From Phycisphaeraceae bacterium (GTDB taxonomy: Bacteria; Planctomycetota; Phycisphaerae; Phycisphaerales; Phycisphaeraceae), in the NCBI GenBank assembly GCA_963674705.1, contig OY771506.1, positions 3,552,001-3,616,000 of the forward strand: 64,000 nt of DNA, in the 5' to 3' direction. Position numbers and translations under genes: made by a program. Numbering within the stretch: position 1 is the first letter of the stretch; each line of letters starts with the position of its first letter. Under the pieces are notes generated by a model, which worked only from the letters and a program-made list of their open reading frames with translations, was not told the DNA's origin and did not search any database. This document shows, piece after piece, positions 1-64,000 of the stretch.

Positions 1-3
1 CGC

Positions 4-879
4 GTGATGAAGGTACTCGCTCCGTACAAGATGGCGGCACGCGAGACGCGCGTCGGCGAAAAGACCAAGGTTGACATCGGAGCCGGTTGCGTTTTCGGTG
101 GTAAACACATTCCCGTGATCGCAGGGCCATGCAGCGTCGAAGATGAAGAAAAGATTCTGGTCGCGGCCCGTGCGGTGAAAGCGGCTGGGGCGCATGCACT
201 TCGTGGCGGGGCGTTCAAACCCAGGACCAATCCCTACGCTTTCCAGGGCCACGGCGAAGACGGCCTGAAGATGCTCGCCGCCGCCCGTGCGGAGACAGGC
301 TTGCCGATCGTCACCGAAGTGTTAACACCTAATGATGTGGATCTGGTCTCCGAATACGCCGACTGCCTACAGATCGGTACACGTAACGCCCAGAACTACA
401 AGCTGCTGGAAGCCTGTGGTAAGCAGCCTAAACCTGTTCTATACAAGCGTGGCATGGCAATGACGCTTGATGAATGGCTTCAGGCAGCCGAGTACATCCT
501 TGCTGAAGGCAATCCCAACGTCATCCTCTGTGAACGTGGCATCCGCACCTTCGAGGACCACACCCGTAACACGTTGAGCCTGTCGGTTGTGCCTGAACTG
601 CACTTCCGCACGCACCTGCCGATCGTGATCGACCCGTCTCACGGCACGGGGCACGCCCGGTTGGTTCCCGCGATGGCGCGTGCTGCCGTTGCTGCGGATT
701 GTGATGGTCTTGCGATCGAAATGCACCAAGATCCTGAGCACGCATTAACTGATGGCGCTCAATCGATCACACCTGAGGTGTTGACGGAGTTGATGGCCAG
801 CCTGCAGCGCGTGGCTGCAGCGGTTGACCGTGAATGCACCCCGGCAACGTCACGTGCTGCCGAGGCCGCAGCGCGATAG
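4..879 (+). CDS. aroF: 3-deoxy-7-phosphoheptulonate (DAHP) synthase, type I-beta; probably 5'-truncated by the window edge
   Basis: Motifs [40 protein letters not shown]. Confidence 0.93.
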
Positions 880-888
880 TATGGAGGC

Positions 889-2043
889 ATGAGTAACAAC
901 ATTATCCGTCTTGGGGCCGGCGATTTTGACGAGGCCATGGACTTCCTGAACATGGTCTTCAGTGAACATTCACCGCATGACTTTGCCAGGATGCTTTCGA
1001 GCATCTATCAGCCGACGAACGAGCTGATGCGGTGCAACTATGCTGTACGCGACGGCGACAGGCTCGGGGCTGTCGTGGGCGTGTTTCCGATCAACTGGCG
1101 TGTCGGCGATGTTACGCTACGCGTCGCTGGTGTTGGGGGTGTTTCGGTCCATCCGCAAAGCCGTGGCAAAGGTTACATGAAACTCCTGATGGATCACGCC
1201 GTGCAAGAGATGCGTCGGGAGGGGTACGACTTGTCGTACCTCGGCGGCCGACGTCAGCGCTATGCTTACTTCGGCTACGAGGTGGCTGGCACAGCGGTGC
1301 GGATCAACTTCGGCAAGGACAATGTGAGGCACGCCCTGCCTGCAAGTGACCAACCCGTGACGTTTGAGCCGTTAGGTGATTCGCCTGATTGCAATGAGTT
1401 ACTCAAGGCAATGCATGACGCTAGATCAGCGTACTGTGAGCGGCCGGTTGCGACGTTCGATCGTTACCTGCGTAGCTGGAGTTGTGTTCCAACACTGATC
1501 AGAGATGGAGCCGGAGATATCGTTGGCTACTTCTGCGCCCAGCACACCGACCCAGTCATCAATGAATTTATCGCCAAGGATACCCACGTAGCCACGGAAG
1601 CCGTCCGAACATGGATCGAGGGCGGCAAGGATAAGCTGACCATCATCATGCAGAAGCCGGCTGATGCGATCATGCGTCAATTGCATAGCTTCGCTGAGAC
1701 GGTCCACCTCTATCACGAGGGGAACTACCAGGTTTTTGACTGGGTTAAAGTGTTGGATGCGTTGTTGAGGTTGAAGCACGCAAACGAGCCGTTGATCGAT
1801 GGGACGGTCGTGATCCGTATCGAAGATGCAGGCGTTGTTTTAAAGTTAACAGTTGAAGGTGATACCGCGATATGTGAAGCGAGCGACCAAACGCCGGACA
1901 TCAGTTTTGATGCATTGACAGCGGTGCGAGTGTTATTCAATCTGGCTGGGCCGACATCTGTGTTGGATATTTCTAAGAAAGCGTCCGCGTTGGCAGCCTG
2001 GTGCCCGCTGCCGATGGGTTTCTCTTTGCAGGATCACGTGTAG
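889..2043 (+). CDS. GNAT acetyltransferase, Eis-like, with C-terminal SCP2-like region
   Basis: VGGVSVHPQSRGKGYM acetyl-CoA motif, YAYFGYE, ~380 aa; RBS GGAGG. Confidence 0.8.
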   Translation: MSNNIIRLGAGDFDEAMDFLNMVFSEHSPHDFARMLSSIYQPTNELMRCNYAVRDGDRLGAVVGVFPINWRVGDVTLRVAGVGGVSVHPQSRGKGYMKLLMDHAVQEMRREGYDLSYLGGRRQRYAYFGYEVAGTAVRINFGKDNVRHALPASDQPVTFEPLGDSPDCNELLKAMHDARSAYCERPVATFDRYLRSWSCVPTLIRDGAGDIVGYFCAQHTDPVINEFIAKDTHVATEAVRTWIEGGKDKLTIIMQKPADAIMRQLHSFAETVHLYHEGNYQVFDWVKVLDALLRLKHANEPLIDGTVVIRIEDAGVVLKLTVEGDTAICEASDQTPDISFDALTAVRVLFNLAGPTSVLDISKKASALAAWCPLPMGFSLQDHV

Positions 2044-2150
2044 GATCAGCCACAAAAAGTCACAGAAGGGCCGTTCAATTGAAAGTCGGGAGCCATTTTG
2101 TGCCTTCTGTGTCTTATCGTGGCTAAAGAATGATTTTCAGTTGAAACAAA

Positions 2151-3077
2151 TCAAACTGCAAGAACGATATCCAGTATCCCTGCCGCGCCAAGCAACAGAC
2201 TGATGATGCCGTTGACTGTCAGGAAGGCGATGTGAATGTGATGGGTGGACGACCGCCAGACAATCGTCTGCTCGAGTGTGAGTAGAGCAGCGGACAGGAA
2301 CGCTGCAATTTGAAAACCGATGCCGAGTAGTGGATTGTGGTAGCTGAGTGTGATCAGCAGTGTTGCAGAGATCACGTGCAGAAGCCTGCTGATCCACAAC
2401 GCTCGATTAACACCAAGCCGAGACGGCATCGAGAACAGGCCCATCGATTCATCGTGTTCGATATCCTGTAGCGCATAGATCACATCAAATCCGCCGACCC
2501 AGCACGTGACCACGCCCGCCAACAGCCAGGGGGATGATTGACCGAGATACCCCGGCTCGATCGCGATCGTTGCTGCAATCGGGCTTAGAGCAAGTGCGGA
2601 ACCCAGATATACATGGCACAGCCAGGTGAAGCGTTTGGTATAGCTGTACCCCGCAAGATATGTCAGCACGACAGGTGACAGCAGGATCGGCCAGAAGTTG
2701 TCACGCCATAGCCAGAACCCACCGGCACACACGATCAACAACAAGGCACAAACGCCGGCGGTCGTTTTTACAAATCGTGCATCAAGTCGACCGCTTGGTA
2801 TCGCGCGCCCGGCGGTGCGTGGGTTGGTGGCATCTAAATTGGCATCCGCCAGACGGTTGATGGTCATCGCAAACGTACGAGCGAAAACCATGCACAACAC
2901 GATGAGCAAAAACTCGTCGATACCCGGAAGTCGGCCGGCCCAACCGGCGGATAAGAAAGTCGCCAACAGCGCAAATGGCATCGCAAAAACCGTATGGCTC
3001 AGCTTGATGTCCCTTGCAACATGCGCAAGCTTGCTCGGAACGCCTTGGACAGCCTGGTCTGTCATCGCGCTACTCAC
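2151..3077 (-). CDS. UbiA-family polyprenyltransferase (MqnP-like); likely start at 3065
   Basis: IKLSHTVFAMPFA, NRLADANLDATNPRTAGRAIP, YSYTKRFT, FDVIYALQD. Confidence 0.9.
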   Translation of the reverse strand: MSSAMTDQAVQGVPSKLAHVARDIKLSHTVFAMPFALLATFLSAGWAGRLPGIDEFLLIVLCMVFARTFAMTINRLADANLDATNPRTAGRAIPSGRLDARFVKTTAGVCALLLIVCAGGFWLWRDNFWPILLSPVVLTYLAGYSYTKRFTWLCHVYLGSALALSPIAATIAIEPGYLGQSSPWLLAGVVTCWVGGFDVIYALQDIEHDESMGLFSMPSRLGVNRALWISRLLHVISATLLITLSYHNPLLGIGFQIAAFLSAALLTLEQTIVWRSSTHHIHIAFLTVNGIISLLLGAAGILDIVLAV

Positions 3078-3736
3078 GATGTCTCGGCCCCTCGTTTTGC
3101 TTTGTCCTCTGTCAGCTTCTTCTGCGCCCAGCGAATGTCTAGCTCATGTTGTACATTCAAGAGGTCCAGGCATCTACCAACTACAAAGTCGACAAGAGCC
3201 TCAACCGTCTGGGGCAGCATGTAAAAGCCCGGGCTGGCTGGGGCAATGATTCCGCCCGCTTCGGTGACCGCCTGCATGTTCTTGATATCAACCAGAGATA
3301 AAGGCATCTCACGATGTACGAGCACCAGCCGACGCCGTTCTTTGAGTGTGACATGGGCTGCACGGTGCAGCAGGTTCTGTGCTGAACCATTGGCGACGCA
3401 ACTGAGGGTATTGGATGAACAGGGGACCACAATCATCCCATCATGCTGAAAAGAGCCCGATGCGATCGTCGCACCGACGTCACGGTAATTATGCAGGATC
3501 AGATGCTCGGGGAGATCGGCTTTAGAAGTCAGGCCGGCTAGCTCGGGTAAATCTACGCCTTCCATGCCGAGTTCATCATGTAATAATCTCTGGCCCAATG
3601 GTGACACGACCAGGTGCGTCTCGATGTTGGCGGCTATGAGCTGCTGGATAAGCCTCTGTGCATAGATCGCACCGCTGGCACCGCTGATCCCGACGATGAT
3701 TCTTCTGTGCTGGTGGCTCAAGTTACCGCTCCTCAT
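3074..3736 (-). CDS. ubiX: flavin prenyltransferase UbiX
   Basis: GISGASGAIY, IASGSF, PCSSNTL, RAAHVTLKERR, REMPLS, PASPGFY. Confidence 0.93.
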   Translation of the reverse strand: MRSGNLSHQHRRIIVGISGASGAIYAQRLIQQLIAANIETHLVVSPLGQRLLHDELGMEGVDLPELAGLTSKADLPEHLILHNYRDVGATIASGSFQHDGMIVVPCSSNTLSCVANGSAQNLLHRAAHVTLKERRRLVLVHREMPLSLVDIKNMQAVTEAGGIIAPASPGFYMLPQTVEALVDFVVGRCLDLLNVQHELDIRWAQKKLTEDKAKRGAETS

Positions 3737-3789
3737 TAGTCAAGCATGGTAGGCCGCAGAGTCGATTAAGTCATCTTTAGCCTGACCTT

Positions 3790-4560
3790 TCATTCGGTAG
3801 GTTCTGCTTGGATGATAAGCGATACGCTGTCGTCGTCGACCTGCATCCCGATGATCCTGGCCTGACGTGCGCCATCGATCGGCAGGATCGGATCGAATGC
3901 CTCTTGGCCCAGCAGCACTGCGATCGTGTGTGATGGCTTTGCATCATTATCGCTTCCACCCGGCAATTGCTCGATGACGGTCTCGGTTGGCAAAGGCAAA
4001 CGCCCGCCACGGATACCGTCTACGTGCAGCTTCGCCTGGCCGTTCTCAAGGAATTCAAGCGACAGTAACACGCTGAAGACCTGGTCGATCTCGTTGTGCT
4101 TGTAACGGAACACGGCCACAAGTGAGTCACCACTGGAGGTTAACATCGGTCCGCTGACACCCGGCGGCAACTCCCTTTTCTGATTGATCAACCAGTCGTT
4201 CAGCCGCGTCGCCAACCAGGCGTTTGCCTCTTGGAAGTCCAGATGGATAGTACGAACGCCAAGTGTTTTATCGCTCCCGCTGTTGCCTTGGTACCCGCTC
4301 GAATTCGACAGTTCACTCATGACGCGGTTAAACGCGCGATCCGCCATATTGGTTAATTGTGCTTGACTCGTCTGAGTGGTAAACGATTGGTTATTCGTCC
4401 AGTATGTCGGCTCACTTCGCCAGAGATGCCTGCCGTACAGGAATAAACCGAGTGCTAGTAGGCCAATAGTGAAAAGCACAACAGCCGCGCAGCCGAGTCG
4501 CTTTTTCCAGCGGCCCTTGGGTCTGGTCTGTAAAACAGGACGCATCATGGATTCATTCAT
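3790..4560 (-). CDS. hypothetical membrane-anchored protein
   Basis: Long ORF with basic N-terminus and one TM helix; start trimmed to avoid overlap with the upstream gene. Confidence 0.7.
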   Translation of the reverse strand: MNESMMRPVLQTRPKGRWKKRLGCAAVVLFTIGLLALGLFLYGRHLWRSEPTYWTNNQSFTTQTSQAQLTNMADRAFNRVMSELSNSSGYQGNSGSDKTLGVRTIHLDFQEANAWLATRLNDWLINQKRELPPGVSGPMLTSSGDSLVAVFRYKHNEIDQVFSVLLSLEFLENGQAKLHVDGIRGGRLPLPTETVIEQLPGGSDNDAKPSHTIAVLLGQEAFDPILPIDGARQARIIGMQVDDDSVSLIIQAEPTE

Positions 4561-4579
4561 GGAACAACAAAACCTGTCA

Positions 4580-5218
4580 TTAACGTATTGAGCGTGCGGC
4601 TTTCGCCAGTCGTTGATGCATCTTCTCGTGGTCGGTAAATACCGCAAGTCTTGATTCCAAGGCTTCGAATAGCTCGTTACCGGTCAAGGTCTCGTCGACC
4701 TGCGCCAAAGCTGCGTCACCCAGTTGTTCCGTAGCGTCGATAAACCACTGGGCCGGGTCTTGGTCGGCAGCGGGGGGGTTGGTCGTGCAACTCACATCCG
4801 GGCCGACGAAAGACTTGAACGTCCAGGTTGATTCATCTTGCTTGTTATCAACAAACAGGACCTCAATGAACTTTTTCGCCAGCCGGGCATGTTCTTGTAT
4901 GGAGCGAGCATCGACTGCGGTATGCGGGTGCGAAAGTACAAGGCAGCCGGCTTGTTGTTCGTCTAACCAGTTGTAAGGATCGAAACCGGCATCACCGCTG
5001 CCAATCTGGATATCACCCGCCGTCGCAGTGATCCGACGTTGTCGACGTGCTTCCTGAAGCGGCAACAGAATCCGCGCGTAGTATCCGAATTGCCCGGCCT
5101 CCCTCGCCAAAGCTAACGCCTTAAGGCACTGCGACTCGCACTCCAGGTAATCCATTTTCGCCAGCGCCTGGCTGGCCTGTTCCATGATCGTATTCAGTTG
5201 TTCAAGCATGGCCGTCAT
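4580..5218 (-). CDS. hypothetical protein
   Basis: 212-aa ORF co-directional within the operon. Confidence 0.7.
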   Translation of the reverse strand: MTAMLEQLNTIMEQASQALAKMDYLECESQCLKALALAREAGQFGYYARILLPLQEARRQRRITATAGDIQIGSGDAGFDPYNWLDEQQAGCLVLSHPHTAVDARSIQEHARLAKKFIEVLFVDNKQDESTWTFKSFVGPDVSCTTNPPAADQDPAQWFIDATEQLGDAALAQVDETLTGNELFEALESRLAVFTDHEKMHQRLAKAARSIR

Positions 5219-5252
5219 ATCAGGATTGTAACCGTTAGGCAGTCGTGCGGAA

Positions 5253-6239
5253 TCAACTCAGCCACCAGATAATCACCGGTAGCGGCAAAAGTGCAAACAG
5301 TACGGTATTTACAAGCCAGAGCGTACTGGCCATCCGGCCGTCCAGGTGGAACAGGTTCGCGATCATCACACTCTGGATCGCCATCGGCATGAATGCCTCG
5401 ACCAGCACAACACGCTGCCCGAGATCCGCCAATGGGAACGGTGTCAGGTTCACCAGTGCCAGGATACCCAGCGAGAGGATGGGGATGCCCATGAACTTGA
5501 CCGCCGCCAGCACCGCATGCTCTTTGAGGTATCGCCGGATATCGCCCAGACGCAGGCGCAGGCCGATTCCGAAGTAGCCACCGAATCCACCCAGGTAGAA
5601 CAGGATTGTGATGATGTAGTACTTGTCGATGACTTCCGGGAATGGCACATTCATGTAAGCAAGGAAGCATCCGACGATCGCGCAGTGGACCATCAACGCT
5701 CGCATGTCGAAGAAACAGGTGACGATCAACCTGGTGACGGATTGGTCGCCTGTGTGCTGTTCGCCAAAGTGACGTGCAAGGGGATAGAGCGCAAGCACGC
5801 CGAACATTGCCATCAGATTCACCTGCGCAACCGCATAAGCCAAGGCTGCTTCGCTCTGGCCATCAGGACCGCCCAACAGCGTGTAGCAGAGATACGCACC
5901 AAGCGTGAAACCGAGATTGCCCAGCCCCGCGCTCGTCGCCACCACGCCTGTCTGTTTATCATCGCAGCCCATCCAGCGTGCGATCGGGATCACCGCGAAC
6001 GCAGGGATGATTACCAGTAAAGGCTCGATCGCGATCAGCCAGAGATTGGCACGTTCCGGCGGCAGACGCCAGATACTGAATAAAGCGACCCCGCCCCAGA
6101 TGATGCTGACCGTGACAAAGTGCAACGGCTTGGCAAGATGCTCCCCGACGAGGTTCTTGCGTCGTGCGCCGTATCCTGCTGCCAGGCATAGGGCGTTGAA
6201 CACGCAGAAAATAATGAACCGGATGGTTTGCGTATCCAT
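5253..6239 (-). CDS. AEC (auxin efflux carrier)-family membrane transporter
   Basis: About 10 TM segments; GNLGFTLG and VEAFMPMAI motifs. Confidence 0.75.
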   Translation of the reverse strand: MDTQTIRFIIFCVFNALCLAAGYGARRKNLVGEHLAKPLHFVTVSIIWGGVALFSIWRLPPERANLWLIAIEPLLVIIPAFAVIPIARWMGCDDKQTGVVATSAGLGNLGFTLGAYLCYTLLGGPDGQSEAALAYAVAQVNLMAMFGVLALYPLARHFGEQHTGDQSVTRLIVTCFFDMRALMVHCAIVGCFLAYMNVPFPEVIDKYYIITILFYLGGFGGYFGIGLRLRLGDIRRYLKEHAVLAAVKFMGIPILSLGILALVNLTPFPLADLGQRVVLVEAFMPMAIQSVMIANLFHLDGRMASTLWLVNTVLFALLPLPVIIWWLS

Positions 6240-6263
6240 GCGTGTCCCGTGATTTACTGAGGA

Positions 6264-7592
6264 TTATCCTACGAACGCCTTGTAAATCGCACGCATTGCT
6301 TTCTCGAAGTCGTCAGCATGCACGCCCACGATGATGTTCAGTTCGCTGGAGCCCTGGTCGATCATGCGGATGTTGATCCCCGCGCCCGCCAGCGCACCGA
6401 ATAGCTTGGCCGCCATACCCGGGATATACGACATACCCCGGCCGACCGTTGCGATCAACGCCATCTCAGGCATGACATCCAACGAATCCGGCTTAACCTC
6501 GACCTTTAAGCCTTCCAATAAGTCGTCCAGCTTGTCGCCCAGTTGACTATCTGAAATCACCAGCGACATCGTGTCGATACCCGAGGGCAGGTGCTCGAAA
6601 CTCACCTGGTTATCTTCCAGTACGCTCAGGACACGTCGGCCGAAGCCGATCTCTGCGTTCATCATCGTCTTTTCGATCGCGATGACGGTGAAGTCCTTGC
6701 GGCCGGCGATGCCTGTGATTTTCCCGGAGACGTCCGCCGACCCATCTCCCGGAACGATCATCGTGCCGGCATCATCGGGACGATTCGTGTTGCGTATATT
6801 CACCGGGATACCGGCATGACGCACGGGGAAGACCGCCTCGTCATGCAGGACTGTTGCACCCATGTACGCAAGCTCGCGGAGTTCGCGGTAGGTCAGCGTA
6901 TCGATCGTATTGGGATTATCGATAATCCGGGGGTCCGCCATCAGCAGGCCGGAAACATCGGTCCAGTTCTCATAAAGGTCGGCGCCGACACCACGGGCTA
7001 TGATCGCGCCTGTGATATCCGAACCACCCCGGCTGAATGTCTTGACATTTCCCTCCGGCGTGCTGCCATAGAATCCGGGGACCACCGCACGCTCTACCCC
7101 CTTGAGCTTTTCTGCGATTGCCGCGTAGGTCTTCTCTTCATCGAGCCGGCCACGCTGGTTGAAAAAGATCAACTCCGCGGCATCGAAGAATGTGGCATCG
7201 AAGTATTCAGCCAGGATAAGACCATTCAGGTATTCCCCTCGGCTGGCGGCATAGTCAGGACTACCACCCTCGGCCGCGATCCTGGCGATGTCATTCTTTA
7301 CCTGTTCCATGTGGGGTGGCAGCCCCGGGTCCACCCCCAGGTCCGAAGCGATCTGGTTATACCGATCCGCGATGAGCTTGAAGACCTCATCGAACTTCAG
7401 CCCCTGCTTGGCGTGCTCGTGGCAGAGATACAGCAGGTCGGTGATCTTCTGGTCATCTTTCGAGCGTTTGCCGGGGGCCGAGGGCACGATAAAACGCCGG
7501 CTCGGGTCGGCCTGGATGATCGACTGGACTTTCCGGATCTGGTCGGCGTCTGCCACCGATGATCCACCGAATTTACTGGCTTTAATCTGCAT
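6264..7592 (-). CDS. lysC: aspartate kinase
   Basis: KFGGSS, VPSAPG, SRGGSD, WTDVSG, LRELAYMGATVLH; two ACT domains. Confidence 0.95.
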   Translation of the reverse strand: MQIKASKFGGSSVADADQIRKVQSIIQADPSRRFIVPSAPGKRSKDDQKITDLLYLCHEHAKQGLKFDEVFKLIADRYNQIASDLGVDPGLPPHMEQVKNDIARIAAEGGSPDYAASRGEYLNGLILAEYFDATFFDAAELIFFNQRGRLDEEKTYAAIAEKLKGVERAVVPGFYGSTPEGNVKTFSRGGSDITGAIIARGVGADLYENWTDVSGLLMADPRIIDNPNTIDTLTYRELRELAYMGATVLHDEAVFPVRHAGIPVNIRNTNRPDDAGTMIVPGDGSADVSGKITGIAGRKDFTVIAIEKTMMNAEIGFGRRVLSVLEDNQVSFEHLPSGIDTMSLVISDSQLGDKLDDLLEGLKVEVKPDSLDVMPEMALIATVGRGMSYIPGMAAKLFGALAGAGINIRMIDQGSSELNIIVGVHADDFEKAMRAIYKAFVG

Positions 7593-7708
7593 GATGAGTC
7601 CTAACCGGGGGCTTGCCCATAAGAGCGGGGGATTGTACCGGTTCCGGGCGTCTTGGGCACATCAGTACGGCTACGATCGACCGCTTGCGACGTCTCAAAG
7701 AGCGGCAC

Positions 7709-7736
7709 TCGACAAGGGCGCATTCCTCCCTATACT
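7709..7736 (+). promoter_or_regulatory. putative sigma70 promoter of the tRNA
   Basis: TCGACA-N16-TATACT, 14 bp upstream of the tRNA. Confidence 0.55.
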
Positions 7737-7750
7737 GTCTGACTCACCCA

Positions 7751-7836
7751 GCCCGGGTGGCGGAACTGGCAGACGCGCCGCGTTGAGGTCGCGGTGGAGG
7801 TAAAACTCCTTGGAGGTTCGAATCCTCTCCCGGGCA
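7751..7836 (+). tRNA. tRNA-Leu (anticodon GAG); no encoded CCA
   Basis: Acceptor GCCCGGG/CCCGGGC-A; D-arm GGCGGAACTGGCAGACGC; anticodon stem CCGCG-TTGAGGT-CGCGG; long variable arm; GGAGG-TTCGAAT-CCTCT. Confidence 0.96.
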
Positions 7837-7838
7837 TC

Positions 7839-7863
7839 GGCTCCCAAATCGGGAGCCTTTTTT
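7839..7863 (+). terminator. intrinsic terminator after the tRNA
   Basis: GGCTCCC-aaatc-GGGAGCC followed by a T-run. Confidence 0.8.
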
Positions 7864-8014
7864 ATGCGCATAAATCACTGTATTTACCGTTAATTACGCA
7901 AAATTGAGTCTGACACTTTTTTGACAGGAATACGCGCTTTTCTTGACTGACAGCAATTTGACAGTTATTCTTTGTGCTCGCATAACACCCCCCTGTCTAT
8001 AAGGAGTCGGGCAC

Positions 8015-9400
8015 ATGGCACGCACAATCAAATCAGGCAAAGAGCTGAGCTGGCACAAGGGCACCAAACGCTGGTACAAGACTCACAATGGCAAGCCATA
8101 CTACTTTGGCTCAGGTACCAGTGAACGTGACAGACGCAGCTATGAGGTTGCAGTCAGAAAGTATCATGCATGGCTAGATGAGCGTGAAAAAACAGAGAAG
8201 GCAGCCGGGGTGATACAGCTTATACCTGAGCTCATGCAGCTGCTGCGTCAAGTGGAGTACGGCAAGCAACCTGTGGCAGCTCTCGAGCAGCCCAGGTACG
8301 GGAATCTGGGCAAAATCGTGGCTAAAGATATTCGTGACAAGTGGCGTATTGATGACAAGGGCTACACCACCTTAGAGGGTATCGAGTTTGGCCCACTCTC
8401 AATGCAGCCACTTATTGATGCCGCACTCGGTGAGGTAGAGGCAGCTGGCCCTGCTACCCAGGCAGACAAGCCAGGCAAGAAGCGCAGCAACATAAACGGA
8501 CACATAGAAGCGTGGCTGGCTGAAGAGCAGACCAGGGTAGATGCTGGCCAGCTGACTGCTACAGCCCAGAGGGACAAGACAAACGGCATAGCTACGCTGC
8601 GTGAGTTTTGCGGTACACAGAGCTTTGGCAAGCCTGAAGACGTAGACCAGCTATGCCTGGACTACAGGCAGTGGCTGATGAGAAAAGTAGCGGCAGGCGA
8701 CTACTCAGCCAACACTGTGAACGACAAAACTAAGTTTGCAGGTCAGTTTATTGAGTATTGCTGGCAGCGAGCTGTAATCAAGCAGCTGCCACGCACACTA
8801 AAAGAGTTACGTAAGAAGCTACACACAGAAAAGAAGGGTAAGCCAATCAAACTTACAGACCTACACAAGATATGGCATGCCGCTGGCCCACGCATGAAGT
8901 GCTTTATAGCTATTGGCCTAAATGGAGGCATGAAAAATGGCGACATCTCAGCGCTCAAGGGCAGTAACCTGCAGGGTGATAGGCTGGTGGGCAAGCGCGA
9001 GAAGACTAAGAAGAGTAATGTACCCTACAACTATAAGCTATGGCCCCTTACGCAGAAGCTTATCAAAGACCAGCGTGACAGGACTGGTGACGATGAGCTG
9101 CTATTTGTGAACAAAAAAGGCGGGCGTATCACCACAGATAGCTTTAGCCGTTTGTTTAAGAGGGTGGCCAACAAAGCAGGCGTAGAGGCTACATTTGAGC
9201 AGCTCAGAGATACAGCAGCTGAATACGTCAAGCAAGAGCTATTTAAGCAGGGTGGTGAGATGGGCCCGCTACAAATCTTCTTGGCCCACAAAGACAAGAG
9301 CACAGCCAAGTATTATGTGTCAGACGATGAGGCACATCTCGTGGTGCCTAAGCTGGATAAGATCGTGATGGGCATGCAGAAGACGTTTGGCCTAAAGTAA
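8015..9400 (+). CDS. tyrosine recombinase/integrase
   Basis: N-terminal arm-binding-like WYKTHNGKPYYFG; GLNGGMK..DI, REKT, LRDT, FLAH...YY; adjacent to a tRNA; RBS AAGGAG. Confidence 0.85.
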   Translation: MARTIKSGKELSWHKGTKRWYKTHNGKPYYFGSGTSERDRRSYEVAVRKYHAWLDEREKTEKAAGVIQLIPELMQLLRQVEYGKQPVAALEQPRYGNLGKIVAKDIRDKWRIDDKGYTTLEGIEFGPLSMQPLIDAALGEVEAAGPATQADKPGKKRSNINGHIEAWLAEEQTRVDAGQLTATAQRDKTNGIATLREFCGTQSFGKPEDVDQLCLDYRQWLMRKVAAGDYSANTVNDKTKFAGQFIEYCWQRAVIKQLPRTLKELRKKLHTEKKGKPIKLTDLHKIWHAAGPRMKCFIAIGLNGGMKNGDISALKGSNLQGDRLVGKREKTKKSNVPYNYKLWPLTQKLIKDQRDRTGDDELLFVNKKGGRITTDSFSRLFKRVANKAGVEATFEQLRDTAAEYVKQELFKQGGEMGPLQIFLAHKDKSTAKYYVSDDEAHLVVPKLDKIVMGMQKTFGLK

Positions 9401-9493
9401 CAACGCCCCCGCTAGCACAAGGCATGAGCGCTTCCGGGGGCGTGGTTACGTCGGTATTTTTAATCTGCCGCATTGGTGGTCAAGACGCGACCC

Positions 9494-10588
9494 CTATTCG
9501 CTATGCAGTTCACTGAACAGGTCGCTAGTAGCCGCGAGCTCGTCGTCGCCTTGGGTCTCGCGGTGGCTATTAAACGCTACGAGCTCGCCGTCGTCGTCGT
9601 CGGACCACGGCTTAACCACATACTCGGCGGGGGGCTTCCCGACAAGGGCGTCTTCGATGTCGCTGTATAGGTCGCCACCTGCGGTTAGGTCGTCGGGCTC
9701 GCCATACTTCATAACGACGTCGGCGTTATTGCGGGTGCCGGTGACGACGGATAGATAATAGGACGGGCTAAACGATCCGACATCATCACAATCAGGGTCG
9801 AGGTTATTAGCTATGTTGGCCTCGACTAGCGGCAGCATCGCGTCGATACACAGGCCTAATAGCTTTTTCTTACCACCACGCCTTAGCGGGGTGCCTTCCA
9901 TCCAGTTACGCAGCCTGCTATCGAGCCATTTCTCGGCTTCACCCTTAATATCGGCTTTGCCCTGAGGGGCGCTAGGCGCCGCGCTAACGGGCTCAGGCTT
10001 AGCGGGTTCTATCGGACTGGCTTTGCGCTCGAGGCGCAGCTTGACTGGCTCTAGGCGCTCTGAACGGATCGGACGCTTCCACCTAAACTGCTCGAGCAGA
10101 TCGAGGTCGGCAGGCTCGGGCGACTTCTTACCATAGACAGCCTTAAACGCTTTCCACAGGTCGGGATGATCTAGGCTATTGACTACATGCTTAACGAGCT
10201 CGGGATTCGTGAACCCGCCCCGGAAGATTACTCGGCCGTCATGCTTCTTACCGTCGACCTTGGTCCCGGTGTCGACCTGGCCGTCGCCGAGCATATATGT
10301 ATTCGAGGTCTGTTTGCCGTCGTCGGTGGCACAGCGGGTAACCGTTAACACCCCTAACCATTCCAGCTCATACAGGGCACGCCGGATAGTGCTAAGGCTT
10401 TTTCCGGTACGCTTGGCTATGTTTGCTTGCGTATACCAGCAACAGCTACCAGGGCGGGACAGCTCGAATAAGACGCTAACGTGTCGGGGGGCGAGTCGAT
10501 GGAAGATCGGGGCTAGCTCGGCCGGTAGGCTGGCATAGCCGGGGGAATACTTACGAGGCGGGGAGTCTTTACGGTCTTTCGATTTCAT
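9494..10588 (-). CDS. helix-turn-helix protein, phage/plasmid replication-initiator-like
   Basis: CWYTQANIAKRTGKSLSTIRRALYELEWLGVL...QTSNTY, typical of an HTH_36-like N-terminus. Confidence 0.6.
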   Translation of the reverse strand: MKSKDRKDSPPRKYSPGYASLPAELAPIFHRLAPRHVSVLFELSRPGSCCWYTQANIAKRTGKSLSTIRRALYELEWLGVLTVTRCATDDGKQTSNTYMLGDGQVDTGTKVDGKKHDGRVIFRGGFTNPELVKHVVNSLDHPDLWKAFKAVYGKKSPEPADLDLLEQFRWKRPIRSERLEPVKLRLERKASPIEPAKPEPVSAAPSAPQGKADIKGEAEKWLDSRLRNWMEGTPLRRGGKKKLLGLCIDAMLPLVEANIANNLDPDCDDVGSFSPSYYLSVVTGTRNNADVVMKYGEPDDLTAGGDLYSDIEDALVGKPPAEYVVKPWSDDDDGELVAFNSHRETQGDDELAATSDLFSELHSE

Positions 10589-10839
10589 AGCTAGGCTGGC
10601 TCCAAGGGTGCTGAACCCTGCCCGGGAAATTCGGAGCGCCAGCTATGAGAGGCCCGGACAGGGGTTATCAGCGTCAAATTTTAATTAGTGGGGCTGGCGG
10701 CTCCATCTAATCCCATCTTAGCGCAAGTCTAAATTTTGGATCGTCGTCTCGCTTGGGCAAAAGGGCGCTAGCGGGCCAGAAACAAGGATATACAAATAGG
10801 CCTAAAAAATATTTAACTGTAAGGGGCCTGACCCGGGCA

Positions 10840-10917
10840 TAGGGTGTTCGCATAGGGTAGACATGTAGGGTGTTCGCATGGGATGAACAGGTAGGGTGTT
10901 CGCATGGGGTAGACAAC
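10840..10917. repeat. three 26-bp-period direct repeats (iteron-like)
   Basis: TAGGGTGTTCGCAT at 10840, 10866 and 10892. Confidence 0.85.
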
Positions 10918-11576
10918 GAATATCAAGGGTTAATATCAAGGTAGAAGAACAAACAAGAATAAGGGCTGCGCCGCTTTGTTCTTGTTCTTATTTCTATCTC
11001 AAAGTCTATGGGTATTGGATAGTCTATGCCGCTGGACAATCTGCAATAGCTGCCGTCCGCCCTGTTTATTGACTATGCCGCTTGCTAGCCTGTCAGCTTG
11101 CCAGCTTGATCTAAATATGCCGTCGTGCATTTGTGCCGCATGTGCTGTCCATGCTGCGAGTAACTTAGATTGTCTATGTCATATGCCCGCATGCCTAATA
11201 TGTCTTACATGTGCCTCATGTCATGTCCATGCTGCATGTGCTGTTTTTAGACTTGTGCATCATGTGTTTCTTGTATGTGATTTAGCACGGCCATCCACCT
11301 TCTTGAGCCAATTTTACGAGTACCCTCTATCCAGACGACCTATCCACGAATATTCGCACGCGTGCGCGCTTTCATGTTGTGAATACTAGTCAGGTATCCT
11401 CGCACGAAACCGTGTTGACCGACCATGGTCCAGCGCATGTTATAATGTAGTTATAGGCATATGATGCCTTCGGCCGACCGGATCCTCACAGGGTCTAGGC
11501 ACACCACGTGAACGGCCAACACCACTCAATCAAGCATCGTTAACCGCGCAACCGTGGGGCATTCCCCTGCGCGCAC

Positions 11577-12101
11577 ATGGAGAATAAAATGGCAAAGAAG
11601 TACTCCCGCAGATCTAACCGTTACCACCTCACGCACCACGTGATCAAGCTCATGCGTAACAGGCGCTATTTCAGCAGCAGCCAGTGCGCCTTGTGCGTCT
11701 ACCTGGGCGCACCCGAGGTCTACCCCCAGCAGCGCAAGCGGATCCGCCAGTTGCTTGATAAGTACGTCCAGGCCGGCCTGCTGGAACGGAACGACGATCT
11801 GGCAGCCTGTCCGATTTACCGACACAGGGAACCAGTAGAAGACCAGATCGATAAGGCGTTGGTCAGATTGTTCGAAGAACACGCCAGCAGGCATTCTTGG
11901 TCCTTAACGGATAAGCTCATGATGGGGTTGCTGGAGAAGTGCGAGTTGGATCGTCTAGCACCGGCCAATCCCGACCCTGCAGACTTTATGAAGGACGGCC
12001 GGCTACTGCCCGGGTCTGGCTCCGGAGGGTCGCACTACATGTGGGATCGCGTGGAGCCCGAAGAGCCAGGTGTGTTGGACTACCTCAAGAAGCCGGCTTA
12101 A
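11577..12101 (+). CDS. hypothetical protein, winged-helix-like; paralog of 12174
   Basis: Shares QQRKRIR..LD.YV.AG.LERND..AACP.YRHR with the next ORF. Confidence 0.75.
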   Translation: MENKMAKKYSRRSNRYHLTHHVIKLMRNRRYFSSSQCALCVYLGAPEVYPQQRKRIRQLLDKYVQAGLLERNDDLAACPIYRHREPVEDQIDKALVRLFEEHASRHSWSLTDKLMMGLLEKCELDRLAPANPDPADFMKDGRLLPGSGSGGSHYMWDRVEPEEPGVLDYLKKPA

Positions 12102-12173
12102 CCGTCTCTCGTATCGTAGTGTTATCCGTAACGTTGAAGCAGTGACTCCTCAGCGCGCCCTGGAGGGCTTCTG

Positions 12174-12671
12174 ATGCTTCCCATTGAACACCGCGCCCCT
12201 AGCCGTATGCACCTTGTCCACAGCGTCATAGCGCGCCTGCGTGGCCGTGGGTACTGGTCTGCACACCAGGTCGCTCAAGCCACGTTTTGGGGTTGTGGTC
12301 GGTTGCATCGACAGCAACGCAAGCGGATCAGGTTGATACTCGATAGATATGTCGATGCCGGCATCTTAGAACGTAACGACACGATCGCGGCATGCCCCCT
12401 TTACCGCCACCGAGACGTCACGTTGAAGGATGTGGATCAAGAGATGGTTAAACAGTTCGAGGCCCACGCCAATCGCCGCCGAGTGACGCCCAGCTATGAG
12501 ATGGACCTAAGAATGCTTGACATGTACTTGGACCAGCTGATCCCGCAGGACACCGATCCCGAACTATTTAATGAGTATGGTCACCTGATGGGTCGAGAGT
12601 TGATGGCTATGCAGGATCAGTGTTGGGTAGTGCCGGAAAGGTCCACGGCGTTTGGGGTATTTGGAGTGTGA
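12174..12671 (+). CDS. hypothetical protein, winged-helix-like; paralog of 11577
   Basis: Same conserved block; RBS GGAGG. Confidence 0.75.
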   Translation: MLPIEHRAPSRMHLVHSVIARLRGRGYWSAHQVAQATFWGCGRLHRQQRKRIRLILDRYVDAGILERNDTIAACPLYRHRDVTLKDVDQEMVKQFEAHANRRRVTPSYEMDLRMLDMYLDQLIPQDTDPELFNEYGHLMGRELMAMQDQCWVVPERSTAFGVFGV

Positions 12672-12799
12672 GTTAGGCTATTCCGTTAATATGGCATCAA
12701 AATAATAATTACACCATAGAGTAGTCGCGCATGCTATTGCGACCTCACCCTGAGCAAGGGTACAGCAACATGATCAAGTATTCTCTGAACAGTATCGTA

Positions 12800-13999
12800 T
12801 CAGTTCGGATTACCGCTGCCGCGGACTTCATCGAAGAAGGGAGTACTTCCACTTGAAACGCAGGTATCGGCATACAGGTACATGGCGGCAGACCAAGTCT
12901 GCCAGTCGCGCCCTATGGGCTTGCCCGTCTGAGCCTTGATCTGTTCATTGAAGCCCCATTCGGCCTGATTCTCGTGCCAAGGCTTGACCAGATGCGCCAG
13001 GGCCTTAAGACTTCTAGCCGCGATCTGTGGGCGTTTCGCCGCTACAGCCGCCGCGACGTAGAAGCCGCAGATAAAAGGCCAGACCCCGCCATTGTGGTAT
13101 TCGCCGGGCCGGTTGAACTTCGCGTACCGGGGACGCCAGTCGCTGTCGTTCTCTTGCATATAAGGGAACAGGCAGGGGGGCAGGTCCACCGCCAATTCGC
13201 CGCGCTTTCGCATCAGCTCGCACTCACCCTCGATCCACGTCATTAGCTTATCCGCCCTGGACAGCGAGGCCACGCCCGAGAGCACGGCCCAGGCGTTGCC
13301 CAAGAGGTCGAAACGTTCGTTGTGTTCGGTCTTGTAGGAATACAGGGCGTAGTAAGGTTTCTTTGGGACGACTAAACCTTCGTGAACGTGCGGGGGTTTA
13401 CTCTCTTGCGTTATTTCGAAGCGGTTGGTCAGGTTGCGGAGCATGTCTGCGTCGTCGTGCTGCCCAAACATCCGTAGGGCGGTGTAGTAGACCGTGTTAA
13501 CGAACAGGCCGTAACCCAGCACCCAGTGCTCGTCGCGCCAGTCGCTGGTGGGCAGTTGACCGATCATCACGCGGTCGTCGGGGCTCTGGTAGCGCATCCA
13601 GTTCAGCGCCCGTTGTGCCGCGTCTTCGAAAGCATCGGTCTGGCCCGTCTTTTGGCGGTAGACGCCGACGCCGAACAGGAACAACGGCGTCGTGTCGCTG
13701 GCGCCGCGGTTATCCGGGTCGTGTGCCAATGAGGGGATATGGCCGCGGGGGGAGATGTTGCGAGCCAATGCGGATAAGGTGCGGTCCAAGGCGTCAATAA
13801 GTTCAGGCCGGCCGCTGACGGCATAGCCCAGGGCCGCGATCATCAGGTCACGGGTGTAGGGCTCGGGGTAGCCCCACCCAGCGGTGCGGGGCAGGCCGCG
13901 GTATGGGCCGTGGGCGTTATGCAGCAGGACCTGGACGGCCGCTTCTCGCGCCTCGGTCAGGATGTTCGGCGCGTCAGCGTTCATAGCCCATTCAGTCAA
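12800..13999 (-). CDS. (alpha/alpha)6 glycoside hydrolase, GH100 invertase / amylo-alpha-1,6-glucosidase-like
   Basis: YTRD, SDTTPLF, YHNGGVWPF, FNE, QTWSAA. Confidence 0.75.
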   Translation of the reverse strand: MTEWAMNADAPNILTEAREAAVQVLLHNAHGPYRGLPRTAGWGYPEPYTRDLMIAALGYAVSGRPELIDALDRTLSALARNISPRGHIPSLAHDPDNRGASDTTPLFLFGVGVYRQKTGQTDAFEDAAQRALNWMRYQSPDDRVMIGQLPTSDWRDEHWVLGYGLFVNTVYYTALRMFGQHDDADMLRNLTNRFEITQESKPPHVHEGLVVPKKPYYALYSYKTEHNERFDLLGNAWAVLSGVASLSRADKLMTWIEGECELMRKRGELAVDLPPCLFPYMQENDSDWRPRYAKFNRPGEYHNGGVWPFICGFYVAAAVAAKRPQIAARSLKALAHLVKPWHENQAEWGFNEQIKAQTGKPIGRDWQTWSAAMYLYADTCVSSGSTPFFDEVRGSGNPN

Positions 14000-15134
14000 T
14001 GTTCAGGTGCTTGGAAACCAGATCGATAAAGCGACGTGCGACGGTGTGGTACTCATAGCGTTCGACCGCCCGCCGTCGGCCAGCTTCACCGAGGCGATGC
14101 CGCAGCGGTGCATCTGTCATCAGGGTCAGGAGAAACTTCGCAATATCATCAATATTCGCACGGTAGTCAGCGGTCTTCATACTCGGGAACACCACTCGGT
14201 GGCCCTCCTCGTATCCCTGGTCTTGGCCCAGCACGGCCGCATGGATCTTAATCTCCTGCGCGACCCGGGCGAGCAAGGCGTTTTCATTGTGGGTCATCGT
14301 ATCAAGGAACGCCATCGCATTCATAGCGATGACTGGCTTTCCGCAAGCATTGGCTTCGACCTGGATCATGCCAAACCCTTCAAGTCGTGAAGGGGCGGCA
14401 TAGATGTCGCAGGCCGCCAGCAGGTAAGGCATGAAGTTACGCGACACCACGTTCGCGGTGTATACCACGTTTTTATCGATCCCCAGATGGCTCGCCAGTT
14501 GTAGGTCCAGCAAGTTCTGCGATTGTGTCCGCGGCTGTGGCCAAACTTTGCAGACATATTTCCAATCTGGTGCCTGTGTATCGATCATTGCCAACGCTGA
14601 CATGACTTCCTGTGAACCTTTTGAAGCAGCATCGCCGCCGACAGTGAGGACCATGATCTGATCTTCAGCTATTCCAAGTGACTCACGGATGGCCATTACT
14701 TTTGGGTCGTCGCGGTCGCGGGGGCAGAAGTTGTCCGTGTCAATGCCGACCGGCAGGACCTCAATGTTGTCGCCTTTTACACCGTCACGGATGTATGTGT
14801 CTTTCACCCACTGAGACGTGACCAGGATCAGCGGCAGTGCGTTAAGGACCTCGTGGTACCCGGCGACGTACCCGTCGGCGACCAGCCACGGCACCGGGGT
14901 GATCCCGTAGCGTTGGGGGTGCAGCACCAGGTGTGGGGTGTGCCCCCAATACCCGATCCCCACCACCACGTCCGGCTCAAACCACCGGTAGTACCATTCC
15001 TTTTCCTGGGGTGACTCAAAGTTCACCGCGTGGGCATCGACGCCGATATCGCGAAGGCCGTTGTAAAGGTGGTTACCCTGGGTTGCCAGCCCGCCGGGAG
15101 ACGCGGGGTAATCGTACTGAACTAACACTTTCAT
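13992..15134 (-). CDS. glycosyltransferase family 4
   Basis: PSRLEGFGMIQVEANACGKPVI. Confidence 0.9.
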   Translation of the reverse strand: MKVLVQYDYPASPGGLATQGNHLYNGLRDIGVDAHAVNFESPQEKEWYYRWFEPDVVVGIGYWGHTPHLVLHPQRYGITPVPWLVADGYVAGYHEVLNALPLILVTSQWVKDTYIRDGVKGDNIEVLPVGIDTDNFCPRDRDDPKVMAIRESLGIAEDQIMVLTVGGDAASKGSQEVMSALAMIDTQAPDWKYVCKVWPQPRTQSQNLLDLQLASHLGIDKNVVYTANVVSRNFMPYLLAACDIYAAPSRLEGFGMIQVEANACGKPVIAMNAMAFLDTMTHNENALLARVAQEIKIHAAVLGQDQGYEEGHRVVFPSMKTADYRANIDDIAKFLLTLMTDAPLRHRLGEAGRRRAVERYEYHTVARRFIDLVSKHLNID

Positions 15135-15778
15135 GGGCTGACCTTGTGTTTGCGGATACGTTCAACAGCCGATCTCGGTGAATTAAAACACCAGAACCCT
15201 TCCTCGCGAGGTGTTACCCTCGCCTCCCAGCTCTCGGGGCTAAAGCCGTACACCTCAGTGATCATACGCTGTTTCTTCCACCACACCTCTTCGGGTAGGC
15301 AAACGCGCTGGTCGGCATCATGGCGGACCCTCGGCAGCACCGTGCGGTTATCGTCCTCAAATGCGAACATCCACAAAGCCTCCGCCTCCAGCACGCCTGA
15401 CGACCAAAGGTCAACCACAGCCCGGCAACACTCTTCGTGGCGTCGGTGCCGTGTGTATTCACCTAACGGGCCATGTGTCAATACGAGATCGTACCGCCGA
15501 TGCGGAAGCAGACGTGTTATCGTCCGACTGATCTCTTCGGTTGACAATGGATGCTGTTCTGGCCCATCGTCCAGGTCACCCATTGATCCGCTGGCGCCCA
15601 ATAGATCGCAAATCCGCGCAAACTTTGGCGCGCGGTCCAGATCGCTCTCACGGCAGAGCGTAAGGATATGCCAAAAATAGCAGGTGTCCATCAGGATCTG
15701 CCCCCCACACCACAGCGTCTCATCGTCCGGATGGGCAACGATCGCCGCCGCATATTTTACCGGTTCGTCCATAGTCAA
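15131..15778 (-). CDS. PIG-L/LmbE-family deacetylase
   Basis: VAHPDDETLWCGG; THGPLGEYTRHRRH. Confidence 0.85.
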   Translation of the reverse strand: MTMDEPVKYAAAIVAHPDDETLWCGGQILMDTCYFWHILTLCRESDLDRAPKFARICDLLGASGSMGDLDDGPEQHPLSTEEISRTITRLLPHRRYDLVLTHGPLGEYTRHRRHEECCRAVVDLWSSGVLEAEALWMFAFEDDNRTVLPRVRHDADQRVCLPEEVWWKKQRMITEVYGFSPESWEARVTPREEGFWCFNSPRSAVERIRKHKVSP

Positions 15779-16245
15779 GCGTTCCTGATACCCGCAAGTA
15801 TTATGATTTCAACTGACCGAGTATCTAAAAAGATTCATTGGGAGAGATACTTTGGAGTTTTCAGTATGCCCTGCTTTGTCTACAACAAGTCGCGGTGATT
15901 CTAGGGGGAGTAATGCTGACATCAGAAGGGCGAATCACTTTGCAACTGACACACGATAGAGGGGTTCCTTTATCAGTTCGGGAAACCCGAGCATGTAACA
16001 GCTTCTTCAGACATCACAAAGCCGATTTGGCCCATGAATCGGCTCCAACAACCGTGGATTGAGCGGAAGTTCGATGGATTATGACGCGGACCTTATACTG
16101 GATGCTAACAATACTGGTGATTATACTTGGAGAATACCGAATGGGAAGTATCTGAATTGTTGCATGGGTCTAGAAGACGGATCTCCAGCCAGTTATAATC
16201 TGACAAGAACATTTCTGACTAGCGATGACAACGGAGTGTTTCTTA

Positions 16246-17784
16246 ATGAGAATACTGCTTGTCTTCCCCGAATTCGCGGAAAGTTTCTGGAGTCTGAGCC
16301 GAGCGCTGGACATCATTAAACGCCAGTCCCTGCTTCCGCCGCTAGGTCTTCTGACCGTCGCCGCGATGCTGCCCCCGGCATGGGAGAAGCGGCTGATCGA
16401 TATCAACGTGCAGCCGTTGACCGATGCTGACCTACATTGGGCCGACGTGGTGCTTCTTGGAGCGCTTACCATTCAATGGCAAGGTGCGGAGAAGGTGATC
16501 GCCCGTTGCAAGGCGATGGACAAAAAGATCGTTGCCGGGGGTCCGCTGTTCACCGCCGCGTACGCGCTGTTTCAGGATGTTGACCATTTCGTCCTCAACG
16601 AGGCGGAGTTGACGGTGTCGGATCTGGTATCGGATCTGGAGAGAGGAACCCCCAGGCGGATGTATCGAACCCGCGAATTGGCGGACATGCGAACAACACC
16701 TTCGCCACTTTGGCGGCTGGCGAAACTGGACCGCTACGCTCTCGCGGGTATTCAGTACTCGCGCGGATGTCCATTCGATTGCGACTTTTGTAATGTGACC
16801 GCCATGCTCGGTCGTAATCCTCGTGTGAAAGACGCGAGCCAGATTACACGTGAATTGGATGATCTATACGCCGCTGGTTGGCGTGATCGCGTCTTCTTTG
16901 TCGACGACAATCTGATCGGCAACAAGCCGGCGGTTCGCAAGGAACTTCTCCCGGCATTGATTGCCTGGCAGGAGTCGCACACACGTTTGCCCTTGTGCAC
17001 GCAGGTGTCGATTAACCTGGCCGATGACGCAAAGATGATGCGTGATATGGTCGAGGCCGGTTTTGACATGATCTTCATTGGCATCGAATCGTCGGACCCC
17101 GCAAGTCTTGCCGAGTGTCAGAAGAGACAGAACTGCAACCGCGACATGATTGCCAACATCAAGTCGCTCCAGCGAGCCGGCCTGGAAGTGCAGGGCGGGT
17201 TCATCGTCGGTTTTGATCATGATACCGCTGATGTTTTCCAGCAGCAGGCCGATTTTATTGCTGAAAGCGGCATCGTGACCGCGATGGTTGGCCAGTTGCA
17301 GGCAGCGCCCGGTACACGGCTGAAAGATCGACTGGCGTCAGAAGGCCGGCTTCAGCGTGGCAGCCTCGGTCATAACACCGACGGCAGCACAAACTTCGAG
17401 CCGATCATGGGCTTGAACTTATTGCGGGATGGTCATGCATGGGTATTACGTACCATCTTTGCGCCGCCGGCCTATTACCGCCGGATCAAGACGCTTCTCA
17501 AAGAGTTCCCCTCGCCAGCCGTGCGCCGCCCCCTGAGTCGGGGAGACTTCAAGGCCTGGTGGCGTACGATGATCCGCTTCGGCATCTTGGGTGCTGAACG
17601 GGTGGAATACTGGAAACTAGTGATCTGGACGCTATGGCATAAGCCGCGACTGCTGGCGATGGCGCTACGCCTGGCGGCAATCGGTCATCATCATCGGCGA
17701 ATGTCCGATCAACTGTCGGCAATCTTGACCGAAACGCACGAACGGGAGACTTATCGAAGAACAGCACCCGCACAAGTTGTTTAG
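16246..17784 (+). CDS. B12-binding radical SAM protein (DUF4070 / HpnP-related family)
   Basis: PPLGLLTVAAMLP; SRGCPFDCDFC; FFVDDN; GGFIVGFDHD. Confidence 0.88.
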   Translation: MRILLVFPEFAESFWSLSRALDIIKRQSLLPPLGLLTVAAMLPPAWEKRLIDINVQPLTDADLHWADVVLLGALTIQWQGAEKVIARCKAMDKKIVAGGPLFTAAYALFQDVDHFVLNEAELTVSDLVSDLERGTPRRMYRTRELADMRTTPSPLWRLAKLDRYALAGIQYSRGCPFDCDFCNVTAMLGRNPRVKDASQITRELDDLYAAGWRDRVFFVDDNLIGNKPAVRKELLPALIAWQESHTRLPLCTQVSINLADDAKMMRDMVEAGFDMIFIGIESSDPASLAECQKRQNCNRDMIANIKSLQRAGLEVQGGFIVGFDHDTADVFQQQADFIAESGIVTAMVGQLQAAPGTRLKDRLASEGRLQRGSLGHNTDGSTNFEPIMGLNLLRDGHAWVLRTIFAPPAYYRRIKTLLKEFPSPAVRRPLSRGDFKAWWRTMIRFGILGAERVEYWKLVIWTLWHKPRLLAMALRLAAIGHHHRRMSDQLSAILTETHERETYRRTAPAQVV

Positions 17785-17833
17785 TGGGTTAACGCCTTCC
17801 AGGAACAGTGTTCGCTCTCATACTCCGAATGAA

Positions 17834-19060
17834 TCAACTGCCGCAAGCGGTGCTCGGCGACGAAACTTCTGACCGACTCCCACCCATGTGTAGGTTGATT
17901 CGGCGCTCGAGCGGCAACAGCGCATCTTTACCCTTGATCAATACTACCTGCCATAGCTGAAGATCTCCCCAGCGGAACGCGGCTTCCGCTCCTTGCAGGT
18001 ATAGCCACCACATGCGAGCAAACGATTCGTCGTACATGGACGCGACCTGAACACGCACGGCCTGAAAACATTCCGACCAGCAACTAAGCGTCTTGGCGTA
18101 GTGTCGGCGGAGGTTCTCAACATCCCCGATCCAAAGGTCCTCCCCGGCAGCTTGTGAGGTGATCTGCGTCAGAGCCGGCAGGTATCCGCCGGGAAAGATA
18201 TATCGCCGAATCCAAGGATCGACCGGCTTTGGTGTCATCCGCCCAATGGTGTGCAGAACCGAAAGACCCCCATCAGCGAGCAAATCATGCCATCGACGGA
18301 AGAACTCCGGGTAATGTTTCATACCCACGTGCTCAAACATGCCGATACTGATGATCCGGTCGAAGCGACCCGTTACGTCCCGCCAATCGCCACAAATAAT
18401 ACGGACCTGATCGCCTAGTCGTTGTCGTCTGGCTTCTGCTTCGATGTAATCAGCTTGTGCCTTCACCGGCGTGACGCCGACAGCGCGGACGCCATGATGA
18501 TTAGCGGCATGGAACAACAGCGAACCCCAGCCGCATCCGATATCCAGCAGCGTCTTCCCAGGCCGTAGACACGCTTTTTGGCAGACGACTTCTAGCTTCT
18601 GCTGTTGTGCCGTGGCCAGGTCGTCATCCTCATGAAGGAAGTACGCACAGGAGTAGGTCAGCGTCGGGTCGAGCCAGAGCTTGTAGAAGTCGTTGCCGAT
18701 GTTGTAGTGGTGACGAGCGTTGGATATGGCTTGGCGGCGTGAGTTCCGCCATGAAAAGCTGTGGCACCATTCGGTCATGCAATAGTGCCATTCCGAAGCG
18801 ATCCCCGGCCATGCGCAATAAAACCCTTCGAGCACGTCCAACAGATGACCACGGACCTCGATATCCCCCTTCATGTAGGACTCGCCGAATGTAAGAGACG
18901 GGCAACGCCAGAGCCTCCACATGAGAGTGGGCCTGTGTATGATGATCTCTGCCGCCACCTTGCCTTGACCGAGGGTATAGCACTGGTCCCCGACTGCAAC
19001 ACGTACGGCTGGTCTTGGCCAGTATTTTTGAAGATGCGTAATTACCTGTTTAGCAAACAC
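17834..19060 (-). CDS. cfa: cyclopropane-fatty-acyl-phospholipid synthase family methyltransferase
   Basis: HYNIGNDFYKLWLD, YSCAYF, LDIGCGWG, SIGMFEHVG, YIFPGG. Confidence 0.9.
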   Translation of the reverse strand: MFAKQVITHLQKYWPRPAVRVAVGDQCYTLGQGKVAAEIIIHRPTLMWRLWRCPSLTFGESYMKGDIEVRGHLLDVLEGFYCAWPGIASEWHYCMTEWCHSFSWRNSRRQAISNARHHYNIGNDFYKLWLDPTLTYSCAYFLHEDDDLATAQQQKLEVVCQKACLRPGKTLLDIGCGWGSLLFHAANHHGVRAVGVTPVKAQADYIEAEARRQRLGDQVRIICGDWRDVTGRFDRIISIGMFEHVGMKHYPEFFRRWHDLLADGGLSVLHTIGRMTPKPVDPWIRRYIFPGGYLPALTQITSQAAGEDLWIGDVENLRRHYAKTLSCWSECFQAVRVQVASMYDESFARMWWLYLQGAEAAFRWGDLQLWQVVLIKGKDALLPLERRINLHMGGSRSEVSSPSTACGS

Positions 19061-19289
19061 ACGACCTTCCCTATGCCAAATAGTTCAGAACACTACCCCC
19101 TGGGTGCGATGTCGGAACGCTGAGACAAAGGCCGGCGACGGTGATCCTAAATGATAGCACTATCATCTTCAAATCCGTACATTCGTTGGGATATGGAGTA
19201 GGATGCGAGAGCGTAAAAAACCCAACTACTATGCAATTAATGGGGTTATTCTGGAAAGAAGGCGATCTTTTGACTCATGTGTAACAAAA

Positions 19290-19535
19290 CTCCTCCTATT
19301 TCCTCTCAGCCGCTCATCATCATGCCTTCTTGCATCGCCACGCCTGCCATCATCTACCGCAATCCTAAATCAATCTGGTCATCCCCGCATTAATATGCAC
19401 CATGATCACCCGCAGCTTCCCTATGATCTGCCCCGGCGCGTGTTGATTCCTGGCCATGACCTGCCCGTTCGTTAATGCGTCCGCGATCACGGGATCGTCC
19501 CATAAATCTTGGACTGGTATTTAGGGGACATCCCA
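19290..19535 (-). pseudogene. decayed IS3-family left end and orfA remnant
   Basis: Minus strand: IR-like TGGGATGTCCCCTAAATACCAGTCCA, then MARNQHAPGQIIGKLR (IS3 OrfA-like start at 19457), then stops. Confidence 0.55.
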
Positions 19536-19572
19536 AATCAACATAATATCGACCCGAGATATCTGGTTTTAC

Positions 19573-19600
19573 TTGCTTTCCTAATTTAACAGTCTATGGT
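19573..19600 (+). promoter_or_regulatory. putative promoter of leader RNA copy 1
   Basis: TTGCTT-N16-TATGGT; equivalent boxes precede all four copies. Confidence 0.6.
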
Positions 19601-19606
19601 GTAGGC

Positions 19607-19748
19607 AGTGTTGGAGCCAACGCAGTGCTAGATCGGCTCCGGCACCGGATGACTGGATAAAGGGCAGGCGCTCAGGCGGCAGGCCCGTTAACAAGTAAGC
19701 CGATGTGGTTCACCACCTTAGGGTGCGGAACCACATCGGCTTTTTTTT
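19607..19748 (+). ncRNA. structured leader/attenuator RNA, copy 1
   Basis: Conserved in four copies; covarying stems; terminator GCCGATGTGG..CCACATCGGC-T8. Confidence 0.8.
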
Positions 19749-19841
19749 GTCGATTTTCCTGACCGTTCAGGATGCCCACTAAGCAAACAATCTCTTGGAT
19801 GGGCGGCGTAAATGACATTTGAACACTTTAAGGGATAGACC

Positions 19842-20120
19842 ATGACCACGAAGAGCACACTGGATATCAGCCCATTGGGTACCGACAGCCGCTGGGAACA
19901 TATCGGGGAGAATCAGGGCTGCGCCAATCACGATCACGACCTCGTGCACGAATTGAGCCGCAGGCTGGATTCAGTCTGGCGATATGACCAGTTCATCGCT
20001 AACGCGGAAGGTCGTGAAGCACTTCAGGCCTGCTGGCGTGAATTCAAGGAACAGGATATGCGGAGCATCGTGCGGTTGAAGGAGATTTTGAAGGATGAGA
20101 TCAAGAATGGCTGCTTCTAA
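19842..20120 (+). CDS. small helical hypothetical protein, possibly ferritin-like
   Basis: DHDLVHELSRRLDSVWRYDQFIANA; RBS AAGGGA. Confidence 0.7.
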   Translation: MTTKSTLDISPLGTDSRWEHIGENQGCANHDHDLVHELSRRLDSVWRYDQFIANAEGREALQACWREFKEQDMRSIVRLKEILKDEIKNGCF

Positions 20121-20161
20121 AAGACGCATACCGATCTTTGCGACGATCGAAGAAGGATCTA

Positions 20162-20581
20162 ATGAATGAGAACCAACTAACGATGGCACAACAGGTGGCT
20201 CGTGCGGCCAGCGCTTACCAGTTGCGACGAACCGGACATGCCCCGAAAGCGGTGTCGGTCGTCCTGAGTGAAGGAACGCTGGTAATCACGCTTCACGGTG
20301 CTCTTACGCCGGCAGAACAGGCCTTGGCCATGAACCCCGAAGGCGCCGCACAGGTGCAGGATTTTCACCGCCAGCTCTTCGCCAACTCCTCGGATTCGCT
20401 CAGGCAGGAGATCAAGCGTATCACCGGGGTGGATGTGCGGGAAGCGGCATCGGAAGTCGAAACTTCCACCGGGACCGTGGTACACGCCTTTACCAGCGGC
20501 ACGATGGTCCAGGTGTTCCTGATGGCTGAAAACCTGACCGCGGAAACATGGAACGAAACTGTGGACATTAGGCAACCCTGA
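20162..20581 (+). CDS. DUF2294 (MpsC-family) protein
   Basis: RTGHAPKAVSVVL...LHGALTPAE...IKRITGVDV pattern. Confidence 0.8.
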   Translation: MNENQLTMAQQVARAASAYQLRRTGHAPKAVSVVLSEGTLVITLHGALTPAEQALAMNPEGAAQVQDFHRQLFANSSDSLRQEIKRITGVDVREAASEVETSTGTVVHAFTSGTMVQVFLMAENLTAETWNETVDIRQP

Positions 20582-20697
20582 CACCGGAGACCTGAGGATG
20601 GCGACGTATTCAATTGAACGACCTTGCGATACAGCCGGAATCCACGCGTGGATTGACGGCCCCTGGGAATCGCGCCGCGCTGCCATTTGTGCCGGTC

Positions 20698-20787
20698 ATG
20701 CCCCCGGCGTTCTCGTCCGACGACATCGTTCGGCGCGCGTTCGACATCTACGTCAAGAAGGGCCGCCAACAGGAGACCGCGACATGA
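20698..20787 (+). pseudogene. truncated DUF2934-like remnant
   Basis: SSDDIVRRAFDIYVKKGRQQ, then an early stop; compare HDDISRRAYEIYIRSG at 26301. Confidence 0.55.
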
Positions 20788-20905
20788 AAGCTTGACGCTT
20801 GCTCGGCTAACAACATCACAATGCGGGGCTGGCGTGATACTGGATCGAAGTGATCACCTGGCGCGAGGTAACTAGGACTACAAGGGCACTACCTGAAAGG
20901 AAACG

Positions 20906-22480
20906 ATGATGGACCAACTCAATCAGCTTATGGTCGAGTTCTGGCAATATTTGCCGTATCTCGTTGGGGGCATTGCCGTCTTGGTGGTCGGTTGGATCGT
21001 GGCCTGGCTTGCAGGGAGTCTCACCCGCAGGTTGGTCAGTCGGACGCGCGTGGAGGACCGGCTCGGCGCGGCTATTAACAAGCAGTCCGGCGAGCGGACG
21101 CGACTTGCCCATTGGTTGGGCACATTGGTGTTTTGGATCATCCTGGCGATAACTCTGATCGGCGCATTGTCTGTCTTACAGCTGGCAGCGATTTCTGACT
21201 CGCTTCGTCAGGCCGTCGATGAGGTATTGCGGTATGTGCCGCAGTTGATTGCCGCGGGCATTTTGCTGCTGGCGGCTTGGCTCACGGCTGAAGTCCTGCG
21301 CTGGATCATCGTGAAGGCGTTGGAAAAGGCCAACCTGGGGCATCGACTCGGTGCCGCAGGCGGCAGCGTAACCAGAGCAGTGGGGCAGGAGTCGTCTAAA
21401 GTCACCGTGTCGCCGGAGGGTCAAAGCAGTGCAGTGACTGATTCCCATGACCTCGCTAAGACAATTGGCGATGTCGTGTACTGGACGGTGTTCCTCCTGT
21501 TCCTTCCCGCGATTCTTGGAGCTTTATCGCTCCAAGGCATTCTGGGACCGGTGCAGAGCATGGTGGATAAAGTTCTGGCCTTCCTACCCAACATCCTGGT
21601 CGCTGCGGTCATCTTGGGATTGGGCTGGTTCTTCGCGAGCATTCTCAGGCGGGTTGTCATTGGAATTCTGACCGCGTTCGGGGCAGACCGGTTGGGCAAT
21701 CGGATCGGGCTGAAGGCCGAGGATGGGAGGTCGGGGTCGATTTCTCACGTCGTAGGTTGGACGGTGTTCCTCCTGATATTGATTCCAGTGTTTCTCGCCG
21801 CACTTGATGCGTTGCGGTTGCAGTCGCTGACCCAGCCGACAAGCGAGATGCTCGCCCGAATCCTCAACGCGGTTCCGTCCATCTTCGCGGCCACTCTGGT
21901 GCTGGTGATCGCCTACGTCTTAGGCCGTATTATCAGCCAATTGGTAACGAAAATTCTGGAATCGGCGAAGTTTGACGCCTTGCCGGTAAAGCTGGGGCTG
22001 GGCGAAATGACGCCACAGTCGCAATGGGCGCCATCGAAGATGGCAGGCAGCCTGGTGTTGATCGCAATCCTGTTGTTCGCGACGATGACAAGCCTGGAAC
22101 TGCTGGGATTCGTGCAACTCTCGGCCATAATGACGAGTTTTCTGTATCTGGCGGGGCGCATTCTGCTGGGGCTGACGATCTTCGCGCTGGGGTTGTTTCT
22201 GGCCAGGATCGTCGGGCGCGCCATCACCAGTCGGGAGCACGAGTATGCATCTATCTGGTCATTGACGGCGCGAATTGCGATCCTTTTCCTAGCCGGCGCC
22301 ATGGCACTTCGCCAGATGGGCCTGGCGGACGAGATCATCTCTTTGGCTTTCGGCTTGACGTTTGGCGCCATGGCGGTAGCGGCGGCCATCGCCTTCGGGC
22401 TGGGCGGGCGCGACCTCGCGGGGCGGAAGCTTGAAGAATGGGAACAGCACCTTCGTGAGAGGCAGGAAGAGTCCAAATGA
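20906..22480 (+). CDS. mechanosensitive-channel TM-helix repeat protein (CmpX/MscS-like)
   Basis: Repeated YLP/YVP/FLP/AVP TM-helix units; C-terminal AIAFGLGGRD. Confidence 0.8.
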   Translation: MMDQLNQLMVEFWQYLPYLVGGIAVLVVGWIVAWLAGSLTRRLVSRTRVEDRLGAAINKQSGERTRLAHWLGTLVFWIILAITLIGALSVLQLAAISDSLRQAVDEVLRYVPQLIAAGILLLAAWLTAEVLRWIIVKALEKANLGHRLGAAGGSVTRAVGQESSKVTVSPEGQSSAVTDSHDLAKTIGDVVYWTVFLLFLPAILGALSLQGILGPVQSMVDKVLAFLPNILVAAVILGLGWFFASILRRVVIGILTAFGADRLGNRIGLKAEDGRSGSISHVVGWTVFLLILIPVFLAALDALRLQSLTQPTSEMLARILNAVPSIFAATLVLVIAYVLGRIISQLVTKILESAKFDALPVKLGLGEMTPQSQWAPSKMAGSLVLIAILLFATMTSLELLGFVQLSAIMTSFLYLAGRILLGLTIFALGLFLARIVGRAITSREHEYASIWSLTARIAILFLAGAMALRQMGLADEIISLAFGLTFGAMAVAAAIAFGLGGRDLAGRKLEEWEQHLRERQEESK

Positions 22481-22652
22481 GAATCGGATTGGATACAGGG
22501 AGACAGATGCCGCAGGGCACGGATGGATCGTGAATGAGCCGATCCATCCGCCGACGACGATCGAAGCCGCGACCGAGATTCAATGAAATACTCCAACGGG
22601 ATGAATCCTGTTGGCTTGATCGAGACCAACGAACCGTATTAAGGAACATGAA

Positions 22653-23483
22653 ATGACCCGTAACCCGATTCAGATCGTGACCCTGACCGCCGCCCTTGGC
22701 TTGCTTGGCGTATTCGCCATGGGTCAGACTCAAACTACCAGCCCGCCGGACATCGGTGCTGGACAAGGATACAAGTCCGCCGACGATTCCACCGTGAAGC
22801 CCGGCAAGCACGCTGATGGCATGAGGGAACATATGAAGGGCATGATGGAGAATATGCCGGATGACACGAAGATGCGCTGTCAGATGCAGATGAACATGGT
22901 GGTCAGTCCCAGCGACCCGAGCGCCATCCTGGCCCTGAAGGATCAACTCCTACTCACCACAGACCAGACCACGGAGTTGGATGCCATCATCAAGGAGGCG
23001 CGGACCCAAGCGGTTGCCGTGCTCAATGCCGACCAGCAAACAATGTTGAACACTCTGCCGCAGACACCTCATACGATGAAAGTTCTGCACGAGAAAATGA
23101 TCAGCCAGATGCAACCGATGAGGACAACGACACCGAGCAACAAGCCAATGGATTGTCCCGTGATGCAGATGATGCGGGATCAGGCCTCGTCAACGACGCT
23201 GCCAATATCCGGCTCACCGTCTATGGCGCCGACTGATAAGACAGCCATTGAACCCAAAACCGCCACCGATGTCTTGGACAGCGGTGACGCTAACACGGCC
23301 AAGGCGGCTACGCTCCTCAGCCAACTCGAGCAATACACCACCGATAACAAGATCGATCTTGCCGAGAAGACACTCAACCAACTCGACGGGATGGAAGGAT
23401 TGCTCCCCGCATCACTCCAGAGCCAGATCGAGACCGCTCGGACGGCACTGAAAGCGAAACAAGCGGCGGCAACCATGTACTAG
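22653..23483 (+). CDS. secreted Met-rich protein with LTxxQ (Spy/CpxP-like) motifs
   Basis: Signal peptide; LLLTTDQ, VLNADQQ; C-terminal domain shared with the next gene. Confidence 0.65.
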   Translation: MTRNPIQIVTLTAALGLLGVFAMGQTQTTSPPDIGAGQGYKSADDSTVKPGKHADGMREHMKGMMENMPDDTKMRCQMQMNMVVSPSDPSAILALKDQLLLTTDQTTELDAIIKEARTQAVAVLNADQQTMLNTLPQTPHTMKVLHEKMISQMQPMRTTTPSNKPMDCPVMQMMRDQASSTTLPISGSPSMAPTDKTAIEPKTATDVLDSGDANTAKAATLLSQLEQYTTDNKIDLAEKTLNQLDGMEGLLPASLQSQIETARTALKAKQAAATMY

Positions 23484-23605
23484 TCGTGATACGAACTTGA
23501 TTCGACGGCCTCAGCTTAACCTAGATGTCGCATGACTACGCGTCGTAATACTCAGATTTTTCGCGCATGTTACTGAAACACATTAACCGCAAAGAAACAA
23601 GGAAC

Positions 23606-24202
23606 ATGACAATGTCTCGCCACCTGATTGTGACCGTGATTCTAGCCACCACCATGCTTGTCGGCTGCGGCCGCGAGGAACCCAAGTCGACACCGCAGAC
23701 CAAAGCCGCCGCATCTCGCAGCGCTGTGGAGGATGCGGCCGCTAAGGCCGCAATCGATACAAAGAAGGCAGCGGACGCCAAAATCGCTGCTGATACAAAA
23801 ACGGCCACTGCCGTAAAGGTGGCTGCTGATCGGGCCGCAGCCGACACAAAGAGCGCGGCAGACGCAAAGATCGCCGCGGATCTCAAGGCCGCTGAAGTTG
23901 CCAAGGCTGATGCCGATCAGGCAGCCGCCGACGCCAAAGCCGCACTCGATCAAAAGACGGCCGCCGATGTTAAGGCCGCCGCAGAGGTTAAAGCGGCCTC
24001 TGATCAAGCTACAGCAGAGGCGAATTCGCTTCTCACGCAGGTACAGCAGTACATCAAGGACAACAAGTACGAGCTTGCGGAGCAGACACTCGACAAACTC
24101 GACGGCATGAAAGGCTCGCTACCGGTATCGCTCCAGAACCAGATCGAAACCGCACGGACAGCCCTCAAGGCAAAACAAGTAGCCGGAATACTGCCGAAGT
24201 GA
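23606..24202 (+). CDS. Ala/Lys/Asp-rich lipoprotein
   Basis: Lipobox LVGC; AADAKIAAD repeats. Confidence 0.75.
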   Translation: MTMSRHLIVTVILATTMLVGCGREEPKSTPQTKAAASRSAVEDAAAKAAIDTKKAADAKIAADTKTATAVKVAADRAAADTKSAADAKIAADLKAAEVAKADADQAAADAKAALDQKTAADVKAAAEVKAASDQATAEANSLLTQVQQYIKDNKYELAEQTLDKLDGMKGSLPVSLQNQIETARTALKAKQVAGILPK

Positions 24203-24287
24203 TTTGGATAAGTGTTGGCAAATACTGCTTGCTTTGATTCATCTTGGGCGTAAGAACTGCCCAGATACCAACCTTGGAAGACACACC

Positions 24288-25172
24288 ATGAAGGACCATG
24301 ACATCCAACGAGATCCAGAAAGCATATTAACGGCTCCTAATAATGGATCAAGAAGGTCCGTATCGGACAATCCACCTCAGACGCCGAATGCCGGATCGCA
24401 TCACGCGATTAAGCAGCGGATGACGGAGGCCGAACAGCGGGCTATACAGCTGTGTAAATTAGCCGTCGAGCTGAAACAAGACAATGCGCGGGATCGCCGG
24501 GACCTGGCCCGGGTTCTGCGTGACGACCTCCAGCAGACGCTGGTGGCGGCTTACCTGTGGGTCAGGATGACAAGGACGAAGGACACGGAGCAAGCATTGA
24601 AAGAGGCCCTTGAACCCGTGGAAGAATTGATCAGTCAAGGCCTTGTCACCCTGCGCTCGCTGGCCAGTCAATTGAGCCCTCAGCTTCTCTATGAGAGCAG
24701 CTTCGTCTCGGCCCTGGCGTGGCTGGCTCGTGAGGCGCAGGCAATGCATGGCATGGAGGTCAGCATCAGTGCAGATCCACATGTCGAGCCAAGCACTCAA
24801 GAGGTGCGTTCCGTCCTGTTCCGCGGCGTTAAGGAACTGCTGTTCAACAACGTCAAGCACACACCGGTACGGACCATATCGATCACGGTCATACGGGCTG
24901 TGGATAAGCTGCGCGTGACCGTGGATGGCCGGGGCGTAGGTTTTAATCCCACCGGATCTGAAAACACAGCCGACGGAGGTTTCAGCTTGATTTTGATACG
25001 TGAATGCCTGACCTATCTGGGTGGGAGCCTGGAGTTGAATGACACTCCCGGGCATGGGACCCGGGCCGAGTTTGTAATCCCGCAAGAACCACGAGAACAC
25101 AAAACAAGCATGCCTAGATTAGTAGCTAAAGCCTGTGTGGCGCAAAACAGTACACATCATTGTAAGGAATAA
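24288..25172 (+). CDS. HisKA_3/HATPase_c histidine-kinase-like protein lacking the catalytic His
   Basis: LARVLRDDLQQ, ELLFNNVKH, GRGVGF, GFSL..IRE, PGHGT. Confidence 0.7.
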   Translation: MKDHDIQRDPESILTAPNNGSRRSVSDNPPQTPNAGSHHAIKQRMTEAEQRAIQLCKLAVELKQDNARDRRDLARVLRDDLQQTLVAAYLWVRMTRTKDTEQALKEALEPVEELISQGLVTLRSLASQLSPQLLYESSFVSALAWLAREAQAMHGMEVSISADPHVEPSTQEVRSVLFRGVKELLFNNVKHTPVRTISITVIRAVDKLRVTVDGRGVGFNPTGSENTADGGFSLILIRECLTYLGGSLELNDTPGHGTRAEFVIPQEPREHKTSMPRLVAKACVAQNSTHHCKE

Positions 25173-25176
25173 AGAT

Positions 25177-25719
25177 ATGACGGATCACAACTCGGTCGTA
25201 GGTATTTTCGAATCGCACAAAGCCGCCGAAGACGCAGTTAAGGAATTACAGCGCAGCGGAATGAACATCAAGAAACTGTCACTCGTCGGAAAGGACTACC
25301 ACACCGATCAGCACGTGGTCGGGTACTACAACACGGGCGACCGTGTGATGTACTGGGGCAAGCAGGGCGCCTTCTGGGGCGGCATCTGGGGGCTGCTGTT
25401 CGGGTCGGCGTTCTTTTTTATCCCCGGGATCGGGCCGTTGGTAATTGCCGGCCCGCTGGTCAGCATGATCGTGGGTGCGATGGAGGGCGCCGCGGTTGTT
25501 GGTGGTCTTAGCGCTGTGGGTGCGGGGCTGTACAGCATGGGCGTCCCCAAGGACAGCATCATCAAGTACGAGACCGCCATCAAAGGCGGCAAGTTTGTCC
25601 TGGTCTACCACGGCACGCATGAAGAAGTCGAGAAGACACATGTGATCCTCGATCGTGCCGAAGCCGTGGAAACATCGTTGCACTTGTATGAGCCGGAGAC
25701 AAGCGCGTTGACACAATGA
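25177..25719 (+). CDS. general stress membrane protein (DUF1269/YflT-like)
   Basis: VVGIFESHKAAEDAVKEL; GAFWGGIWGLL; IPGIGP; MGVPKD. Confidence 0.75.
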   Translation: MTDHNSVVGIFESHKAAEDAVKELQRSGMNIKKLSLVGKDYHTDQHVVGYYNTGDRVMYWGKQGAFWGGIWGLLFGSAFFFIPGIGPLVIAGPLVSMIVGAMEGAAVVGGLSAVGAGLYSMGVPKDSIIKYETAIKGGKFVLVYHGTHEEVEKTHVILDRAEAVETSLHLYEPETSALTQ

Positions 25720-25815
25720 CCGCATAGGGTGCATCACTGTCACCCGTCCAGGATCAGGACTTGAACGTGTAGAAACTGGTATGAACGGATTCACCCAATG
25801 TAAGGAGGCAGCATC

Positions 25816-26112
25816 ATGTTGGTGTTATCCCGAAGAAGCCATGAATCGGTGATGGTCGAAAACCCTGACGGTTCGGGTTCCACACTCAAAGTCACAGTAT
25901 TAAGGTCCAGGGATGGCGAGGTCACACTGGGCTTTGAAAGCCCGGTCCGACTCGCCATTATCCGAAAGGAGGACTGGAACCGGATCCGTAACAATGTCCT
26001 GGAAAACTATCCATCCAATTTCCCTCGTCGCAAGAAATTACGGACAACGGTCCGCCGCGACGTTCAAAGCGACCGCCTCTTGTACAAATCATATACATCG
26101 AAAGGAAACTGA
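25816..26112 (+). CDS. csrA: carbon storage regulator CsrA-like protein
   Basis: MLVLSRRSHESVMV...VTLGFESPVRLAIIRKE. Confidence 0.8.
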   Translation: MLVLSRRSHESVMVENPDGSGSTLKVTVLRSRDGEVTLGFESPVRLAIIRKEDWNRIRNNVLENYPSNFPRRKKLRTTVRRDVQSDRLLYKSYTSKGN

Positions 26113-26114
26113 TC

Positions 26115-26267
26115 ATGTTATGGACTATTGCAGTCATTACCGTCATGTTATGGTTACTTGGATTACTCACCTCTCACACGTTCGGCGGTGTTCTTCACAT
26201 CCTGCTTGTGATCGCATTGGTCACGGTGGTTATTCAAGTAATCCAGAATCGAAGAATATCGGCGTAG
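26115..26267 (+). CDS. lmo0937-family small membrane protein (not in the ORF track)
   Basis: MLWTIAVITVMLWLLGLLTSHTFGGVLHILLVIALVTVVIQVIQNRRISA; RBS AAAGGA. Confidence 0.85.
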   Translation: MLWTIAVITVMLWLLGLLTSHTFGGVLHILLVIALVTVVIQVIQNRRISA

Positions 26268-26300
26268 AACGGTTATACACATATTTAATGGGCATGTGAT

Positions 26301-26507
26301 ATGAAGACAAACAAGAAACAATCAGAGACATCCATGCGTTCAGCCTCGCGTCAGGAGTATCACTTCCCGCAAGCCGGAGTCCTCAAGCCATCTCACGACG
26401 ATATCAGCCGTCGCGCATATGAGATCTATATAAGAAGTGGCTTCATTCAGGGCCGGTGTCAGCATAACTGGCATCAAGCGGAGTGCGAACTGCAAAGGAA
26501 CAAATAG
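26301..26507 (+). CDS. DUF2934 domain protein
   Basis: ISRRAYEIY...NWHQAECEL. Confidence 0.8.
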   Translation: MKTNKKQSETSMRSASRQEYHFPQAGVLKPSHDDISRRAYEIYIRSGFIQGRCQHNWHQAECELQRNK

Positions 26508-26658
26508 AAGGAGCAAAAACCGGCGATAAGTCAGCCTATGGCACCCGAGGCAAATGTCGGTCTACAACCAGGCGGAAACGGTCGCCGGCCTTATGGGGAG
26601 AAGAGGCCGGTGCCTCCCGCCTGGTGAATACTTGAAGTGTATAGAAAGGAAACCCCTT

Positions 26659-26823
26659 ATGGGACTGATTCTGCTCATCATCGTGATTCTATTGCTTGTT
26701 GGGGCTCTGCCCAGGTGGGGGCACAGCCGGAATTGGGGGTACTACCCCAGTGGTAGCTTAGGACTGGTTCTTATGATCCTGGTTGTGCTGTTACTGATGG
26801 GGTATCTGCCCAGGGGTTTTTGA
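26659..26823 (+). CDS. DUF3309 family small membrane protein
   Basis: LLVGALPRWGHSRNWGYYPSG. Confidence 0.88.
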   Translation: MGLILLIIVILLLVGALPRWGHSRNWGYYPSGSLGLVLMILVVLLLMGYLPRGF

Positions 26824-26877
26824 ACGACCAACCCCGTATCAGATCCGATTCTCAACATGCCCTAATAAAGGTGACCT

Positions 26878-27114
26878 ATGAAAACCATATTGATTCTGTT
26901 TGTTCTAATCATTGTAGTCGGTGTGGGCTTGGGCTATTACCGGGGCTGGTTCAATGTATCTTCAGACAACACTGAGGGCACTCACAACGTTACCGTGTCG
27001 GTGGACGCCGGCAAGATCAAGGCCGACAAGGACGAAGCGGTAGACAAGGTACAAGACCTGGGACGCAAATCGGAGGACAAGGCCGAACCAACGCCCAAGA
27101 CGGGGCAGGAATAA
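26878..27114 (+). CDS. small membrane-anchored hypothetical protein
   Basis: TM helix followed by GYYRGWF...VDAGKIKADK. Confidence 0.7.
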   Translation: MKTILILFVLIIVVGVGLGYYRGWFNVSSDNTEGTHNVTVSVDAGKIKADKDEAVDKVQDLGRKSEDKAEPTPKTGQE

Positions 27115-27275
27115 ACCGCTCCAGTACAGAAGTACCACAGGCAAGATTGGATCAACGGATCCACGGCCACCCCAAATAAAAACTCTGCACTAACGTAGAT
27201 CGCAGGATACTGAATGAAACCGGTGAGTCTGGCTGACCAGGCCCCCTGTCAAACAAGCGAAGAAGTAAGCAAACT

Positions 27276-27992
27276 ATGAAATCAACTCTCACCATCATGG
27301 CGACGGGTACCATCCTTGTTGCCGCTGGATACACCTCGGCCATGTCCCTGTCTGGCGACGTAAATATGGTTCACTCGCCCGTCTCCGTACAGGATGGCGA
27401 CCGGACCAACAACCATAAGGCACTGCTCTTCACTGAGCAGAACAATACCGCCCTTGGCGGTAACCTTAAAGTCGAGGCTTACCTCCCAGGCAAATATGAT
27501 GGCTTGGCTGCCACGGCAGGCCGTACACTCGCCGCGGGACGCACGGTCAGCAGCTACATGCTCCATGCCGATGTCGATTCTGATGGCGTTACGCCTGTAA
27601 TGATGACAGGCAGCATCAGCTTCAACGAGAAGATCCTGGGTGTGATCTTTGGGAACTTCGATGCCAGCGACGCCCTCTTGGGAGCCCCAGGCACCTCATA
27701 CGAGTCAACCAGCGGTCACGGGCTGGACTTCAACGATCCCAATGGTGATATGTTCCGCATCAGCAAGAACCGCATGCGGTTTGACTTCAGCTTCACTGTC
27801 AGCGGCATCACCGACCAGATCCGTATCATCACCGCAGGCAATACCACCCCGTCGGATTCGAGCGGGAACCCGATCCCTGAGCCGGTTACAACGACGCTGT
27901 TGGCCATGGGTCTTGGTGGCTTGACACTGCGCCGCCGGCACATCGAAGGATCGACAAAACGTTTGAACGTGACTCGTACAGCGCCTACATAA
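27276..27992 (+). CDS. PEP-CTERM sorting-domain protein
   Basis: Signal peptide; IPEPVTTTLLAMGLGGLTLRRR. Confidence 0.85.
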   Translation: MKSTLTIMATGTILVAAGYTSAMSLSGDVNMVHSPVSVQDGDRTNNHKALLFTEQNNTALGGNLKVEAYLPGKYDGLAATAGRTLAAGRTVSSYMLHADVDSDGVTPVMMTGSISFNEKILGVIFGNFDASDALLGAPGTSYESTSGHGLDFNDPNGDMFRISKNRMRFDFSFTVSGITDQIRIITAGNTTPSDSSGNPIPEPVTTTLLAMGLGGLTLRRRHIEGSTKRLNVTRTAPT

Positions 27993-28024
27993 AAAAAGGG
28001 ACAGCCAACTCAAAGGAGGACGGC

Positions 28025-28267
28025 ATGTACAAAATGAAACATTTATCCCCTGGGTCAAGAACTCACGGACGGCAGCCACACACTTCGGGAGTGATGTCCT
28101 ACCGCCAGATCGCTGAGGTCCTCGAAGAGCTCGAAGGCGAACCGATCAGCGCGGACCGCGTGGCACATATCTGCAGGGAAGCCGAATGGAAAATCGTGGA
28201 TGCGGTAGAAGCAGACCCTATGCTCGGCAAAAGATTCAGGTCGGTACTAGATGTGAACACCAATTGA
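28025..28267 (+). CDS. small protein resembling a stand-alone sigma70 region-4 HTH
   Basis: MSYRQIAEVL...ISADRVAHICREAEWKI; RBS AAGGAGG. Confidence 0.55.
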   Translation: MYKMKHLSPGSRTHGRQPHTSGVMSYRQIAEVLEELEGEPISADRVAHICREAEWKIVDAVEADPMLGKRFRSVLDVNTN

Positions 28268-28357
28268 GGTGTTCGCGGCATCTGAGTATGTATATCTCAA
28301 ATGTAAAGTAGTTTGCTGTCAATGTTCATGTCCGTCGCACAACGTTTGGAATTTACC

Positions 28358-28576
28358 ATGAGTATTCAAAAAATAAGTGGGTTCGTCCTTTTTATAATTG
28401 GTGTAATCCTGTTGATCAACGGGATGGACACGTCAGGCTCTGTGACTGATCGGCTGAGCAACATATTTACCGGGCACTTCACTGAAGCCACGACGTGGTA
28501 CATCATTTCTGGTATCGCTTCTGTGGTCGGGGGCCTGATGCTGTTTTTGCTCGGTAGCCGCAAGGCCCTGGTGTGA
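28358..28576 (+). CDS. DUF3185 family membrane protein
   Basis: SVTDRLSNIFTGHFTEATTWYIISG. Confidence 0.75.
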   Translation: MSIQKISGFVLFIIGVILLINGMDTSGSVTDRLSNIFTGHFTEATTWYIISGIASVVGGLMLFLLGSRKALV

Positions 28577-28715
28577 GTTTCAAGTCGATCCGTCGCGATC
28601 GGTCGGACGGTGCGGATTGGTCGCCGGAAACGTATCCGGCGGCATGGATTCAAGACAAAAATCGCTACCCGGACCTTGTCCGTGTGGCGTCAGAATGACT
28701 TTGAAAGGTCATGCT

Positions 28716-29264
28716 ATGAAAAAGTATCATATGTCATTAATGTTAGCTGGCATGATCGTTTTGCTGGCACTAAGTGCCTGTTCCACAGCGCCCAGTTCGG
28801 TGGCAGGCAAAGCCGACATCGAATCAGATGCAGCGGTGGCGCTGGCCAAGGCTAAGAAAGCCGATACCACTCTGATCAAGGTATTCGATTCGGCCGCAGG
28901 TTACGCGGTGTTCCCATCGGTCGGAAAAGGGGCCATTGGGGTTGGAGGAGCGTACGGTAAGGGCGTGCTCTACGAGCGAGGCGTCGCCGTGGGCTACTGC
29001 GACCTCAGCCAGGCATCGATCGGCTTGCAACTCGGTGGGCAAGCGTACACGGAGATCATCGCGTTTGAAACCAAAGCGGCCGTTAAGACCTTCAAAGAGG
29101 GCAAGTTCCGCTTCGACGCCCAAGCCTCGGCCGTGGCATTGAAGTCAGGCGCTGGGGCGAATGCCAAGTATACAAACGGTGTGGCTGTCTTCACGATGGA
29201 CGAGGCGGGCCTGATGTATGAGGCCTCCATCGGCGGACAGAAGTTCAGCTACCAGGCCAAGTAA
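28716..29264 (+). CDS. YSC84/SYLF lipid-binding lipoprotein
   Basis: Lipobox LSAC; AVFPSVGKGAIGVGGAYGKG; GLMYEASIGGQKF. Confidence 0.85.
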   Translation: MKKYHMSLMLAGMIVLLALSACSTAPSSVAGKADIESDAAVALAKAKKADTTLIKVFDSAAGYAVFPSVGKGAIGVGGAYGKGVLYERGVAVGYCDLSQASIGLQLGGQAYTEIIAFETKAAVKTFKEGKFRFDAQASAVALKSGAGANAKYTNGVAVFTMDEAGLMYEASIGGQKFSYQAK

Positions 29265-29333
29265 CCAGCCACTTCGACCGTCCGGAACCGTTCCCGGGCG
29301 GCGATGTTCTGAGCTGTCAAAAAGGAGACGACC

Positions 29334-29471
29334 ATGAATATGCACAAGATTATGATCGCGGTAACACTGCTTGCGGTACTGACAGTCACGTTGTCGTTGA
29401 CCGCATGCAACACATGGAAGGGAGCCGGTAAGGACGTTGAGAGGACGGGCGAAGTCATGCAGGGCGAATGA
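29334..29471 (+). CDS. entericidin A/B family lipoprotein (not in the ORF track)
   Basis: LTACNTWKGAGKDVERTGE; RBS AAGGAG. Confidence 0.85.
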   Translation: MNMHKIMIAVTLLAVLTVTLSLTACNTWKGAGKDVERTGEVMQGE

Positions 29472-29544
29472 TCATCCGCAGTAAATCGCGGATTCATTGC
29501 AGCTTATAAGCATGTACAACCAGCACGTCATTGCTGCTGTAACC

Positions 29545-29572
29545 TTGACTTGTACGCATTGACCGCTATTAT
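29545..29572 (+). promoter_or_regulatory. putative promoter of leader RNA copy 2
   Basis: TTGACT-N16-TATTAT. Confidence 0.65.
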
Positions 29573-29578
29573 TGACCG

Positions 29579-29722
29579 AGTCAAGGAGTCAATATTTTAC
29601 ACGTATACGACTCCAACTTCGGATGACTAGCTAAGGGGCAGGTCGCAAACGGCGACAGGCCCGTTGAAGAGTAAGCCGATGTGGTTCAGCACTAAAGGTG
29701 CCGTGCCACGTCGGCTTTTTTT
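29579..29722 (+). ncRNA. structured leader/attenuator RNA, copy 2 (most divergent)
   Basis: GGAGTC/GACTCC; CGGATGACTAG; GGGCAGGTCGC..GCGACAGGCCC; terminator followed by T7. Confidence 0.8.
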
Positions 29723-29743
29723 GTTTCGCTGATTTAGTCAGCA

Positions 29744-29926
29744 ATGACTGGCTCTAGAACAATGACAAGAGGATTGGCAACCCGACAAATCCGAAACCTG
29801 CCGGTAATCGATACCGCAGGTGCCGTGATCGGTATGATCTCGCTTGGGGACCTGGATGCCCACGACCTCGGCGGCCAGCTGTTGGAGAATCACTATCTGA
29901 AGAAGTATCTCTACGCCCGCAATTAA
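29744..29926 (+). pseudogene. C-terminal fragment of a CBS-domain protein
   Basis: RQIRNLPVIDTAGAVIGMISLGDL; only one partial CBS repeat. Confidence 0.65.
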
Positions 29927-29989
29927 TCTTGTACTCAATCAGTTGAGACAAAGCCGCCTATAACACCTTCACACTTATGGATTATATCA

Positions 29990-30637
29990 ATGAACAAAGA
30001 TAATCATCCCAAATCAACTAACACCGTTACTCAGATCAACACGAATGCGTCTTCGCAGAAAGCTCTGGACGGTTGGGCGACCGACGGTGGAACAATGAAA
30101 CGGATTAAGACAGCCGGTCGACCTTCTGGTACGACGCACACGATCAATCCCGCTGTTCTTAAATCACTAAACAAGCAGATCCAGCACGAGCAGTGCAACG
30201 CACACACCTATCAGGCCGTGTCTTTGTACTTCGGGAGCATCAATCTTCATGGGATTGCGGCATTTATGGAGCATCAGGCCGAAGAGGAAAGGCAACATGC
30301 GTGGAAGCTCATCCGGCATGCAGTTGACCGAAAGGCGCAGGTGGAGCTCGGGTCTATACCAGCTCCTGATGTGGACTACGCTTCACCCTTGGAAGCGGCT
30401 GTATCAGTTGCGGAACTTGAGCGAACCACGTCACAGATGATCAATCAACTATGTCAACTGGCCCGTGACGAGGGCGACTATGCCTTGGAGGTCCTGCTTC
30501 ATTGGTATATCACAGAGCAGGTTGAAGAGGAGAAGTGGTCACAGGAGTTGGTGGAACTTATTGAGAGACTTCAGGACAGGCCCGGTTCGCTATACATGTT
30601 AGACGACGTATGGGGCAAACGCCTCATAGAAAAATAA
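29990..30637 (+). CDS. ftn: non-heme ferritin with N-terminal extension
   Basis: LNKQIQHE, QAEEERQHA, WYITEQVEEE ferroxidase residues. Confidence 0.9.
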   Translation: MNKDNHPKSTNTVTQINTNASSQKALDGWATDGGTMKRIKTAGRPSGTTHTINPAVLKSLNKQIQHEQCNAHTYQAVSLYFGSINLHGIAAFMEHQAEEERQHAWKLIRHAVDRKAQVELGSIPAPDVDYASPLEAAVSVAELERTTSQMINQLCQLARDEGDYALEVLLHWYITEQVEEEKWSQELVELIERLQDRPGSLYMLDDVWGKRLIEK

Positions 30638-30692
30638 CACCCATACACGGTAATAACATGCACCTGGTTGGAGACCCGCCCGAGAACCAACA

Positions 30693-31316
30693 ATGATAAA
30701 GCGCCTAATATCTATATTCCTTCAGGGATTGATCGCCATCATGCCGCTGGCGGTCACTGTATTTATCATTCTGTGGATGGTATCAGCGGCGGAGCGGACC
30801 TTCAGCGTCGCCGTCAATTGGATTCTGCCTGATAGATGGTATACGCCCGGTATGGGTGTGGCTTGTGGTGTCGCCTTGGTTTTCGGGATCGGCCTGCTGG
30901 TCAATATCTGGGGCGTGCCGCGTCTAATCCACTTGGCCGAATCGTTCATTGCCCAGATACCGCTCGTAAAGACGATCTACGGGGCCGTGCGTGATCTGCT
31001 CGGATTCTTCAGTAAATCAGGCGGACTCGGTGACGGCAAGGTCGTTATGGTCTCGATCGGGAGCACGGATATGCGGGCTATCGGATTGCTGACACGAGAC
31101 GGTTTGGATGACCCACAGTTGGGCCTCCGTGGCAAAGGATATGTTGCCGTGTATCTCCCCATGAGCTACCAGATAGGCGGCTTCACCGTATTCGTGCCAC
31201 GCGAGCGTGTAGAGCTCTTGGACATGCGGATCGAGGATGCCTTGCGCTTTATTGTAACCGCGGGCGCAAAGAGTCCGACGTCGACCATGTCATCGAATAG
31301 CGCACCTGATGAGTGA
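30693..31316 (+). CDS. DUF502 domain membrane protein
   Basis: FLQGLIAIMPL; IPLVKTIY; VYLPMSYQIGGFT. Confidence 0.85.
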   Translation: MIKRLISIFLQGLIAIMPLAVTVFIILWMVSAAERTFSVAVNWILPDRWYTPGMGVACGVALVFGIGLLVNIWGVPRLIHLAESFIAQIPLVKTIYGAVRDLLGFFSKSGGLGDGKVVMVSIGSTDMRAIGLLTRDGLDDPQLGLRGKGYVAVYLPMSYQIGGFTVFVPRERVELLDMRIEDALRFIVTAGAKSPTSTMSSNSAPDE

Positions 31317-31734
31317 GGAAAGCAAAATGTCTTCCACATCACCGACAAGTTCGACTGCCGTCGTGGATATTCCGGATAAGTACGGTATCACACGACTCAA
31401 CAGAGCCACCTGGAGCAGGGATCCACGTGCAATAAAGTTCCTGCTGGCTAAGGGGGCCAATATCAATGGCCTGGGCTACCACGGGCACACCTTGCTCCAG
31501 AGCGCAGCTATCAGCGATGACTTGCCTTGGGCCCGATTGCTTCTGGATTACGGTGCAGATCCAGATGTTTTAGATCCGGGCAACGGACTGTCTGCATTGA
31601 ATTATGCAATACAAGCCGGACACAAGGAGATTGTTGAACTACTGCTTGCCCATGGCGCTAAACGAGGGCGATCGGTGCCGCACGATCAACCATTGCCAGC
31701 AGTTGATTCCCAGACACAAAGATTATCTGAATGA
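31309..31734 (+). CDS. ankyrin repeat protein
   Basis: LLAKGANIN, LLDYGADPD, GHKEIVELLLAHGA. Confidence 0.85.
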   Translation: MSEESKMSSTSPTSSTAVVDIPDKYGITRLNRATWSRDPRAIKFLLAKGANINGLGYHGHTLLQSAAISDDLPWARLLLDYGADPDVLDPGNGLSALNYAIQAGHKEIVELLLAHGAKRGRSVPHDQPLPAVDSQTQRLSE

Positions 31735-31991
31735 GCAGTCACAATCATGACTTCCAAACCCGAGCGAGAGAGATGCCTTCGTTGGTTCACTATCTTGCTG
31801 AACATCAACAGAGCATTACCGGGCCCAGGACCTTGGCCCGGACGTTTACCGATTATCGGCGACTTCTGATATCCGGAGCGGTCAAATTGGTCAGATATGA
31901 ACATGAGCAAATCCTAAGTATGAACCCAGACAAAGTGAACTGGATCGACGCCTATGAATGGTGGAAGAGTAGTTCTGAAACAATGTCTTGA
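31731..31991 (+). CDS. hypothetical protein
   Basis: ATGA overlap with the upstream stop. Confidence 0.45.
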   Translation: MSSHNHDFQTRAREMPSLVHYLAEHQQSITGPRTLARTFTDYRRLLISGAVKLVRYEHEQILSMNPDKVNWIDAYEWWKSSSETMS

Positions 31992-32066
31992 CGACATACG
32001 AGATAGGCCCGCCTCAGTATTTGGGGTGATGCCGTTTGAATCACAGAGAGGTGGTGAGCATAAGCT

Positions 32067-33491
32067 ATGCGCTTATTCCTAATCAATCCATCCAACCCGT
32101 TGGTGAGCTTGGCTCAACGCAGTCGTTGGCGGAAGTACCGTGTATGGAAGCCGCTGGGGCTTATGGTGATCGCAGCTCTGACGCCTGAAGCGGAATGGGA
32201 TGTGACAATCATAGACGAGAATCTCGGTATGCCGGACTATGCAAATCTACCCCGGCCCGACCTTGTTGGCATCACCGCATTTACCTCGCAGGCACCTCGG
32301 GCTTATCAGATCGCGGCCATATTCCATAACTTGGATGTACCCGTCATCATGGGCGGCATCCACGCATCGATGTGTACCGATGAGGCGCTCGAGTATGTGG
32401 ACTCGGTTGTACAAGGTGAGGCAGAATCTATCTGGCCGTCGGTGCTCGTCGATGCCCAACACGGCATGCTGAAACGGCATTATGTTGGCGAGTCGGCCGA
32501 TCTGGCATCCGTACCACCGGCTCGCCATGACCTGTTGACGCATGGCTACGCATTCGGCTCCATCCAAACCACGCGCGGCTGTCCTTTGAATTGTCACTTC
32601 TGCAGTGTGTCCGCTTTCAATGGACATCGTTATCGCCATCGCCCAATAGGTGATGTGGTTGATGAGCTTGCGATGATACCAGAACGTATGGTTCTGGTAG
32701 TGGATGATAACTTGATCGGTACACGCGATGAGCACATCGTGCGTGCCAAGAAGCTATTCCGTGCAATAATCGACGCCGGTATAAAGAAGAAGTGGATATG
32801 CCAGGCCACTATCAACCTTGCTGACGATGAGGAATTGCTCCAATTGGCAAAACGTGCGGGCTGTATCGGTGTGTTTATCGGCTTCGAAACAACCTCAGAC
32901 GAGGGGCTGGTTGAATTGGGTAAACGCTACAACATCCTCAAGGGTGGCGATCTGCGAGCCAGTGTCAAGCGCATCCACCGTTACGGCATTTCGATCGTGG
33001 GGTCCTTCATCATGGGGCTGGACAGTGACCGCGTAGGCGTCGGCCGATGTATCGCCGAGACCGCCAACCACTACGGTGTAGATTTACTCAACCCCGTATA
33101 CATGACTCCGTTGCCCGGAACGCGCCTCTGGGAGAGTATGAATAACCAGCAGCGCATCGCCGCAAACCGATTCCCGGAGGAATGGAGATATTATACTCTT
33201 AGCTTTCCTGTTGCGCGGCATCATAACTTATCATGGGAGGAACTTATAAACGAAATGAATGACTGCTGCCGAAAGTTCTACTCACCCAAGGCAATTTTGC
33301 GACGGATGGTCGCTAGCATATCACACTGGAGAAACCCGCTAACTATGTTTGTGGCAAACTTGTCTTACCGGCGGAATTGGCGTTCTGATTGCCAAGCGAT
33401 GTGCAATACTGACTTAAGCCGCGGGTTTAAATGGAATGGTAGTGCGGTCCAAACCCTTTTCGAGTGTCAAATATCTATATTGTTGGCATAA
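32067..33491 (+). CDS. B12-binding radical SAM protein
   Basis: KPLGLMVIAAL; GGIHAS; TRGCPLNCHFC; VDDN; TPLPGT. Confidence 0.88.
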   Translation: MRLFLINPSNPLVSLAQRSRWRKYRVWKPLGLMVIAALTPEAEWDVTIIDENLGMPDYANLPRPDLVGITAFTSQAPRAYQIAAIFHNLDVPVIMGGIHASMCTDEALEYVDSVVQGEAESIWPSVLVDAQHGMLKRHYVGESADLASVPPARHDLLTHGYAFGSIQTTRGCPLNCHFCSVSAFNGHRYRHRPIGDVVDELAMIPERMVLVVDDNLIGTRDEHIVRAKKLFRAIIDAGIKKKWICQATINLADDEELLQLAKRAGCIGVFIGFETTSDEGLVELGKRYNILKGGDLRASVKRIHRYGISIVGSFIMGLDSDRVGVGRCIAETANHYGVDLLNPVYMTPLPGTRLWESMNNQQRIAANRFPEEWRYYTLSFPVARHHNLSWEELINEMNDCCRKFYSPKAILRRMVASISHWRNPLTMFVANLSYRRNWRSDCQAMCNTDLSRGFKWNGSAVQTLFECQISILLA

Positions 33492-33577
33492 CCTTTGTGA
33501 GGTCAAAGGGGAGTGACTTGCCTGGCAAACAATTCTGCGACTACTTTATATATGCTCTCTGAGACTTATTTTATCCG

Positions 33578-33900
33578 ATATCGACCCGGGATGCCTGGTT
33601 TTACTTGCTTTCCTAATTTAACGGTCTATGGTGTAGGCAGTGTTGGAGCCAACGCAATGCTAGATCGGCTCCGGTACCGGATGACTGGATAAAGGGCAGG
33701 CCGCTCAGGCGGCAGGCCCGTTAACAAGTAAGCCGATGTGGTTCACCACCTTAAGGTGCGGAACCACATCGGCTTTTTTTGTCGATTTTCCTGACCGTTC
33801 AGGTGCCCACCAAGAAACAACACTCTTAGGCGGGCGGTGTAAACCACGTTCGAACACTTTAAGGAATAGACCATGACCACGCAGAGCACATCGAATATCA
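33578..33900 (+). repeat. second copy of the ~324-bp promoter-leader-start cassette
   Basis: Matches 19546-19869. Confidence 0.9.
33639..33780 (+). ncRNA. structured leader/attenuator RNA, copy 3
   Basis: Promoter TTGCTT(33605)-N16-TATGGT; same helices; terminator followed by T7. Confidence 0.8.
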
Positions 33901-34430
33901 ATCTATTCTCAATGTCTCCGATAGCTCATGGTGCGAAGTATGCCGTCGTCAAGGCGGTCAGTGAAAACAGATGCACGTCCGATCGCGTTGAAGATCTCTG
34001 CGTCGATTTGCTCGTGAGTTGCTCCGCTGAATCGGCAGAAGCACAACGGCTGACGCGGGTGATAGAAGAACTGATCAGCGGGGCGATGTCCGGAGCCGGC
34101 TCATACAACCACACGGTGGTTTATGGCGCGGTTCGTGGGTCGATCCGGGGCGCTTGTGAGATCGGCCTCGACCCGGTATCCGCCGCGATAGTAGCAGTTG
34201 AGACCGCAGCGACCGCATGGACCGACGAAGGCAATCCCCTGTTGATCGAGGCTGCTGTAAGAGCGGCGATGTCTGCCGCGAAACAGATCGGTCCACCTGT
34301 TCAGGAGGATCTACATCAGTGGCTCAGCGAGCGCATACCACTGGCCGCCTGTTGTTTGAACCTAGCCAGCCCGGGGACTGGCTCTGAGGTAGAGCTAAAT
34401 AGCGAAAACCCCGTAATCCAAGGAGACTAG
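33873..34430 (+). CDS. hypothetical Ala-rich helical protein
   Basis: RBS AAGGA; first gene of the chaperone operon. Confidence 0.65.
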   Translation: MTTQSTSNINLFSMSPIAHGAKYAVVKAVSENRCTSDRVEDLCVDLLVSCSAESAEAQRLTRVIEELISGAMSGAGSYNHTVVYGAVRGSIRGACEIGLDPVSAAIVAVETAATAWTDEGNPLLIEAAVRAAMSAAKQIGPPVQEDLHQWLSERIPLAACCLNLASPGTGSEVELNSENPVIQGD

Positions 34431-34432
34431 AA

Positions 34433-34873
34433 ATGCTTCCCACGTTACTGACCAAACGACCCTATTTTAACGATCCAACCGACTTCCTCCGCCATGAAAT
34501 AGGACGGTTCTTCGGGCCGGTCGTCAGTGAGGGGGGCGAGGCCCGTCCCGACCTGGTTGGCGCCTACCCCGTCGATATCCGTGAGATGGACGACGTGATC
34601 GTTGTAGAGGCCGAGGTGCCCGGCTTCGATAAGAATGAGATCCAGGTCAGCCTCGAACGCGGCATGCTTACCATCACGGGCGAGCGCAAGGCCGAGGAGT
34701 CCAAAGGCGAGAAATACCTGACCGAAAGGCGTTACCTGCGTGTTCAACGACGCTTCCAACTCCCCGCGACCGTCTATGAGTCAAAAGTGGATGCGACGTT
34801 GAAGAACGGCGTACTGACGCTCGTGCTTCAGAAGACGACCGAGGCTAAGCCCAAACTCATCGCGATCAAGTGA
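34433..34873 (+). CDS. Hsp20/alpha-crystallin small heat shock protein
   Basis: YPVDIRE, EVPG, LTITGER, ATLKNGVLTL. Confidence 0.92.
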   Translation: MLPTLLTKRPYFNDPTDFLRHEIGRFFGPVVSEGGEARPDLVGAYPVDIREMDDVIVVEAEVPGFDKNEIQVSLERGMLTITGERKAEESKGEKYLTERRYLRVQRRFQLPATVYESKVDATLKNGVLTLVLQKTTEAKPKLIAIK

Positions 34874-34944
34874 GTACATGAGGGGGACCCGCCGTGGGGC
34901 CGTGGGACGCCGCCGCCTCATGCCTTATCCACGGAGGGCGAACT

Positions 34945-35250
34945 ATGAAAACGAAACTGCGTCCACTCGGCGACCGCTTACTCATCCAACGGTTGGAGAC
35001 CGAATCGACCACCAAATCCGGCATCGTGCTACCTGACAGCGCCAAAGAGAAGCCGCAGCAAGCCAAGGTCATCAGTGTCGGATCGGGCAGGCTGTTGGAC
35101 GACGGCAAACGGGCACCCATGAGCGTTAAGAAGGGCGACACGATCATCCTCAGTAAATGGGGTGGCACGGAAATCAAACTCGACGGCGAGGACTGTGTCA
35201 TCATTAAGGAAGACGACGTTTTAGCGGTCGTTGTAGGACGGCTGTTGTGA
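34945..35250 (+). CDS. groES: co-chaperonin GroES
   Basis: LRPLGDRLLI, SGIVLPDSAKEKPQ. Confidence 0.95.
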   Translation: MKTKLRPLGDRLLIQRLETESTTKSGIVLPDSAKEKPQQAKVISVGSGRLLDDGKRAPMSVKKGDTIILSKWGGTEIKLDGEDCVIIKEDDVLAVVVGRLL

Positions 35251-35291
35251 TCAGGGCATCTACCCGCAATTAACAATCAAGGCGACTATCC

Positions 35292-36932
35292 ATGACCGCG
35301 AAGACCATCACATTCGACCAGGACGCCCGCGAATCGATACGCCGCGGCGTCGCCAAACTCGCTCGAGCCGTCAAGACCACCCTAGGCCCGTCGGGCAGGG
35401 TTGTGGTGCTCCAGAAGAAATGGGGGCCACCCACGATCACCAAGGACGGAGTTACTGTCGCCAGCGAGATCGAAATCGAAGACCCGATCGAGAACATCGG
35501 CGCACAGATGGTCAAGGAGGTCGCGTTAAAATCGTCCAAAGACGCCGGGGATGGTACGACGACGGCGACCATCTATGCAGAGGCGATCTTCAGCGAGGGC
35601 CTCAAGAACATAGCTGCCGGCGGACATCCGTATGAGATCCAGCGAGGGATCCATAAGGCGGTACAGGCCATCGTGGACGAGCTAAAGCGGATGTCCAAGC
35701 CTACGAAGTCTACGATCGAGATCGCGCAAGTCGGTACCTGCGCGGCTAACCAGGATGAGGAAATCGGTCGCATCATCGCTGAGGCGATGGAGAAGGTCGG
35801 CAAGGACGGTGTAATGACAGTCGAGGAAGGCAAGACCCTCCAGACCGAGGTCGAGTTCTTTGAAGGATTACAGATCGAGAAGGGGTATCTGTCACCGCAC
35901 TTCGTGACCAACCAGTCTGATATGGAGTGTGTGTTGGAAGACGCGTATGTCTTCATCCACGAGAAGAAACTTGATTCGGCAGCTAAGCTGGTGCCGCTTC
36001 TTGGTAAAATCGCCGAGTCTGGTAAGTCACTGCTCATTGTCGCTGAGGATATCACAAGTGATGTGCTTGCCACGCTTGTAGTAAACCGATTACGAGGCGT
36101 GCTTAAGTGCTGCGCCGTGAAGGCCCCCGGCTTTGGCGATCGTCGCAAGGCCATGCTTGAAGACATCGCCACAATTACCGACGGTAGGACTGTTGTGGAA
36201 GAACTTGGCCTCGACATCGAAAAGCTAACCCTGTCCGATCTTGGCCGAGCCAAAAAAATAGTGATAGATAAGGACACGACGACAATCATCGAAGGCGCAG
36301 GCAAGAAGGAGGCAATCCGGGGGCGCATCGAAGCGATCAGGCGCCAGATCACCTCGACAACAAGCGACTACGACCGCGAGAAGCTCCAAGAGCGCCTGGC
36401 TAAGCTGGCTGGTGGCGTGGCACAGATCAATGTTGGAGCGGCAACCGAATCAGCGATGAAGGAGAAGAAGGCGCGGGTCGAAGACGCGGTCCATGCCTGC
36501 CGGGCGGCGGTCGAAGAGGGCATCCTGCCTGGCGGTGGCGTCGCTCCTCTCCGAGCGCGACGGGTGCTTGATGAGGTCAAGAAGACCTGCCATGGCGACG
36601 AGCATGTAGGCGTCGATATCCTGCGACGCGCCGTCACCGCACCCATCAAGCAGATCGCCATCAACGCCGGCTACGACGGCTCCGTTGTCGCTGACGTGGT
36701 TGAGAAGTCGCTCAAACCCAACTACGGCTTCAACGCCGTGACCGAGCAGTACGGCGACATGGTAGAGATGGGCGTGTTGGTTCCGACTAAGGTCGAGCGT
36801 ATCGCTCTCCAGAACGCCGCATCTATCGCGGGCCTGCTGCTCACGACCGCGGTCGTTGTTTCTGAAATCAAGGCAACGAAGAAAAGCAAGAAGCATGCTT
36901 ACGCTGGTGAAGACGATGAAATTAGCTATTGA
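35292..36932 (+). CDS. groEL: chaperonin GroEL
   Basis: [44 protein letters not shown]. Confidence 0.97.
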
Positions 36933-36979
36933 CTCACACCCCCGGGGGTTAAAATCTTGGGATATGCACAATAGGAGGA

Positions 36980-37219
36980 TTGATGATGTCAAATGAAGCA
37001 GTATGCGCACGTGAAACGATCCATCGACGGATCGCAACCCGTGCTTACGAGTTATACGTACAGGAGGACTACCCGCTCGGAAAAACTCTGGACCATTGGC
37101 TTGCAGCGGAAGCAGAGATGCGTAAGCGCGGCGTGAGGGACGAGGCCTCATCGCCAAAGGCCTCCGCCACAATCAAGAAACCCCGCCGGTCGACCAGGCC
37201 CAGAGTTATCCCTAACTAA
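36980..37219 (+). CDS. DUF2934 domain protein
   Basis: RIATRAYELY...DHWLAAEAE. Confidence 0.8.
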   Translation: MMMSNEAVCARETIHRRIATRAYELYVQEDYPLGKTLDHWLAAEAEMRKRGVRDEASSPKASATIKKPRRSTRPRVIPN

Positions 37220-37344
37220 CCCTCCCGCGAAAGGATAAAGATGTTACTCGCCACGCGCCTCAATCGTCACGTTGGCGGAGGACGATGGCGATACACCGTG
37301 GGCTTCGTGTGTAATGTAGACTGGCAACTGCTGGATGGGAATAT

Positions 37345-38586
37345 ATGAGACACAAACGAGATTCCGATAGAGTGCGCGTGTTGTTCCTCAGTGATCACTT
37401 CGGCTATGCCGGTGGCGTCATCCACGGCGCAACCCGGTACTTTTTGGCCGTTCTGCCACGCCTCCGATCTCACGGCATTGATCTAACCATCGCGTTTCTG
37501 CGTGGCGACCATCCCGCATCGGCCCAGTTGAGGGAACTCGGGCTTGAGCCGCATTTCTTTGGACGCGCCAAGTGGAGCCTCATGCCGATTCTTGACGTGT
37601 TGAGGACTATCCGACGTGACAAGATTCAGTTGATTCATGCCTCTGGCATGAAAGGGATCCTTACCGCACGGATCGCTGGAATGATCGCAAGCGTCCCGGT
37701 CATCTCACACCTTCACGATCAGATGCCATTCTCCGCCGCATTGGCCAAGCTGATCCGGTGGACCGCGGGCTGGTCCACTCATACGCTTGCGGTTTCGCGA
37801 GAGGTAGCGTTGTTTGCTGACAAAAGCCTGCGGATCGATCCCAGTCGTACCGAGGTGTTAACCAATGGTTTGGCAGCAGACGAGATCAGAAAGACACCCG
37901 TTGAAGCCGGTCTGAAGTTTCGGGAACAGGTCGGGGTTTCACCGGACATGAAGCTGATCGGTGTTGTAGGCCGGCTGATCCCGGTCAAGGGCCACGAGAT
38001 TTTGTTGCGTGCGATGCCGGCGATTTTGGAGAAAGAGCCCTCGGCCAGGCTGCTAATCATTGGTGACGGGCCCGAAAGAAGTCAATTAGAATCTCGGGTG
38101 TGCGAGTTGGGTCTCAGCGGCTACGTGTTTTTCACCGGCAATGTTACTGATGTGTACGCGGCCCTACGGGCTCTAGATGTCTGTGCAATCCCTTCTCTTA
38201 ACGAGGGTCTGCCCTATTCGTTGCTGGAGGCGCTGGCGATTGGCAAGCCGGTGGTCGCCTCAGCCGTCGGCGGGCTAGCGGAGGCCCTACGCCACTGCGA
38301 GAACGGCGTGCTGGTCAGACCCAATGACGCACAGGCGCTGGCCCAAGCCTTGCACTCTGTGCTGACCGATCCCCTGTTGGCGGAGACTATTGTTCATGGT
38401 GGAAGTGAAACCATCCGGGCGTTTGACATAACAAGCCACATCGACCGCCTAATCATAATCTATGGGGCATTGGCGGCGGGTGAATCTGTCCCGCCACGTT
38501 CCCAAGACGCGATGATACAGTCACGCCAATCGGTTACGTCTAGCATACAACCGACCCATAACTTGGGTAGGTTGCTAAGTAAGTAG
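37345..38586 (+). CDS. glycosyltransferase family 4
   Basis: VGRLIPVKGH; PSLNEGLPYSLLEALAIGKPVV. Confidence 0.9.
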   Translation: MRHKRDSDRVRVLFLSDHFGYAGGVIHGATRYFLAVLPRLRSHGIDLTIAFLRGDHPASAQLRELGLEPHFFGRAKWSLMPILDVLRTIRRDKIQLIHASGMKGILTARIAGMIASVPVISHLHDQMPFSAALAKLIRWTAGWSTHTLAVSREVALFADKSLRIDPSRTEVLTNGLAADEIRKTPVEAGLKFREQVGVSPDMKLIGVVGRLIPVKGHEILLRAMPAILEKEPSARLLIIGDGPERSQLESRVCELGLSGYVFFTGNVTDVYAALRALDVCAIPSLNEGLPYSLLEALAIGKPVVASAVGGLAEALRHCENGVLVRPNDAQALAQALHSVLTDPLLAETIVHGGSETIRAFDITSHIDRLIIIYGALAAGESVPPRSQDAMIQSRQSVTSSIQPTHNLGRLLSK

Positions 38587-38595
38587 AGAAAACTC

Positions 38596-39360
38596 TTGTT
38601 AATCAGCGAAGATGCGCCCGACATCGAGACCTCGAGTAAAAAATACGCAGGACGCTTCGAGGGCCCGGTCGGGAAGTGGATGCTCCACATGCAGTGGAAC
38701 GCTGTCAATTGGCTGATTTATGGGACCCCCGGCAAGAGGGTGCTAGAGATCGGCGGTGGCCACGCCCAGATCACAGGCTCCCTCCTCGATCATGGCTACA
38801 ACGTCACCGTCCTCGGCAGCAACGCCGACTGCGGACGCCTTATCGAGCCGCTCATCGAACCCGGCCACTGCGACTTCGTCGTCGGCGACTTGTTGAGTCT
38901 CCCGTTTGCTGACAGCTCGTTCGACACCGCCGTCGCGCTTCGCTTGATGGCTCACATGAAATTCTGGCAACGCTTCCTACACGAAGCAACACGCGTCGCA
39001 AGACATACCGTTATCATCGATTACCCCTCATTGTTCAGCATCAACCTGACGCAAAAGCTGCTCTTCAACGTTAAAAAGGCGATCGAGCATAATACGCGGC
39101 CTTATCAGTGTTTTACGACACAGACCATCGAAGACACTTGTCAGACCTATGGCTTCAAACACGACGGCCAGGTAAAGCAGTTCTTTATGCCCATGGTACT
39201 ACATCGCATCATGCGTATTCCCTGGCTATCCAACGTTGCGGAAAACGCATGCAGGAAGCTTGGACTCACGAAATCGCTGGGCTCACCGGCCGTCCTCAGG
39301 CTTTCATGTGTGCGCAAGTCGTCCGCCAACAACATCAGACTACAAGATACAGCAGCGTGA
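38596..39360 (+). CDS. class I SAM-dependent methyltransferase
   Basis: VLEIGGGHA; LPFADSSFD. Confidence 0.8.
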   Translation: MLISEDAPDIETSSKKYAGRFEGPVGKWMLHMQWNAVNWLIYGTPGKRVLEIGGGHAQITGSLLDHGYNVTVLGSNADCGRLIEPLIEPGHCDFVVGDLLSLPFADSSFDTAVALRLMAHMKFWQRFLHEATRVARHTVIIDYPSLFSINLTQKLLFNVKKAIEHNTRPYQCFTTQTIEDTCQTYGFKHDGQVKQFFMPMVLHRIMRIPWLSNVAENACRKLGLTKSLGSPAVLRLSCVRKSSANNIRLQDTAA

Positions 39361-39410
39361 ATCAGACACCCCGGTGTCCCGCAACATCTAGGCAAGTAGA
39401 GAGCACCGAT

Positions 39411-40880
39411 ATGCCAACAGTAGCTCTTCAGATTGAGCGACATACGGAGACGCTAAATCCGGATGACCGACGCGTCATCACTCGTTACATGAACTTTGCT
39501 GACGCAAAGCGGATCAGGTCTATCACGCGCCGGTTGGAGCGGCTTGATGCCACAACGGTCGACCTGATCTGGGCAAGCGTAATCGAGAAGTTCACCTCAC
39601 GGCACCGTGACATTGTGGGCGTGTTTGCAAGCCACTATAGAACGGTCGCCCGCTATCTCCGTGAGGCATCGTCGTTGTCCGAACATCACCGCGGATTGAT
39701 CGGAGCGTATTTTACCTGCGAATATTCCTTTGAATCGGCGGCGCTGTTCAATCCTTCGATGGTGCCACACCCAGACCAGAGCGGCCTGGCGGCCGGCGAG
39801 GTCCGCGTATTGATCAGCCTGCGAGCCACAGGTGAGGGGCACCTCTCATCCATCGTTTTCCGACGCGGTATCATTGACAATAACGGCAAGCTTAACTTCG
39901 ATCCACCACCCCGGTACGCCTACTCGGCACGACCGGAGGCCGGCACTCGTATCGATCGCAACGAGTTCTTCCGTGAGTTGATCGATGCCGATGTGTATCG
40001 GGAGTTGGCCCAGCCCATCCTGGATATATTGCCGGACCCATTTACACTGGAAGACCTGGTGGGAGCGATCGACGAACACCAGCGACAACGCAGCACGCCG
40101 CGTGCCTTTCGCCGTGTCGCCAAGGAGATGCTCTGGCATGCCCGGACCGAGTACGAGCTGCGATTCCCAGAGGACTGCCGCCCATCGGAGATCGTTATCT
40201 TCCCAGCTACGAAGAGCGAATCTCACGGGATGGAGGATCTGCGGTTGGTACGGTTTAGCGACGACGAAGGTGGAGTCCATTATTACGGCACCTACACTGC
40301 CTTCGACGGCACGCGCATCACGCCGATGCTCTTACAGACTTCCGATTTCCATAACTTCTGGGTGAGTACTTTCCGTGGCAAGTACGCCAGGAACAAGGGC
40401 ATGGCCCTATTCCCCAAACGAATCCACGGCTGGTACATGATGGTGGGCCGTCACGATGGAGAAAGCCTCTACCTGCTGCGTTCGGAGAACCTACGGGATT
40501 GGGACGATGGAGAGAAGCTCTACGAGCCCACTGAACCGTGGGAACTGACCCAGATCGGCAATTGTGGCTCACCGATTGAAACCGACGACGGCTGGCTCTT
40601 GCTCACGCATGGTGTCGGCCCGGTGCGCGAATACAGTATCGGCGCTATGCTGCTCGACCGAATGAATCCTGCAAGAATCCTGGGACGACTCCGTGAGCCA
40701 CTATTGGTTCCGACTGCGGAAGAACGTGAAGGCTACGTACCCAATGTCGTCTATTCCTGTGGGGCATTGATCCATCGGGACCGATTGATTATTCCTTATG
40801 CGACGTCAGATTCATCAACACGGTTCGCGTCAATATTGGCACCGGATCTAATCAAGCGGCTCAAGGATGAGGGACCGTGA
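39411..40880 (+). CDS. glycoside hydrolase family 130 (PH1107-like glycosidase/phosphorylase)
   Basis: EYSFESAALFNPS; GMEDLR; NKGMALFP; GNCGSP; GYVPNVVYSCG. Confidence 0.88.
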   Translation: MPTVALQIERHTETLNPDDRRVITRYMNFADAKRIRSITRRLERLDATTVDLIWASVIEKFTSRHRDIVGVFASHYRTVARYLREASSLSEHHRGLIGAYFTCEYSFESAALFNPSMVPHPDQSGLAAGEVRVLISLRATGEGHLSSIVFRRGIIDNNGKLNFDPPPRYAYSARPEAGTRIDRNEFFRELIDADVYRELAQPILDILPDPFTLEDLVGAIDEHQRQRSTPRAFRRVAKEMLWHARTEYELRFPEDCRPSEIVIFPATKSESHGMEDLRLVRFSDDEGGVHYYGTYTAFDGTRITPMLLQTSDFHNFWVSTFRGKYARNKGMALFPKRIHGWYMMVGRHDGESLYLLRSENLRDWDDGEKLYEPTEPWELTQIGNCGSPIETDDGWLLLTHGVGPVREYSIGAMLLDRMNPARILGRLREPLLVPTAEEREGYVPNVVYSCGALIHRDRLIIPYATSDSSTRFASILAPDLIKRLKDEGP

Positions 40881-40925
40881 ACCCGAGACCCGTCGCTACA
40901 CTCCGAGCGCAGCGTGTGGACCGCT

Positions 40926-41396
40926 TTACCGGTTCAGGACCAAATTGAGTCCCAACGGGTGCCCCGCACCTAGGCCAACTACGCGTGTCACTTGCTCATC
41001 GGTTAAGGTAACGGGCAATTCTGCTCGCTTTACGATGCGACGCGATGCGTCTTGTTCTAGACGCTGCATCTGAATTCGGCGATCCTGTTGCTGCATCGCA
41101 GAACGAACAGTTGCAGGCAACTCTGCAAGCCCATCGGTCTGGCTGCCCAAGACAAAGAAAACACCATCGGGCACCTGGCACGGGTCTGGCAGTTCGTTCA
41201 AAAGAGAGCGTTCCGGCCGCTGCTCACGAGGTATGTGATCCAACCCGTCGATGAGAATGATCGTCTTTGTGCGATTGTCAGCATAGTCCGCACCCAGCAT
41301 CTCCAACTGCTTGTGGAAACGCTCCAGCAGTAACTGTCGGTCATAGCTGCCCGCGCTCTGTCCGATGGAAAAGCCCGTGTTTTCAATAGCAAACAC
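40926..41396 (-). pseudogene. internal fragment of a NACHT/STAND-like ATPase
   Basis: Walker B-like IILIDGLDH and GHPLGL; no Walker A. Confidence 0.6.
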
Positions 41397-41593
41397 AACA
41401 TCGTGAAGGAAAAAGACTGCCTCCCCACGTAGCGAGCGAGGGTCCGTTGCGTCTGGGTAGATCGCGCCTCACCGTTTTCGAATCGTTCTGCGGTTATGAC
41501 TTGCCCCGTCGCCGCCGTGAGATTTCTGTCATCTCAACCGCCTAGCGAAGGTTTGCGCGATCTCCTCCGATCGCAACTCGGTCATAAATTCAG

Positions 41594-42223
41594 ATGATGG
41601 GGCAGCCCCGCCATCTGCTGGCGCCAGTGTCTCCCAACGAGGTCTGGCATCTGGACCTGGCTGAACTTCGTATCGTGTGGTTCCGCTACACGGTCGCGGC
41701 CCTACTGGACGGCTACTCAAGGAAACTCCTGGCACTCAAGGTCTACCCGGGTTCACCGAAAAGCGCTGACTTAGTTGGTCTTATGCGGGATGCGATCCAC
41801 CGATCCGGGCCACCGCGATTCCTCATCACCGATCATGGATGTCAGTTCAGGAGGCGCTTCCGTACAGAAGTGGGGGATCTGAACGTGAAAGTCGTTCGGG
41901 GTCGGGTGCGTTGTCCGGCGTTCAACGGCAAAGTCGAGCGGTTCTTTAAGACCTTACGTACATGGCAACGCCGGACCTTCCTGCCGCTGAGCCTGTCGGG
42001 TATTCAGCGGAAGCTGGATGTGTTTCTTTACTGGTACAACACCGAGAGACCACACCAGGGGATCAAAGGGCTGACGCCAAACGAGGCTTGGGCGGGTGAA
42101 ACGCTGACTGGCTCGATCGCGTTCCGGTCAGCAAGAAGCGTATCGCCTCGCATCCGTATCAGACGGCGTTCATGCCGTGGCGACCCGTGCCTACCGTCGA
42201 TCCATGTCCGTGTTGCCGCCTAG
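41594..42223 (+). mobile_element. DDE (rve) transposase core domain, probably truncated
   Basis: PNEVWHLD, LDGYSR, ITDHGCQF, NGKVERFFKT, YNTERPHQGI. Confidence 0.8.
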
Positions 42224-42398
42224 AAAACCAATCCACGAAGATGCCGAACCTCATCGGATGCGCGGTGGCTGCGTCCTTGCCTCGCCACAGGACTTCTACG
42301 TGTGTCAAAGAGCCATCGAAAATGCCTCGATTATGCAGTCACAAACCGTCGGGCCACTACAGAGATCACAAGCCGATGGGTCGGTACATTCCTTTCAA

Positions 42399-42905
42399 TT
42401 ATCGCAAAGGTTTCGACAGCGCTTCGAAGCCGGAGATCACGTCGAAGAGCTCCTCGTCGATACCGCTCTGACGCATACGATGGAAGGTCCGGTTGAGGCC
42501 CTCCAGCAATTCGTCGATGTTCTTCTCGGCACGCTGCATCGCCGCCAAGCGGCTCGCATTCTCGCTCGCGAGCGACTCAGCGCACGCCCGGAAGAGTGAA
42601 ATAAACAGATATTCGCGGATGAGTGCCCGCAACGTCGCGGTGCCGCCACCCATAACCTCGGGCAAGATCCGAGTTGGCCAGCCGATCTTGGCTAGCCCTT
42701 GCTGCCATTCCGCGTCAAGCGGCAGTAGCCGCTGGCTGACCGGCTCGTAGACCGCCCCAGACTTTGGGCGGTTATGAAAGACGTAGATATGCACATACTC
42801 TCCTTTGGCATGCTGTACCTCGCTTTCGATCTGGATCTGTCCCACGAGCGGAGTGATGGCTTTGACGGAATTCGGCACCATGAATAGCCCCATCAGCGGC
42901 AAGCA
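42399..42905 (-). pseudogene. atpG: C-terminal fragment of F1Fo (N-ATPase type) ATP synthase gamma subunit
   Basis: FRACAESLASENASRLAAMQRAEKNIDE...RQSGIDEELFD; N-terminal half and the rest of the operon absent. Confidence 0.8.
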
Positions 42906-43791
42906 CCCTGACATCGACAAGGTATTGATCATCGGACCCAGCGGGAATGTAGGCAGCCGAATGATCCCCCGTCTGCTGGACGACGGCTATGAAGTCTGTG
43001 CCCTGCAATTCAATAGCCCGGTCAAACCACGTCCCGGACTTGAAGTCGTCCAAGGCAGCACCTTGGACAAGGAGGCGTTGACCAGTGCTGTGGAAGGCGT
43101 TGACGCTGTTTGCCACTTGGTCCGTGGTGGAGCGGGCCCCGGGGCTGATTCATGCGAGAAGTGGTTCAACTGCTGTCTGCGCGGCGCAGTGATTCTCCTT
43201 GAAGCCTGCAAAGGCAAACCGCTGAAGCGGGTCATCGTTGGCAGCGCCGACAATGTTTTCGGTCACACCCAGATCCACCACCCCGGCCCGATCAACGAGC
43301 ACCACCCTAAACATGCCGCTGACGGGTACTACGGTCTGTTCAAGATCGCCGAGGAAGAAATCAGCCGTCAGTACTACCTGGAGCACGGCGTGCCGGTTGT
43401 CATCACACGATTCCCCCTGATCTGGACCGAGTCCATGGTCGCGGGGAACCTTGCGGGTTGGGTGGATCGTTCTCGGAAGGTGGTTATGCGGAAGCTTGAT
43501 CGTGATGACCGGCCGTTGGTGCGGCACGATGTTGTCATCGACGATGTCATCGACGGTGTGATGCGTGCTATCGAGCAGGATGTAGCTCTGGGCGATGACT
43601 TTATCTTCGCGGGACCATCGGCTTATTCATCTGACACGATGACGACACGGCTGGCGGACAAGCTCGGATGGGATATCGAGGACCAGCCGCTGCCTTGGCA
43701 TTCCTGGCAGCTAGACGACAGCAAGGCGAGAGGCGTTCTGAACTACCGGCCCGGACACGATGTGCTCGACTGGATTGTTGAGCACATGTAG
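42880..43791 (+). CDS. NAD(P)-dependent epimerase/dehydratase (extended SDR)
   Basis: VLIIGPSGNVG; YGLFK. Confidence 0.85.
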   Translation: MNSPISGKHPDIDKVLIIGPSGNVGSRMIPRLLDDGYEVCALQFNSPVKPRPGLEVVQGSTLDKEALTSAVEGVDAVCHLVRGGAGPGADSCEKWFNCCLRGAVILLEACKGKPLKRVIVGSADNVFGHTQIHHPGPINEHHPKHAADGYYGLFKIAEEEISRQYYLEHGVPVVITRFPLIWTESMVAGNLAGWVDRSRKVVMRKLDRDDRPLVRHDVVIDDVIDGVMRAIEQDVALGDDFIFAGPSAYSSDTMTTRLADKLGWDIEDQPLPWHSWQLDDSKARGVLNYRPGHDVLDWIVEHM

Positions 43792-43958
43792 GCATCAGTC
43801 TCTCCCGTTCCATCGCATAGGACACAATCGCGGCCCGAGGGACCTGACCTCGGCGATTCTTTCTTGTTAAATGGGATGTTCTCGTGGATACATAGCCGTC
43901 TAGCGGTATAATGTGGCATTGACTTGAGACGGCGGAATGCAAAATGGTGATATGAGCC

Positions 43959-44960
43959 GTGGTCGCTAGTGACACAAAAACTATCGTATCGCATCTTGAG
44001 GTGCTTGCTGGTTTACAGGATTCTGTTGCCGAGAACCTCTCTATCCTTGGCGATATCGGGAAGCTGTGGCAGCCAACCGATTTCTTGCCAGATCTAACTC
44101 GGGATGACTGGCAAGAGCAGTTGCACGGATTCCGTGAATCTGCAAAGACAGTGTCGGACGAGTTGTTGGTCGTTCTCGTCGGTGACATGGTCACCGAAGA
44201 GGCGCTGCCCAACTATGCTGTTTCACTCAACCAAATAGCATGTGATGACGAGGGCGACTCGCCCAAACCTTGGGCGAAATGGCTTCGCGGCTGGACCGCC
44301 GAGGAAAACCGCCACGGCGACTTGCTAAACGCCTATCTTCGGCTCACGGGCCGGGTCAATATGAGATCGGTTGAGGTCACCGTCCAGCACCTGATAAATA
44401 ACGGCTTTAATTCACGCTCCCGAAACGATCCTTACAGTGGACTGATCTACACATCTTTTCAGGAAAGAGCTACAAAAGTCTCTCACCGCAACGTCGGGCG
44501 GATTGTCAATTCACAAGGAGAGTCTAACCTTGCAAAGATTTGTCTTCGCATCGCTGGCGACGAGGCCCGCCACGAACTCTTCTACACCCGCATGATGGAT
44601 CGCGTGCTCGATATCGACCCACAGGGCGGCATGATCGCGATAGGTAAATTGATCCGTGGCATGATCGCCATGCCCGGAAAACAGATGTTTGATGGTAAAG
44701 ATCCGGATCTCTTTGATCATTTTTCGATCGTAGCACAGCGATCAGGCGTCTACACCGTCCACGATTATGCTGACATACTCGACCATTTGGTTACGCGCTG
44801 GGACATCGCCGGTCGCCCCGTATCCGGCAAGGCAGCGATAGCACAGGAATACCTGTGTCGCCAAGCTGAAACGTACCATAACAAGGCTGAGCAGTATGAG
44901 CACCACATCAACCAAAAGCCAAGGATACGCTTCAGTTGGATCCATGATCGTGAAGCATGA
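43959..44960 (+). CDS. acyl-ACP desaturase (soluble, di-iron)
   Basis: WQPTDFLP, TEEALPNY, WTAEENRHG, DEARH. Confidence 0.92.
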   Translation: MVASDTKTIVSHLEVLAGLQDSVAENLSILGDIGKLWQPTDFLPDLTRDDWQEQLHGFRESAKTVSDELLVVLVGDMVTEEALPNYAVSLNQIACDDEGDSPKPWAKWLRGWTAEENRHGDLLNAYLRLTGRVNMRSVEVTVQHLINNGFNSRSRNDPYSGLIYTSFQERATKVSHRNVGRIVNSQGESNLAKICLRIAGDEARHELFYTRMMDRVLDIDPQGGMIAIGKLIRGMIAMPGKQMFDGKDPDLFDHFSIVAQRSGVYTVHDYADILDHLVTRWDIAGRPVSGKAAIAQEYLCRQAETYHNKAEQYEHHINQKPRIRFSWIHDREA

Positions 44961-45304
44961 ATACACGGCGAATAAGTAGGAAGCCCTACAAACTAAGCTT
45001 CAGCAATCAAATTGTACCCAAAACCGCAAACTTCGCCCTCGGCGTTTTGGATCTGTCAGACATAGATGTTTGGGGACAAAGACGGGTTCGACAAAGTCGA
45101 ATCCAGACCATTCAAGCAGCCTCGTAAGGATTTTATAGTCATATTCCTTTATAATGCTCTACGTTCGAATCTCATCACACGCTTTGATAAAGCCCTCCTG
45201 GCTAACAGGTTGCGGAGGGCTTGTTCATTGGTTTTTGTACTCTCTTCGATGTGAAATGTCGGGGATGAAATGGAACGACATATCCAGAAAAAGAACGTCA
45301 ACAA

Positions 45305-46363
45305 TTACGCGGTCCGCCGCGCCGCACGATAGGTCACCAACTCGCCGCGCTCCGTGTCCCACAGGTTGAGGCGCAGGCACTTGAAAATGTCATGCGGCAG
45401 CAGCGTCGTCGTCCGAGGCAGTTGAAGCTCGGGCACCACCGCCATCGCCTCCGGAAGGCGATAGAACGGAATCAGCGGATTCAGGTGATGCACATGGTGA
45501 TAGCCAATGTTACCCGTGAACCAGTGCATGACCCGGCCGAGGTCCATGAAACTCGATGACTCGATCGACCCGCGGTAATACGTCCACTCTTGAGGCTCCA
45601 GCACGTGAAGCCCTTCATAGTTGTGCTGCGCGTAGAACAGATACGCGCCTATGGCGGTAGACACGCCGTACGGCAGCAGAAAACTGTAAAGCAGCACGTC
45701 GAAACCGAACAGCAGCCACAGCCCCGCCAACAGTGAGCCGTGCAGGAGGATCGCCACCGCGCCGTCCCAGTAGCGCTTCGGTCGCTTCAGCAGAGGCAGC
45801 AACGTAATGCTGAACACGAACACCGTCAGGTATGCCAGAAGCAGTGTCATCGGGTGTCGAGCCAGCCGATAATGAAAGCGTTCCCACAACGTCGCGTTCT
45901 TCCACTTCTCGACGGTCATCAGCGGAAACGAGCCGAGGTCGGACGTGAACAGCAGTTCATCACCATCCTCGGACTCAACCGGCTTGCCAACGTTGCCGTG
46001 GTGGAAGTTATGGCTGAAGCGCCAGTAGCGCGGCGGCGTCAGCATCAGCATGCCGAAGATGTGAAATATGGGCCGGGCAACACGTGAACTCCGCAATAGC
46101 GAACGGTGCATGAAGTCGTGATACAAAATGAACGCGCGCACCAACAGTAGCGACCCGATCAGCGACAGTCCCAAACGCACCGGCCACCAGACGGTCATAC
46201 CAGCCATCACCAGCGCCGCGAGCACCAGCGTCAGTGTCGAGATCACCACCCACCAGCTTCGCACAGGCGATTCTATGGCGAAACTGTGTGTTTGCTTGAG
46301 CACTTCCCTGCCCGACTTTTCACCTACGAGCTCAGCGTTGGGCATCAATTCGCCTTTATGCAT
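45305..46363 (-). CDS. membrane fatty acid desaturase
   Basis: His boxes HDFMH, HNFHH, HHVHH. Confidence 0.9.
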   Translation of the reverse strand: MHKGELMPNAELVGEKSGREVLKQTHSFAIESPVRSWWVVISTLTLVLAALVMAGMTVWWPVRLGLSLIGSLLLVRAFILYHDFMHRSLLRSSRVARPIFHIFGMLMLTPPRYWRFSHNFHHGNVGKPVESEDGDELLFTSDLGSFPLMTVEKWKNATLWERFHYRLARHPMTLLLAYLTVFVFSITLLPLLKRPKRYWDGAVAILLHGSLLAGLWLLFGFDVLLYSFLLPYGVSTAIGAYLFYAQHNYEGLHVLEPQEWTYYRGSIESSSFMDLGRVMHWFTGNIGYHHVHHLNPLIPFYRLPEAMAVVPELQLPRTTTLLPHDIFKCLRLNLWDTERGELVTYRAARRTA

Positions 46364-46835
46364 GCCGGTCGGTCGTTCCGGCTACTATCAAATCTCACGG
46401 CTCGCAAATGATTCTAAACATAAATCGCGGTGCGGAAAAGTACATCGTGCCGTAAAACTCGCAGCATTTAGCAAGCCCACCGCCGTCAAAACGTTGGTTG
46501 GCATGCAGCAGGCAGCGACTGCACCTACGTCGGCCGGATACCAGGGCTGACCTGCCTCGTGCCGAAAATCATTGAGGCGACCCTTCGTGGTGACGAGTCC
46601 GACGGGATCAGCATGGACAAGCTGCGGAAGGACCTGCCGGTGATGTGGGATGATTAGAGGAGGGGTTACGGGCGACAGACGGACGCGAAGTTTGATTCCA
46701 GGCGAGCCGACCTTAGGGCCTTGGGGGTCGAGGGGTTAACTGATAGACTGAATGTTTGGAAACTTGATTCTATGTGTGCCGGCGTCGGGGCCTTGGTATG
46801 TGAGGGTTTCGCATGGGTCAGCACAAGGATAGCCA

Positions 46836-48359
46836 GTGGATGAAGACAGACGACGAACTGAACCCATCGATCGATGGGAGGATGAAGGCGGCGCGTTAAC
46901 GGGCAGCGCATCCGGCCAATCGAGTACGCAGCACCACATTGAAACGCGTTCGCAGCATCAGCCCACTGATGAACGAGGCGAGGCAGACGGGGCGACGTTG
47001 AAGCGTCAGCCGGATGATAATCTCCCTGCTGAAATGGCCGACTGGGTCACGAAACCCCTTGCGAGCTTCTTCAAAGTCGAGGTCGCCGCAGCCGTCATGC
47101 TGATCATCGCAACCGCTGCGGCCTTGGTGCTGTCGAATTCAGGCTGGGCCGCGCCGTTCGCAGCGTTCTGGGAGACTCCGGTCGGCCTGAGCTTCGGTGA
47201 CTTCGAGTTCTCTCGATCGCTTCGTCACTGGATCAACGACGGGTTCCTGACACTGTTCTTCTTTGTTGTCGCCCTTGAGCTCAAGCGCGAGATTGTCCTG
47301 GGCGAATTGCGCAACATGCGCACCGCGGCACTCTCCTTCGCCGGCGCGCTTGGGGGGATTGTTGTGCCTGCGGTCGTGTATCTTCTGCTCATGATTGGTG
47401 AGCCGGGCGTGAACGGCTGGGGGACCGTGACTGCCACGTCGGCAGCGTTCGTCGTGGGCTCGCTTGCGTTGCTGGGTTCGCGCATTCCGCCGGCACTCCG
47501 ACTCTTTCTGTTGTCGATCGCGATCTTCGACGACATCGGGGCGATCCTGGTGGTGGCGATCGGTTACGGGGAAGCGGTGCAGTGGAGCACACTTGCGGCC
47601 GCCGCGCTCGGCGTGCTCGTCCTTGCGGGGGCAGCGCGCGTCGGCATCAGGAGCATCCCGGTGTACTTCGTGCTCGGCATTACAATCTGGCTCTGTTTCG
47701 ACGCATCGGGTATCCATCCAACGCTGACAGGTATCGCGATGGGTCTCATGACGCCGACGCATCGATGGGTCTCGAACATTCGCATGCGCGCCATCCTCGG
47801 TCGCGTGCTTTCTCATCCACACGGCGAACACGCCGGTGGCGATACGATCGAGCGGCGGGATCTGCGGCAAGCCAGTAGAGCAGCGAGGGAATCGTCATCT
47901 CCAGTGGAGCGCCTGGAGTTCATCCTCCATCCTTGGGTAGGCTTTGTGATTCTGCCCATCTTTGCCTTCGCCAACGCCGGTGTGGCACTCTCCGGTGCAG
48001 ACCTGAAACAACCAATCTGTATTGCGATCCTGGCGGCCTTTGTACTGGGCAAACCGGCTGGCGTGCTCAGCGCGAGTTGGCTGGCTGTGCGTATCGGACT
48101 CGCCACACGCCCGCCGGGGCTGACCTGGCCGCTCATCGCAGGCGGTGGCCTGTTGACTGGGATCGGCTTCATTATGGCGCTGTTCATCGCCGGATTGGCT
48201 TTTAACCCCGAACAGTTTGACGACGCCAAGATTGCAATTCTCTTATCGTCCGTCATCTCTGCTGTGGCCGGCATCGCGGTGCTATTCTGGTTGACATCCA
48301 GCAAACGCAATGCGCAACAAAGCCAGGAAAAACTGGAATCGGTCGGGATTCGCAGCTGA
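46836..48359 (+). CDS. nhaA: Na+/H+ antiporter NhaA
   Basis: WINDG, LELKRE, AIFDDIGA, SGIHPT, FAFANAGV, GKPAG, GIGFIMALFI. Confidence 0.92.
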   Translation: MDEDRRRTEPIDRWEDEGGALTGSASGQSSTQHHIETRSQHQPTDERGEADGATLKRQPDDNLPAEMADWVTKPLASFFKVEVAAAVMLIIATAAALVLSNSGWAAPFAAFWETPVGLSFGDFEFSRSLRHWINDGFLTLFFFVVALELKREIVLGELRNMRTAALSFAGALGGIVVPAVVYLLLMIGEPGVNGWGTVTATSAAFVVGSLALLGSRIPPALRLFLLSIAIFDDIGAILVVAIGYGEAVQWSTLAAAALGVLVLAGAARVGIRSIPVYFVLGITIWLCFDASGIHPTLTGIAMGLMTPTHRWVSNIRMRAILGRVLSHPHGEHAGGDTIERRDLRQASRAARESSSPVERLEFILHPWVGFVILPIFAFANAGVALSGADLKQPICIAILAAFVLGKPAGVLSASWLAVRIGLATRPPGLTWPLIAGGGLLTGIGFIMALFIAGLAFNPEQFDDAKIAILLSSVISAVAGIAVLFWLTSSKRNAQQSQEKLESVGIRS

Positions 48360-48364
48360 GGCAG

Positions 48365-49069
48365 TTACGGAGCGGGGGAAGCGGGCTGATCGACGTCGAG
48401 GAAGCGGTCGTCGCCAGCGATATCCCAGACGAATCGCCAGTGTAGGAGCGCGCCGATGAGTACCGCGATGTGCCAGATCTCGTGCGCGTGGATCATGCGC
48501 GGGATCAGGATAACCCAGCCCTTATACTCCATGAACGCGCCTACGGTATAGGCGAGCCCACCGTAGAGGATCGGCAGCAGATAACGGAAGCCGTACCGGC
48601 CCAAGATCGGGATTGCGGTGAGGGCGACCGACCAGCCCAGGCCGAGGTAGAACGAGAGCCCCAGCCACTCCGGCAGCACATCGAGGAAAACGACCTTGAG
48701 CGTGATGCATGCAGCGGCGACGATCCACATAATGATAAGCGGCACCCATCGAAACCAGCCGTTAAACATAATGCCATGCACCGCGGTGAAGGTGCCCGCG
48801 ATCAGAAGGAAGATGGCACCGTGATCGAGGCGCTCCATAACGCGGTACGTCGTCCCGCCGACCTCGAACATATGATACAGCGTGCTGGAGATGAACAGGA
48901 CAATGCAGGCGGCGGAGTAGATGATGAGGAACGCCATCGATGCGCGGTGCGCATGGCCGCGCCGCAGCAGCTTCCACCCGAGGAAGATGAACAGCAGGGC
49001 CGCGAGCAGATGGCTGATCGCGTTGAAGGGCTGGTAGAAGCCGGGGAGATGGTAGAGTTCGGGTGGCAT
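48365..49069 (-). CDS. hemolysin III / PAQR family membrane protein
   Basis: NAISH, STLYH, LDHGAIFLLIAGT, HEIWH. Confidence 0.9.
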   Translation of the reverse strand: MPPELYHLPGFYQPFNAISHLLAALLFIFLGWKLLRRGHAHRASMAFLIIYSAACIVLFISSTLYHMFEVGGTTYRVMERLDHGAIFLLIAGTFTAVHGIMFNGWFRWVPLIIMWIVAAACITLKVVFLDVLPEWLGLSFYLGLGWSVALTAIPILGRYGFRYLLPILYGGLAYTVGAFMEYKGWVILIPRMIHAHEIWHIAVLIGALLHWRFVWDIAGDDRFLDVDQPASPAP

Positions 49070-49146
49070 GGCGTGACGATAAATTGATAGATGCTATCCG
49101 TCGCTAATCTACTAAGGGGCGTGAACAGTTACAGGAATCTTACTAT

Positions 49147-51495
49147 TCATGTACAGGGCAGCGGGTGTTCCGCGTATCTCATCTCGGCCAGCGAAAGGTG
49201 GAATGCGAGCGACGACTCTGCGCCTTGGTTTTGATTGACGCGGTCGGGGTGCAGTCCGTCGCCACAACCGCCGGTGGTGGAGTCATAGATCGGCAGGCCG
49301 AGGTCATTGCGGCCCAGGAACCAGTCGAAGGCACGCCTTGCCTCGCGTGACCAGGCCGGGTCTTGTGTCATGCGGAAAGCTTCGAGGCACGCGGAAACCA
49401 TGGCCTGCGCCTCGACCGGCTGCTGATCGAAGTCGGCACGGGTGCCGCCACGGGTATAGAAACCGTTGCTGCCGATCGGCCTGAAATGCCCCGCCTGCGT
49501 GGTTTGAAGTGATGCAAGCCAGCGCAGTGATTTCAGCGCGACTTCACGGGCTTGGGGACTTGGCATCCACTGGCCGCTGAGTAGCAGGGCTTGGCAGATC
49601 CGCGCGTTGTCATAGGTGATGTTGGTTTCAAACCACGCCCAGTCATCCGTGGCGCATTGTTCCCATCGTGTCAACAATCGGTCCGTGAGAAAAACGCGTG
49701 CCTCTTTCACCGCAGCGACATCCGGATACTCGCGCAGATATTCATGGATGCCAAGCAATGTGAACGCCCAGCTACGCGGCGAAGAGAAACATTCTACAAC
49801 CGTAAGGCCGCACTCAAAAAGTTGAACGGACAGCCTGCGCCTGCCCTCGTTGCGTGAACGCCCCGCGCCGGTGCCCAACGCCCAGAGCGCACGCCCGTGG
49901 CTGTCCTCACTACCTACTTCCTCCAGCCAGCGCCGCCCGTGGCTCATGAAGTTGCGAAAACGTCCCGTGTCGCGATTCAAAGCGGCCGCGAGGAACGCGA
50001 GATAGCTGGTCGCCAGACCTTCGAGGTCATCGCCTTTTGGCTTGCCGCTCAGATCATCCAATAGATTGCACAGGATGAAGGCCCTGGCGTTATCGTCCGT
50101 GCAGTAGCCATGGCTGAAATCGGGCACGTTATAGATCGCGTGTTGGAAAATACCCGTCCCGTCACTCATGCGTACGATGTGATCCAGTCGCGACAGGGGC
50201 AACTCGTGAGGACGGCTGGCAAGTGTCCAGTTGGCGAAAGCCGTGCGCGGGGCGCTCTCGCGGTCAGAACACGCGTGCTGAAACGACTCGAGATATCGCT
50301 TCGCCACCGCGGGCCATAGCATGTCCCGCCCGAGCCGGTAGGCCGTCTGGCGTGTCTTTGCCATGCGCTGCGGATCATCAAGGAACTCACATACGGCCTT
50401 GGCGATGGCCCCCGGGTCGCTAAAGGGCACCAAGATGCCGCGTCCGTCCGCCAGCAATTCCTGCGCGTGCCAATACGGCGTGGAGACCACCGCCTTGCCC
50501 GCACCAAACACGTAGGCCAAGGTGCCAGAGGTGATCTGCGCCTCATTGAGGTAGGGCGTCAGATAGATATCCGTCGCGCCGATGAATTGAATCAAATCAT
50601 CAAGCGATACAAAGCCGTTAAAAAAAATAACATGCTCGCGCACGCCTCGATCCTCGGCGAGTCGTTCCAGACTCAATCGGTAGCTCTCTCCTTCGCGCGC
50701 CACCAAGTGGGGATGAGTCGCGCCTAAAACAAGGTAAACAACATTCGGATGCGTTCGCACGATTTCGGGAAGCGCCTCGATCACGTGCTGGATACCCTTG
50801 CCCGGCCCCAGCAGTCCGAAGGTCAGCAGCACCACACGGTCCTCAACCCCGAACTGCGCTTTGGAATCGCTCGGGTCGGTAAAGGGGATCTCCGGGATGC
50901 CGTGCGGGATGACATCTACCTTGGCCTGTCGCACGGCGTATGTTTCGCAGAGAATCTCCAGCCCCTTCTGAGCCATCACCACCAGGCGGTCGCTGCGCTG
51001 CCCCAATTCATCCATCACCTTGCGTTGTGCGGTGTTCGGATCGTGGAGGATGGTGTGCAGGGTCGTCACGACCGGCATCCGCACTTCTTTGAGTAGTGCC
51101 AGCAGGTGACTTCCCGCCGGCCCGCCGTAGATACCAAACTCGTGCTGGACGCAGAGCACCTCCGCGTTGTTGAAGTTCAAATAATCCGCGGCGCGACGGT
51201 AGGAGGCCAGCTCCTTCTCAACGATCTCAAACCCCACGCGTGAAGAATACGCGTACCCTTCCGGCCGGTCATTGACCACAACCGCGTAGCATTGCGCCGA
51301 CGGGGTCCACGCGCTGACAGCCTCGCAAAGATCATGCGTGAACGTCGCAATCCCGCAGAGTCGAGGTAGATAGCCGCCCAGAAACGCGATGCGCTTGGGC
51401 GTGGTGGGAGGGCTCGGTGTTATCCGTTCCATGGGACATTTCTGCCAGCACATCATTCGGGCCTGCATCGGCCCGGGGCTGACTGGGTGCGTCAT
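49147..51495 (-). CDS. GT4 glycosyltransferase fused to a C-terminal (alpha/alpha)6-like domain; likely start at 51432
   Basis: PRLCGIATFT, QHEFGIYGG, SGTLAY, GYCTDDNARA, FDQQPVEA, NQGAES. Confidence 0.88.
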   Translation of the reverse strand: MTHPVSPGPMQARMMCWQKCPMERITPSPPTTPKRIAFLGGYLPRLCGIATFTHDLCEAVSAWTPSAQCYAVVVNDRPEGYAYSSRVGFEIVEKELASYRRAADYLNFNNAEVLCVQHEFGIYGGPAGSHLLALLKEVRMPVVTTLHTILHDPNTAQRKVMDELGQRSDRLVVMAQKGLEILCETYAVRQAKVDVIPHGIPEIPFTDPSDSKAQFGVEDRVVLLTFGLLGPGKGIQHVIEALPEIVRTHPNVVYLVLGATHPHLVAREGESYRLSLERLAEDRGVREHVIFFNGFVSLDDLIQFIGATDIYLTPYLNEAQITSGTLAYVFGAGKAVVSTPYWHAQELLADGRGILVPFSDPGAIAKAVCEFLDDPQRMAKTRQTAYRLGRDMLWPAVAKRYLESFQHACSDRESAPRTAFANWTLASRPHELPLSRLDHIVRMSDGTGIFQHAIYNVPDFSHGYCTDDNARAFILCNLLDDLSGKPKGDDLEGLATSYLAFLAAALNRDTGRFRNFMSHGRRWLEEVGSEDSHGRALWALGTGAGRSRNEGRRRLSVQLFECGLTVVECFSSPRSWAFTLLGIHEYLREYPDVAAVKEARVFLTDRLLTRWEQCATDDWAWFETNITYDNARICQALLLSGQWMPSPQAREVALKSLRWLASLQTTQAGHFRPIGSNGFYTRGGTRADFDQQPVEAQAMVSACLEAFRMTQDPAWSREARRAFDWFLGRNDLGLPIYDSTTGGCGDGLHPDRVNQNQGAESSLAFHLSLAEMRYAEHPLPCT

Positions 51496-51652
51496 GTTGC
51501 TACGCCGGCATCACCCGCGCGGTGGCTGTGCTGATCGGCGTGAGATAACCTACCAGATAGTATATCAACTAAGCGGGATAAGCATTTTCGTAGTGGAAGA
51601 GCAACGCACTTCAAACTGTGTAGTACAGGCAGGCTCTATTTACCCCACACAT

Positions 51653-52211
51653 TGCCCCCCTCTGGTTCTTTGATCCAGTTGCTATGAGAGAATCGGTGAG
51701 TATGTAGATGCTTGCTGAGCCGTAGGGAGGGGCGCAGCCCCGACCGGAGGTTCAGGTGCGCTGGGCATGGATGAGTAACAATGGGGTGCAAGTCCCCAGC
51801 GGGGCCTGGCCCCCCAAACGGCCACGCACCTTCTCCACCGTGCGACGCCGCCGCTCGGGGTCTACAAGTTTGGGCGGGAGGCTTCCCGAAGGATCTGGAT
51901 GTCCAACGCCTGGTCCGCCACCAGCTTCTTCAGCCGCGTGTTCTCCTTCTCCATCTCCTTCATCTGCTTGGCCATCACCGGGTCCATCCCACCATACTTC
52001 GTCCGCCACCGGTAGTACGTCTGCTCGCTGATGCCCAGCTGCCTGCAGACCTCCGGCACCTTCAGTCCCTTGCCCAGCTCAATATCCGCCTGGCGGAGCT
52101 TGGCCACGATCTGCTCGGCGCTGTGTCGCTTCTTCATCGAGGAATCCTTTCCGGCCCGAGGCCGGCTGGATTCTCTCATATTCCCTGGATCAGGTTTTTA
52201 GGAGGGGGTCA
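51653..52211 (-). mobile_element. internally deleted IS3-family element (orfA intact at 51862-52137; orfB mostly lost)
   Basis: Imperfect terminal IRs TG.CCCCC...TGATCCAG...TATGAGAGAATC at both ends; OrfA MKKRHSAEQIVAKLRQAD...TYYRWR. Confidence 0.85.
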
Positions 52212-52524
52212 CACTCTCGGAAGCGCAAATAAATACCCAAAGCCACACCTATATCGGTTAAGTAGGGGATTGTCCTATATCAGATTAGCTGAAAAACCGC
52301 CCCTCTGCGTCCCCGATCCATCCCGTATGCATCGAAATACACAAGCCCCGCCTAGACCCTTCGTCGGTGATCTGCTTGTCCTTCTCTACCCCGGCCCTTC
52401 CAGGATGCAAGCCGCACGGAACCGATTAGTCCCGCCGGCATATGGGTTCTCCCAATAATTGAACGAGCAGATTCCCCCTTGGTAAGCCCCCTTTGTTTTT
52501 CATAATAAATGCAAATGGAGGCCA

Positions 52525-52685
52525 ATGATGTGCCCACAGAAAGCCTGGAGCGACAAAGATGAACGGCAATCAATATAGACACATCAAGCAGAGCCAGATA
52601 CAGCGGGGCCGCAGCGAGAGCAAGGCCGAGGAGGTCGCCGGGCGGACCGTCAACAAGCACCGACGCGAAAACGGCAGAGCCGCTA
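52525..52685 (+). pseudogene. frameshifted stress-type gene (AWSDKDERQYxHIK family)
   Basis: Joining frames gives QKAWSDKDERQ/YRHIKQSQIQRGRSESKAEEVAGRTVNKHRRENG; CAAT duplication at 52567-52574. Confidence 0.6.
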
Positions 52686-52906
52686 GATGTCCGGCCACCA
52701 TATGTATATGTGCATGTTGTTGGTTTGGATCGATCGCGGGGCGGATGAGGACTGGGGACAGATGTGCTAATGGGGCTTCTCACACACGTTCTAACAAATT
52801 ACGACCGCATCTCTGCTTCTCTGCTCATGGGGGCGAATCTATCCGAAATCTAACGGGATTGCCCGATGTCGCTTGCGTTCCCAAATTTACCTGCTAGAGT
52901 GCAGGC

Positions 52907-53050
52907 GTTATCGGAGTAGAACTCAGTAACATAGCTGCTCCGGCATCGGATGACTAGGTAAGGGGCAGGTCGCAAGAGCGGCAGGCCCGTTGACAAGTAA
53001 GCCGATGTGGTTCACTACCTTAGGGTGTGGAACCACATCGGCTTTTTTTT
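52907..53050 (+). ncRNA. structured leader/attenuator RNA, copy 4
   Basis: Promoter TTGCGT(52873)-N16-TAGAGT; GGAGTAG/CTGCTCC; conserved core; terminator followed by T8. Confidence 0.8.
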
Positions 53051-53073
53051 GTTGATTTCCTTGGCCGCTCAGG

Positions 53074-53117
53074 GGTAGCGGGGACTGGGTTCGAACCAGC
53101 GGCCGCCGGGTATGAGC
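53074..53117 (-). pseudogene. degenerate 3' half of a tRNA-Met (initiator-like)
   Basis: Minus strand: GCTCATACCCGGCGGCC-GCTGG-TTCGAAC-CCAGT-CCCCGCTACC. Confidence 0.65.
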
Positions 53118-53225
53118 GATTATCTAGAGGAAAGCCTAATGAAGACCCTGTCAGACTTGAATGATAAGACAATTGCAGATCTCTGAAATGTCGATTGGTT
53201 TTACCCACAGAAAAGGAAAACGACA

Positions 53226-53777
53226 ATGATTCATAAACTACTTGCGTGCCTCCTGACAACAACGCTGGCTGTTCCCGTATTCGCCCAGACCCAGCGCAAC
53301 AACACGACGGTCAACAATTGGGGACCGGAGGCGGGCGATTGGGAGTTCTCACTAGGCGGCGGGGGCACCAACGACAAGAACTTCGATAACGGCGGGTTTA
53401 ATGTGGATGCGGAACTGGGTAAGTACCTCACCGATGATTTCGCGGTCGCCGTGCGCCAGTCATGGAACTATACCGAAGTGAGCGGAGATTCCGTGTGGTC
53501 AGCCACCAGCCGCGTTGCGATTGATTACTACATCCCGCTGTTCGACGACCACCTGCGCCCCTTCATCGGGGCCAACCTCGGCTACGTTTACGGTGAAAAC
53601 GTCGATGACACTTGGGCCGCCGGTCCCGAAGCAGGTGTCAAGTGGTACGTGAAGGATGAGACCTTCATCTACGGCCGGGCCGAGTACCAGTTTCTTTTCG
53701 AGGACGGAGACGACGCGAGCGATAACTTCGACGACGGCATCTGGCTGTACACCGTCGGTATCGGCTTCAACTTCTGA
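53226..53777 (+). CDS. outer membrane beta-barrel protein
   Basis: Signal peptide; alternating aromatic strands; C-terminal GIGFNF. Confidence 0.85.
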   Translation: MIHKLLACLLTTTLAVPVFAQTQRNNTTVNNWGPEAGDWEFSLGGGGTNDKNFDNGGFNVDAELGKYLTDDFAVAVRQSWNYTEVSGDSVWSATSRVAIDYYIPLFDDHLRPFIGANLGYVYGENVDDTWAAGPEAGVKWYVKDETFIYGRAEYQFLFEDGDDASDNFDDGIWLYTVGIGFNF

Positions 53778-54139
53778 GTAGCCCCAGCGCGGGGTAGAGC
53801 AAATGACGGTCGAAGGTCCCATGCAATGCTTAACGACCAATTAAAGGCCCAAAGATGCTCCGCCCCGCATATGTTTACATTCACATGACCGGCAACCAAG
53901 TTCGTTCCAGATCCATGAGCAAGCCCATCTGATTATTCCGGGGGCAGGTGACGAACGCCGCTTGTACTATGCTAAGGGCTTGCTATGGATTTTTTATTCC
54001 ATCCATAAATCGCGACGTGATGCGGCCACGAATGCCTGATCTGCATGTTGTGTTTTGTAACCCGCAACGGCGCAGCGTGCTACGGAAATATATTTTTAAT
54101 CCAACGTCAGTTACCCGACAAATCGGCCCACCTCCGAGA

Positions 54140-54320
54140 ATGGTCCGCGTCAGTTCGGATACACGTCGCCTGAGGTGCCTTCCAGGTAAACATTGCCACT
54201 ACAGCCGGGTCGCCGTGACCGGGACCTGCGATATAAAACATATCGATGTCATACTTCTTGAAGGCCGCGGCGCTGGGAAACGTGATGCGGCTGAGTCGGG
54301 TTGTGCCCATACGCCCCTGT
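54140..54320 (-). pseudogene. phosphoketolase (xfp) remnant
   Basis: KKYDIDMFYIAGPGHGDPAVVA, then a frameshift to VYLEGT..DVYP. Confidence 0.65.
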
Positions 54321-54415
54321 TGGATTAGGCAAGAACCTGCTTCAGCGCGGCATGGTGTGACTCACGGCCTGACCCCGCCCCGGGCTCATTCGTACGCCGA
54401 TCGGGGACGGCTGCT

Positions 54416-57400
54416 ATGATGATCTATGGAGCGGGTCACCCGCTGTGGCGGTTTCGCAGCGCGAAAGGGAATAGGTGTATCACGGACAAATCATTTCCCA
54501 TTGTGGGGATTGGCGCATCAGCCGGCGGGCTGGATGCGATGACCGCACTCTTTGACGCGGGGCCTTCGCTTGCGGGCATGGCGTTCATCATCGTGCAGCA
54601 CCTGGACCCGAAGGGCGATAGCCATCTCGTTGATCTGCTCTCGCGACATACATCGCTGAAGGTACGGTCGGCGGAGGACGGGCTGACGATCAAGCCGAAC
54701 CATGTGTACGTATGCATTCCCAATCGCGACCTGGTCGTGAAGGACGGCTATCTACGACTGCTAGAAACCGATGCGGAACGCAGTCAGCGCCGGCCGATCG
54801 ATCGACTGTATGACTCGATGGCGTCGGCGTACGGCGACCACGCGATTGCGATGATTCTGTCGGGCACGGCGTCGGATGGGTCTCGCGGCATCTCAGCGAT
54901 CAAGTCCGCAGGCGGTATGGTAATGGTACAGGATCCGGAGACGGCAGAGTACGACGGCATGCCGCGTAATGCGATCAGCACCGCGCTGGTGGATCTGGTG
55001 CTGCCGATCGAGCAGATGCCGGAGGTGTTGCAACGGCTGGCGGCGCATCCGAGTGATGATAGCCTTGCGGTCGATGACAAGGAGCACGGTGGCGGGGAAT
55101 CGGATGGTATGCGCGCGTCATTGCACAGCATCCTGAGCGTGCTGCACGATCAGTTTGATTACGACTTTGCGGATTACAAGCAGCCAACGCTGCTGCGGCG
55201 CACGCAGCGGCGGATGAGCCTGCGGAACGTCGATGACATCGATGCGTATACGAAACTGGTGCGCGAGGATGAGAAGGAAGCCGCATCGCTGTATCGCGAT
55301 CTGATGATCAACGTGTCGAGTTTCTTCCGCGATCCGAAGGCGTGGGAGGAACTGGAGAAGCAGGTCATCGAACCGCTGGTGGCCCGACGCGAGAGCGGCG
55401 ATGAGATTCGGGTCTGGTCGGCAGGATGCGCGACAGGTGAGGAAGCGTACACGATCGGCATGGTGCTGCTGGAGAAGATTGAACTGTCGGGCAAGCGCAT
55501 CAGGCCGCAGATCTTCGCGACGGATGTCTCGGACAGTCTCGACGTCGCGCGGGTGGGGGTGTATCCGGAGACGATCGAAGCGCAGCTCTCGCAGGAGCGG
55601 CTGGCGAAGTTTTTCATCAAGCGCGAATCGACGTATGAAGTGAAGAAGCACCTGCGCGACCTGATTGTCTTTGCGCGGCATAACGTGATCAGCGATCCGC
55701 CGTTCTCGCGGATGGACATGATCATCTGCCGCAACCTGCTGATTTACATCGAGCCGGACACGCAGCGGAAGATTCTGGGGATGTTCAACTTCGCGCTGCG
55801 CGACGGCGGGTCGCTTTTCCTGGGCAGCGCGGAGACGATCGGCATGTGGGGGGAACTGTTCGAGCCGATCTCGGCACCCTGCCGCATCTTCCGATCGCGG
55901 CGGGTTGTTCATGCAGGACGGTTTGATTTTCCGAGGTTCTCGGTGACGGATCAGCGGCGCGGGGCGCTGGGCCAGACGAGGAGTCACCGGCCGTTGCGTG
56001 ATGAGTATCTGACGATGGCGCATCGCGCGCTGCTGGACCGGTACGCCCCGCCTTCGGTGGTGATCGACGCGGACCATCAGGTGCTGGTGTACCACGGCGA
56101 TACATCACGGTATCTGGGGCAGCCTGGCGGTGAGCCGACGCGCGATCTGCTGGCGCTTGTTTCGCCGGGCCTGAGGCCGCCGCTGCGTCATGCGATCCAC
56201 GATGCGGGCAGTGAGCGGCGATCGGCGACGACCGTGAATGCGTCCATCAAGGATGGCGAGTCACGCCGGCCGGTGAGGCTGACCGTCAGCCCGATCGGTC
56301 AGCCGCGCGATGAATCGCCGCTGTTGCTGGTGAGCTTTGAAGAGCCGGCGGAAACGGCGGATGGCGTTGCGCGTGAATCAGAGGACAGCGACAGTCGCGG
56401 CCAGACGGGCCAGACGGTCGATCAACTTGAAGAGGAATTACGCCTGACGCGGCAGGACCTGCGCGATGTCTCGGAGCAGTATGACCGGCTGGTCGAGGAG
56501 TACAGCACGTCCAACGAAGAGATGCTCTCGATCAACGAGGAACTGCAATCCGCGAACGAAGAACTGGAAACGTCGAAGGAAGAGTTGCAGTCATTGAATG
56601 AGGAACTCAACACGCTCAACAATGAACTACGCAGCAAGATTGAAGTGGTCGAGCAGACGAACAACGATTTGAACAATCTTCTGGTCAGCACCGAGGTGGC
56701 GACGCTGTTCCTCGACACATCCTACCGCATTCGCTGGTTCACCCCGGCGATCAAGGACGTGTTGCGGCTCATACCATCGGATGTTGGCCGGCCTATCAGC
56801 GATCTTGCGTCGATAGTGACGGGTTCGGACCTTGAACTGGCAGCGAAGGCGGTGCTGAAGACCCTTGTCCCGGATGAAACCGAAGTCAATAGCGAACAGG
56901 AACAGTCGTATATTCGGCGTGTACTTCCCTATCGCACGACGGACAACCGCATCGACGGTATCGTGGTGACATTCGTTGACATCACCGAGCACAAGAGGGG
57001 CGAGCGGCAGCGCGAGCGGCTGATGCATGAGTTGAGTCACCGCATCAAGAACACGCTGGCCACGGTGCAGGCGATCGTGCAAGGTGTGGGTCGACAGTGC
57101 AAGACTCTGCCGGAGTTCCTTGCCGCGTTCGAGCCGCGTCTGGCTGCGTTGGCCCGCGCGCATTCGCTCCTGACATCGCCCGGCGATGATCGCATTGAAC
57201 TAAGGCACGTACTCAAGCGGGAACTCACGCCGTATATCGATGACGATTCCGACCGCGTCATCATCGAGGGCGATGACATCGCGCTCAATCGTGAGCCAGC
57301 CATCGCGCTGGAACTGGTATTCCACGAAATGGTCACCAATGCCGTCAAGTATGGTTCCCTGTCCAACGAGACGGGGACCATCACCATTCGCTGGAATCGC

Positions 57401-57664
57401 ACGAAGAACGAGAGCGGCGAGCATGCACACATCGAGTGGGTCGAGTCGGGAGGCCCACCGATTGAATCCAAAGGCAATTCCGGCTTCGGCTCGCTGTTGA
57501 TCGAGAGCAGCATCGCCCACGATCTTGCGGGCACGATACACATGCAATTCAAGCCGGACGGGCTGCACTGCATGATATACTTTCCCCTCACGAAAGGGCA
57601 GGACAATGGCACCCACGAGAAGGTCGACAAAGTCGACACGGGCAGCGCTGCGGGAATCGAGTGA
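54416..57664 (+). CDS. CheB methylesterase-CheR methyltransferase-PAS-HWE histidine kinase hybrid
   Basis: GASAGG, VQHL, SGTASDG; WSAGCATGEE, CRNLLIY; coiled coil; ELSHRIKNTL, HEMVTNAVKYG, WVESGGP. Confidence 0.92.
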   Translation: MMIYGAGHPLWRFRSAKGNRCITDKSFPIVGIGASAGGLDAMTALFDAGPSLAGMAFIIVQHLDPKGDSHLVDLLSRHTSLKVRSAEDGLTIKPNHVYVCIPNRDLVVKDGYLRLLETDAERSQRRPIDRLYDSMASAYGDHAIAMILSGTASDGSRGISAIKSAGGMVMVQDPETAEYDGMPRNAISTALVDLVLPIEQMPEVLQRLAAHPSDDSLAVDDKEHGGGESDGMRASLHSILSVLHDQFDYDFADYKQPTLLRRTQRRMSLRNVDDIDAYTKLVREDEKEAASLYRDLMINVSSFFRDPKAWEELEKQVIEPLVARRESGDEIRVWSAGCATGEEAYTIGMVLLEKIELSGKRIRPQIFATDVSDSLDVARVGVYPETIEAQLSQERLAKFFIKRESTYEVKKHLRDLIVFARHNVISDPPFSRMDMIICRNLLIYIEPDTQRKILGMFNFALRDGGSLFLGSAETIGMWGELFEPISAPCRIFRSRRVVHAGRFDFPRFSVTDQRRGALGQTRSHRPLRDEYLTMAHRALLDRYAPPSVVIDADHQVLVYHGDTSRYLGQPGGEPTRDLLALVSPGLRPPLRHAIHDAGSERRSATTVNASIKDGESRRPVRLTVSPIGQPRDESPLLLVSFEEPAETADGVARESEDSDSRGQTGQTVDQLEEELRLTRQDLRDVSEQYDRLVEEYSTSNEEMLSINEELQSANEELETSKEELQSLNEELNTLNNELRSKIEVVEQTNNDLNNLLVSTEVATLFLDTSYRIRWFTPAIKDVLRLIPSDVGRPISDLASIVTGSDLELAAKAVLKTLVPDETEVNSEQEQSYIRRVLPYRTTDNRIDGIVVTFVDITEHKRGERQRERLMHELSHRIKNTLATVQAIVQGVGRQCKTLPEFLAAFEPRLAALARAHSLLTSPGDDRIELRHVLKRELTPYIDDDSDRVIIEGDDIALNREPAIALELVFHEMVTNAVKYGSLSNETGTITIRWNRTKNESGEHAHIEWVESGGPPIESKGNSGFGSLLIESSIAHDLAGTIHMQFKPDGLHCMIYFPLTKGQDNGTHEKVDKVDTGSAAGIE

Positions 57665-58487
57665 AACTGAATGCGATCGGTTGCTTGCCGGCCTGAGCAT
57701 TCTGATTGTCGAAGATATCGGCATGGTCGCCAGCGCCCTGAAAACCATGCTCGAAGAGCTTGGCTGCACCGTCGTCGGTATCGCGTCGCGTGTTGCCGAG
57801 GCGGAGAGGTTAGCGCGTCATGAACAGATCAACGGTGTGCTGCTCGATCTGAACCTCGGCGGAGAGTATTCGTTCGCCGTCACCGATATCCTGCATGAAC
57901 GAAACATCCCATTCATCATCATGTCCGGCTACGATGTGGAGCACCTGTGTCCGAAACTCGCCGATGAACCGCAGATGCCAAAGCCCTTCGACCGCGAGCC
58001 CCTGGAGGAGATGCTTCTGACGGTGTTCTGTGGTCAGAACCGTCGTAAAAAGCGCGCTGACGCCGGGTCGGCAAGTACGATCGGGCCGCACAAACCCCCG
58101 ATGAAGACGCGGGGCGAGCTCGAAAGCGCTATCTGCCTCGGCATGACACGCTTCGAGCAGGAGTACATGGGCCGCGGTCCGGCAGATGTGCAGGCACATC
58201 TCCTCAATGATTTTCTCATCATCCGCATGAAGTGCTTGATGACCGTCGCCGAGCAGCGCCTCGTGGAAAACTCGTCGCCGGAGAAGGGCCGCGATCTAGT
58301 CAAGAAACTGCGGACGCAGATGATGGAAGGTGCCCGCAAGCAGATCGACTCGATGATCCAGATCATCACCGGCGTGAGGGTACGATCACTGCATCACGAC
58401 ATCAGCACTCGCACGGGTGAGAAAGTCGTGATCTTCAGCCTCAGCGAAGAACCGACCTACCGGGAAACGAATCTGAGAGACCGCTAG
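57606..58487 (+). CDS. response regulator: REC domain fused to DUF2294 (MpsC family)
   Basis: ILIVED, LLDLNL, MSGY, KPF; then KTRGELESAI...FEQEYMGRGP...LHHDISTRTGEKVVIFSL. Confidence 0.85.
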   Translation: MAPTRRSTKSTRAALRESSETECDRLLAGLSILIVEDIGMVASALKTMLEELGCTVVGIASRVAEAERLARHEQINGVLLDLNLGGEYSFAVTDILHERNIPFIIMSGYDVEHLCPKLADEPQMPKPFDREPLEEMLLTVFCGQNRRKKRADAGSASTIGPHKPPMKTRGELESAICLGMTRFEQEYMGRGPADVQAHLLNDFLIIRMKCLMTVAEQRLVENSSPEKGRDLVKKLRTQMMEGARKQIDSMIQIITGVRVRSLHHDISTRTGEKVVIFSLSEEPTYRETNLRDR

Positions 58488-58585
58488 AGCATCCCCAATC
58501 CAATCGTAGCGCCTGTTGGGCACCCGTTAGGTTGCGCTCTTGAGTGTGTGGTTGTAACTTGGTTTCCGCATGAATCTCTTCGGTA

Positions 58586-58945
58586 ATGCCGCTGCTCTTC
58601 AGATTATCGACAACGTCGCCATCGTCTTGGGACACGGCCGAACGCGGCACCTCGGCAAATCCGTATGCGGTGTCCGCGGTGGCCCGCAGCTACGACGGCC
58701 TTAACCGGATGACACGTGAGAGCCAGAGCATCCGCGAGGGCACCACCCGGAATGTGGATTACGCCTACGACAAGTCGGCCAACGTGCTGACGCTGACGTA
58801 CCCGGGCGGCACGGTGATCGCGACCAGCTATGACGCGCTGCACCGCGGGGATGTGGTGAAGAAGGATGCCAGCCAGATCGCCGACTACGACTACGTCGGC
58901 CCCCGGAATACGTCGTTAGTTCTGGAGGCGGGGCCAACGACGTGA
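58586..58945 (+). pseudogene. RHS/YD-repeat fragment
   Basis: SYDGLNRMT, YAYDKSANVLTLTYPGG, SYDALHR. Confidence 0.7.
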
Positions 58946-59027
58946 CGCTGAGCCTGGCCTACGCCGCCAGCCCACACGCGATGTCCTGGTGCATTACGCG
59001 ATGTAACGTCAAGGGTCATGCCGATGC

Positions 59028-59642
59028 TCAATCCGAGACGCCAACACAGACCGACCAACTCTCAGCCCACTCCTTACGCAGTTGAGACAACCGGGCCGGG
59101 CTGATCCTGAAACGCTTCGCGACTCGCTTCGCCATCTCACCGGCCGCAAGCGACTCGATCATCTGCCTATCTCTGGCCTTTAACGAAGCCAGCCAACGCC
59201 CGCCATCAACACGGAGTGCTACTTGTTCTGGGATGGGTGTCTCCCGGTCTGCGACCGCTTCGTGCAGCCAGCCGGAATCGTGTGTGTCATCAGCAGATTC
59301 AGCATCCAGACTCTGCACGCCACATCCATGCCGTCGACGACCCAGGTCTGACATGACGTCACGGCCGGCTTGCGAGTTGCCTACACGCCGACCTGCAACC
59401 ACGTGCTTCACAGCGTTGCGTGCGAAACCAATGGTGCCGATCAGTTTGAGTCGGCCACGCCGCTTCATGGAGAGGTATGCCTGGAAGCCGGCGGCGATCG
59501 CTTCAGCCACGGCGTCTTCACGCTGTTCAGGGCGCAGATAGGCGAAGCGTCTTCGGGCGAGGTATGAGACGCGGGGCATTACGGCTAGGAAAGGCTGGTG
59601 TTCGTCGGTTGAAGGAGAAATATTTGTTGTGATTGTGGTCAT
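59028..59642 (-). CDS. ECF-sigma-factor-like DNA-binding protein
   Basis: REDAVAEAIA (region 2-like); C-terminal HTH VAKRFRISPARLSQLR. Confidence 0.6.
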   Translation of the reverse strand: MTTITTNISPSTDEHQPFLAVMPRVSYLARRRFAYLRPEQREDAVAEAIAAGFQAYLSMKRRGRLKLIGTIGFARNAVKHVVAGRRVGNSQAGRDVMSDLGRRRHGCGVQSLDAESADDTHDSGWLHEAVADRETPIPEQVALRVDGGRWLASLKARDRQMIESLAAGEMAKRVAKRFRISPARLSQLRKEWAESWSVCVGVSD

Positions 59643-59909
59643 GGGGACGCTCCTTAAAGAGACCGTCCCCATGCCGGAGACGGTCGTTGAAACGACCGCC
59701 CCGGTACGTGCGGGGCGTGCACAAGATTGATGATGTGGTTTAGTCGGCGGTGACTTGCCGCCAGTGTTCAGGTGTAGGTGAATAAAAAGATTCGCCTTGG
59801 CCCACGATGGTCCAAAGCGGGGCTTGGGTTGATGGGTGAGGGCTAAAGAGTCCTCATGGGATAGTGACGAGTTCGGGCCTTTAATTCAGCAGACGCTGCA
59901 GGGGGCATT

Positions 59910-60248
59910 ATGGTCGACCAGCCGGATGCACAATCCACTCAACGCCGAGCGTGGCGCAAGCGAATCCTTGCGTTTTTATTGGTGCTGGTTTCGTTTGCGA
60001 TGATCATATTCCTGATACCCTCAACCACGCACTACTCCAACTCGGGCGATCGATGCAGCCGCTGTTATGCCAGCTACTCGCACTACACACTCGACGTTCT
60101 GGGCGTCCGGGTGATCGACCGGTACCGGACCGACTGCAAAGGCACGCCCGAATTGAGAACCGCACAGGCTCGTTGCAGCCAACCGGCTTACACTCGCCAT
60201 GTTTATCTCCGGGGCGGCATCTCATCTTTATATTCGAGAAAACCTTAA
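59910..60248 (+). CDS. hypothetical membrane-anchored protein with CxxC
   Basis: TM helix; CSRC. Confidence 0.5.
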   Translation: MVDQPDAQSTQRRAWRKRILAFLLVLVSFAMIIFLIPSTTHYSNSGDRCSRCYASYSHYTLDVLGVRVIDRYRTDCKGTPELRTAQARCSQPAYTRHVYLRGGISSLYSRKP

Positions 60249-60477
60249 CGAATTACAGGCTGAGTTTCTGATCGCAAATATTCTTAAAGTCACAAGAACC
60301 GTGTTGCCTGCAATCTCAACCTCAGAACCAAACCAGTCGAAAGCGGCGGCGTCAGCGCGGAGGCATCGAACTCGGCCTCTGTCGTGCTGCCGGCGGTGGG
60401 GATGATGAATAGACAAGTGATAGTGCATGAGCGAGATCTAAGCATGTTTTCCGGTTCATTTATGAAGAGGCGCGACA

Positions 60478-61638
60478 TCATTCCCGCCCGATTTTCAGGA
60501 CTGACTCAGATGCACCGGGTGGCTTAGTCCAATCCATTATCTGGACTTCGTCAAAATGATATGGCTTGAGGCGAGACGGCTCGCTGGATAGCCGGGCGAG
60601 GATGGCCTTCTCGAATTCTCGAGCCTGTGTGCTGTCGAACTCAACGTAGTTCATGTCCGGATCGACGGCAACAAAGCGAGCATGCGCGTCGCCAACCTTG
60701 ACAAGCATAAAGGTGAAGGGGTTGAATCGTTCCGCGCTATCGTCCGAGCCGATACACAAAAAAAGGCCTTTTCGCAGCCGATCATAGGAAGAATGGCTTA
60801 GAGTCAACGGCGCTGACCGCCCCGGCTCTTTGCCATCTAGAACCGCGTTCGCGAATTGAGCGGCTTCGAGTATGCCTTTTCTTGATACCGTCTGAAAGGG
60901 ATCCGCTCCATCTTGCTCCAGAAGTCCACAGACTAGAAAGAGCAGGGCGACGCTCCGTCGTGTGTTCATTGCAGGCCGCTGTGTCCCACCCGGTTCATTG
61001 CTGTAGATTGACAGCTTTGAGGCCTTATGGCTAATGGCTTCAAACAGATACGCCAGCACCCTGGAATTGGTTGCCGTGTATGGACCGGACGGTGGAATGT
61101 CGAAGATCAACTCTGTGCCCTCATCCATATGGTCCAACAGACTGAGCGCAAGATCGAGGGCGTCACCAGTAGTCGATTTGCTGGCCTGAGGTGTGTGTTG
61201 TTTCCGTGGCCGGACACGTCGCGCAATGTTGAAGTCGAACAGATCTTTCCCACTATACGACAATTCTGTCGGTGCCTCTGTTTGTACGCATAATTCCTTC
61301 GCGACAAGTGGCAGCACATCACGCGGCCAACTATTTGACGCGAACCACACGCGGGCCGTATTGGGGTTGATGTTGTTTGCTTCAGCCCAGCTATTTGGGC
61401 TTCGTCCTTCGGCCTGCAGGACCGCTCTTAATACTTCCGAAAGCTTCACACGCTCCCCGGTCTCCTCATAATGCTTTTGGTATGCCACCAAAAACCGTAT
61501 TCGGTCTTGGATCCTCTCCCCCTCGGCCTCGACCTGTTCACGAGTCATGCCAAAAGCGGTTAGGTCATGGTGGTCCTGATCAACCGCCTCTCCCCGGTCT
61601 ATTGCTTCTAAGTCAGTTTTTTTCTTAGGATTAGCCAC
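60478..61638 (-). CDS. hypothetical protein with an XRE-like HTH region (repressor-like)
   Basis: LRAVLQAEGRSPNSWAEANNINPNTARVWF; divergent from phage-like genes. Confidence 0.55.
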   Translation of the reverse strand: MANPKKKTDLEAIDRGEAVDQDHHDLTAFGMTREQVEAEGERIQDRIRFLVAYQKHYEETGERVKLSEVLRAVLQAEGRSPNSWAEANNINPNTARVWFASNSWPRDVLPLVAKELCVQTEAPTELSYSGKDLFDFNIARRVRPRKQHTPQASKSTTGDALDLALSLLDHMDEGTELIFDIPPSGPYTATNSRVLAYLFEAISHKASKLSIYSNEPGGTQRPAMNTRRSVALLFLVCGLLEQDGADPFQTVSRKGILEAAQFANAVLDGKEPGRSAPLTLSHSSYDRLRKGLFLCIGSDDSAERFNPFTFMLVKVGDAHARFVAVDPDMNYVEFDSTQAREFEKAILARLSSEPSRLKPYHFDEVQIMDWTKPPGASESVLKIGRE

Positions 61639-61770
61639 GGTTTGTCACCTGGTAATATCCACTCGGTGCACCCAACATATACATCGGCGAAACGGCCCAT
61701 AAACTCATAATTCGCTAATTTTAAGCTAATTCTCTTGACATAGCCAGAAACGTCCGGTAATTTAGTCACC

Positions 61771-61810
61771 AGATGTTTAAAGAGGTTTAAAGATGTTAAA
61801 AAGGTGATTA
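61771..61810. repeat. 10-bp phased tandem repeats in a divergent promoter region
   Basis: AGATGTTTAA AGAGGTTTAA AGATGTTAAA AAGGTGATTA. Confidence 0.6.
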
Positions 61811-62007
61811 GCATGTTCGTCCATGATCGCAGATTGTGCCGGGTCCATTCAATGGATGAGTACGCGCTGCCCGGTTTCTTCTGTGAGGCCGCCACTCCCA
61901 GGCCGCGACCATTGTCAACGGCCCGAATAAATACCCTTGATCGTCTGATTAACCCCCCGATTTAACGCGGGGCCATTTATTTACTTTTCACAAAAGAGCA
62001 ATTCACT

Positions 62008-62646
62008 ATGGCAAAGCAAACGAGCAAAGCAGGGATGGTAGACGGGCTGACAAAGTCAATAATGCCAGCGGTCGACGGGTACCTGAACGAGACGCCCAGC
62101 ACGGGTAAACGGGAAAAAGAGATTAAGCAGGCTCTCGAGGTGGTGGCCGAGGAATTCTCCAAATATAAGCAATTGGGCAGGCTGGCCGACGAGGCGATCG
62201 ACAAAGAATTACCGTCGCACGCGGCTTATAAGAAAGTAAGGCGCCGGGAGATTGCCGAGGCGTTAGTCGATGCGGCCAATTCGCTCAAGCTGCCGGTGCA
62301 GATCAAGTCCGCGGGCAAGACCGCTAAGAAAAAGAATGTCAGCAAGAAAGCCAAACCCGTCAAAGCTGCCAAGACTGCTAAGGCTACTAAGAAAGCCAAG
62401 CCCACCAAGAAAACAAGCGGTAATCGCAGCCGGATTACTCGCGAGCTCATGGCCCAACGCTGTGAGGCGGTGCTCAAGGTGCTGCCCCCTAAGGAAAGTG
62501 GCGACGTCATAGCGAAGGGTGACATCGCCGGACTAACCGACCTCGACGCAGAGGCGGTTCACAACGTGCTAACCAACCTCGCAAAGCAAGGTAAAGCGGA
62601 GAACAATAAAAAACGTGGCGTTAATGCCGGTTGGCGGAGGGTGTAA
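62008..62646 (+). CDS. Lys/Ala-rich (histone H1-like) protein with C-terminal winged helix
   Basis: KKAKPVKAAKTAKATKKAKPTKK; DIAGLTDLDAEAVHNVLTNLAKQGK. Confidence 0.7.
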   Translation: MAKQTSKAGMVDGLTKSIMPAVDGYLNETPSTGKREKEIKQALEVVAEEFSKYKQLGRLADEAIDKELPSHAAYKKVRRREIAEALVDAANSLKLPVQIKSAGKTAKKKNVSKKAKPVKAAKTAKATKKAKPTKKTSGNRSRITRELMAQRCEAVLKVLPPKESGDVIAKGDIAGLTDLDAEAVHNVLTNLAKQGKAENNKKRGVNAGWRRV

Positions 62647-62648
62647 GC

Positions 62649-63470
62649 ATGGGCGACACTACCGATATATCTTGGGCTAAGCACACGTTTAACATGATCA
62701 TCGGCTGCAATAAGATCGGACCCGGCTGTGATAACTGCTATGCCGCCGATATGGCTCATCGTCGTTCTAATTGGGATGTTTCGGTAATACGCAATGGTAA
62801 AGAGATAAAGCTCCCGGTATGGGGCACCGGTCCAAACACCGCTCGCAGGGTCCGCCCCGAATCGGCCTGGGCCGAGCCGCTCCGTTGGAACTATTACGCG
62901 AGTACGTGGCGCGAACGGCGTCGAACCTTTTGTATGAGCCTCGGTGACGTATTCGAGAATCACAAGACGGTCGAGGCCCAACTTCCGCGACTGTGGGAGA
63001 CTATCAAGGCGACCCCGTGGCTCGACTGGCTGCTCTTAACCAAGCGGTCTAAAGCGATCGCTGGCAAGCTCCCTGCCGATTGGGGCAAGGGTTACTTTAA
63101 TGTGTGGCTCGGTGTTAGCGTTGAAGACAACGACCCCAAGAGATTAAAACGAGTCGACGACCTGCGGAAGGTGCCGGCAACTATTCGCTTTATGAGCTAC
63201 GAGCCCGCCCTTGCGCCCATAGCGCATAAAGTCAACCTCAAGGATATCGACTGGCTGATCTACGGCGGCGAGTCAGGCCCTAAGCACCGGCCAGATGATC
63301 CGCAATGGGCCGAGGATGTCCGGCAGCTTTGCAAGAAGACCGGCACCACGTTCTATTACAAGCAAGGCGCCGCTTTCAAGCAGGGGGCCGACGTCTATCT
63401 CAACGGCAAGACCTACCACAACTTCCCAACGCACGCACAAAGGCGCGTGCCGATTCCGAAGGGGATTTAA
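62649..63470 (+). CDS. DUF5131 (phage Gp37/Gp68) family protein
   Basis: TDISWAKHTFN..GCNKIGPGCDNCYA; LLLTKR; WLGVSVE; GGESGP. Confidence 0.9.
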   Translation: MGDTTDISWAKHTFNMIIGCNKIGPGCDNCYAADMAHRRSNWDVSVIRNGKEIKLPVWGTGPNTARRVRPESAWAEPLRWNYYASTWRERRRTFCMSLGDVFENHKTVEAQLPRLWETIKATPWLDWLLLTKRSKAIAGKLPADWGKGYFNVWLGVSVEDNDPKRLKRVDDLRKVPATIRFMSYEPALAPIAHKVNLKDIDWLIYGGESGPKHRPDDPQWAEDVRQLCKKTGTTFYYKQGAAFKQGADVYLNGKTYHNFPTHAQRRVPIPKGI

Positions 63471-63473
63471 GTA

Positions 63474-64000
63474 ATGGCAAAAAGAACACCCAAGCTAGCC
63501 TATGCCGGGCCAGACAACGCGGTTAAGATCACAACTTATACGAAGCTGCAACAGGTCGCCCAAGACTTTGCTCTCGGGAAACTCGGTAACGTGCTCATCG
63601 TCGGCCCGCCCGGCATGGGTAAGACCTATACTTTCAGGCTCGCGGTGCAGCAGTCGTCTAATCACAGGTACGCTTATCTGAATAACCACGCGGCACCATT
63701 CGGGCTGTACACGAAAGTATGGCAATACACCGATATGCCGCTCATCATCGACGACATCCGGGCGATCAATTCTAACCCCGCGTCGGTGGGCGTCTTAATG
63801 GCCGTGTGTGACAGCAACAAACCTAAGCTAGTGACGTGGACTACAAACAACCTGACGCCCGACACGGAGCCGCCTAGCTCGTTTGAGACTAATTCAGATG
63901 TCGCGTTAATCACGAATGCGTGGGATACACTAAATGAGCGCGTCAAAGCACTTGAGGATCGGTGCATGTGTTATCACTTTGTGCCGAGCTCGCACGAACT
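63474..64000 (+). CDS. P-loop (AAA-like) ATPase, runs off the window end (not in the ORF track)
   Basis: MAKRTPKL...VLIVGPPGMGKT (Walker A)...PLIIDD (Walker B). Confidence 0.8.
   Translation, partial: MAKRTPKLAYAGPDNAVKITTYTKLQQVAQDFALGKLGNVLIVGPPGMGKTYTFRLAVQQSSNHRYAYLNNHAAPFGLYTKVWQYTDMPLIIDDIRAINSNPASVGVLMAVCDSNKPKLVTWTTNNLTPDTEPPSSFETNSDVALITNAWDTLNERVKALEDRCMCYHFVPSSHE

Follow-up and report, generated by a model that had tools for sequence, protein, structure and literature searches.

What do the four structured RNA leaders in this 64-kb window (the whole stretch of DNA that was analysed) control, and what operates them? We consider it probable that the copies attenuate transcription in cis and that a protein of the MpsC/DUF2294 family operates each of them. 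The genes that follow are general-stress genes.

Leader copies and the genes behind them

The first-pass annotation described four leader copies, and their cores, terminators and T runs were all located in the sequence at the positions it gave (Table 1). The cores start at 19646, 29620, 33678 and 52947 in copies 1 to 4, and 7-8 T directly follow the terminator in all four. The apical stem of copy 1 is indeed one C short. Copy 3 matches copy 1 at 95% over 124 nt and appears to be its recent duplicate. An RNA model search brought the genome total to six leaders, the extra two lying at C1:2014911 and C1:2016857. Rfam gave no match at gathering score within the window, none around copy 3 at E up to 10, and none (Rfam 15) over 13 loci with class II or Bacillota leaders, in keeping with the earlier remark that the leader was not recognised as a known riboswitch class. 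The leaders are members of a conserved Planctomycetota RNA family with no Rfam counterpart. A full-text search, with subscription papers mostly outside it, found no literature on this leader or on RNA binding by MpsC/DUF2294/YbcI.

A promoter had also been reported before each copy. A -35/16-nt/-10-like motif was visible by eye in all four, but only that of copy 2 passed a consensus scan (10/12), and the window promoters are weaker than had been implied. Across the family, a motif of at least 8/12 was present within 120 nt upstream of 72 of 136 copies, versus 14.6% of shuffles. Similarly, the 5' hairpin with a variable loop is present in the window copies, but its family-wide conservation is partial, with GGAG...CTCC arms in 45 of 139.

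Table 1. Positions of leader elements and associated genes in the window
Feature	Position	Strand	Basis or remark
tRNA-Leu(GAG), then phage-type integrase	7751..9400	+	
Promoter-like motif, copy 1	19573..19600	+	-35 19573-19578, 16 nt, -10 19595-19600; 8/12; below scan cut-off
Leader copy 1	19607..19748	+	Sequence, folding, RNA model R1 95.9 bits
Copy 1, 5' hairpin arms	19613-19618, 19635-19640	+	
Copy 1, elements	antiterminator hairpin 19646-19702, terminator 19699-19740, U-tract 19741-19748	+	
92-aa protein, first gene behind copy 1	19842..20120	+	No Pfam family; also behind leaders in L003, L004
Type A MpsC/DUF2294 gene	20162..20581	+	PF10057; without type B invariant GRGP, K/R, HxDxS
Remaining gene run after copy 1	20906..29264	+	Domain search; co-transcription probable
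CsrA, within copy 1 run	25816-26112	+	
Sigma-70-type promoter, copy 2	29545..29572	+	10/12 in consensus scan
Leader copy 2	29579..29722	+	Sequence, folding, 99.8 bits
Copy 2, elements	antiterminator 29620-29678, terminator 29675-29715, U-tract 29716-29722	+	
Deletion scar behind copy 2	29744..29926	+	Window compared with L037, L039
Ferritin-like, DUF502, ankyrin, B12-binding radical SAM, behind copy 2	29990..33491	+	
Promoter-like motif, copy 3	33605..33632	+	8/12 from sequence; below scan cut-off
Leader copy 3	33639..33780	+	Sequence, folding, 106.4 bits
Copy 3, elements	antiterminator 33678-33735, terminator 33732-33773, U-tract 33774-33780	+	
185-aa unknown, Hsp20, GroES, GroEL, DUF2934, behind copy 3	33873..37219	+	
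Promoter-like motif, copy 4	52873..52900	+	By eye from sequence; absent from scan output
Leader copy 4	52907..53050	+	Sequence, folding, 101.4 bits
Copy 4, elements	antiterminator 52944-53007, terminator 53001-53042, U-tract 53043-53050	+	
Outer-membrane beta-barrel, first gene behind copy 4	53226..53777	+	PF13505
CheB-CheR-PAS-HWE histidine kinase	54416..57664	+	Domain search; candidate signal input
Receiver + type B MpsC fusion	57606..58487	+	PF00072 + PF10057; candidate antiterminator, inside copy 4 gene run

The run behind copy 1 encodes a mechanosensitive-channel transmembrane protein, a histidine kinase, YflT, DUF2934, DUF3309, DUF3185, Ysc84 and small proteins. Behind copy 2, a deletion has left a scar in which the first part of a divergent type A MpsC gene runs into the last part of another gene, located ~1.8 kb further downstream in sister loci. 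The tRNA-Leu(GAG)/integrase pair is likely the left end of an island bearing the four window leaders; a search for its right end found none. All five MpsC genes and all six leaders of the genome are confined to the same two islands.

The proposal that the leaders head stress operons held up, since a recognisable co-directional gene stands close behind at least 48 of the 63 metagenome copies, and type A MpsC typically lies 66-130 nt past the core. This arrangement also bears on whether the leader is instead a constitutively terminated, trans-acting sRNA (titrating MpsC as CsrB does CsrA, for example), with downstream genes that have promoters of their own. Such an sRNA would fit the leader's own promoter-like motif, strong terminator and multiple copies per genome. 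We find it improbable given the close co-directional genes and a conserved base helix that competes with the terminator; in addition, a scan, itself a weak test, found no promoter between copies 1, 2, 3 or 4 and their respective first genes.

Two competing folds

Whole leaders fold far better than shuffled sequences (z -5.9 to -6.8; 0 of 200 shuffles equal). As had been suggested, isolated cores fold into one long, interrupted hairpin, with the CCG of the terminator 5' arm taking part in its base. In the alignment, the antiterminator fold is 93.6% paired with two-sided changes at 12 of 22 pairs, a level that none of 500 shuffles equalled, and the terminator is 92.7% paired with such changes at 15 of 19. 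Covariation is thus present in both folds, and the overlap of the antiterminator base with the terminator 5' arm makes them mutually exclusive, as the first-pass annotation had argued. The base helix itself is 89.4% paired and barely covaries in the 120-sequence alignment, where the search pattern fixed the core of the helix; two-sided changes do occur in the base helices of pattern-independent hits (L232, L266, L231, L228 and Acetoanaerobium). The internal loops are purine-rich and highly conserved, and a non-canonical G-A/A-G swap was evident among the 120 aligned sequences (GA 44, AG 41). An attC or other DNA-palindrome reading was rejected on the strength of the G-U pairs and G-A swaps, which indicate an RNA. 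A triple A/G-U/C-A/G covariation that would tie antiterminator to terminator was weak in the alignment and is not claimed.

The alignment (A3) was thinned at 90% identity and omitted eight copies cut by contig ends and two lacking a clear U-tract. Twelve of the 23 hits of one pattern search lacked the 3' half and were dropped as chance matches, as were most hits of a second search outside G000/G004 for the same reason; L167, L182 and L184 were excluded on visual inspection before the sequences were aligned.

Folding computations on the window copies favour the terminator over the antiterminator by 8.4-10.9 kcal/mol, which suggests that the default state is OFF. The antiterminator base has a computed probability of 0.96-1.00 four bases short of the complete terminator. 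Taken together, covariation, fold energetics, co-directional genes and the absence of Rfam matches support the earlier view that the leader is a terminator/antiterminator attenuator.

Linkage of the leader to MpsC/DUF2294

That view had left control open between a riboswitch and a protein, and had listed DUF2294/MpsC as mere cargo. Linkage of the leader to this family favours protein control over a ligand riboswitch, and MpsC is the most likely controlling candidate. The family has two subfamilies: type B carries invariant G-R-G-P, K68, R71 and H-x-D-x-S, all of which type A lacks. For 23 of 63 metagenome leader copies, the gene that comes next is type A, and type B lies upstream of the leader in 26 of 56 metagenome cases. 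When 391 genomes of the phylum were scanned with the RNA model, 12 gave a strong match, and MpsC was found in 10 of these 12 versus 36 of 401 overall; these co-occurrence counts include non-independent kin, and a shared mobile island would likewise produce co-occurrence. All nine genomes in which type A was found have the leader. The two RNA-positive genomes with no MpsC match are G094 (89% complete) and G413 (97% complete), and the type B match of G161 contains a stop.

The coupling is not universal, as the leader was found at none of 20 Actinomycetota MpsC loci (10 genomes from the phylum of a Nocardia genome) and gave no match at the Staphylococcus plasmid MpsC locus tested. A search of 151 genomes from the phylum to which a Deltaproteobacteria MAG belongs found no PF10057. 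Viral contigs yielded no matches to the leader pattern and two MpsC loci; in one of these, a type B gene directly follows a class I leader.

Genomes whose only MpsC is type B have a related class II leader, which was found in none of the nine type A genomes and stands before CO2-linked genes (PEPCK, CarB). Taken together, the genes that class II and Bacillota leaders head include PEPCK, CarB, SbtA, a DabB-like subunit and a carbonic anhydrase-like gene, and these leaders occur mostly alongside type B alone. At three Bacillota loci, the best model match was directly behind DUF2294 in two, and in a 2.63-Mb Acetoanaerobium record the MpsC-linked leader was the sole model match (E 3.8e-8).

These patterns can be set against a ligand-binding ON riboswitch, sensing for example CO2/bicarbonate, an ion or a signalling nucleotide, of which the MpsC genes would be mere regulon members. 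The highly conserved purine-rich loops, the overlap of hairpin and terminator, the two genomes with the RNA and no MpsC match, and the CO2-using enzymes behind class II leaders are all consistent with a riboswitch. We nevertheless hold it unlikely. The hairpin is unbranched, with no pseudoknot or junction among its top covarying pairs; type B usually lies upstream or divergent, outside RNA control, as a regulator would; receiver-MpsC fusions exist; RNA class follows MpsC subfamily; and a single ligand would not explain the unrelated gene sets of classes I and II.

The class I sequences raise a further candidate, CsrA. CsrA sites have a GGA consensus, with the conserved GGA in single-stranded loops. 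Class I leaders have a conserved GGAUG, and csrA genes lie behind copy 1 and behind a leader in L076, so CsrA might bind the GGA on the 5' side of the base helix and tip the switch to termination. This seems very improbable, since the GGA is paired within the helix, and class II, Anoxybacillus and some pattern-independent class I copies (L232, L069, L035) lack it.

The switch could also work in the reverse sense or be operated by type A: the hairpin would form first and permit read-through by default, and the protein would unfold it and promote termination. Kinetically, read-through could be the default, because folding predictions keep the antiterminator base intact until the polymerase reaches the end of the terminator; moreover, no gene is linked to class I more closely than type A. 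We judge this arrangement improbable too, as the terminator is the more stable fold by 8-11 kcal/mol, the invariant residues of type B are missing from type A, and in most cases class II and Bacillota leaders are accompanied by type B and not type A.

Proposed mechanism and comparison with known systems

The computations indicate that transcription starts at the promoter-like motif and that the first structure to form is a hairpin of ~57 nt, in which short helices alternate with purine-rich internal loops. The more stable intrinsic terminator then invades the hairpin base, giving termination by default. For the next step we propose that active type B MpsC would bind those internal loops (G-A/A-A) that lie close to the base and hold the hairpin, which would keep the remaining terminator stem from the U-tract and allow read-through into the general-stress operons. 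In the window, the HWE kinase likely phosphorylates the receiver-MpsC protein; both genes lie behind copy 4, which would create positive feedback. The receiver retains what we take, from familiar receiver-domain motifs, to be the acidic pair, Asp, Ser and Lys. A stand-alone type B gene is present at C1:2014350, and its product may sense a metabolite. Type A most probably modulates type B, as a feedback inhibitor or partner subunit, and does not itself bind the RNA, since it is made from leader-controlled operons and lacks the conserved basic residues.

Receiver domains (PF00072) are fused to MpsC in 48 of 119 long homologues, and PAS, PilZ and MarR fusions are also present. MpsC is predicted to adopt an alpha/beta fold, and its domains are not net basic. 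Compared with known folds, the MpsC models matched none of the RNA-binding kind clearly and scored best (Z 6.9) against unrelated proteins, above the type II KH proteins RbfA (Z 5.0-5.7, rmsd 3.9-6.3, 89-99 aligned) and Era (Z 5.1). Solved-structure and fold searches gave no clear structural relative of either MpsC type, and a protein atlas gave no usable match. S. aureus MpsC and B. subtilis YbcI belong to the same Pfam family and adjoin CO2/bicarbonate uptake genes. PMC6689103 describes mpsC as dispensable for MpsAB function in Staphylococcus aureus, assigns it no role, and proposes no RNA-binding role.

More tentatively, MpsC/DUF2294 could be a third widespread RNA-binding antiterminator domain besides CAT and ANTAR. 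Its older role would be CO2/bicarbonate control, and in some Planctomycetota it may have been rewired on mobile islands to a general-stress regulon, acting on termination and not through a sigma factor, with kinase-receiver input, positive feedback through copy 4 and the RNA-blind type A as a brake. If true, this would give a function to the widespread MpsC/YbcI family, whose name wrongly makes it a transporter subunit. Two-component signalling would gain a new RNA-binding output domain, and Planctomycetota a first candidate for the mechanism behind a general stress regulon. It also makes the regulation of bacterial CO2/bicarbonate uptake and carboxylation genes testable. The RNA is short and the proteins are small, so that both lend themselves to work in vitro or in a laboratory strain.

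The leader resembles transcriptional ON riboswitches in having an aptamer-like conserved hairpin that overlaps a terminator in a 5' leader. It differs in matching no Rfam family and in its tight linkage to one protein family, which indicates a protein ligand. Our best reading is that MpsC acts in the manner of BglG/RAT and ANTAR, apparently through an RNA-binding domain not described before. As presented in PMC12591593, the BglG/SacY/LicT-RAT systems share with the leader a protein-stabilised hairpin (here a candidate) that partly overlaps an intrinsic terminator, termination by default, a regulator gene beside or behind its target, and paralogues with matched RNA variants. In contrast, the RAT hairpin is ~30 nt long and that of the leader ~57 nt with a different layout; the candidate binder is PF10057 and not CAT-PRD, and its targets are stress and CO2 genes instead of sugar uptake (PMC12591593). 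No CAT or PRD domain was found among the 68 window proteins. ANTAR proteins (AmiR, NasR, EutV) likewise fuse an RNA-level output to a receiver or sensor, are driven by histidine kinases and serve multi-operon regulons (PMC12591593). In the 57606-58487 regulator, the receiver is fused to PF10057 instead of the ANTAR domain (PF03861). The ANTAR target consists of two short hairpins, whereas the leader forms one long interrupted hairpin and its 5' hairpin is variable; ANTAR is a three-helix bundle, whereas the MpsC output domain is predicted to be alpha/beta (PMC12591593 for ANTAR).

The leader RNA, its variation and its predicted switch

Our analysis has shown that the leader RNA is real, conserved and uncatalogued. 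Inspection of the sequence found all four copies reported by the first-pass annotation in place, each with its 5′ hairpin, core and terminator, and comparison with Rfam matched no family to the window leaders, which are far more stable than shuffled sequence (z -5.9 to -6.8 for the four copies). Using a profile and a covariance model, two more leaders were located on contig C1; beyond these six and their reverse strands, neither method gave a match above 16 bits in the genome (G000). The exact leader pattern was matched by at least 123 metagenome stretches and by 23 genome-contig stretches, 11 of which are true copies, every one labelled Planctomycetota; no match was obtained in viral contigs. 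Among the matches listed, a terminator with its U-tract closes 137 of the 139 copies having enough sequence. Searches of the accessible literature gave no description of the leader. It is not mentioned in the main text of a 50-genome ncRNA screen (PMC11109978), although the supplements of that paper and of PMC2864571 may bear on novelty.

Covariation had also been claimed, and it holds for the long hairpin and the terminator. In a 120-sequence alignment, the antiterminator hairpin has 93.6% pairing and shows two-sided changes in 12 of its 22 pairs, exceeding 500/500 shuffles and every slid control, and the terminator is 92.7% paired with such changes at 15 of 19. Two non-canonical positions swap between G-A and A-G (44/120 and 41/120 at the first, 95/120 and 10/120 at the second), a pattern that fits an RNA internal loop. 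Support is weakest at the base helix, the sole part that excludes the terminator, which is conserved but hardly covaries in this alignment, partly because the exact search pattern fixed that helix. Matches found by the model only, read by eye without a statistic, supply further changes: G-C becomes A-U in the base helix of L232, the adjoining helix bears three differing two-sided changes (L266, L231 and L228), and C-G becomes U-A in an Acetoanaerobium leader. These appear to mend the weakness in part.

Folding computations bore out the proposal that the two folds are mutually exclusive. In all four window copies the antiterminator base is predicted to form once transcribed, with a probability of 0.96-1.00 four bases short of the complete terminator; the finished terminator then displaces it, winning by 8.4-10.9 kcal/mol. 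Where the base is held, a shortened terminator stem remains, detached from the U-tract. Because the completed terminator wins and a held base parts the remaining stem from the U-tract, we infer that the leader is most likely OFF by default and would be switched ON by a stabilising factor. A riboswitch would be one such arrangement, and we regard it as unlikely. In copies 1, 3 and 4, the first bases of the core have an alternative partner in the 3′ arm of the 5′ hairpin, and the resulting 4-bp hairpin may act as an anti-antiterminator; the spacer 5′ of the core is longer in most family members than in these three copies. The promoter assigned to every copy stood in part: a promoter-like motif precedes 72 of the 136 leaders among the matches listed, versus 14.6% of shuffles, but only copy 2 passed a standard scan.

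Downstream genes and the island setting

Leaders had been placed ahead of co-directional genes, and scanning of the leader strand agrees: among the matches listed, 63 metagenome copies extend 450 nt downstream, and at least 48 of these precede a recognisable one. The first gene encodes a type A MpsC (PF10057, DUF2294) behind 23-24 of these copies and other Pfam families head 24 runs, while no recognisable gene was assigned to the remaining 15. That the leader is a trans-acting small RNA seems to us quite improbable beside this arrangement. The other cargo includes CsbD, DUF3309, transglycosylase-associated proteins, Hsp20, YflT, DUF892, BON, ice-binding proteins and a hibernation-factor-like protein, with ferritin, GroESL and a channel protein in addition in the window. 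We take these families to be markers of the general stress response.

Because tRNA-Leu(GAG) and an integrase stand at the start of the stretch holding the window copies, this stretch is suggested to be a mobile island that has integrated; no right end was found for it. A related MAG (G004), listed as Phycisphaeraceae, has much of this island in common. Features of both islands, and of other loci, are collected in the table.

Coordinates of features in the window, contig C1 of G000 and an Anoxybacillus plasmid locus (L274)
Feature	Coordinates	Observation
Candidate module	window 7751-10915	tRNA-Leu(GAG), integrase, HTH_36 protein on opposite strand; with the repeats below, resembles a mobile element's module for integration and replication
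Repeats	window 10840-10915	three 24-nt repeats, spacing 26 nt
Local duplications	window 11727-12415, 23295-24188, 26662-26814	70-75% identity, among adjoining small stress/hypothetical genes
Region upstream of copy 1	window 19060-19570	type B gene that in G004 (L003) lies upstream of copy 1, in divergent orientation, absent here; no remnant by tblastn
IS with integrase core	window 41603-42361	common to window and second island
Receiver-MpsC	window 57606-58487	after CheB-CheR-PAS-HWE kinase, in the gene run of copy 4
Further leaders	C1:2014911, C1:2016857	
Second island (L037)	C1:2013000-2023000	divergent type B gene, two leaders, two type A genes, GroEL-like gene; ankyrin and radical SAM genes 64-95% like window counterparts
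tRNA array	C1:622407-634804	about 30 tRNA genes, single strand
Second, longer structured leader	L274:3790-3984	promoter and terminator, upstream of DUF2294; 17.9 bits to model, no Rfam match

MpsC as the candidate partner

PF10057 proteins split into two types, A and B, and all five MpsC genes of G000 are confined to the two islands that hold its six leaders. A survey of 401 genomes of the phylum found MpsC in 36 and type A in 9. Scanning 391 of these genomes with the RNA model produced strong matches (above 60 bits) in 12, including all 9 type A genomes, counts that include non-independent kin and are inflated by island co-transfer. One strong match came from a genome with type B only (G083), and no MpsC was found in two other genomes with strong matches (G094 and G413). 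In 8/8 type A genomes besides G000, the type A gene has a leader no more than 1.2 kb upstream. Among the listed matches with 700 nt of upstream sequence, a type B gene precedes the leader divergently in 23/56 and in tandem in 3/56. Back-to-back leader pairs on opposite strands occur at five loci (L021, L031, L074, L083 and L119), some of which enclose a type B gene.

Both types are predicted to share an alpha-beta-beta-alpha-alpha-beta-beta fold (pLDDT 81 and 94). Comparison with solved structures gave no clear relative for either; a likeness to RbfA, judged from the models, is inconclusive. The domains have no net basic charge. Type B has invariant G-R-G-P, K68, R71 and H-x-D-x-S, which residue comparison did not find in type A. 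Receiver fusions make up 48 of 119 long type B homologues, and PAS, PilZ and MarR fusions occur too; by sequence, type B is thus arranged like an output domain in signalling.

Where a genome lacks type A, the class I (window-type) model scores weakly behind type B genes. At 8 of 21 such loci the weak matches correspond to a related leader, class II, which has a promoter of its own, an unchanged loop core and an altered base helix. Five of these 8 copies lie before PEPCK or PEPCK-like genes, one of those after a type-A-like MpsC; the others precede a weak carbonic anhydrase match, DUF4914 and argininosuccinate synthase. A model trained on them gave no match in any of the 9 type A genomes, G000 included. 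With E up to 0.01 it yielded five further copies that were examined: three stand before PEPCK, one before an MpsC-PEPCK fusion and one before carbamoyl-phosphate synthase. Two weaker matches fell in G163 and G041. At L321 (G052 C69), a type-A-like MpsC domain is naturally fused to PEPCK, with a class II leader directly before it.

In Bacillota, the two best class I matches in 25 kb each follow DUF2294 immediately: one in Acetoanaerobium (36.1 bits, before an MFS transporter, the sole match in 2.63 Mb) and one in Anoxybacillus (31.6 bits, before a bicarbonate permease). The class I model matched no leader at a Staphylococcus plasmid MpsC locus, and none was matched at 20 MpsC loci in 10 genomes from the phylum to which a Nocardia genome belongs; the coupling of RNA and MpsC is thus not universal. 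Two loci of actinomycete-phylum genomes (L287 and L288) share another, conserved leader sequence about 280 nt upstream of MpsC, without a U-tract terminator. In S. aureus, mpsC is dispensable, a weak terminator lies between mpsC and mpsAB, and mpsA expression drops under 5% CO2, according to the accessible text of PMC6689103. In the portion available of a 2026 B. subtilis transporter preprint (10.64898/2026.09.08.750065), neither ybcI nor mpsC is named, and there is no word of a leader or of attenuation.

Proposed mechanism and known systems

The leader would work by protein-dependent antitermination, with MpsC as a candidate new RNA-binding domain. We think it probable that the purine-rich loops close to the hairpin base are bound by type B MpsC, which would thereby prevent termination. 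In the window island, a kinase-receiver pair would give one input and, because it is encoded behind copy 4, would close a positive loop. Type A, produced on read-through only and without the conserved residues, would modulate type B. This proposal draws on structure, energetics, gene context, co-occurrence and domain fusions, and from these we infer the binding, its direction, the signal and the role of type A. That MpsC works in the opposite sense we hold to be rather improbable, given the computed stability of the terminator, and that CsrA operates the leader still more so.

The accessible text of an antitermination review (PMC12591593) contains 0 mentions of MpsC or Planctomycetes. In its proposed mode of working, the leader system resembles the BglG/RAT and ANTAR systems, but it belongs to neither. 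No CAT domain occurs among the 68 window proteins, and the receiver-MpsC has no ANTAR domain; the RNA differs from that of both systems.

Follow-up and report, generated by a model that had tools for sequence, protein, structure and literature searches.

The window, a 64,000-nucleotide stretch of contig OY771506.1 from a Phycisphaeraceae bacterium, contains a histidine kinase gene and a regulator gene that overlap by 59 nt (Table 1). In Pfam the kinase has the domain order CheB_methylest-CheR-PAS_10-HWE_HK, with the CheB, CheR and HWE motifs all in place; the HWE_HK match (PF07536) scores 82 bits, and the H, the N-box E and the WxE motifs that mark an HWE kinase were located. Its start codon is uncertain, as the alignment with homologues begins at about residue 25. 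The second protein consists of a receiver (Response_reg, residues 32-135) and an MpsC domain (DUF2294, PF10057, residues 168-280), the latter a family member at 109 bits against a curated cut-off of 23. The residues of a phosphorylatable receiver are all present (E36 and D37, D81, S107, K126), and over 71 aligned fusion homologues D81 is conserved in 71 and S107 and K126 in 70 each. The earlier note's description, an intact receiver fused to DUF2294 and overlapping the kinase gene, is thus borne out by Pfam, the residues and the overlap. Both Pfam domains occur in 77 of 120 homologues among the matches listed, so that the REC-MpsC fusion represents a family, and the kinase-fusion pair was found again in four other genomes.

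Four copies of a leader RNA lie in the window and six in the genome, and the targets here are typical general-stress genes. Behind copy 1, the stand-alone DUF2294 gene is indeed the second gene, after the 92-aa ORF, as had been claimed, and matches PF10057 at 79 bits (cut-off 23). The same-strand run of stress genes further downstream also holds YflT, DUF5670, DUF2934, DUF3309, DUF3185 and an MscS-type channel. Copy 4 is located 1.4 kb upstream of the kinase gene. A promoter scan found no sigma-70-like promoter in 52700-58800, hexamer-like pairs before the leaders having been noticed by eye only; given this result and a 640-nt gap, one should not assume that the kinase is transcribed together with copy 4.

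Table 1. Leader copies and associated genes in the window
Feature	Position	Strand	Basis
Leader copy 1	19633..19749 (core 19647-19702)	+	
First gene after copy 1: 92-aa protein, no Pfam match	19842..20120	+	
Second gene after copy 1: stand-alone MpsC of divergent B type, with ATG at 20162	20138..20581	+	
CsrA-family gene in the run of same-strand stress genes downstream of copy 1	25816..26112	+	
Leader copy 2, before short ORF and ferritin	29607..29724 (core 29621-29678)	+	
Non-heme ferritin-like gene behind copy 2	29990..30637	+	
Leader copy 3, before 185-aa ORF, hsp20 and groES/groEL-like ORFs	33665..33782 (core 33679-33735)	+	
Hsp20 behind copy 3	34433..34873	+	
Leader copy 4, before beta-barrel gene	52934..53051 (antiterminator core at 52948-53004, terminator after it)	+	
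Outer-membrane beta-barrel protein, first gene behind copy 4	53226..53777	+	Pfam
CheB-CheR-PAS-HWE histidine kinase, 1082 aa	54416..57664	+	Pfam, motifs, 71-77% identity to G559 and G057 homologues
REC-MpsC (DUF2294) regulator, 293 aa; FATGUY-like receiver and A-type MpsC domain	57606..58487	+	Pfam, alignment, tree

The leader is a real transcription attenuator, in agreement with its earlier description as attenuator-like. Its nascent RNA can fold as one long irregular hairpin, the basal strand of which (AAGCCG) also serves a strong terminator as its 5' arm; the antiterminator hairpin and the terminator are mutually exclusive, and both covary over the 146 copies of alignment A4, from which L120, some near-duplicates and two copies with long inserts were excluded. 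L120, from Eubacteriales, was taken as a chance pattern match, the terminator being absent from it. Both structures exceed all 500 shuffles in percentage paired and in covariation score, and fall off steeply on sliding. The terminator appears in the minimum free energy fold of 143 of the 146 full-length copies and the basal hairpin in all 146 shortened transcripts, with a median gap of 7.5 kcal/mol between the folds, and the terminator is the predicted default state. No position pair of the basal stem varies on both sides, and covariation therefore does not prove this stem. The apical loop of the hairpin is variable and the purine-rich internal loop invariant, the invariance of the core being imposed in part by the search pattern. 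Class I leaders start with GGA, which is absent from class II. The pseudo-symmetric CAGG/CAGG site proposed earlier did not hold up as a conserved site, as only 6 of the 146 copies have it on both sides; it represents a locally occurring version of a tandem A-G loop, and the likely candidate site in the hairpin is instead GGAUGACU/AGUAAGCC. A search of the window against Rfam 15 gave no family at the gathering threshold for the leader, copy 4 yielded one chance miRNA match at E up to 10, and 20 related loci matched fstAT and tRNAs only.

The earlier note had named genomic association between this RNA and DUF2294 as its own test, and the association was found by genome presence and absence, from the RNA outwards and from the protein outwards. 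Among 60 relatives, six have both MpsC and the RNA, one MpsC only, two the RNA only and 51 neither, where five of the six supplied training sequences located beside mpsC and the relatedness of the genomes makes this and the other co-occurrence counts overstate independence. MpsC occurs in 48 of 400 Planctomycetota genomes and in 93 of 301 in a Bacillota-centred sample; a strict pattern for the RNA matches 5 of the 48 Planctomycetota genomes with MpsC vs none of the 352 that are MpsC-negative. A model search of 150 genomes, with 24 candidates scored per genome, gave three matches, all in MpsC-positive genomes, and missed 10 further MpsC-positive genomes. Starting from the RNA, MpsC lies within the fetched flank at 32 of 69 places, and starting from close MpsC homologues, the RNA is found divergent within 1 kb at 39 of 43 loci with enough flank. 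Genomes scored as having MpsC only mostly hold a second RNA variant directly behind mpsC. The RNA was seen in the absence of a detectable intact MpsC in two of the relatives, G012 (83% complete) and G054 (97% complete, its core being degenerate), and in one deltaproteobacterial MAG. All five other genomes seen with a receiver fusion contain class I leaders. The same-genus genome G004 has the island, three leaders and the A- and B-type genes, and the kinase and fusion are absent, which makes the fusion accessory. As to DUF2294 being the trans-acting partner of the leader, the linkage in three directions stands, whereas the ANTAR kinship and the CAGG/CAGG site attached to that claim do not.

The two DUF2294 proteins had been treated as equivalent, which they are not. 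A-type domains conserve R190, K233, R236 and R244 across phyla, and the fusion retains all four; the protein behind copy 1 is of a divergent B type that lacks conserved basic residues. The A type is not basic overall (median net charge -1, with +4 for the domain of the fusion). The genome also has, at G000:C1:2014350-2014688, an A-type gene that stands alone and diverges from a leader, and A-type genes sit divergent from or upstream of the leader and hence outside its control, a layout that fits a regulator. In the tree the fusions fall inside the class-I-linked A clade (support 1.0) and seem to have arisen more than once; G208 and P0086 hold separate REC-MpsC fusions in which the receiver is of another kind. 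A confident model of the output domain has an alpha-beta-beta-alpha-alpha-alpha-beta-beta order with four strands; a KH-like fold is a conjecture. Receiver domains were the only matches listed by Foldseek and VIA for the full fusion model, no sequence relative of MpsC was found in the PDB and the Atlas returned a blank, and matches to the stand-alone MpsC model (pLDDT 62, built without an alignment) are meaningless. Complex prediction of the MpsC domain of the fusion with the B-type protein scored 0.01 and gives no verdict.

The system resembles the ANTAR regulators EutV/EutW, AmiR and NasT in having a receiver fused to a small output domain, an adjoining kinase and a multi-copy regulon, and in an overlap of the antiterminator with the 5' arm of an intrinsic terminator, an arrangement described, with several leaders per regulon, in PMC3369931. 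The earlier claim of an ANTAR-like system nevertheless fails on both fold and RNA. Pfam finds Response_reg and MpsC only in the fusion and no ANTAR domain (PF03861), and that domain is helical whereas PF10057 has a predicted alpha/beta fold; a search of the organism's own genome for ANTAR carries no information, as none of its controls matched. Where ANTAR leaders have two mini-hairpins, with hexaloops carrying A at position 1 and G at position 4 (PMC3369931), the RNA here forms a single long hairpin interrupted by internal loops. Most MpsC members, moreover, are stand-alone, and their targets are stress or carbon genes rather than the nitrogen genes of ANTAR. With BglG, SacY and LicT the system shares a regulator gene adjoining its target and one stem-loop in partial overlap with the terminator; the RAT stem-loop has such an overlap too and requires a protein to persist, according to PMC12591593. 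However, the hairpin here is about 57 nt vs 30 nt for RAT, has no Rfam match, and is not accompanied by PRD/PTS control; CAT_RBD (PF03123) is absent from the fusion in Pfam and from the genome in a search whose control matched in 4 of 14 genomes.

We assign a probability of roughly 55% to a reading in which a default-off attenuator precedes the stress genes and A-type MpsC switches it. The leader would terminate by default ahead of the general-stress genes, A-type MpsC domains, including that of the fusion, would bind the GGAUGACU/AGUAAGCC hairpin, and the bound protein would let RNA polymerase read through. The overlapping HWE kinase would feed a stress signal in through Asp81. The stand-alone A-type gene is likely the basic regulator, with the kinase-REC-MpsC module as an optional extra input, and B-type MpsC, whose genes are transcribed behind leaders, may provide feedback.

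The type of receiver bears on the last input. Its motif PFIIMSGY (with Y109 in 71 of 71 homologues), a predicted alpha-4 of only four residues and Q at position 123 in place of a beta-5 aromatic agree with the FATGUY description (PFxF(A/S)(T/S)G(G/Y) at beta-4, a short alpha-4 and no beta-5 aromatic), with the second F replaced. Matches by profile and by fold are PhyR-like, the PhyR receiver being the best in NCBIfam, and the linker to MpsC in the fusions is flexible, mostly 22-31 residues. HWE kinases with FATGUY receivers feed into general stress responses, and receivers of the MrrA, SdrG and PhyR type act as single-domain hubs feeding a sigma-factor partner switch, as set out in PMC5964349. 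The alphaproteobacterial modules share with this locus the HWE kinase, the PFxxxSGY receiver and stress-type targets, but in this case MpsC is attached to the receiver and control seems to be exerted at termination. The role of the receiver may be limited to phosphate shuttling. MpsC would then still read the leader, with the stand-alone A type running the regulon, while the receiver shuttles or sinks phosphate of the HWE kinase and the fused MpsC is not switched by phosphorylation, serving as a constitutive form or a handle for protein contacts. The motif, the short alpha-4 and flexible linker, the PhyR match, the G004 island without the module and the divergence of the fusion clade (branch 0.19) all speak for this, and we regard it as unlikely but worth weighing; the fusion has kept every invariant A-type residue, MpsC is also fused to other receivers, and the kinase-fusion pair recurs in other genomes, which speaks against it.

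In Bacillota, RNA variants follow mpsC ahead of CO2/bicarbonate genes, as opposed to the general-stress targets here. The strict element stands behind mpsC at 8 of 30 Bacillota loci vs 0 of 640 shuffles, and we rely on this figure rather than on the model search (19 of 30 loci at E up to 0.001), to which a generic terminator contributes part of the score. Searched with the model over whole genomes, both positive Bacillota genomes (G421 and G489) were missed and one of eight MpsC-negative genomes matched, at 35.6 bits, inside the range of Bacillota leaders, so that this search has no value as a control. By eye, no core element was seen before mpsA on one staphylococcal plasmid. The MpsC of S. 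aureus mpsABC and YbcI of B. subtilis belong to the same Pfam family and have such CO2/bicarbonate neighbours, but MpsC here is receiver-fused and linked to stress genes; in the accessible portion of PMC6689103, mpsC deletion in S. aureus gave no growth phenotype and no molecular function is described. The inorganic-carbon genes, which form a coherent set in Bacillota and class II, would also suit a riboswitch that senses an ion or small ligand (CO2/bicarbonate, pH or a metabolite of stress) with MpsC as a co-inherited helper, as would the on-switch geometry with its invariant purine-rich loop, the few genomes that hold the RNA without MpsC, and the presence of B-type mpsC among the leader targets. 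We consider this distinctly unlikely, since the A-type gene is tightly linked to the leader without being behind it, the RNA is a single unbranched hairpin, and one core serving two unrelated gene sets, stress and carbon, is easier to reconcile with a protein adaptor than with one ligand. Improbable, too, is that MpsC binds DNA at a promoter, promotes termination or licenses another RNA-binding protein such as the CsrA of the regulon: a divergent regulator-target layout is typical of DNA-binding regulators too, CsrA genes lie behind leaders, the class I GGA is to hand and there is no solved relative of MpsC to indicate its activity, but RNA pairing is conserved with compensatory changes, the default terminator leaves little for a terminating factor to do, class II does without GGA, and no CAT_RBD protein turned up in the genome in the search whose control matched in 4 of 14 genomes.

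A literature search, with subscription journals and the supplementary motif tables of RNA-discovery papers outside its scope, found no description of DUF2294, MpsC or YbcI as an RNA-binding protein or of the leader RNA. Tentatively, at somewhat less than even odds, we suggest that MpsC/DUF2294 proteins are cross-phylum RNA-binding antiterminators with their own RNA element, ancestrally gating CO2/bicarbonate uptake and carboxylation. In Planctomycetota the family would have been redeployed, so that a general-stress regulon is run by antitermination and not by a sigma factor, REC-MpsC would form a second class of response regulators that act on RNA and connect HWE kinases to this regulon, and the B-type paralogue would be a feedback inhibitor. 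If true, a widespread domain so far without known function would acquire one, the few bacterial antiterminators would be joined by a new protein family and its RNA element, and two-component systems would have an RNA-acting output besides ANTAR. With small purified parts, both the adjustment of inorganic-carbon genes to CO2 supply and the control of the planctomycete general stress response would become testable.

The leader is a 118-nt element with four copies in the window and six in the genome. It has no match in Rfam, and scanning GTDB genomes with a pattern gave at least 134 stretches, nearly all from Planctomycetota by record title. Across an alignment of 146 copies the 5' part forms a single long hairpin that comprises, from the base up, CGG/CCG, a purine-rich loop (AUG/AAG), ACU/AGU and stems that show compensatory changes. 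The basal strand, AAGCCG, also serves as the 5' arm of the terminator, which is long and has a U run after it. Pairing and covariation of both structures exceed those of all 500 shuffles and collapse on sliding. The basal pairs of the hairpin do not covary, and the search pattern partly imposes their invariance. The terminator is present in the minimum-energy fold of 143/146 copies, every one of the 146 truncated transcripts forms the basal hairpin, and the folds differ by a median of 7.5 kcal/mol. As modeled, the leader is a predicted default-off attenuator that would require help for read-through. CAGG/CAGG, which the earlier note called a pseudo-symmetric site, is not the conserved site, because both sides occur in only 6 of the 146 copies.

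The association of the leader with MpsC (DUF2294, PF10057) that the same proposal called for is found across genomes, in counts that are all inflated by relatedness. In the genome of the window, all five MpsC matches fall within the two regions where the six leaders lie. Sixty relatives divide into 6 with both, 1 with MpsC only, 2 with RNA only and 51 with neither; because five of the six genomes with both supplied training sequences to the RNA model, the informative figure is that 51 of 53 MpsC-negative relatives lack the RNA. MpsC is present in 48 of 400 Planctomycetota genomes, and the strict leader pattern, an insensitive one that missed three genomes with the RNA by profile (G559, G708 and G715), occurs in 5 of these 48 versus 0 of the 352 MpsC-negative genomes. 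Starting from the RNA, MpsC lies within the retrieved flank at 32 of 69 places (20 of 40 for loci of at least 9 kb). Starting from the protein, the RNA is divergent within 1 kb in 39 of 43 metagenomic loci having at least 1 kb upstream, these loci being close homologues (74-81% identity) of our genome's stand-alone A-type gene. RNA without intact MpsC was found in G012 (83% complete), G054 (97% complete, degenerate core) and one deltaproteobacterial MAG. On this comparative evidence we judge it very probable (roughly 0.85) that MpsC and the leader are functionally coupled. In three AT-rich planctomycete loci (L328, L332 and L340) several leader copies, with partial repeats of the 5' core among them, sit near one or two mpsC genes.

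Two types of MpsC can be distinguished. The A type keeps G-R-G-P, K233, R236, R244 and H-D-I-S-T in Planctomycetota and Bacillota alike, and it is encoded either divergently from the leader or upstream of it, hence outside the leader's control. The B type, to which the MpsC behind leader copy 1 belongs, forms a long separate branch, lacks the A-type motifs on inspection of two alignments, is more acidic than the A type and is encoded behind leaders. A FastTree tree of 82 domains, in which class-I labels and sampling lean on similarity, unites 12 family fusions, 2 separate fusions and 35 stand-alone class-I-labeled proteins in one clade (support 1.0); the REC-MpsC fusion of the window retains every invariant A-type position.

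The 98 candidate proteins scanned downstream of class-I leaders (84 encoded at related loci and 14 in the window) include, among those with a name, ferritin/Dps, Hsp20, DnaK, YflT, DUF1328, DUF883, transglycosylase-associated, BON, fasciclin, PRC-barrel, Band 7, KaiC and G6PD proteins, GT4 glycosyltransferases, P-type ATPases and CsrA; roughly one in three matched nothing. We take this set to be general-stress genes. CsrA-family genes recur 3' of leaders, often directly after B-type mpsC (also in L023 and L033), which hints at a second post-transcriptional layer. In L024, L072 and L094 the first gene behind a leader encodes a GT4 protein whose start resembles that of the window's GT4 fusion.

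From sequence comparison, the link between MpsC and RNA is broader than the class-I RNA alone. Most Planctomycetota genomes in the MpsC-only category have a second variant, class II (GGCAGAY...RAUAGGCC, then a terminator), 45-260 nt behind mpsC, with PEP carboxykinase or DUF4914 coming next. A strict expression for the class-I core itself finds it behind mpsC in 8 of 30 Bacillota loci versus 0 of 640 shuffles, and among the genes that come next are those for the SbtA bicarbonate transporter, PEP carboxylase, AIR carboxylase, biotin carboxylase and NuoL-like subunits that we read as MpsA/DabB-like. Many Bacillota elements score with the planctomycete model, but the whole-genome control failed; a 35.6-bit match in an MpsC-negative Bacillota genome (G230) is either an orphan leader or a generic terminator.

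The kinase and REC-MpsC genes overlap by 59 nt, and the earlier observation of an intact receiver fused to DUF2294 and overlapping the kinase gene was right. The catalytic motifs of the CheB, CheR and HWE domains are all present, and among aligned fusions D81 is kept in 71/71 and S107 and K126 in 70/71 each. Among the matches listed, 77 of 120 homologues carry both Pfam domains, their named hosts being Phycisphaerae or unclassified; on this count the fusion is a protein family. Its receiver bears a FATGUY-like motif, PFIIMSGY, and has PhyR among its best profile and fold matches. In the AlphaFold model (pLDDT 88.5) alpha-4 is very short, the linker is of low confidence and the output domain is alpha/beta with four strands. 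The same kinase precedes the fusion in G057 (77% identity) and G559 (71% identity) and, over the part that their contigs cover, in G063 and G011. In G208 a separate fusion with another receiver follows a different, 1673-aa protein with a CheB-like motif at its start, as judged by eye.

Coordinates of the features in the window and in the compared genomes and loci
Feature	Location	Remark
CheB-CheR-PAS-HWE kinase	window:54416-57664	1082 aa
REC-MpsC protein	window:57606-58487	293 aa
Transposase fragment	window:51862-52179	flank of kinase module
Fragment resembling phosphoketolase	window:54107-54310	beside kinase module; presumed from motifs
YD/RHS-like fragment	window:58586-58945	beside kinase module; presumed from motifs
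CsrA-family gene	window:25816-26112	3' of leader
Two desaturases, NhaA, HlyIII-family protein, GT4 glycosyltransferase fusion	window:43959-51495	
Integrase-like gene and replication-like ORF (9494-10588)	window:8015-12671	labels by eye; with the repeats at 10840-10917, possibly the left portion of an integrated mobile element bearing the stress island
Three 26-nt tandem repeats	window:10840-10917	
Second island	L021:10300-19000 (G000:C1:2.014-2.023 Mb)	stand-alone A-type mpsC divergent from a leader
Match to planctomycete model	G230:C5:19675-19783	
Divergent MpsC domain at N-terminus of GTP-dependent PEP carboxykinase	L187:580-2901 (G071)	behind class-II leader
Frames of ~250-265 aa, two MpsC matches apiece	G488:C11:114078-114737; G381:C10:305140-305787	suggests tandem double-domain proteins
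mpsC, leader-terminator element, sodium-dependent bicarbonate transporter, in that order	L281:8001-9497	Anoxybacillus plasmid NZ_CP015439.1
mpsAB-orf-mpsC block flanked by IS	L282:2182-7357	Staphylococcus pettenkoferi plasmid NZ_CP066063.1; strong hairpin and U run immediately 5' of mpsA, core motif absent by eye

The system resembles ANTAR (PMC3369931) and BglG (PMC12591593) in layout and, by the accessible portions of these sources, is a member of neither; the portion of PMC12591593 does not mention DUF2294, MpsC or YbcI. MpsC is without described function in the available text of PMC6689103, where its deletion left S. aureus growth unaffected. A term search of a 2026 B. subtilis preprint on the MpsAB-like transporter gave no ybcI, mpsC, leader or terminator, and passages of a riboswitch review (PMC7266159) have nothing on a bicarbonate class. 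Our search of main texts in open journals returned no description of the leader RNA or of the proposed role of MpsC.

The idea that DUF2294 is the leader's antiterminator keeps good comparative support, shorn of its ANTAR kinship and its CAGG/CAGG site. A-type MpsC would bring about read-through by direct antitermination, which we consider probable, if less so than the coupling itself. The kinase-fusion module is accessory, because G004, of the same genus, shares the 25.0-37.4 kb stretch of the window (95-98.5% identity) and has three leaders as well as A and B genes, yet neither kinase nor fusion. The fusion is the sole A-type domain of the window's island; the stand-alone A gene lies 1.6 Mb off in the related second island, which also carries two B-type genes, two leaders and a GroEL-like gene, and pieces of which match the window's island at 64-95% identity. 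FATGUY receivers most likely act without allosteric output, according to the accessible text of PMC9981736, so that phosphorylation may leave the MpsC domain unswitched; the full version, in which phosphorylation would control the action of the fusion on the leader, has at best slightly better than even odds. Alphaproteobacteria run their general stress response through HWE kinases and FATGUY receivers (PMC5964349, available portion), a role that fits the input side of a leader-stress system.
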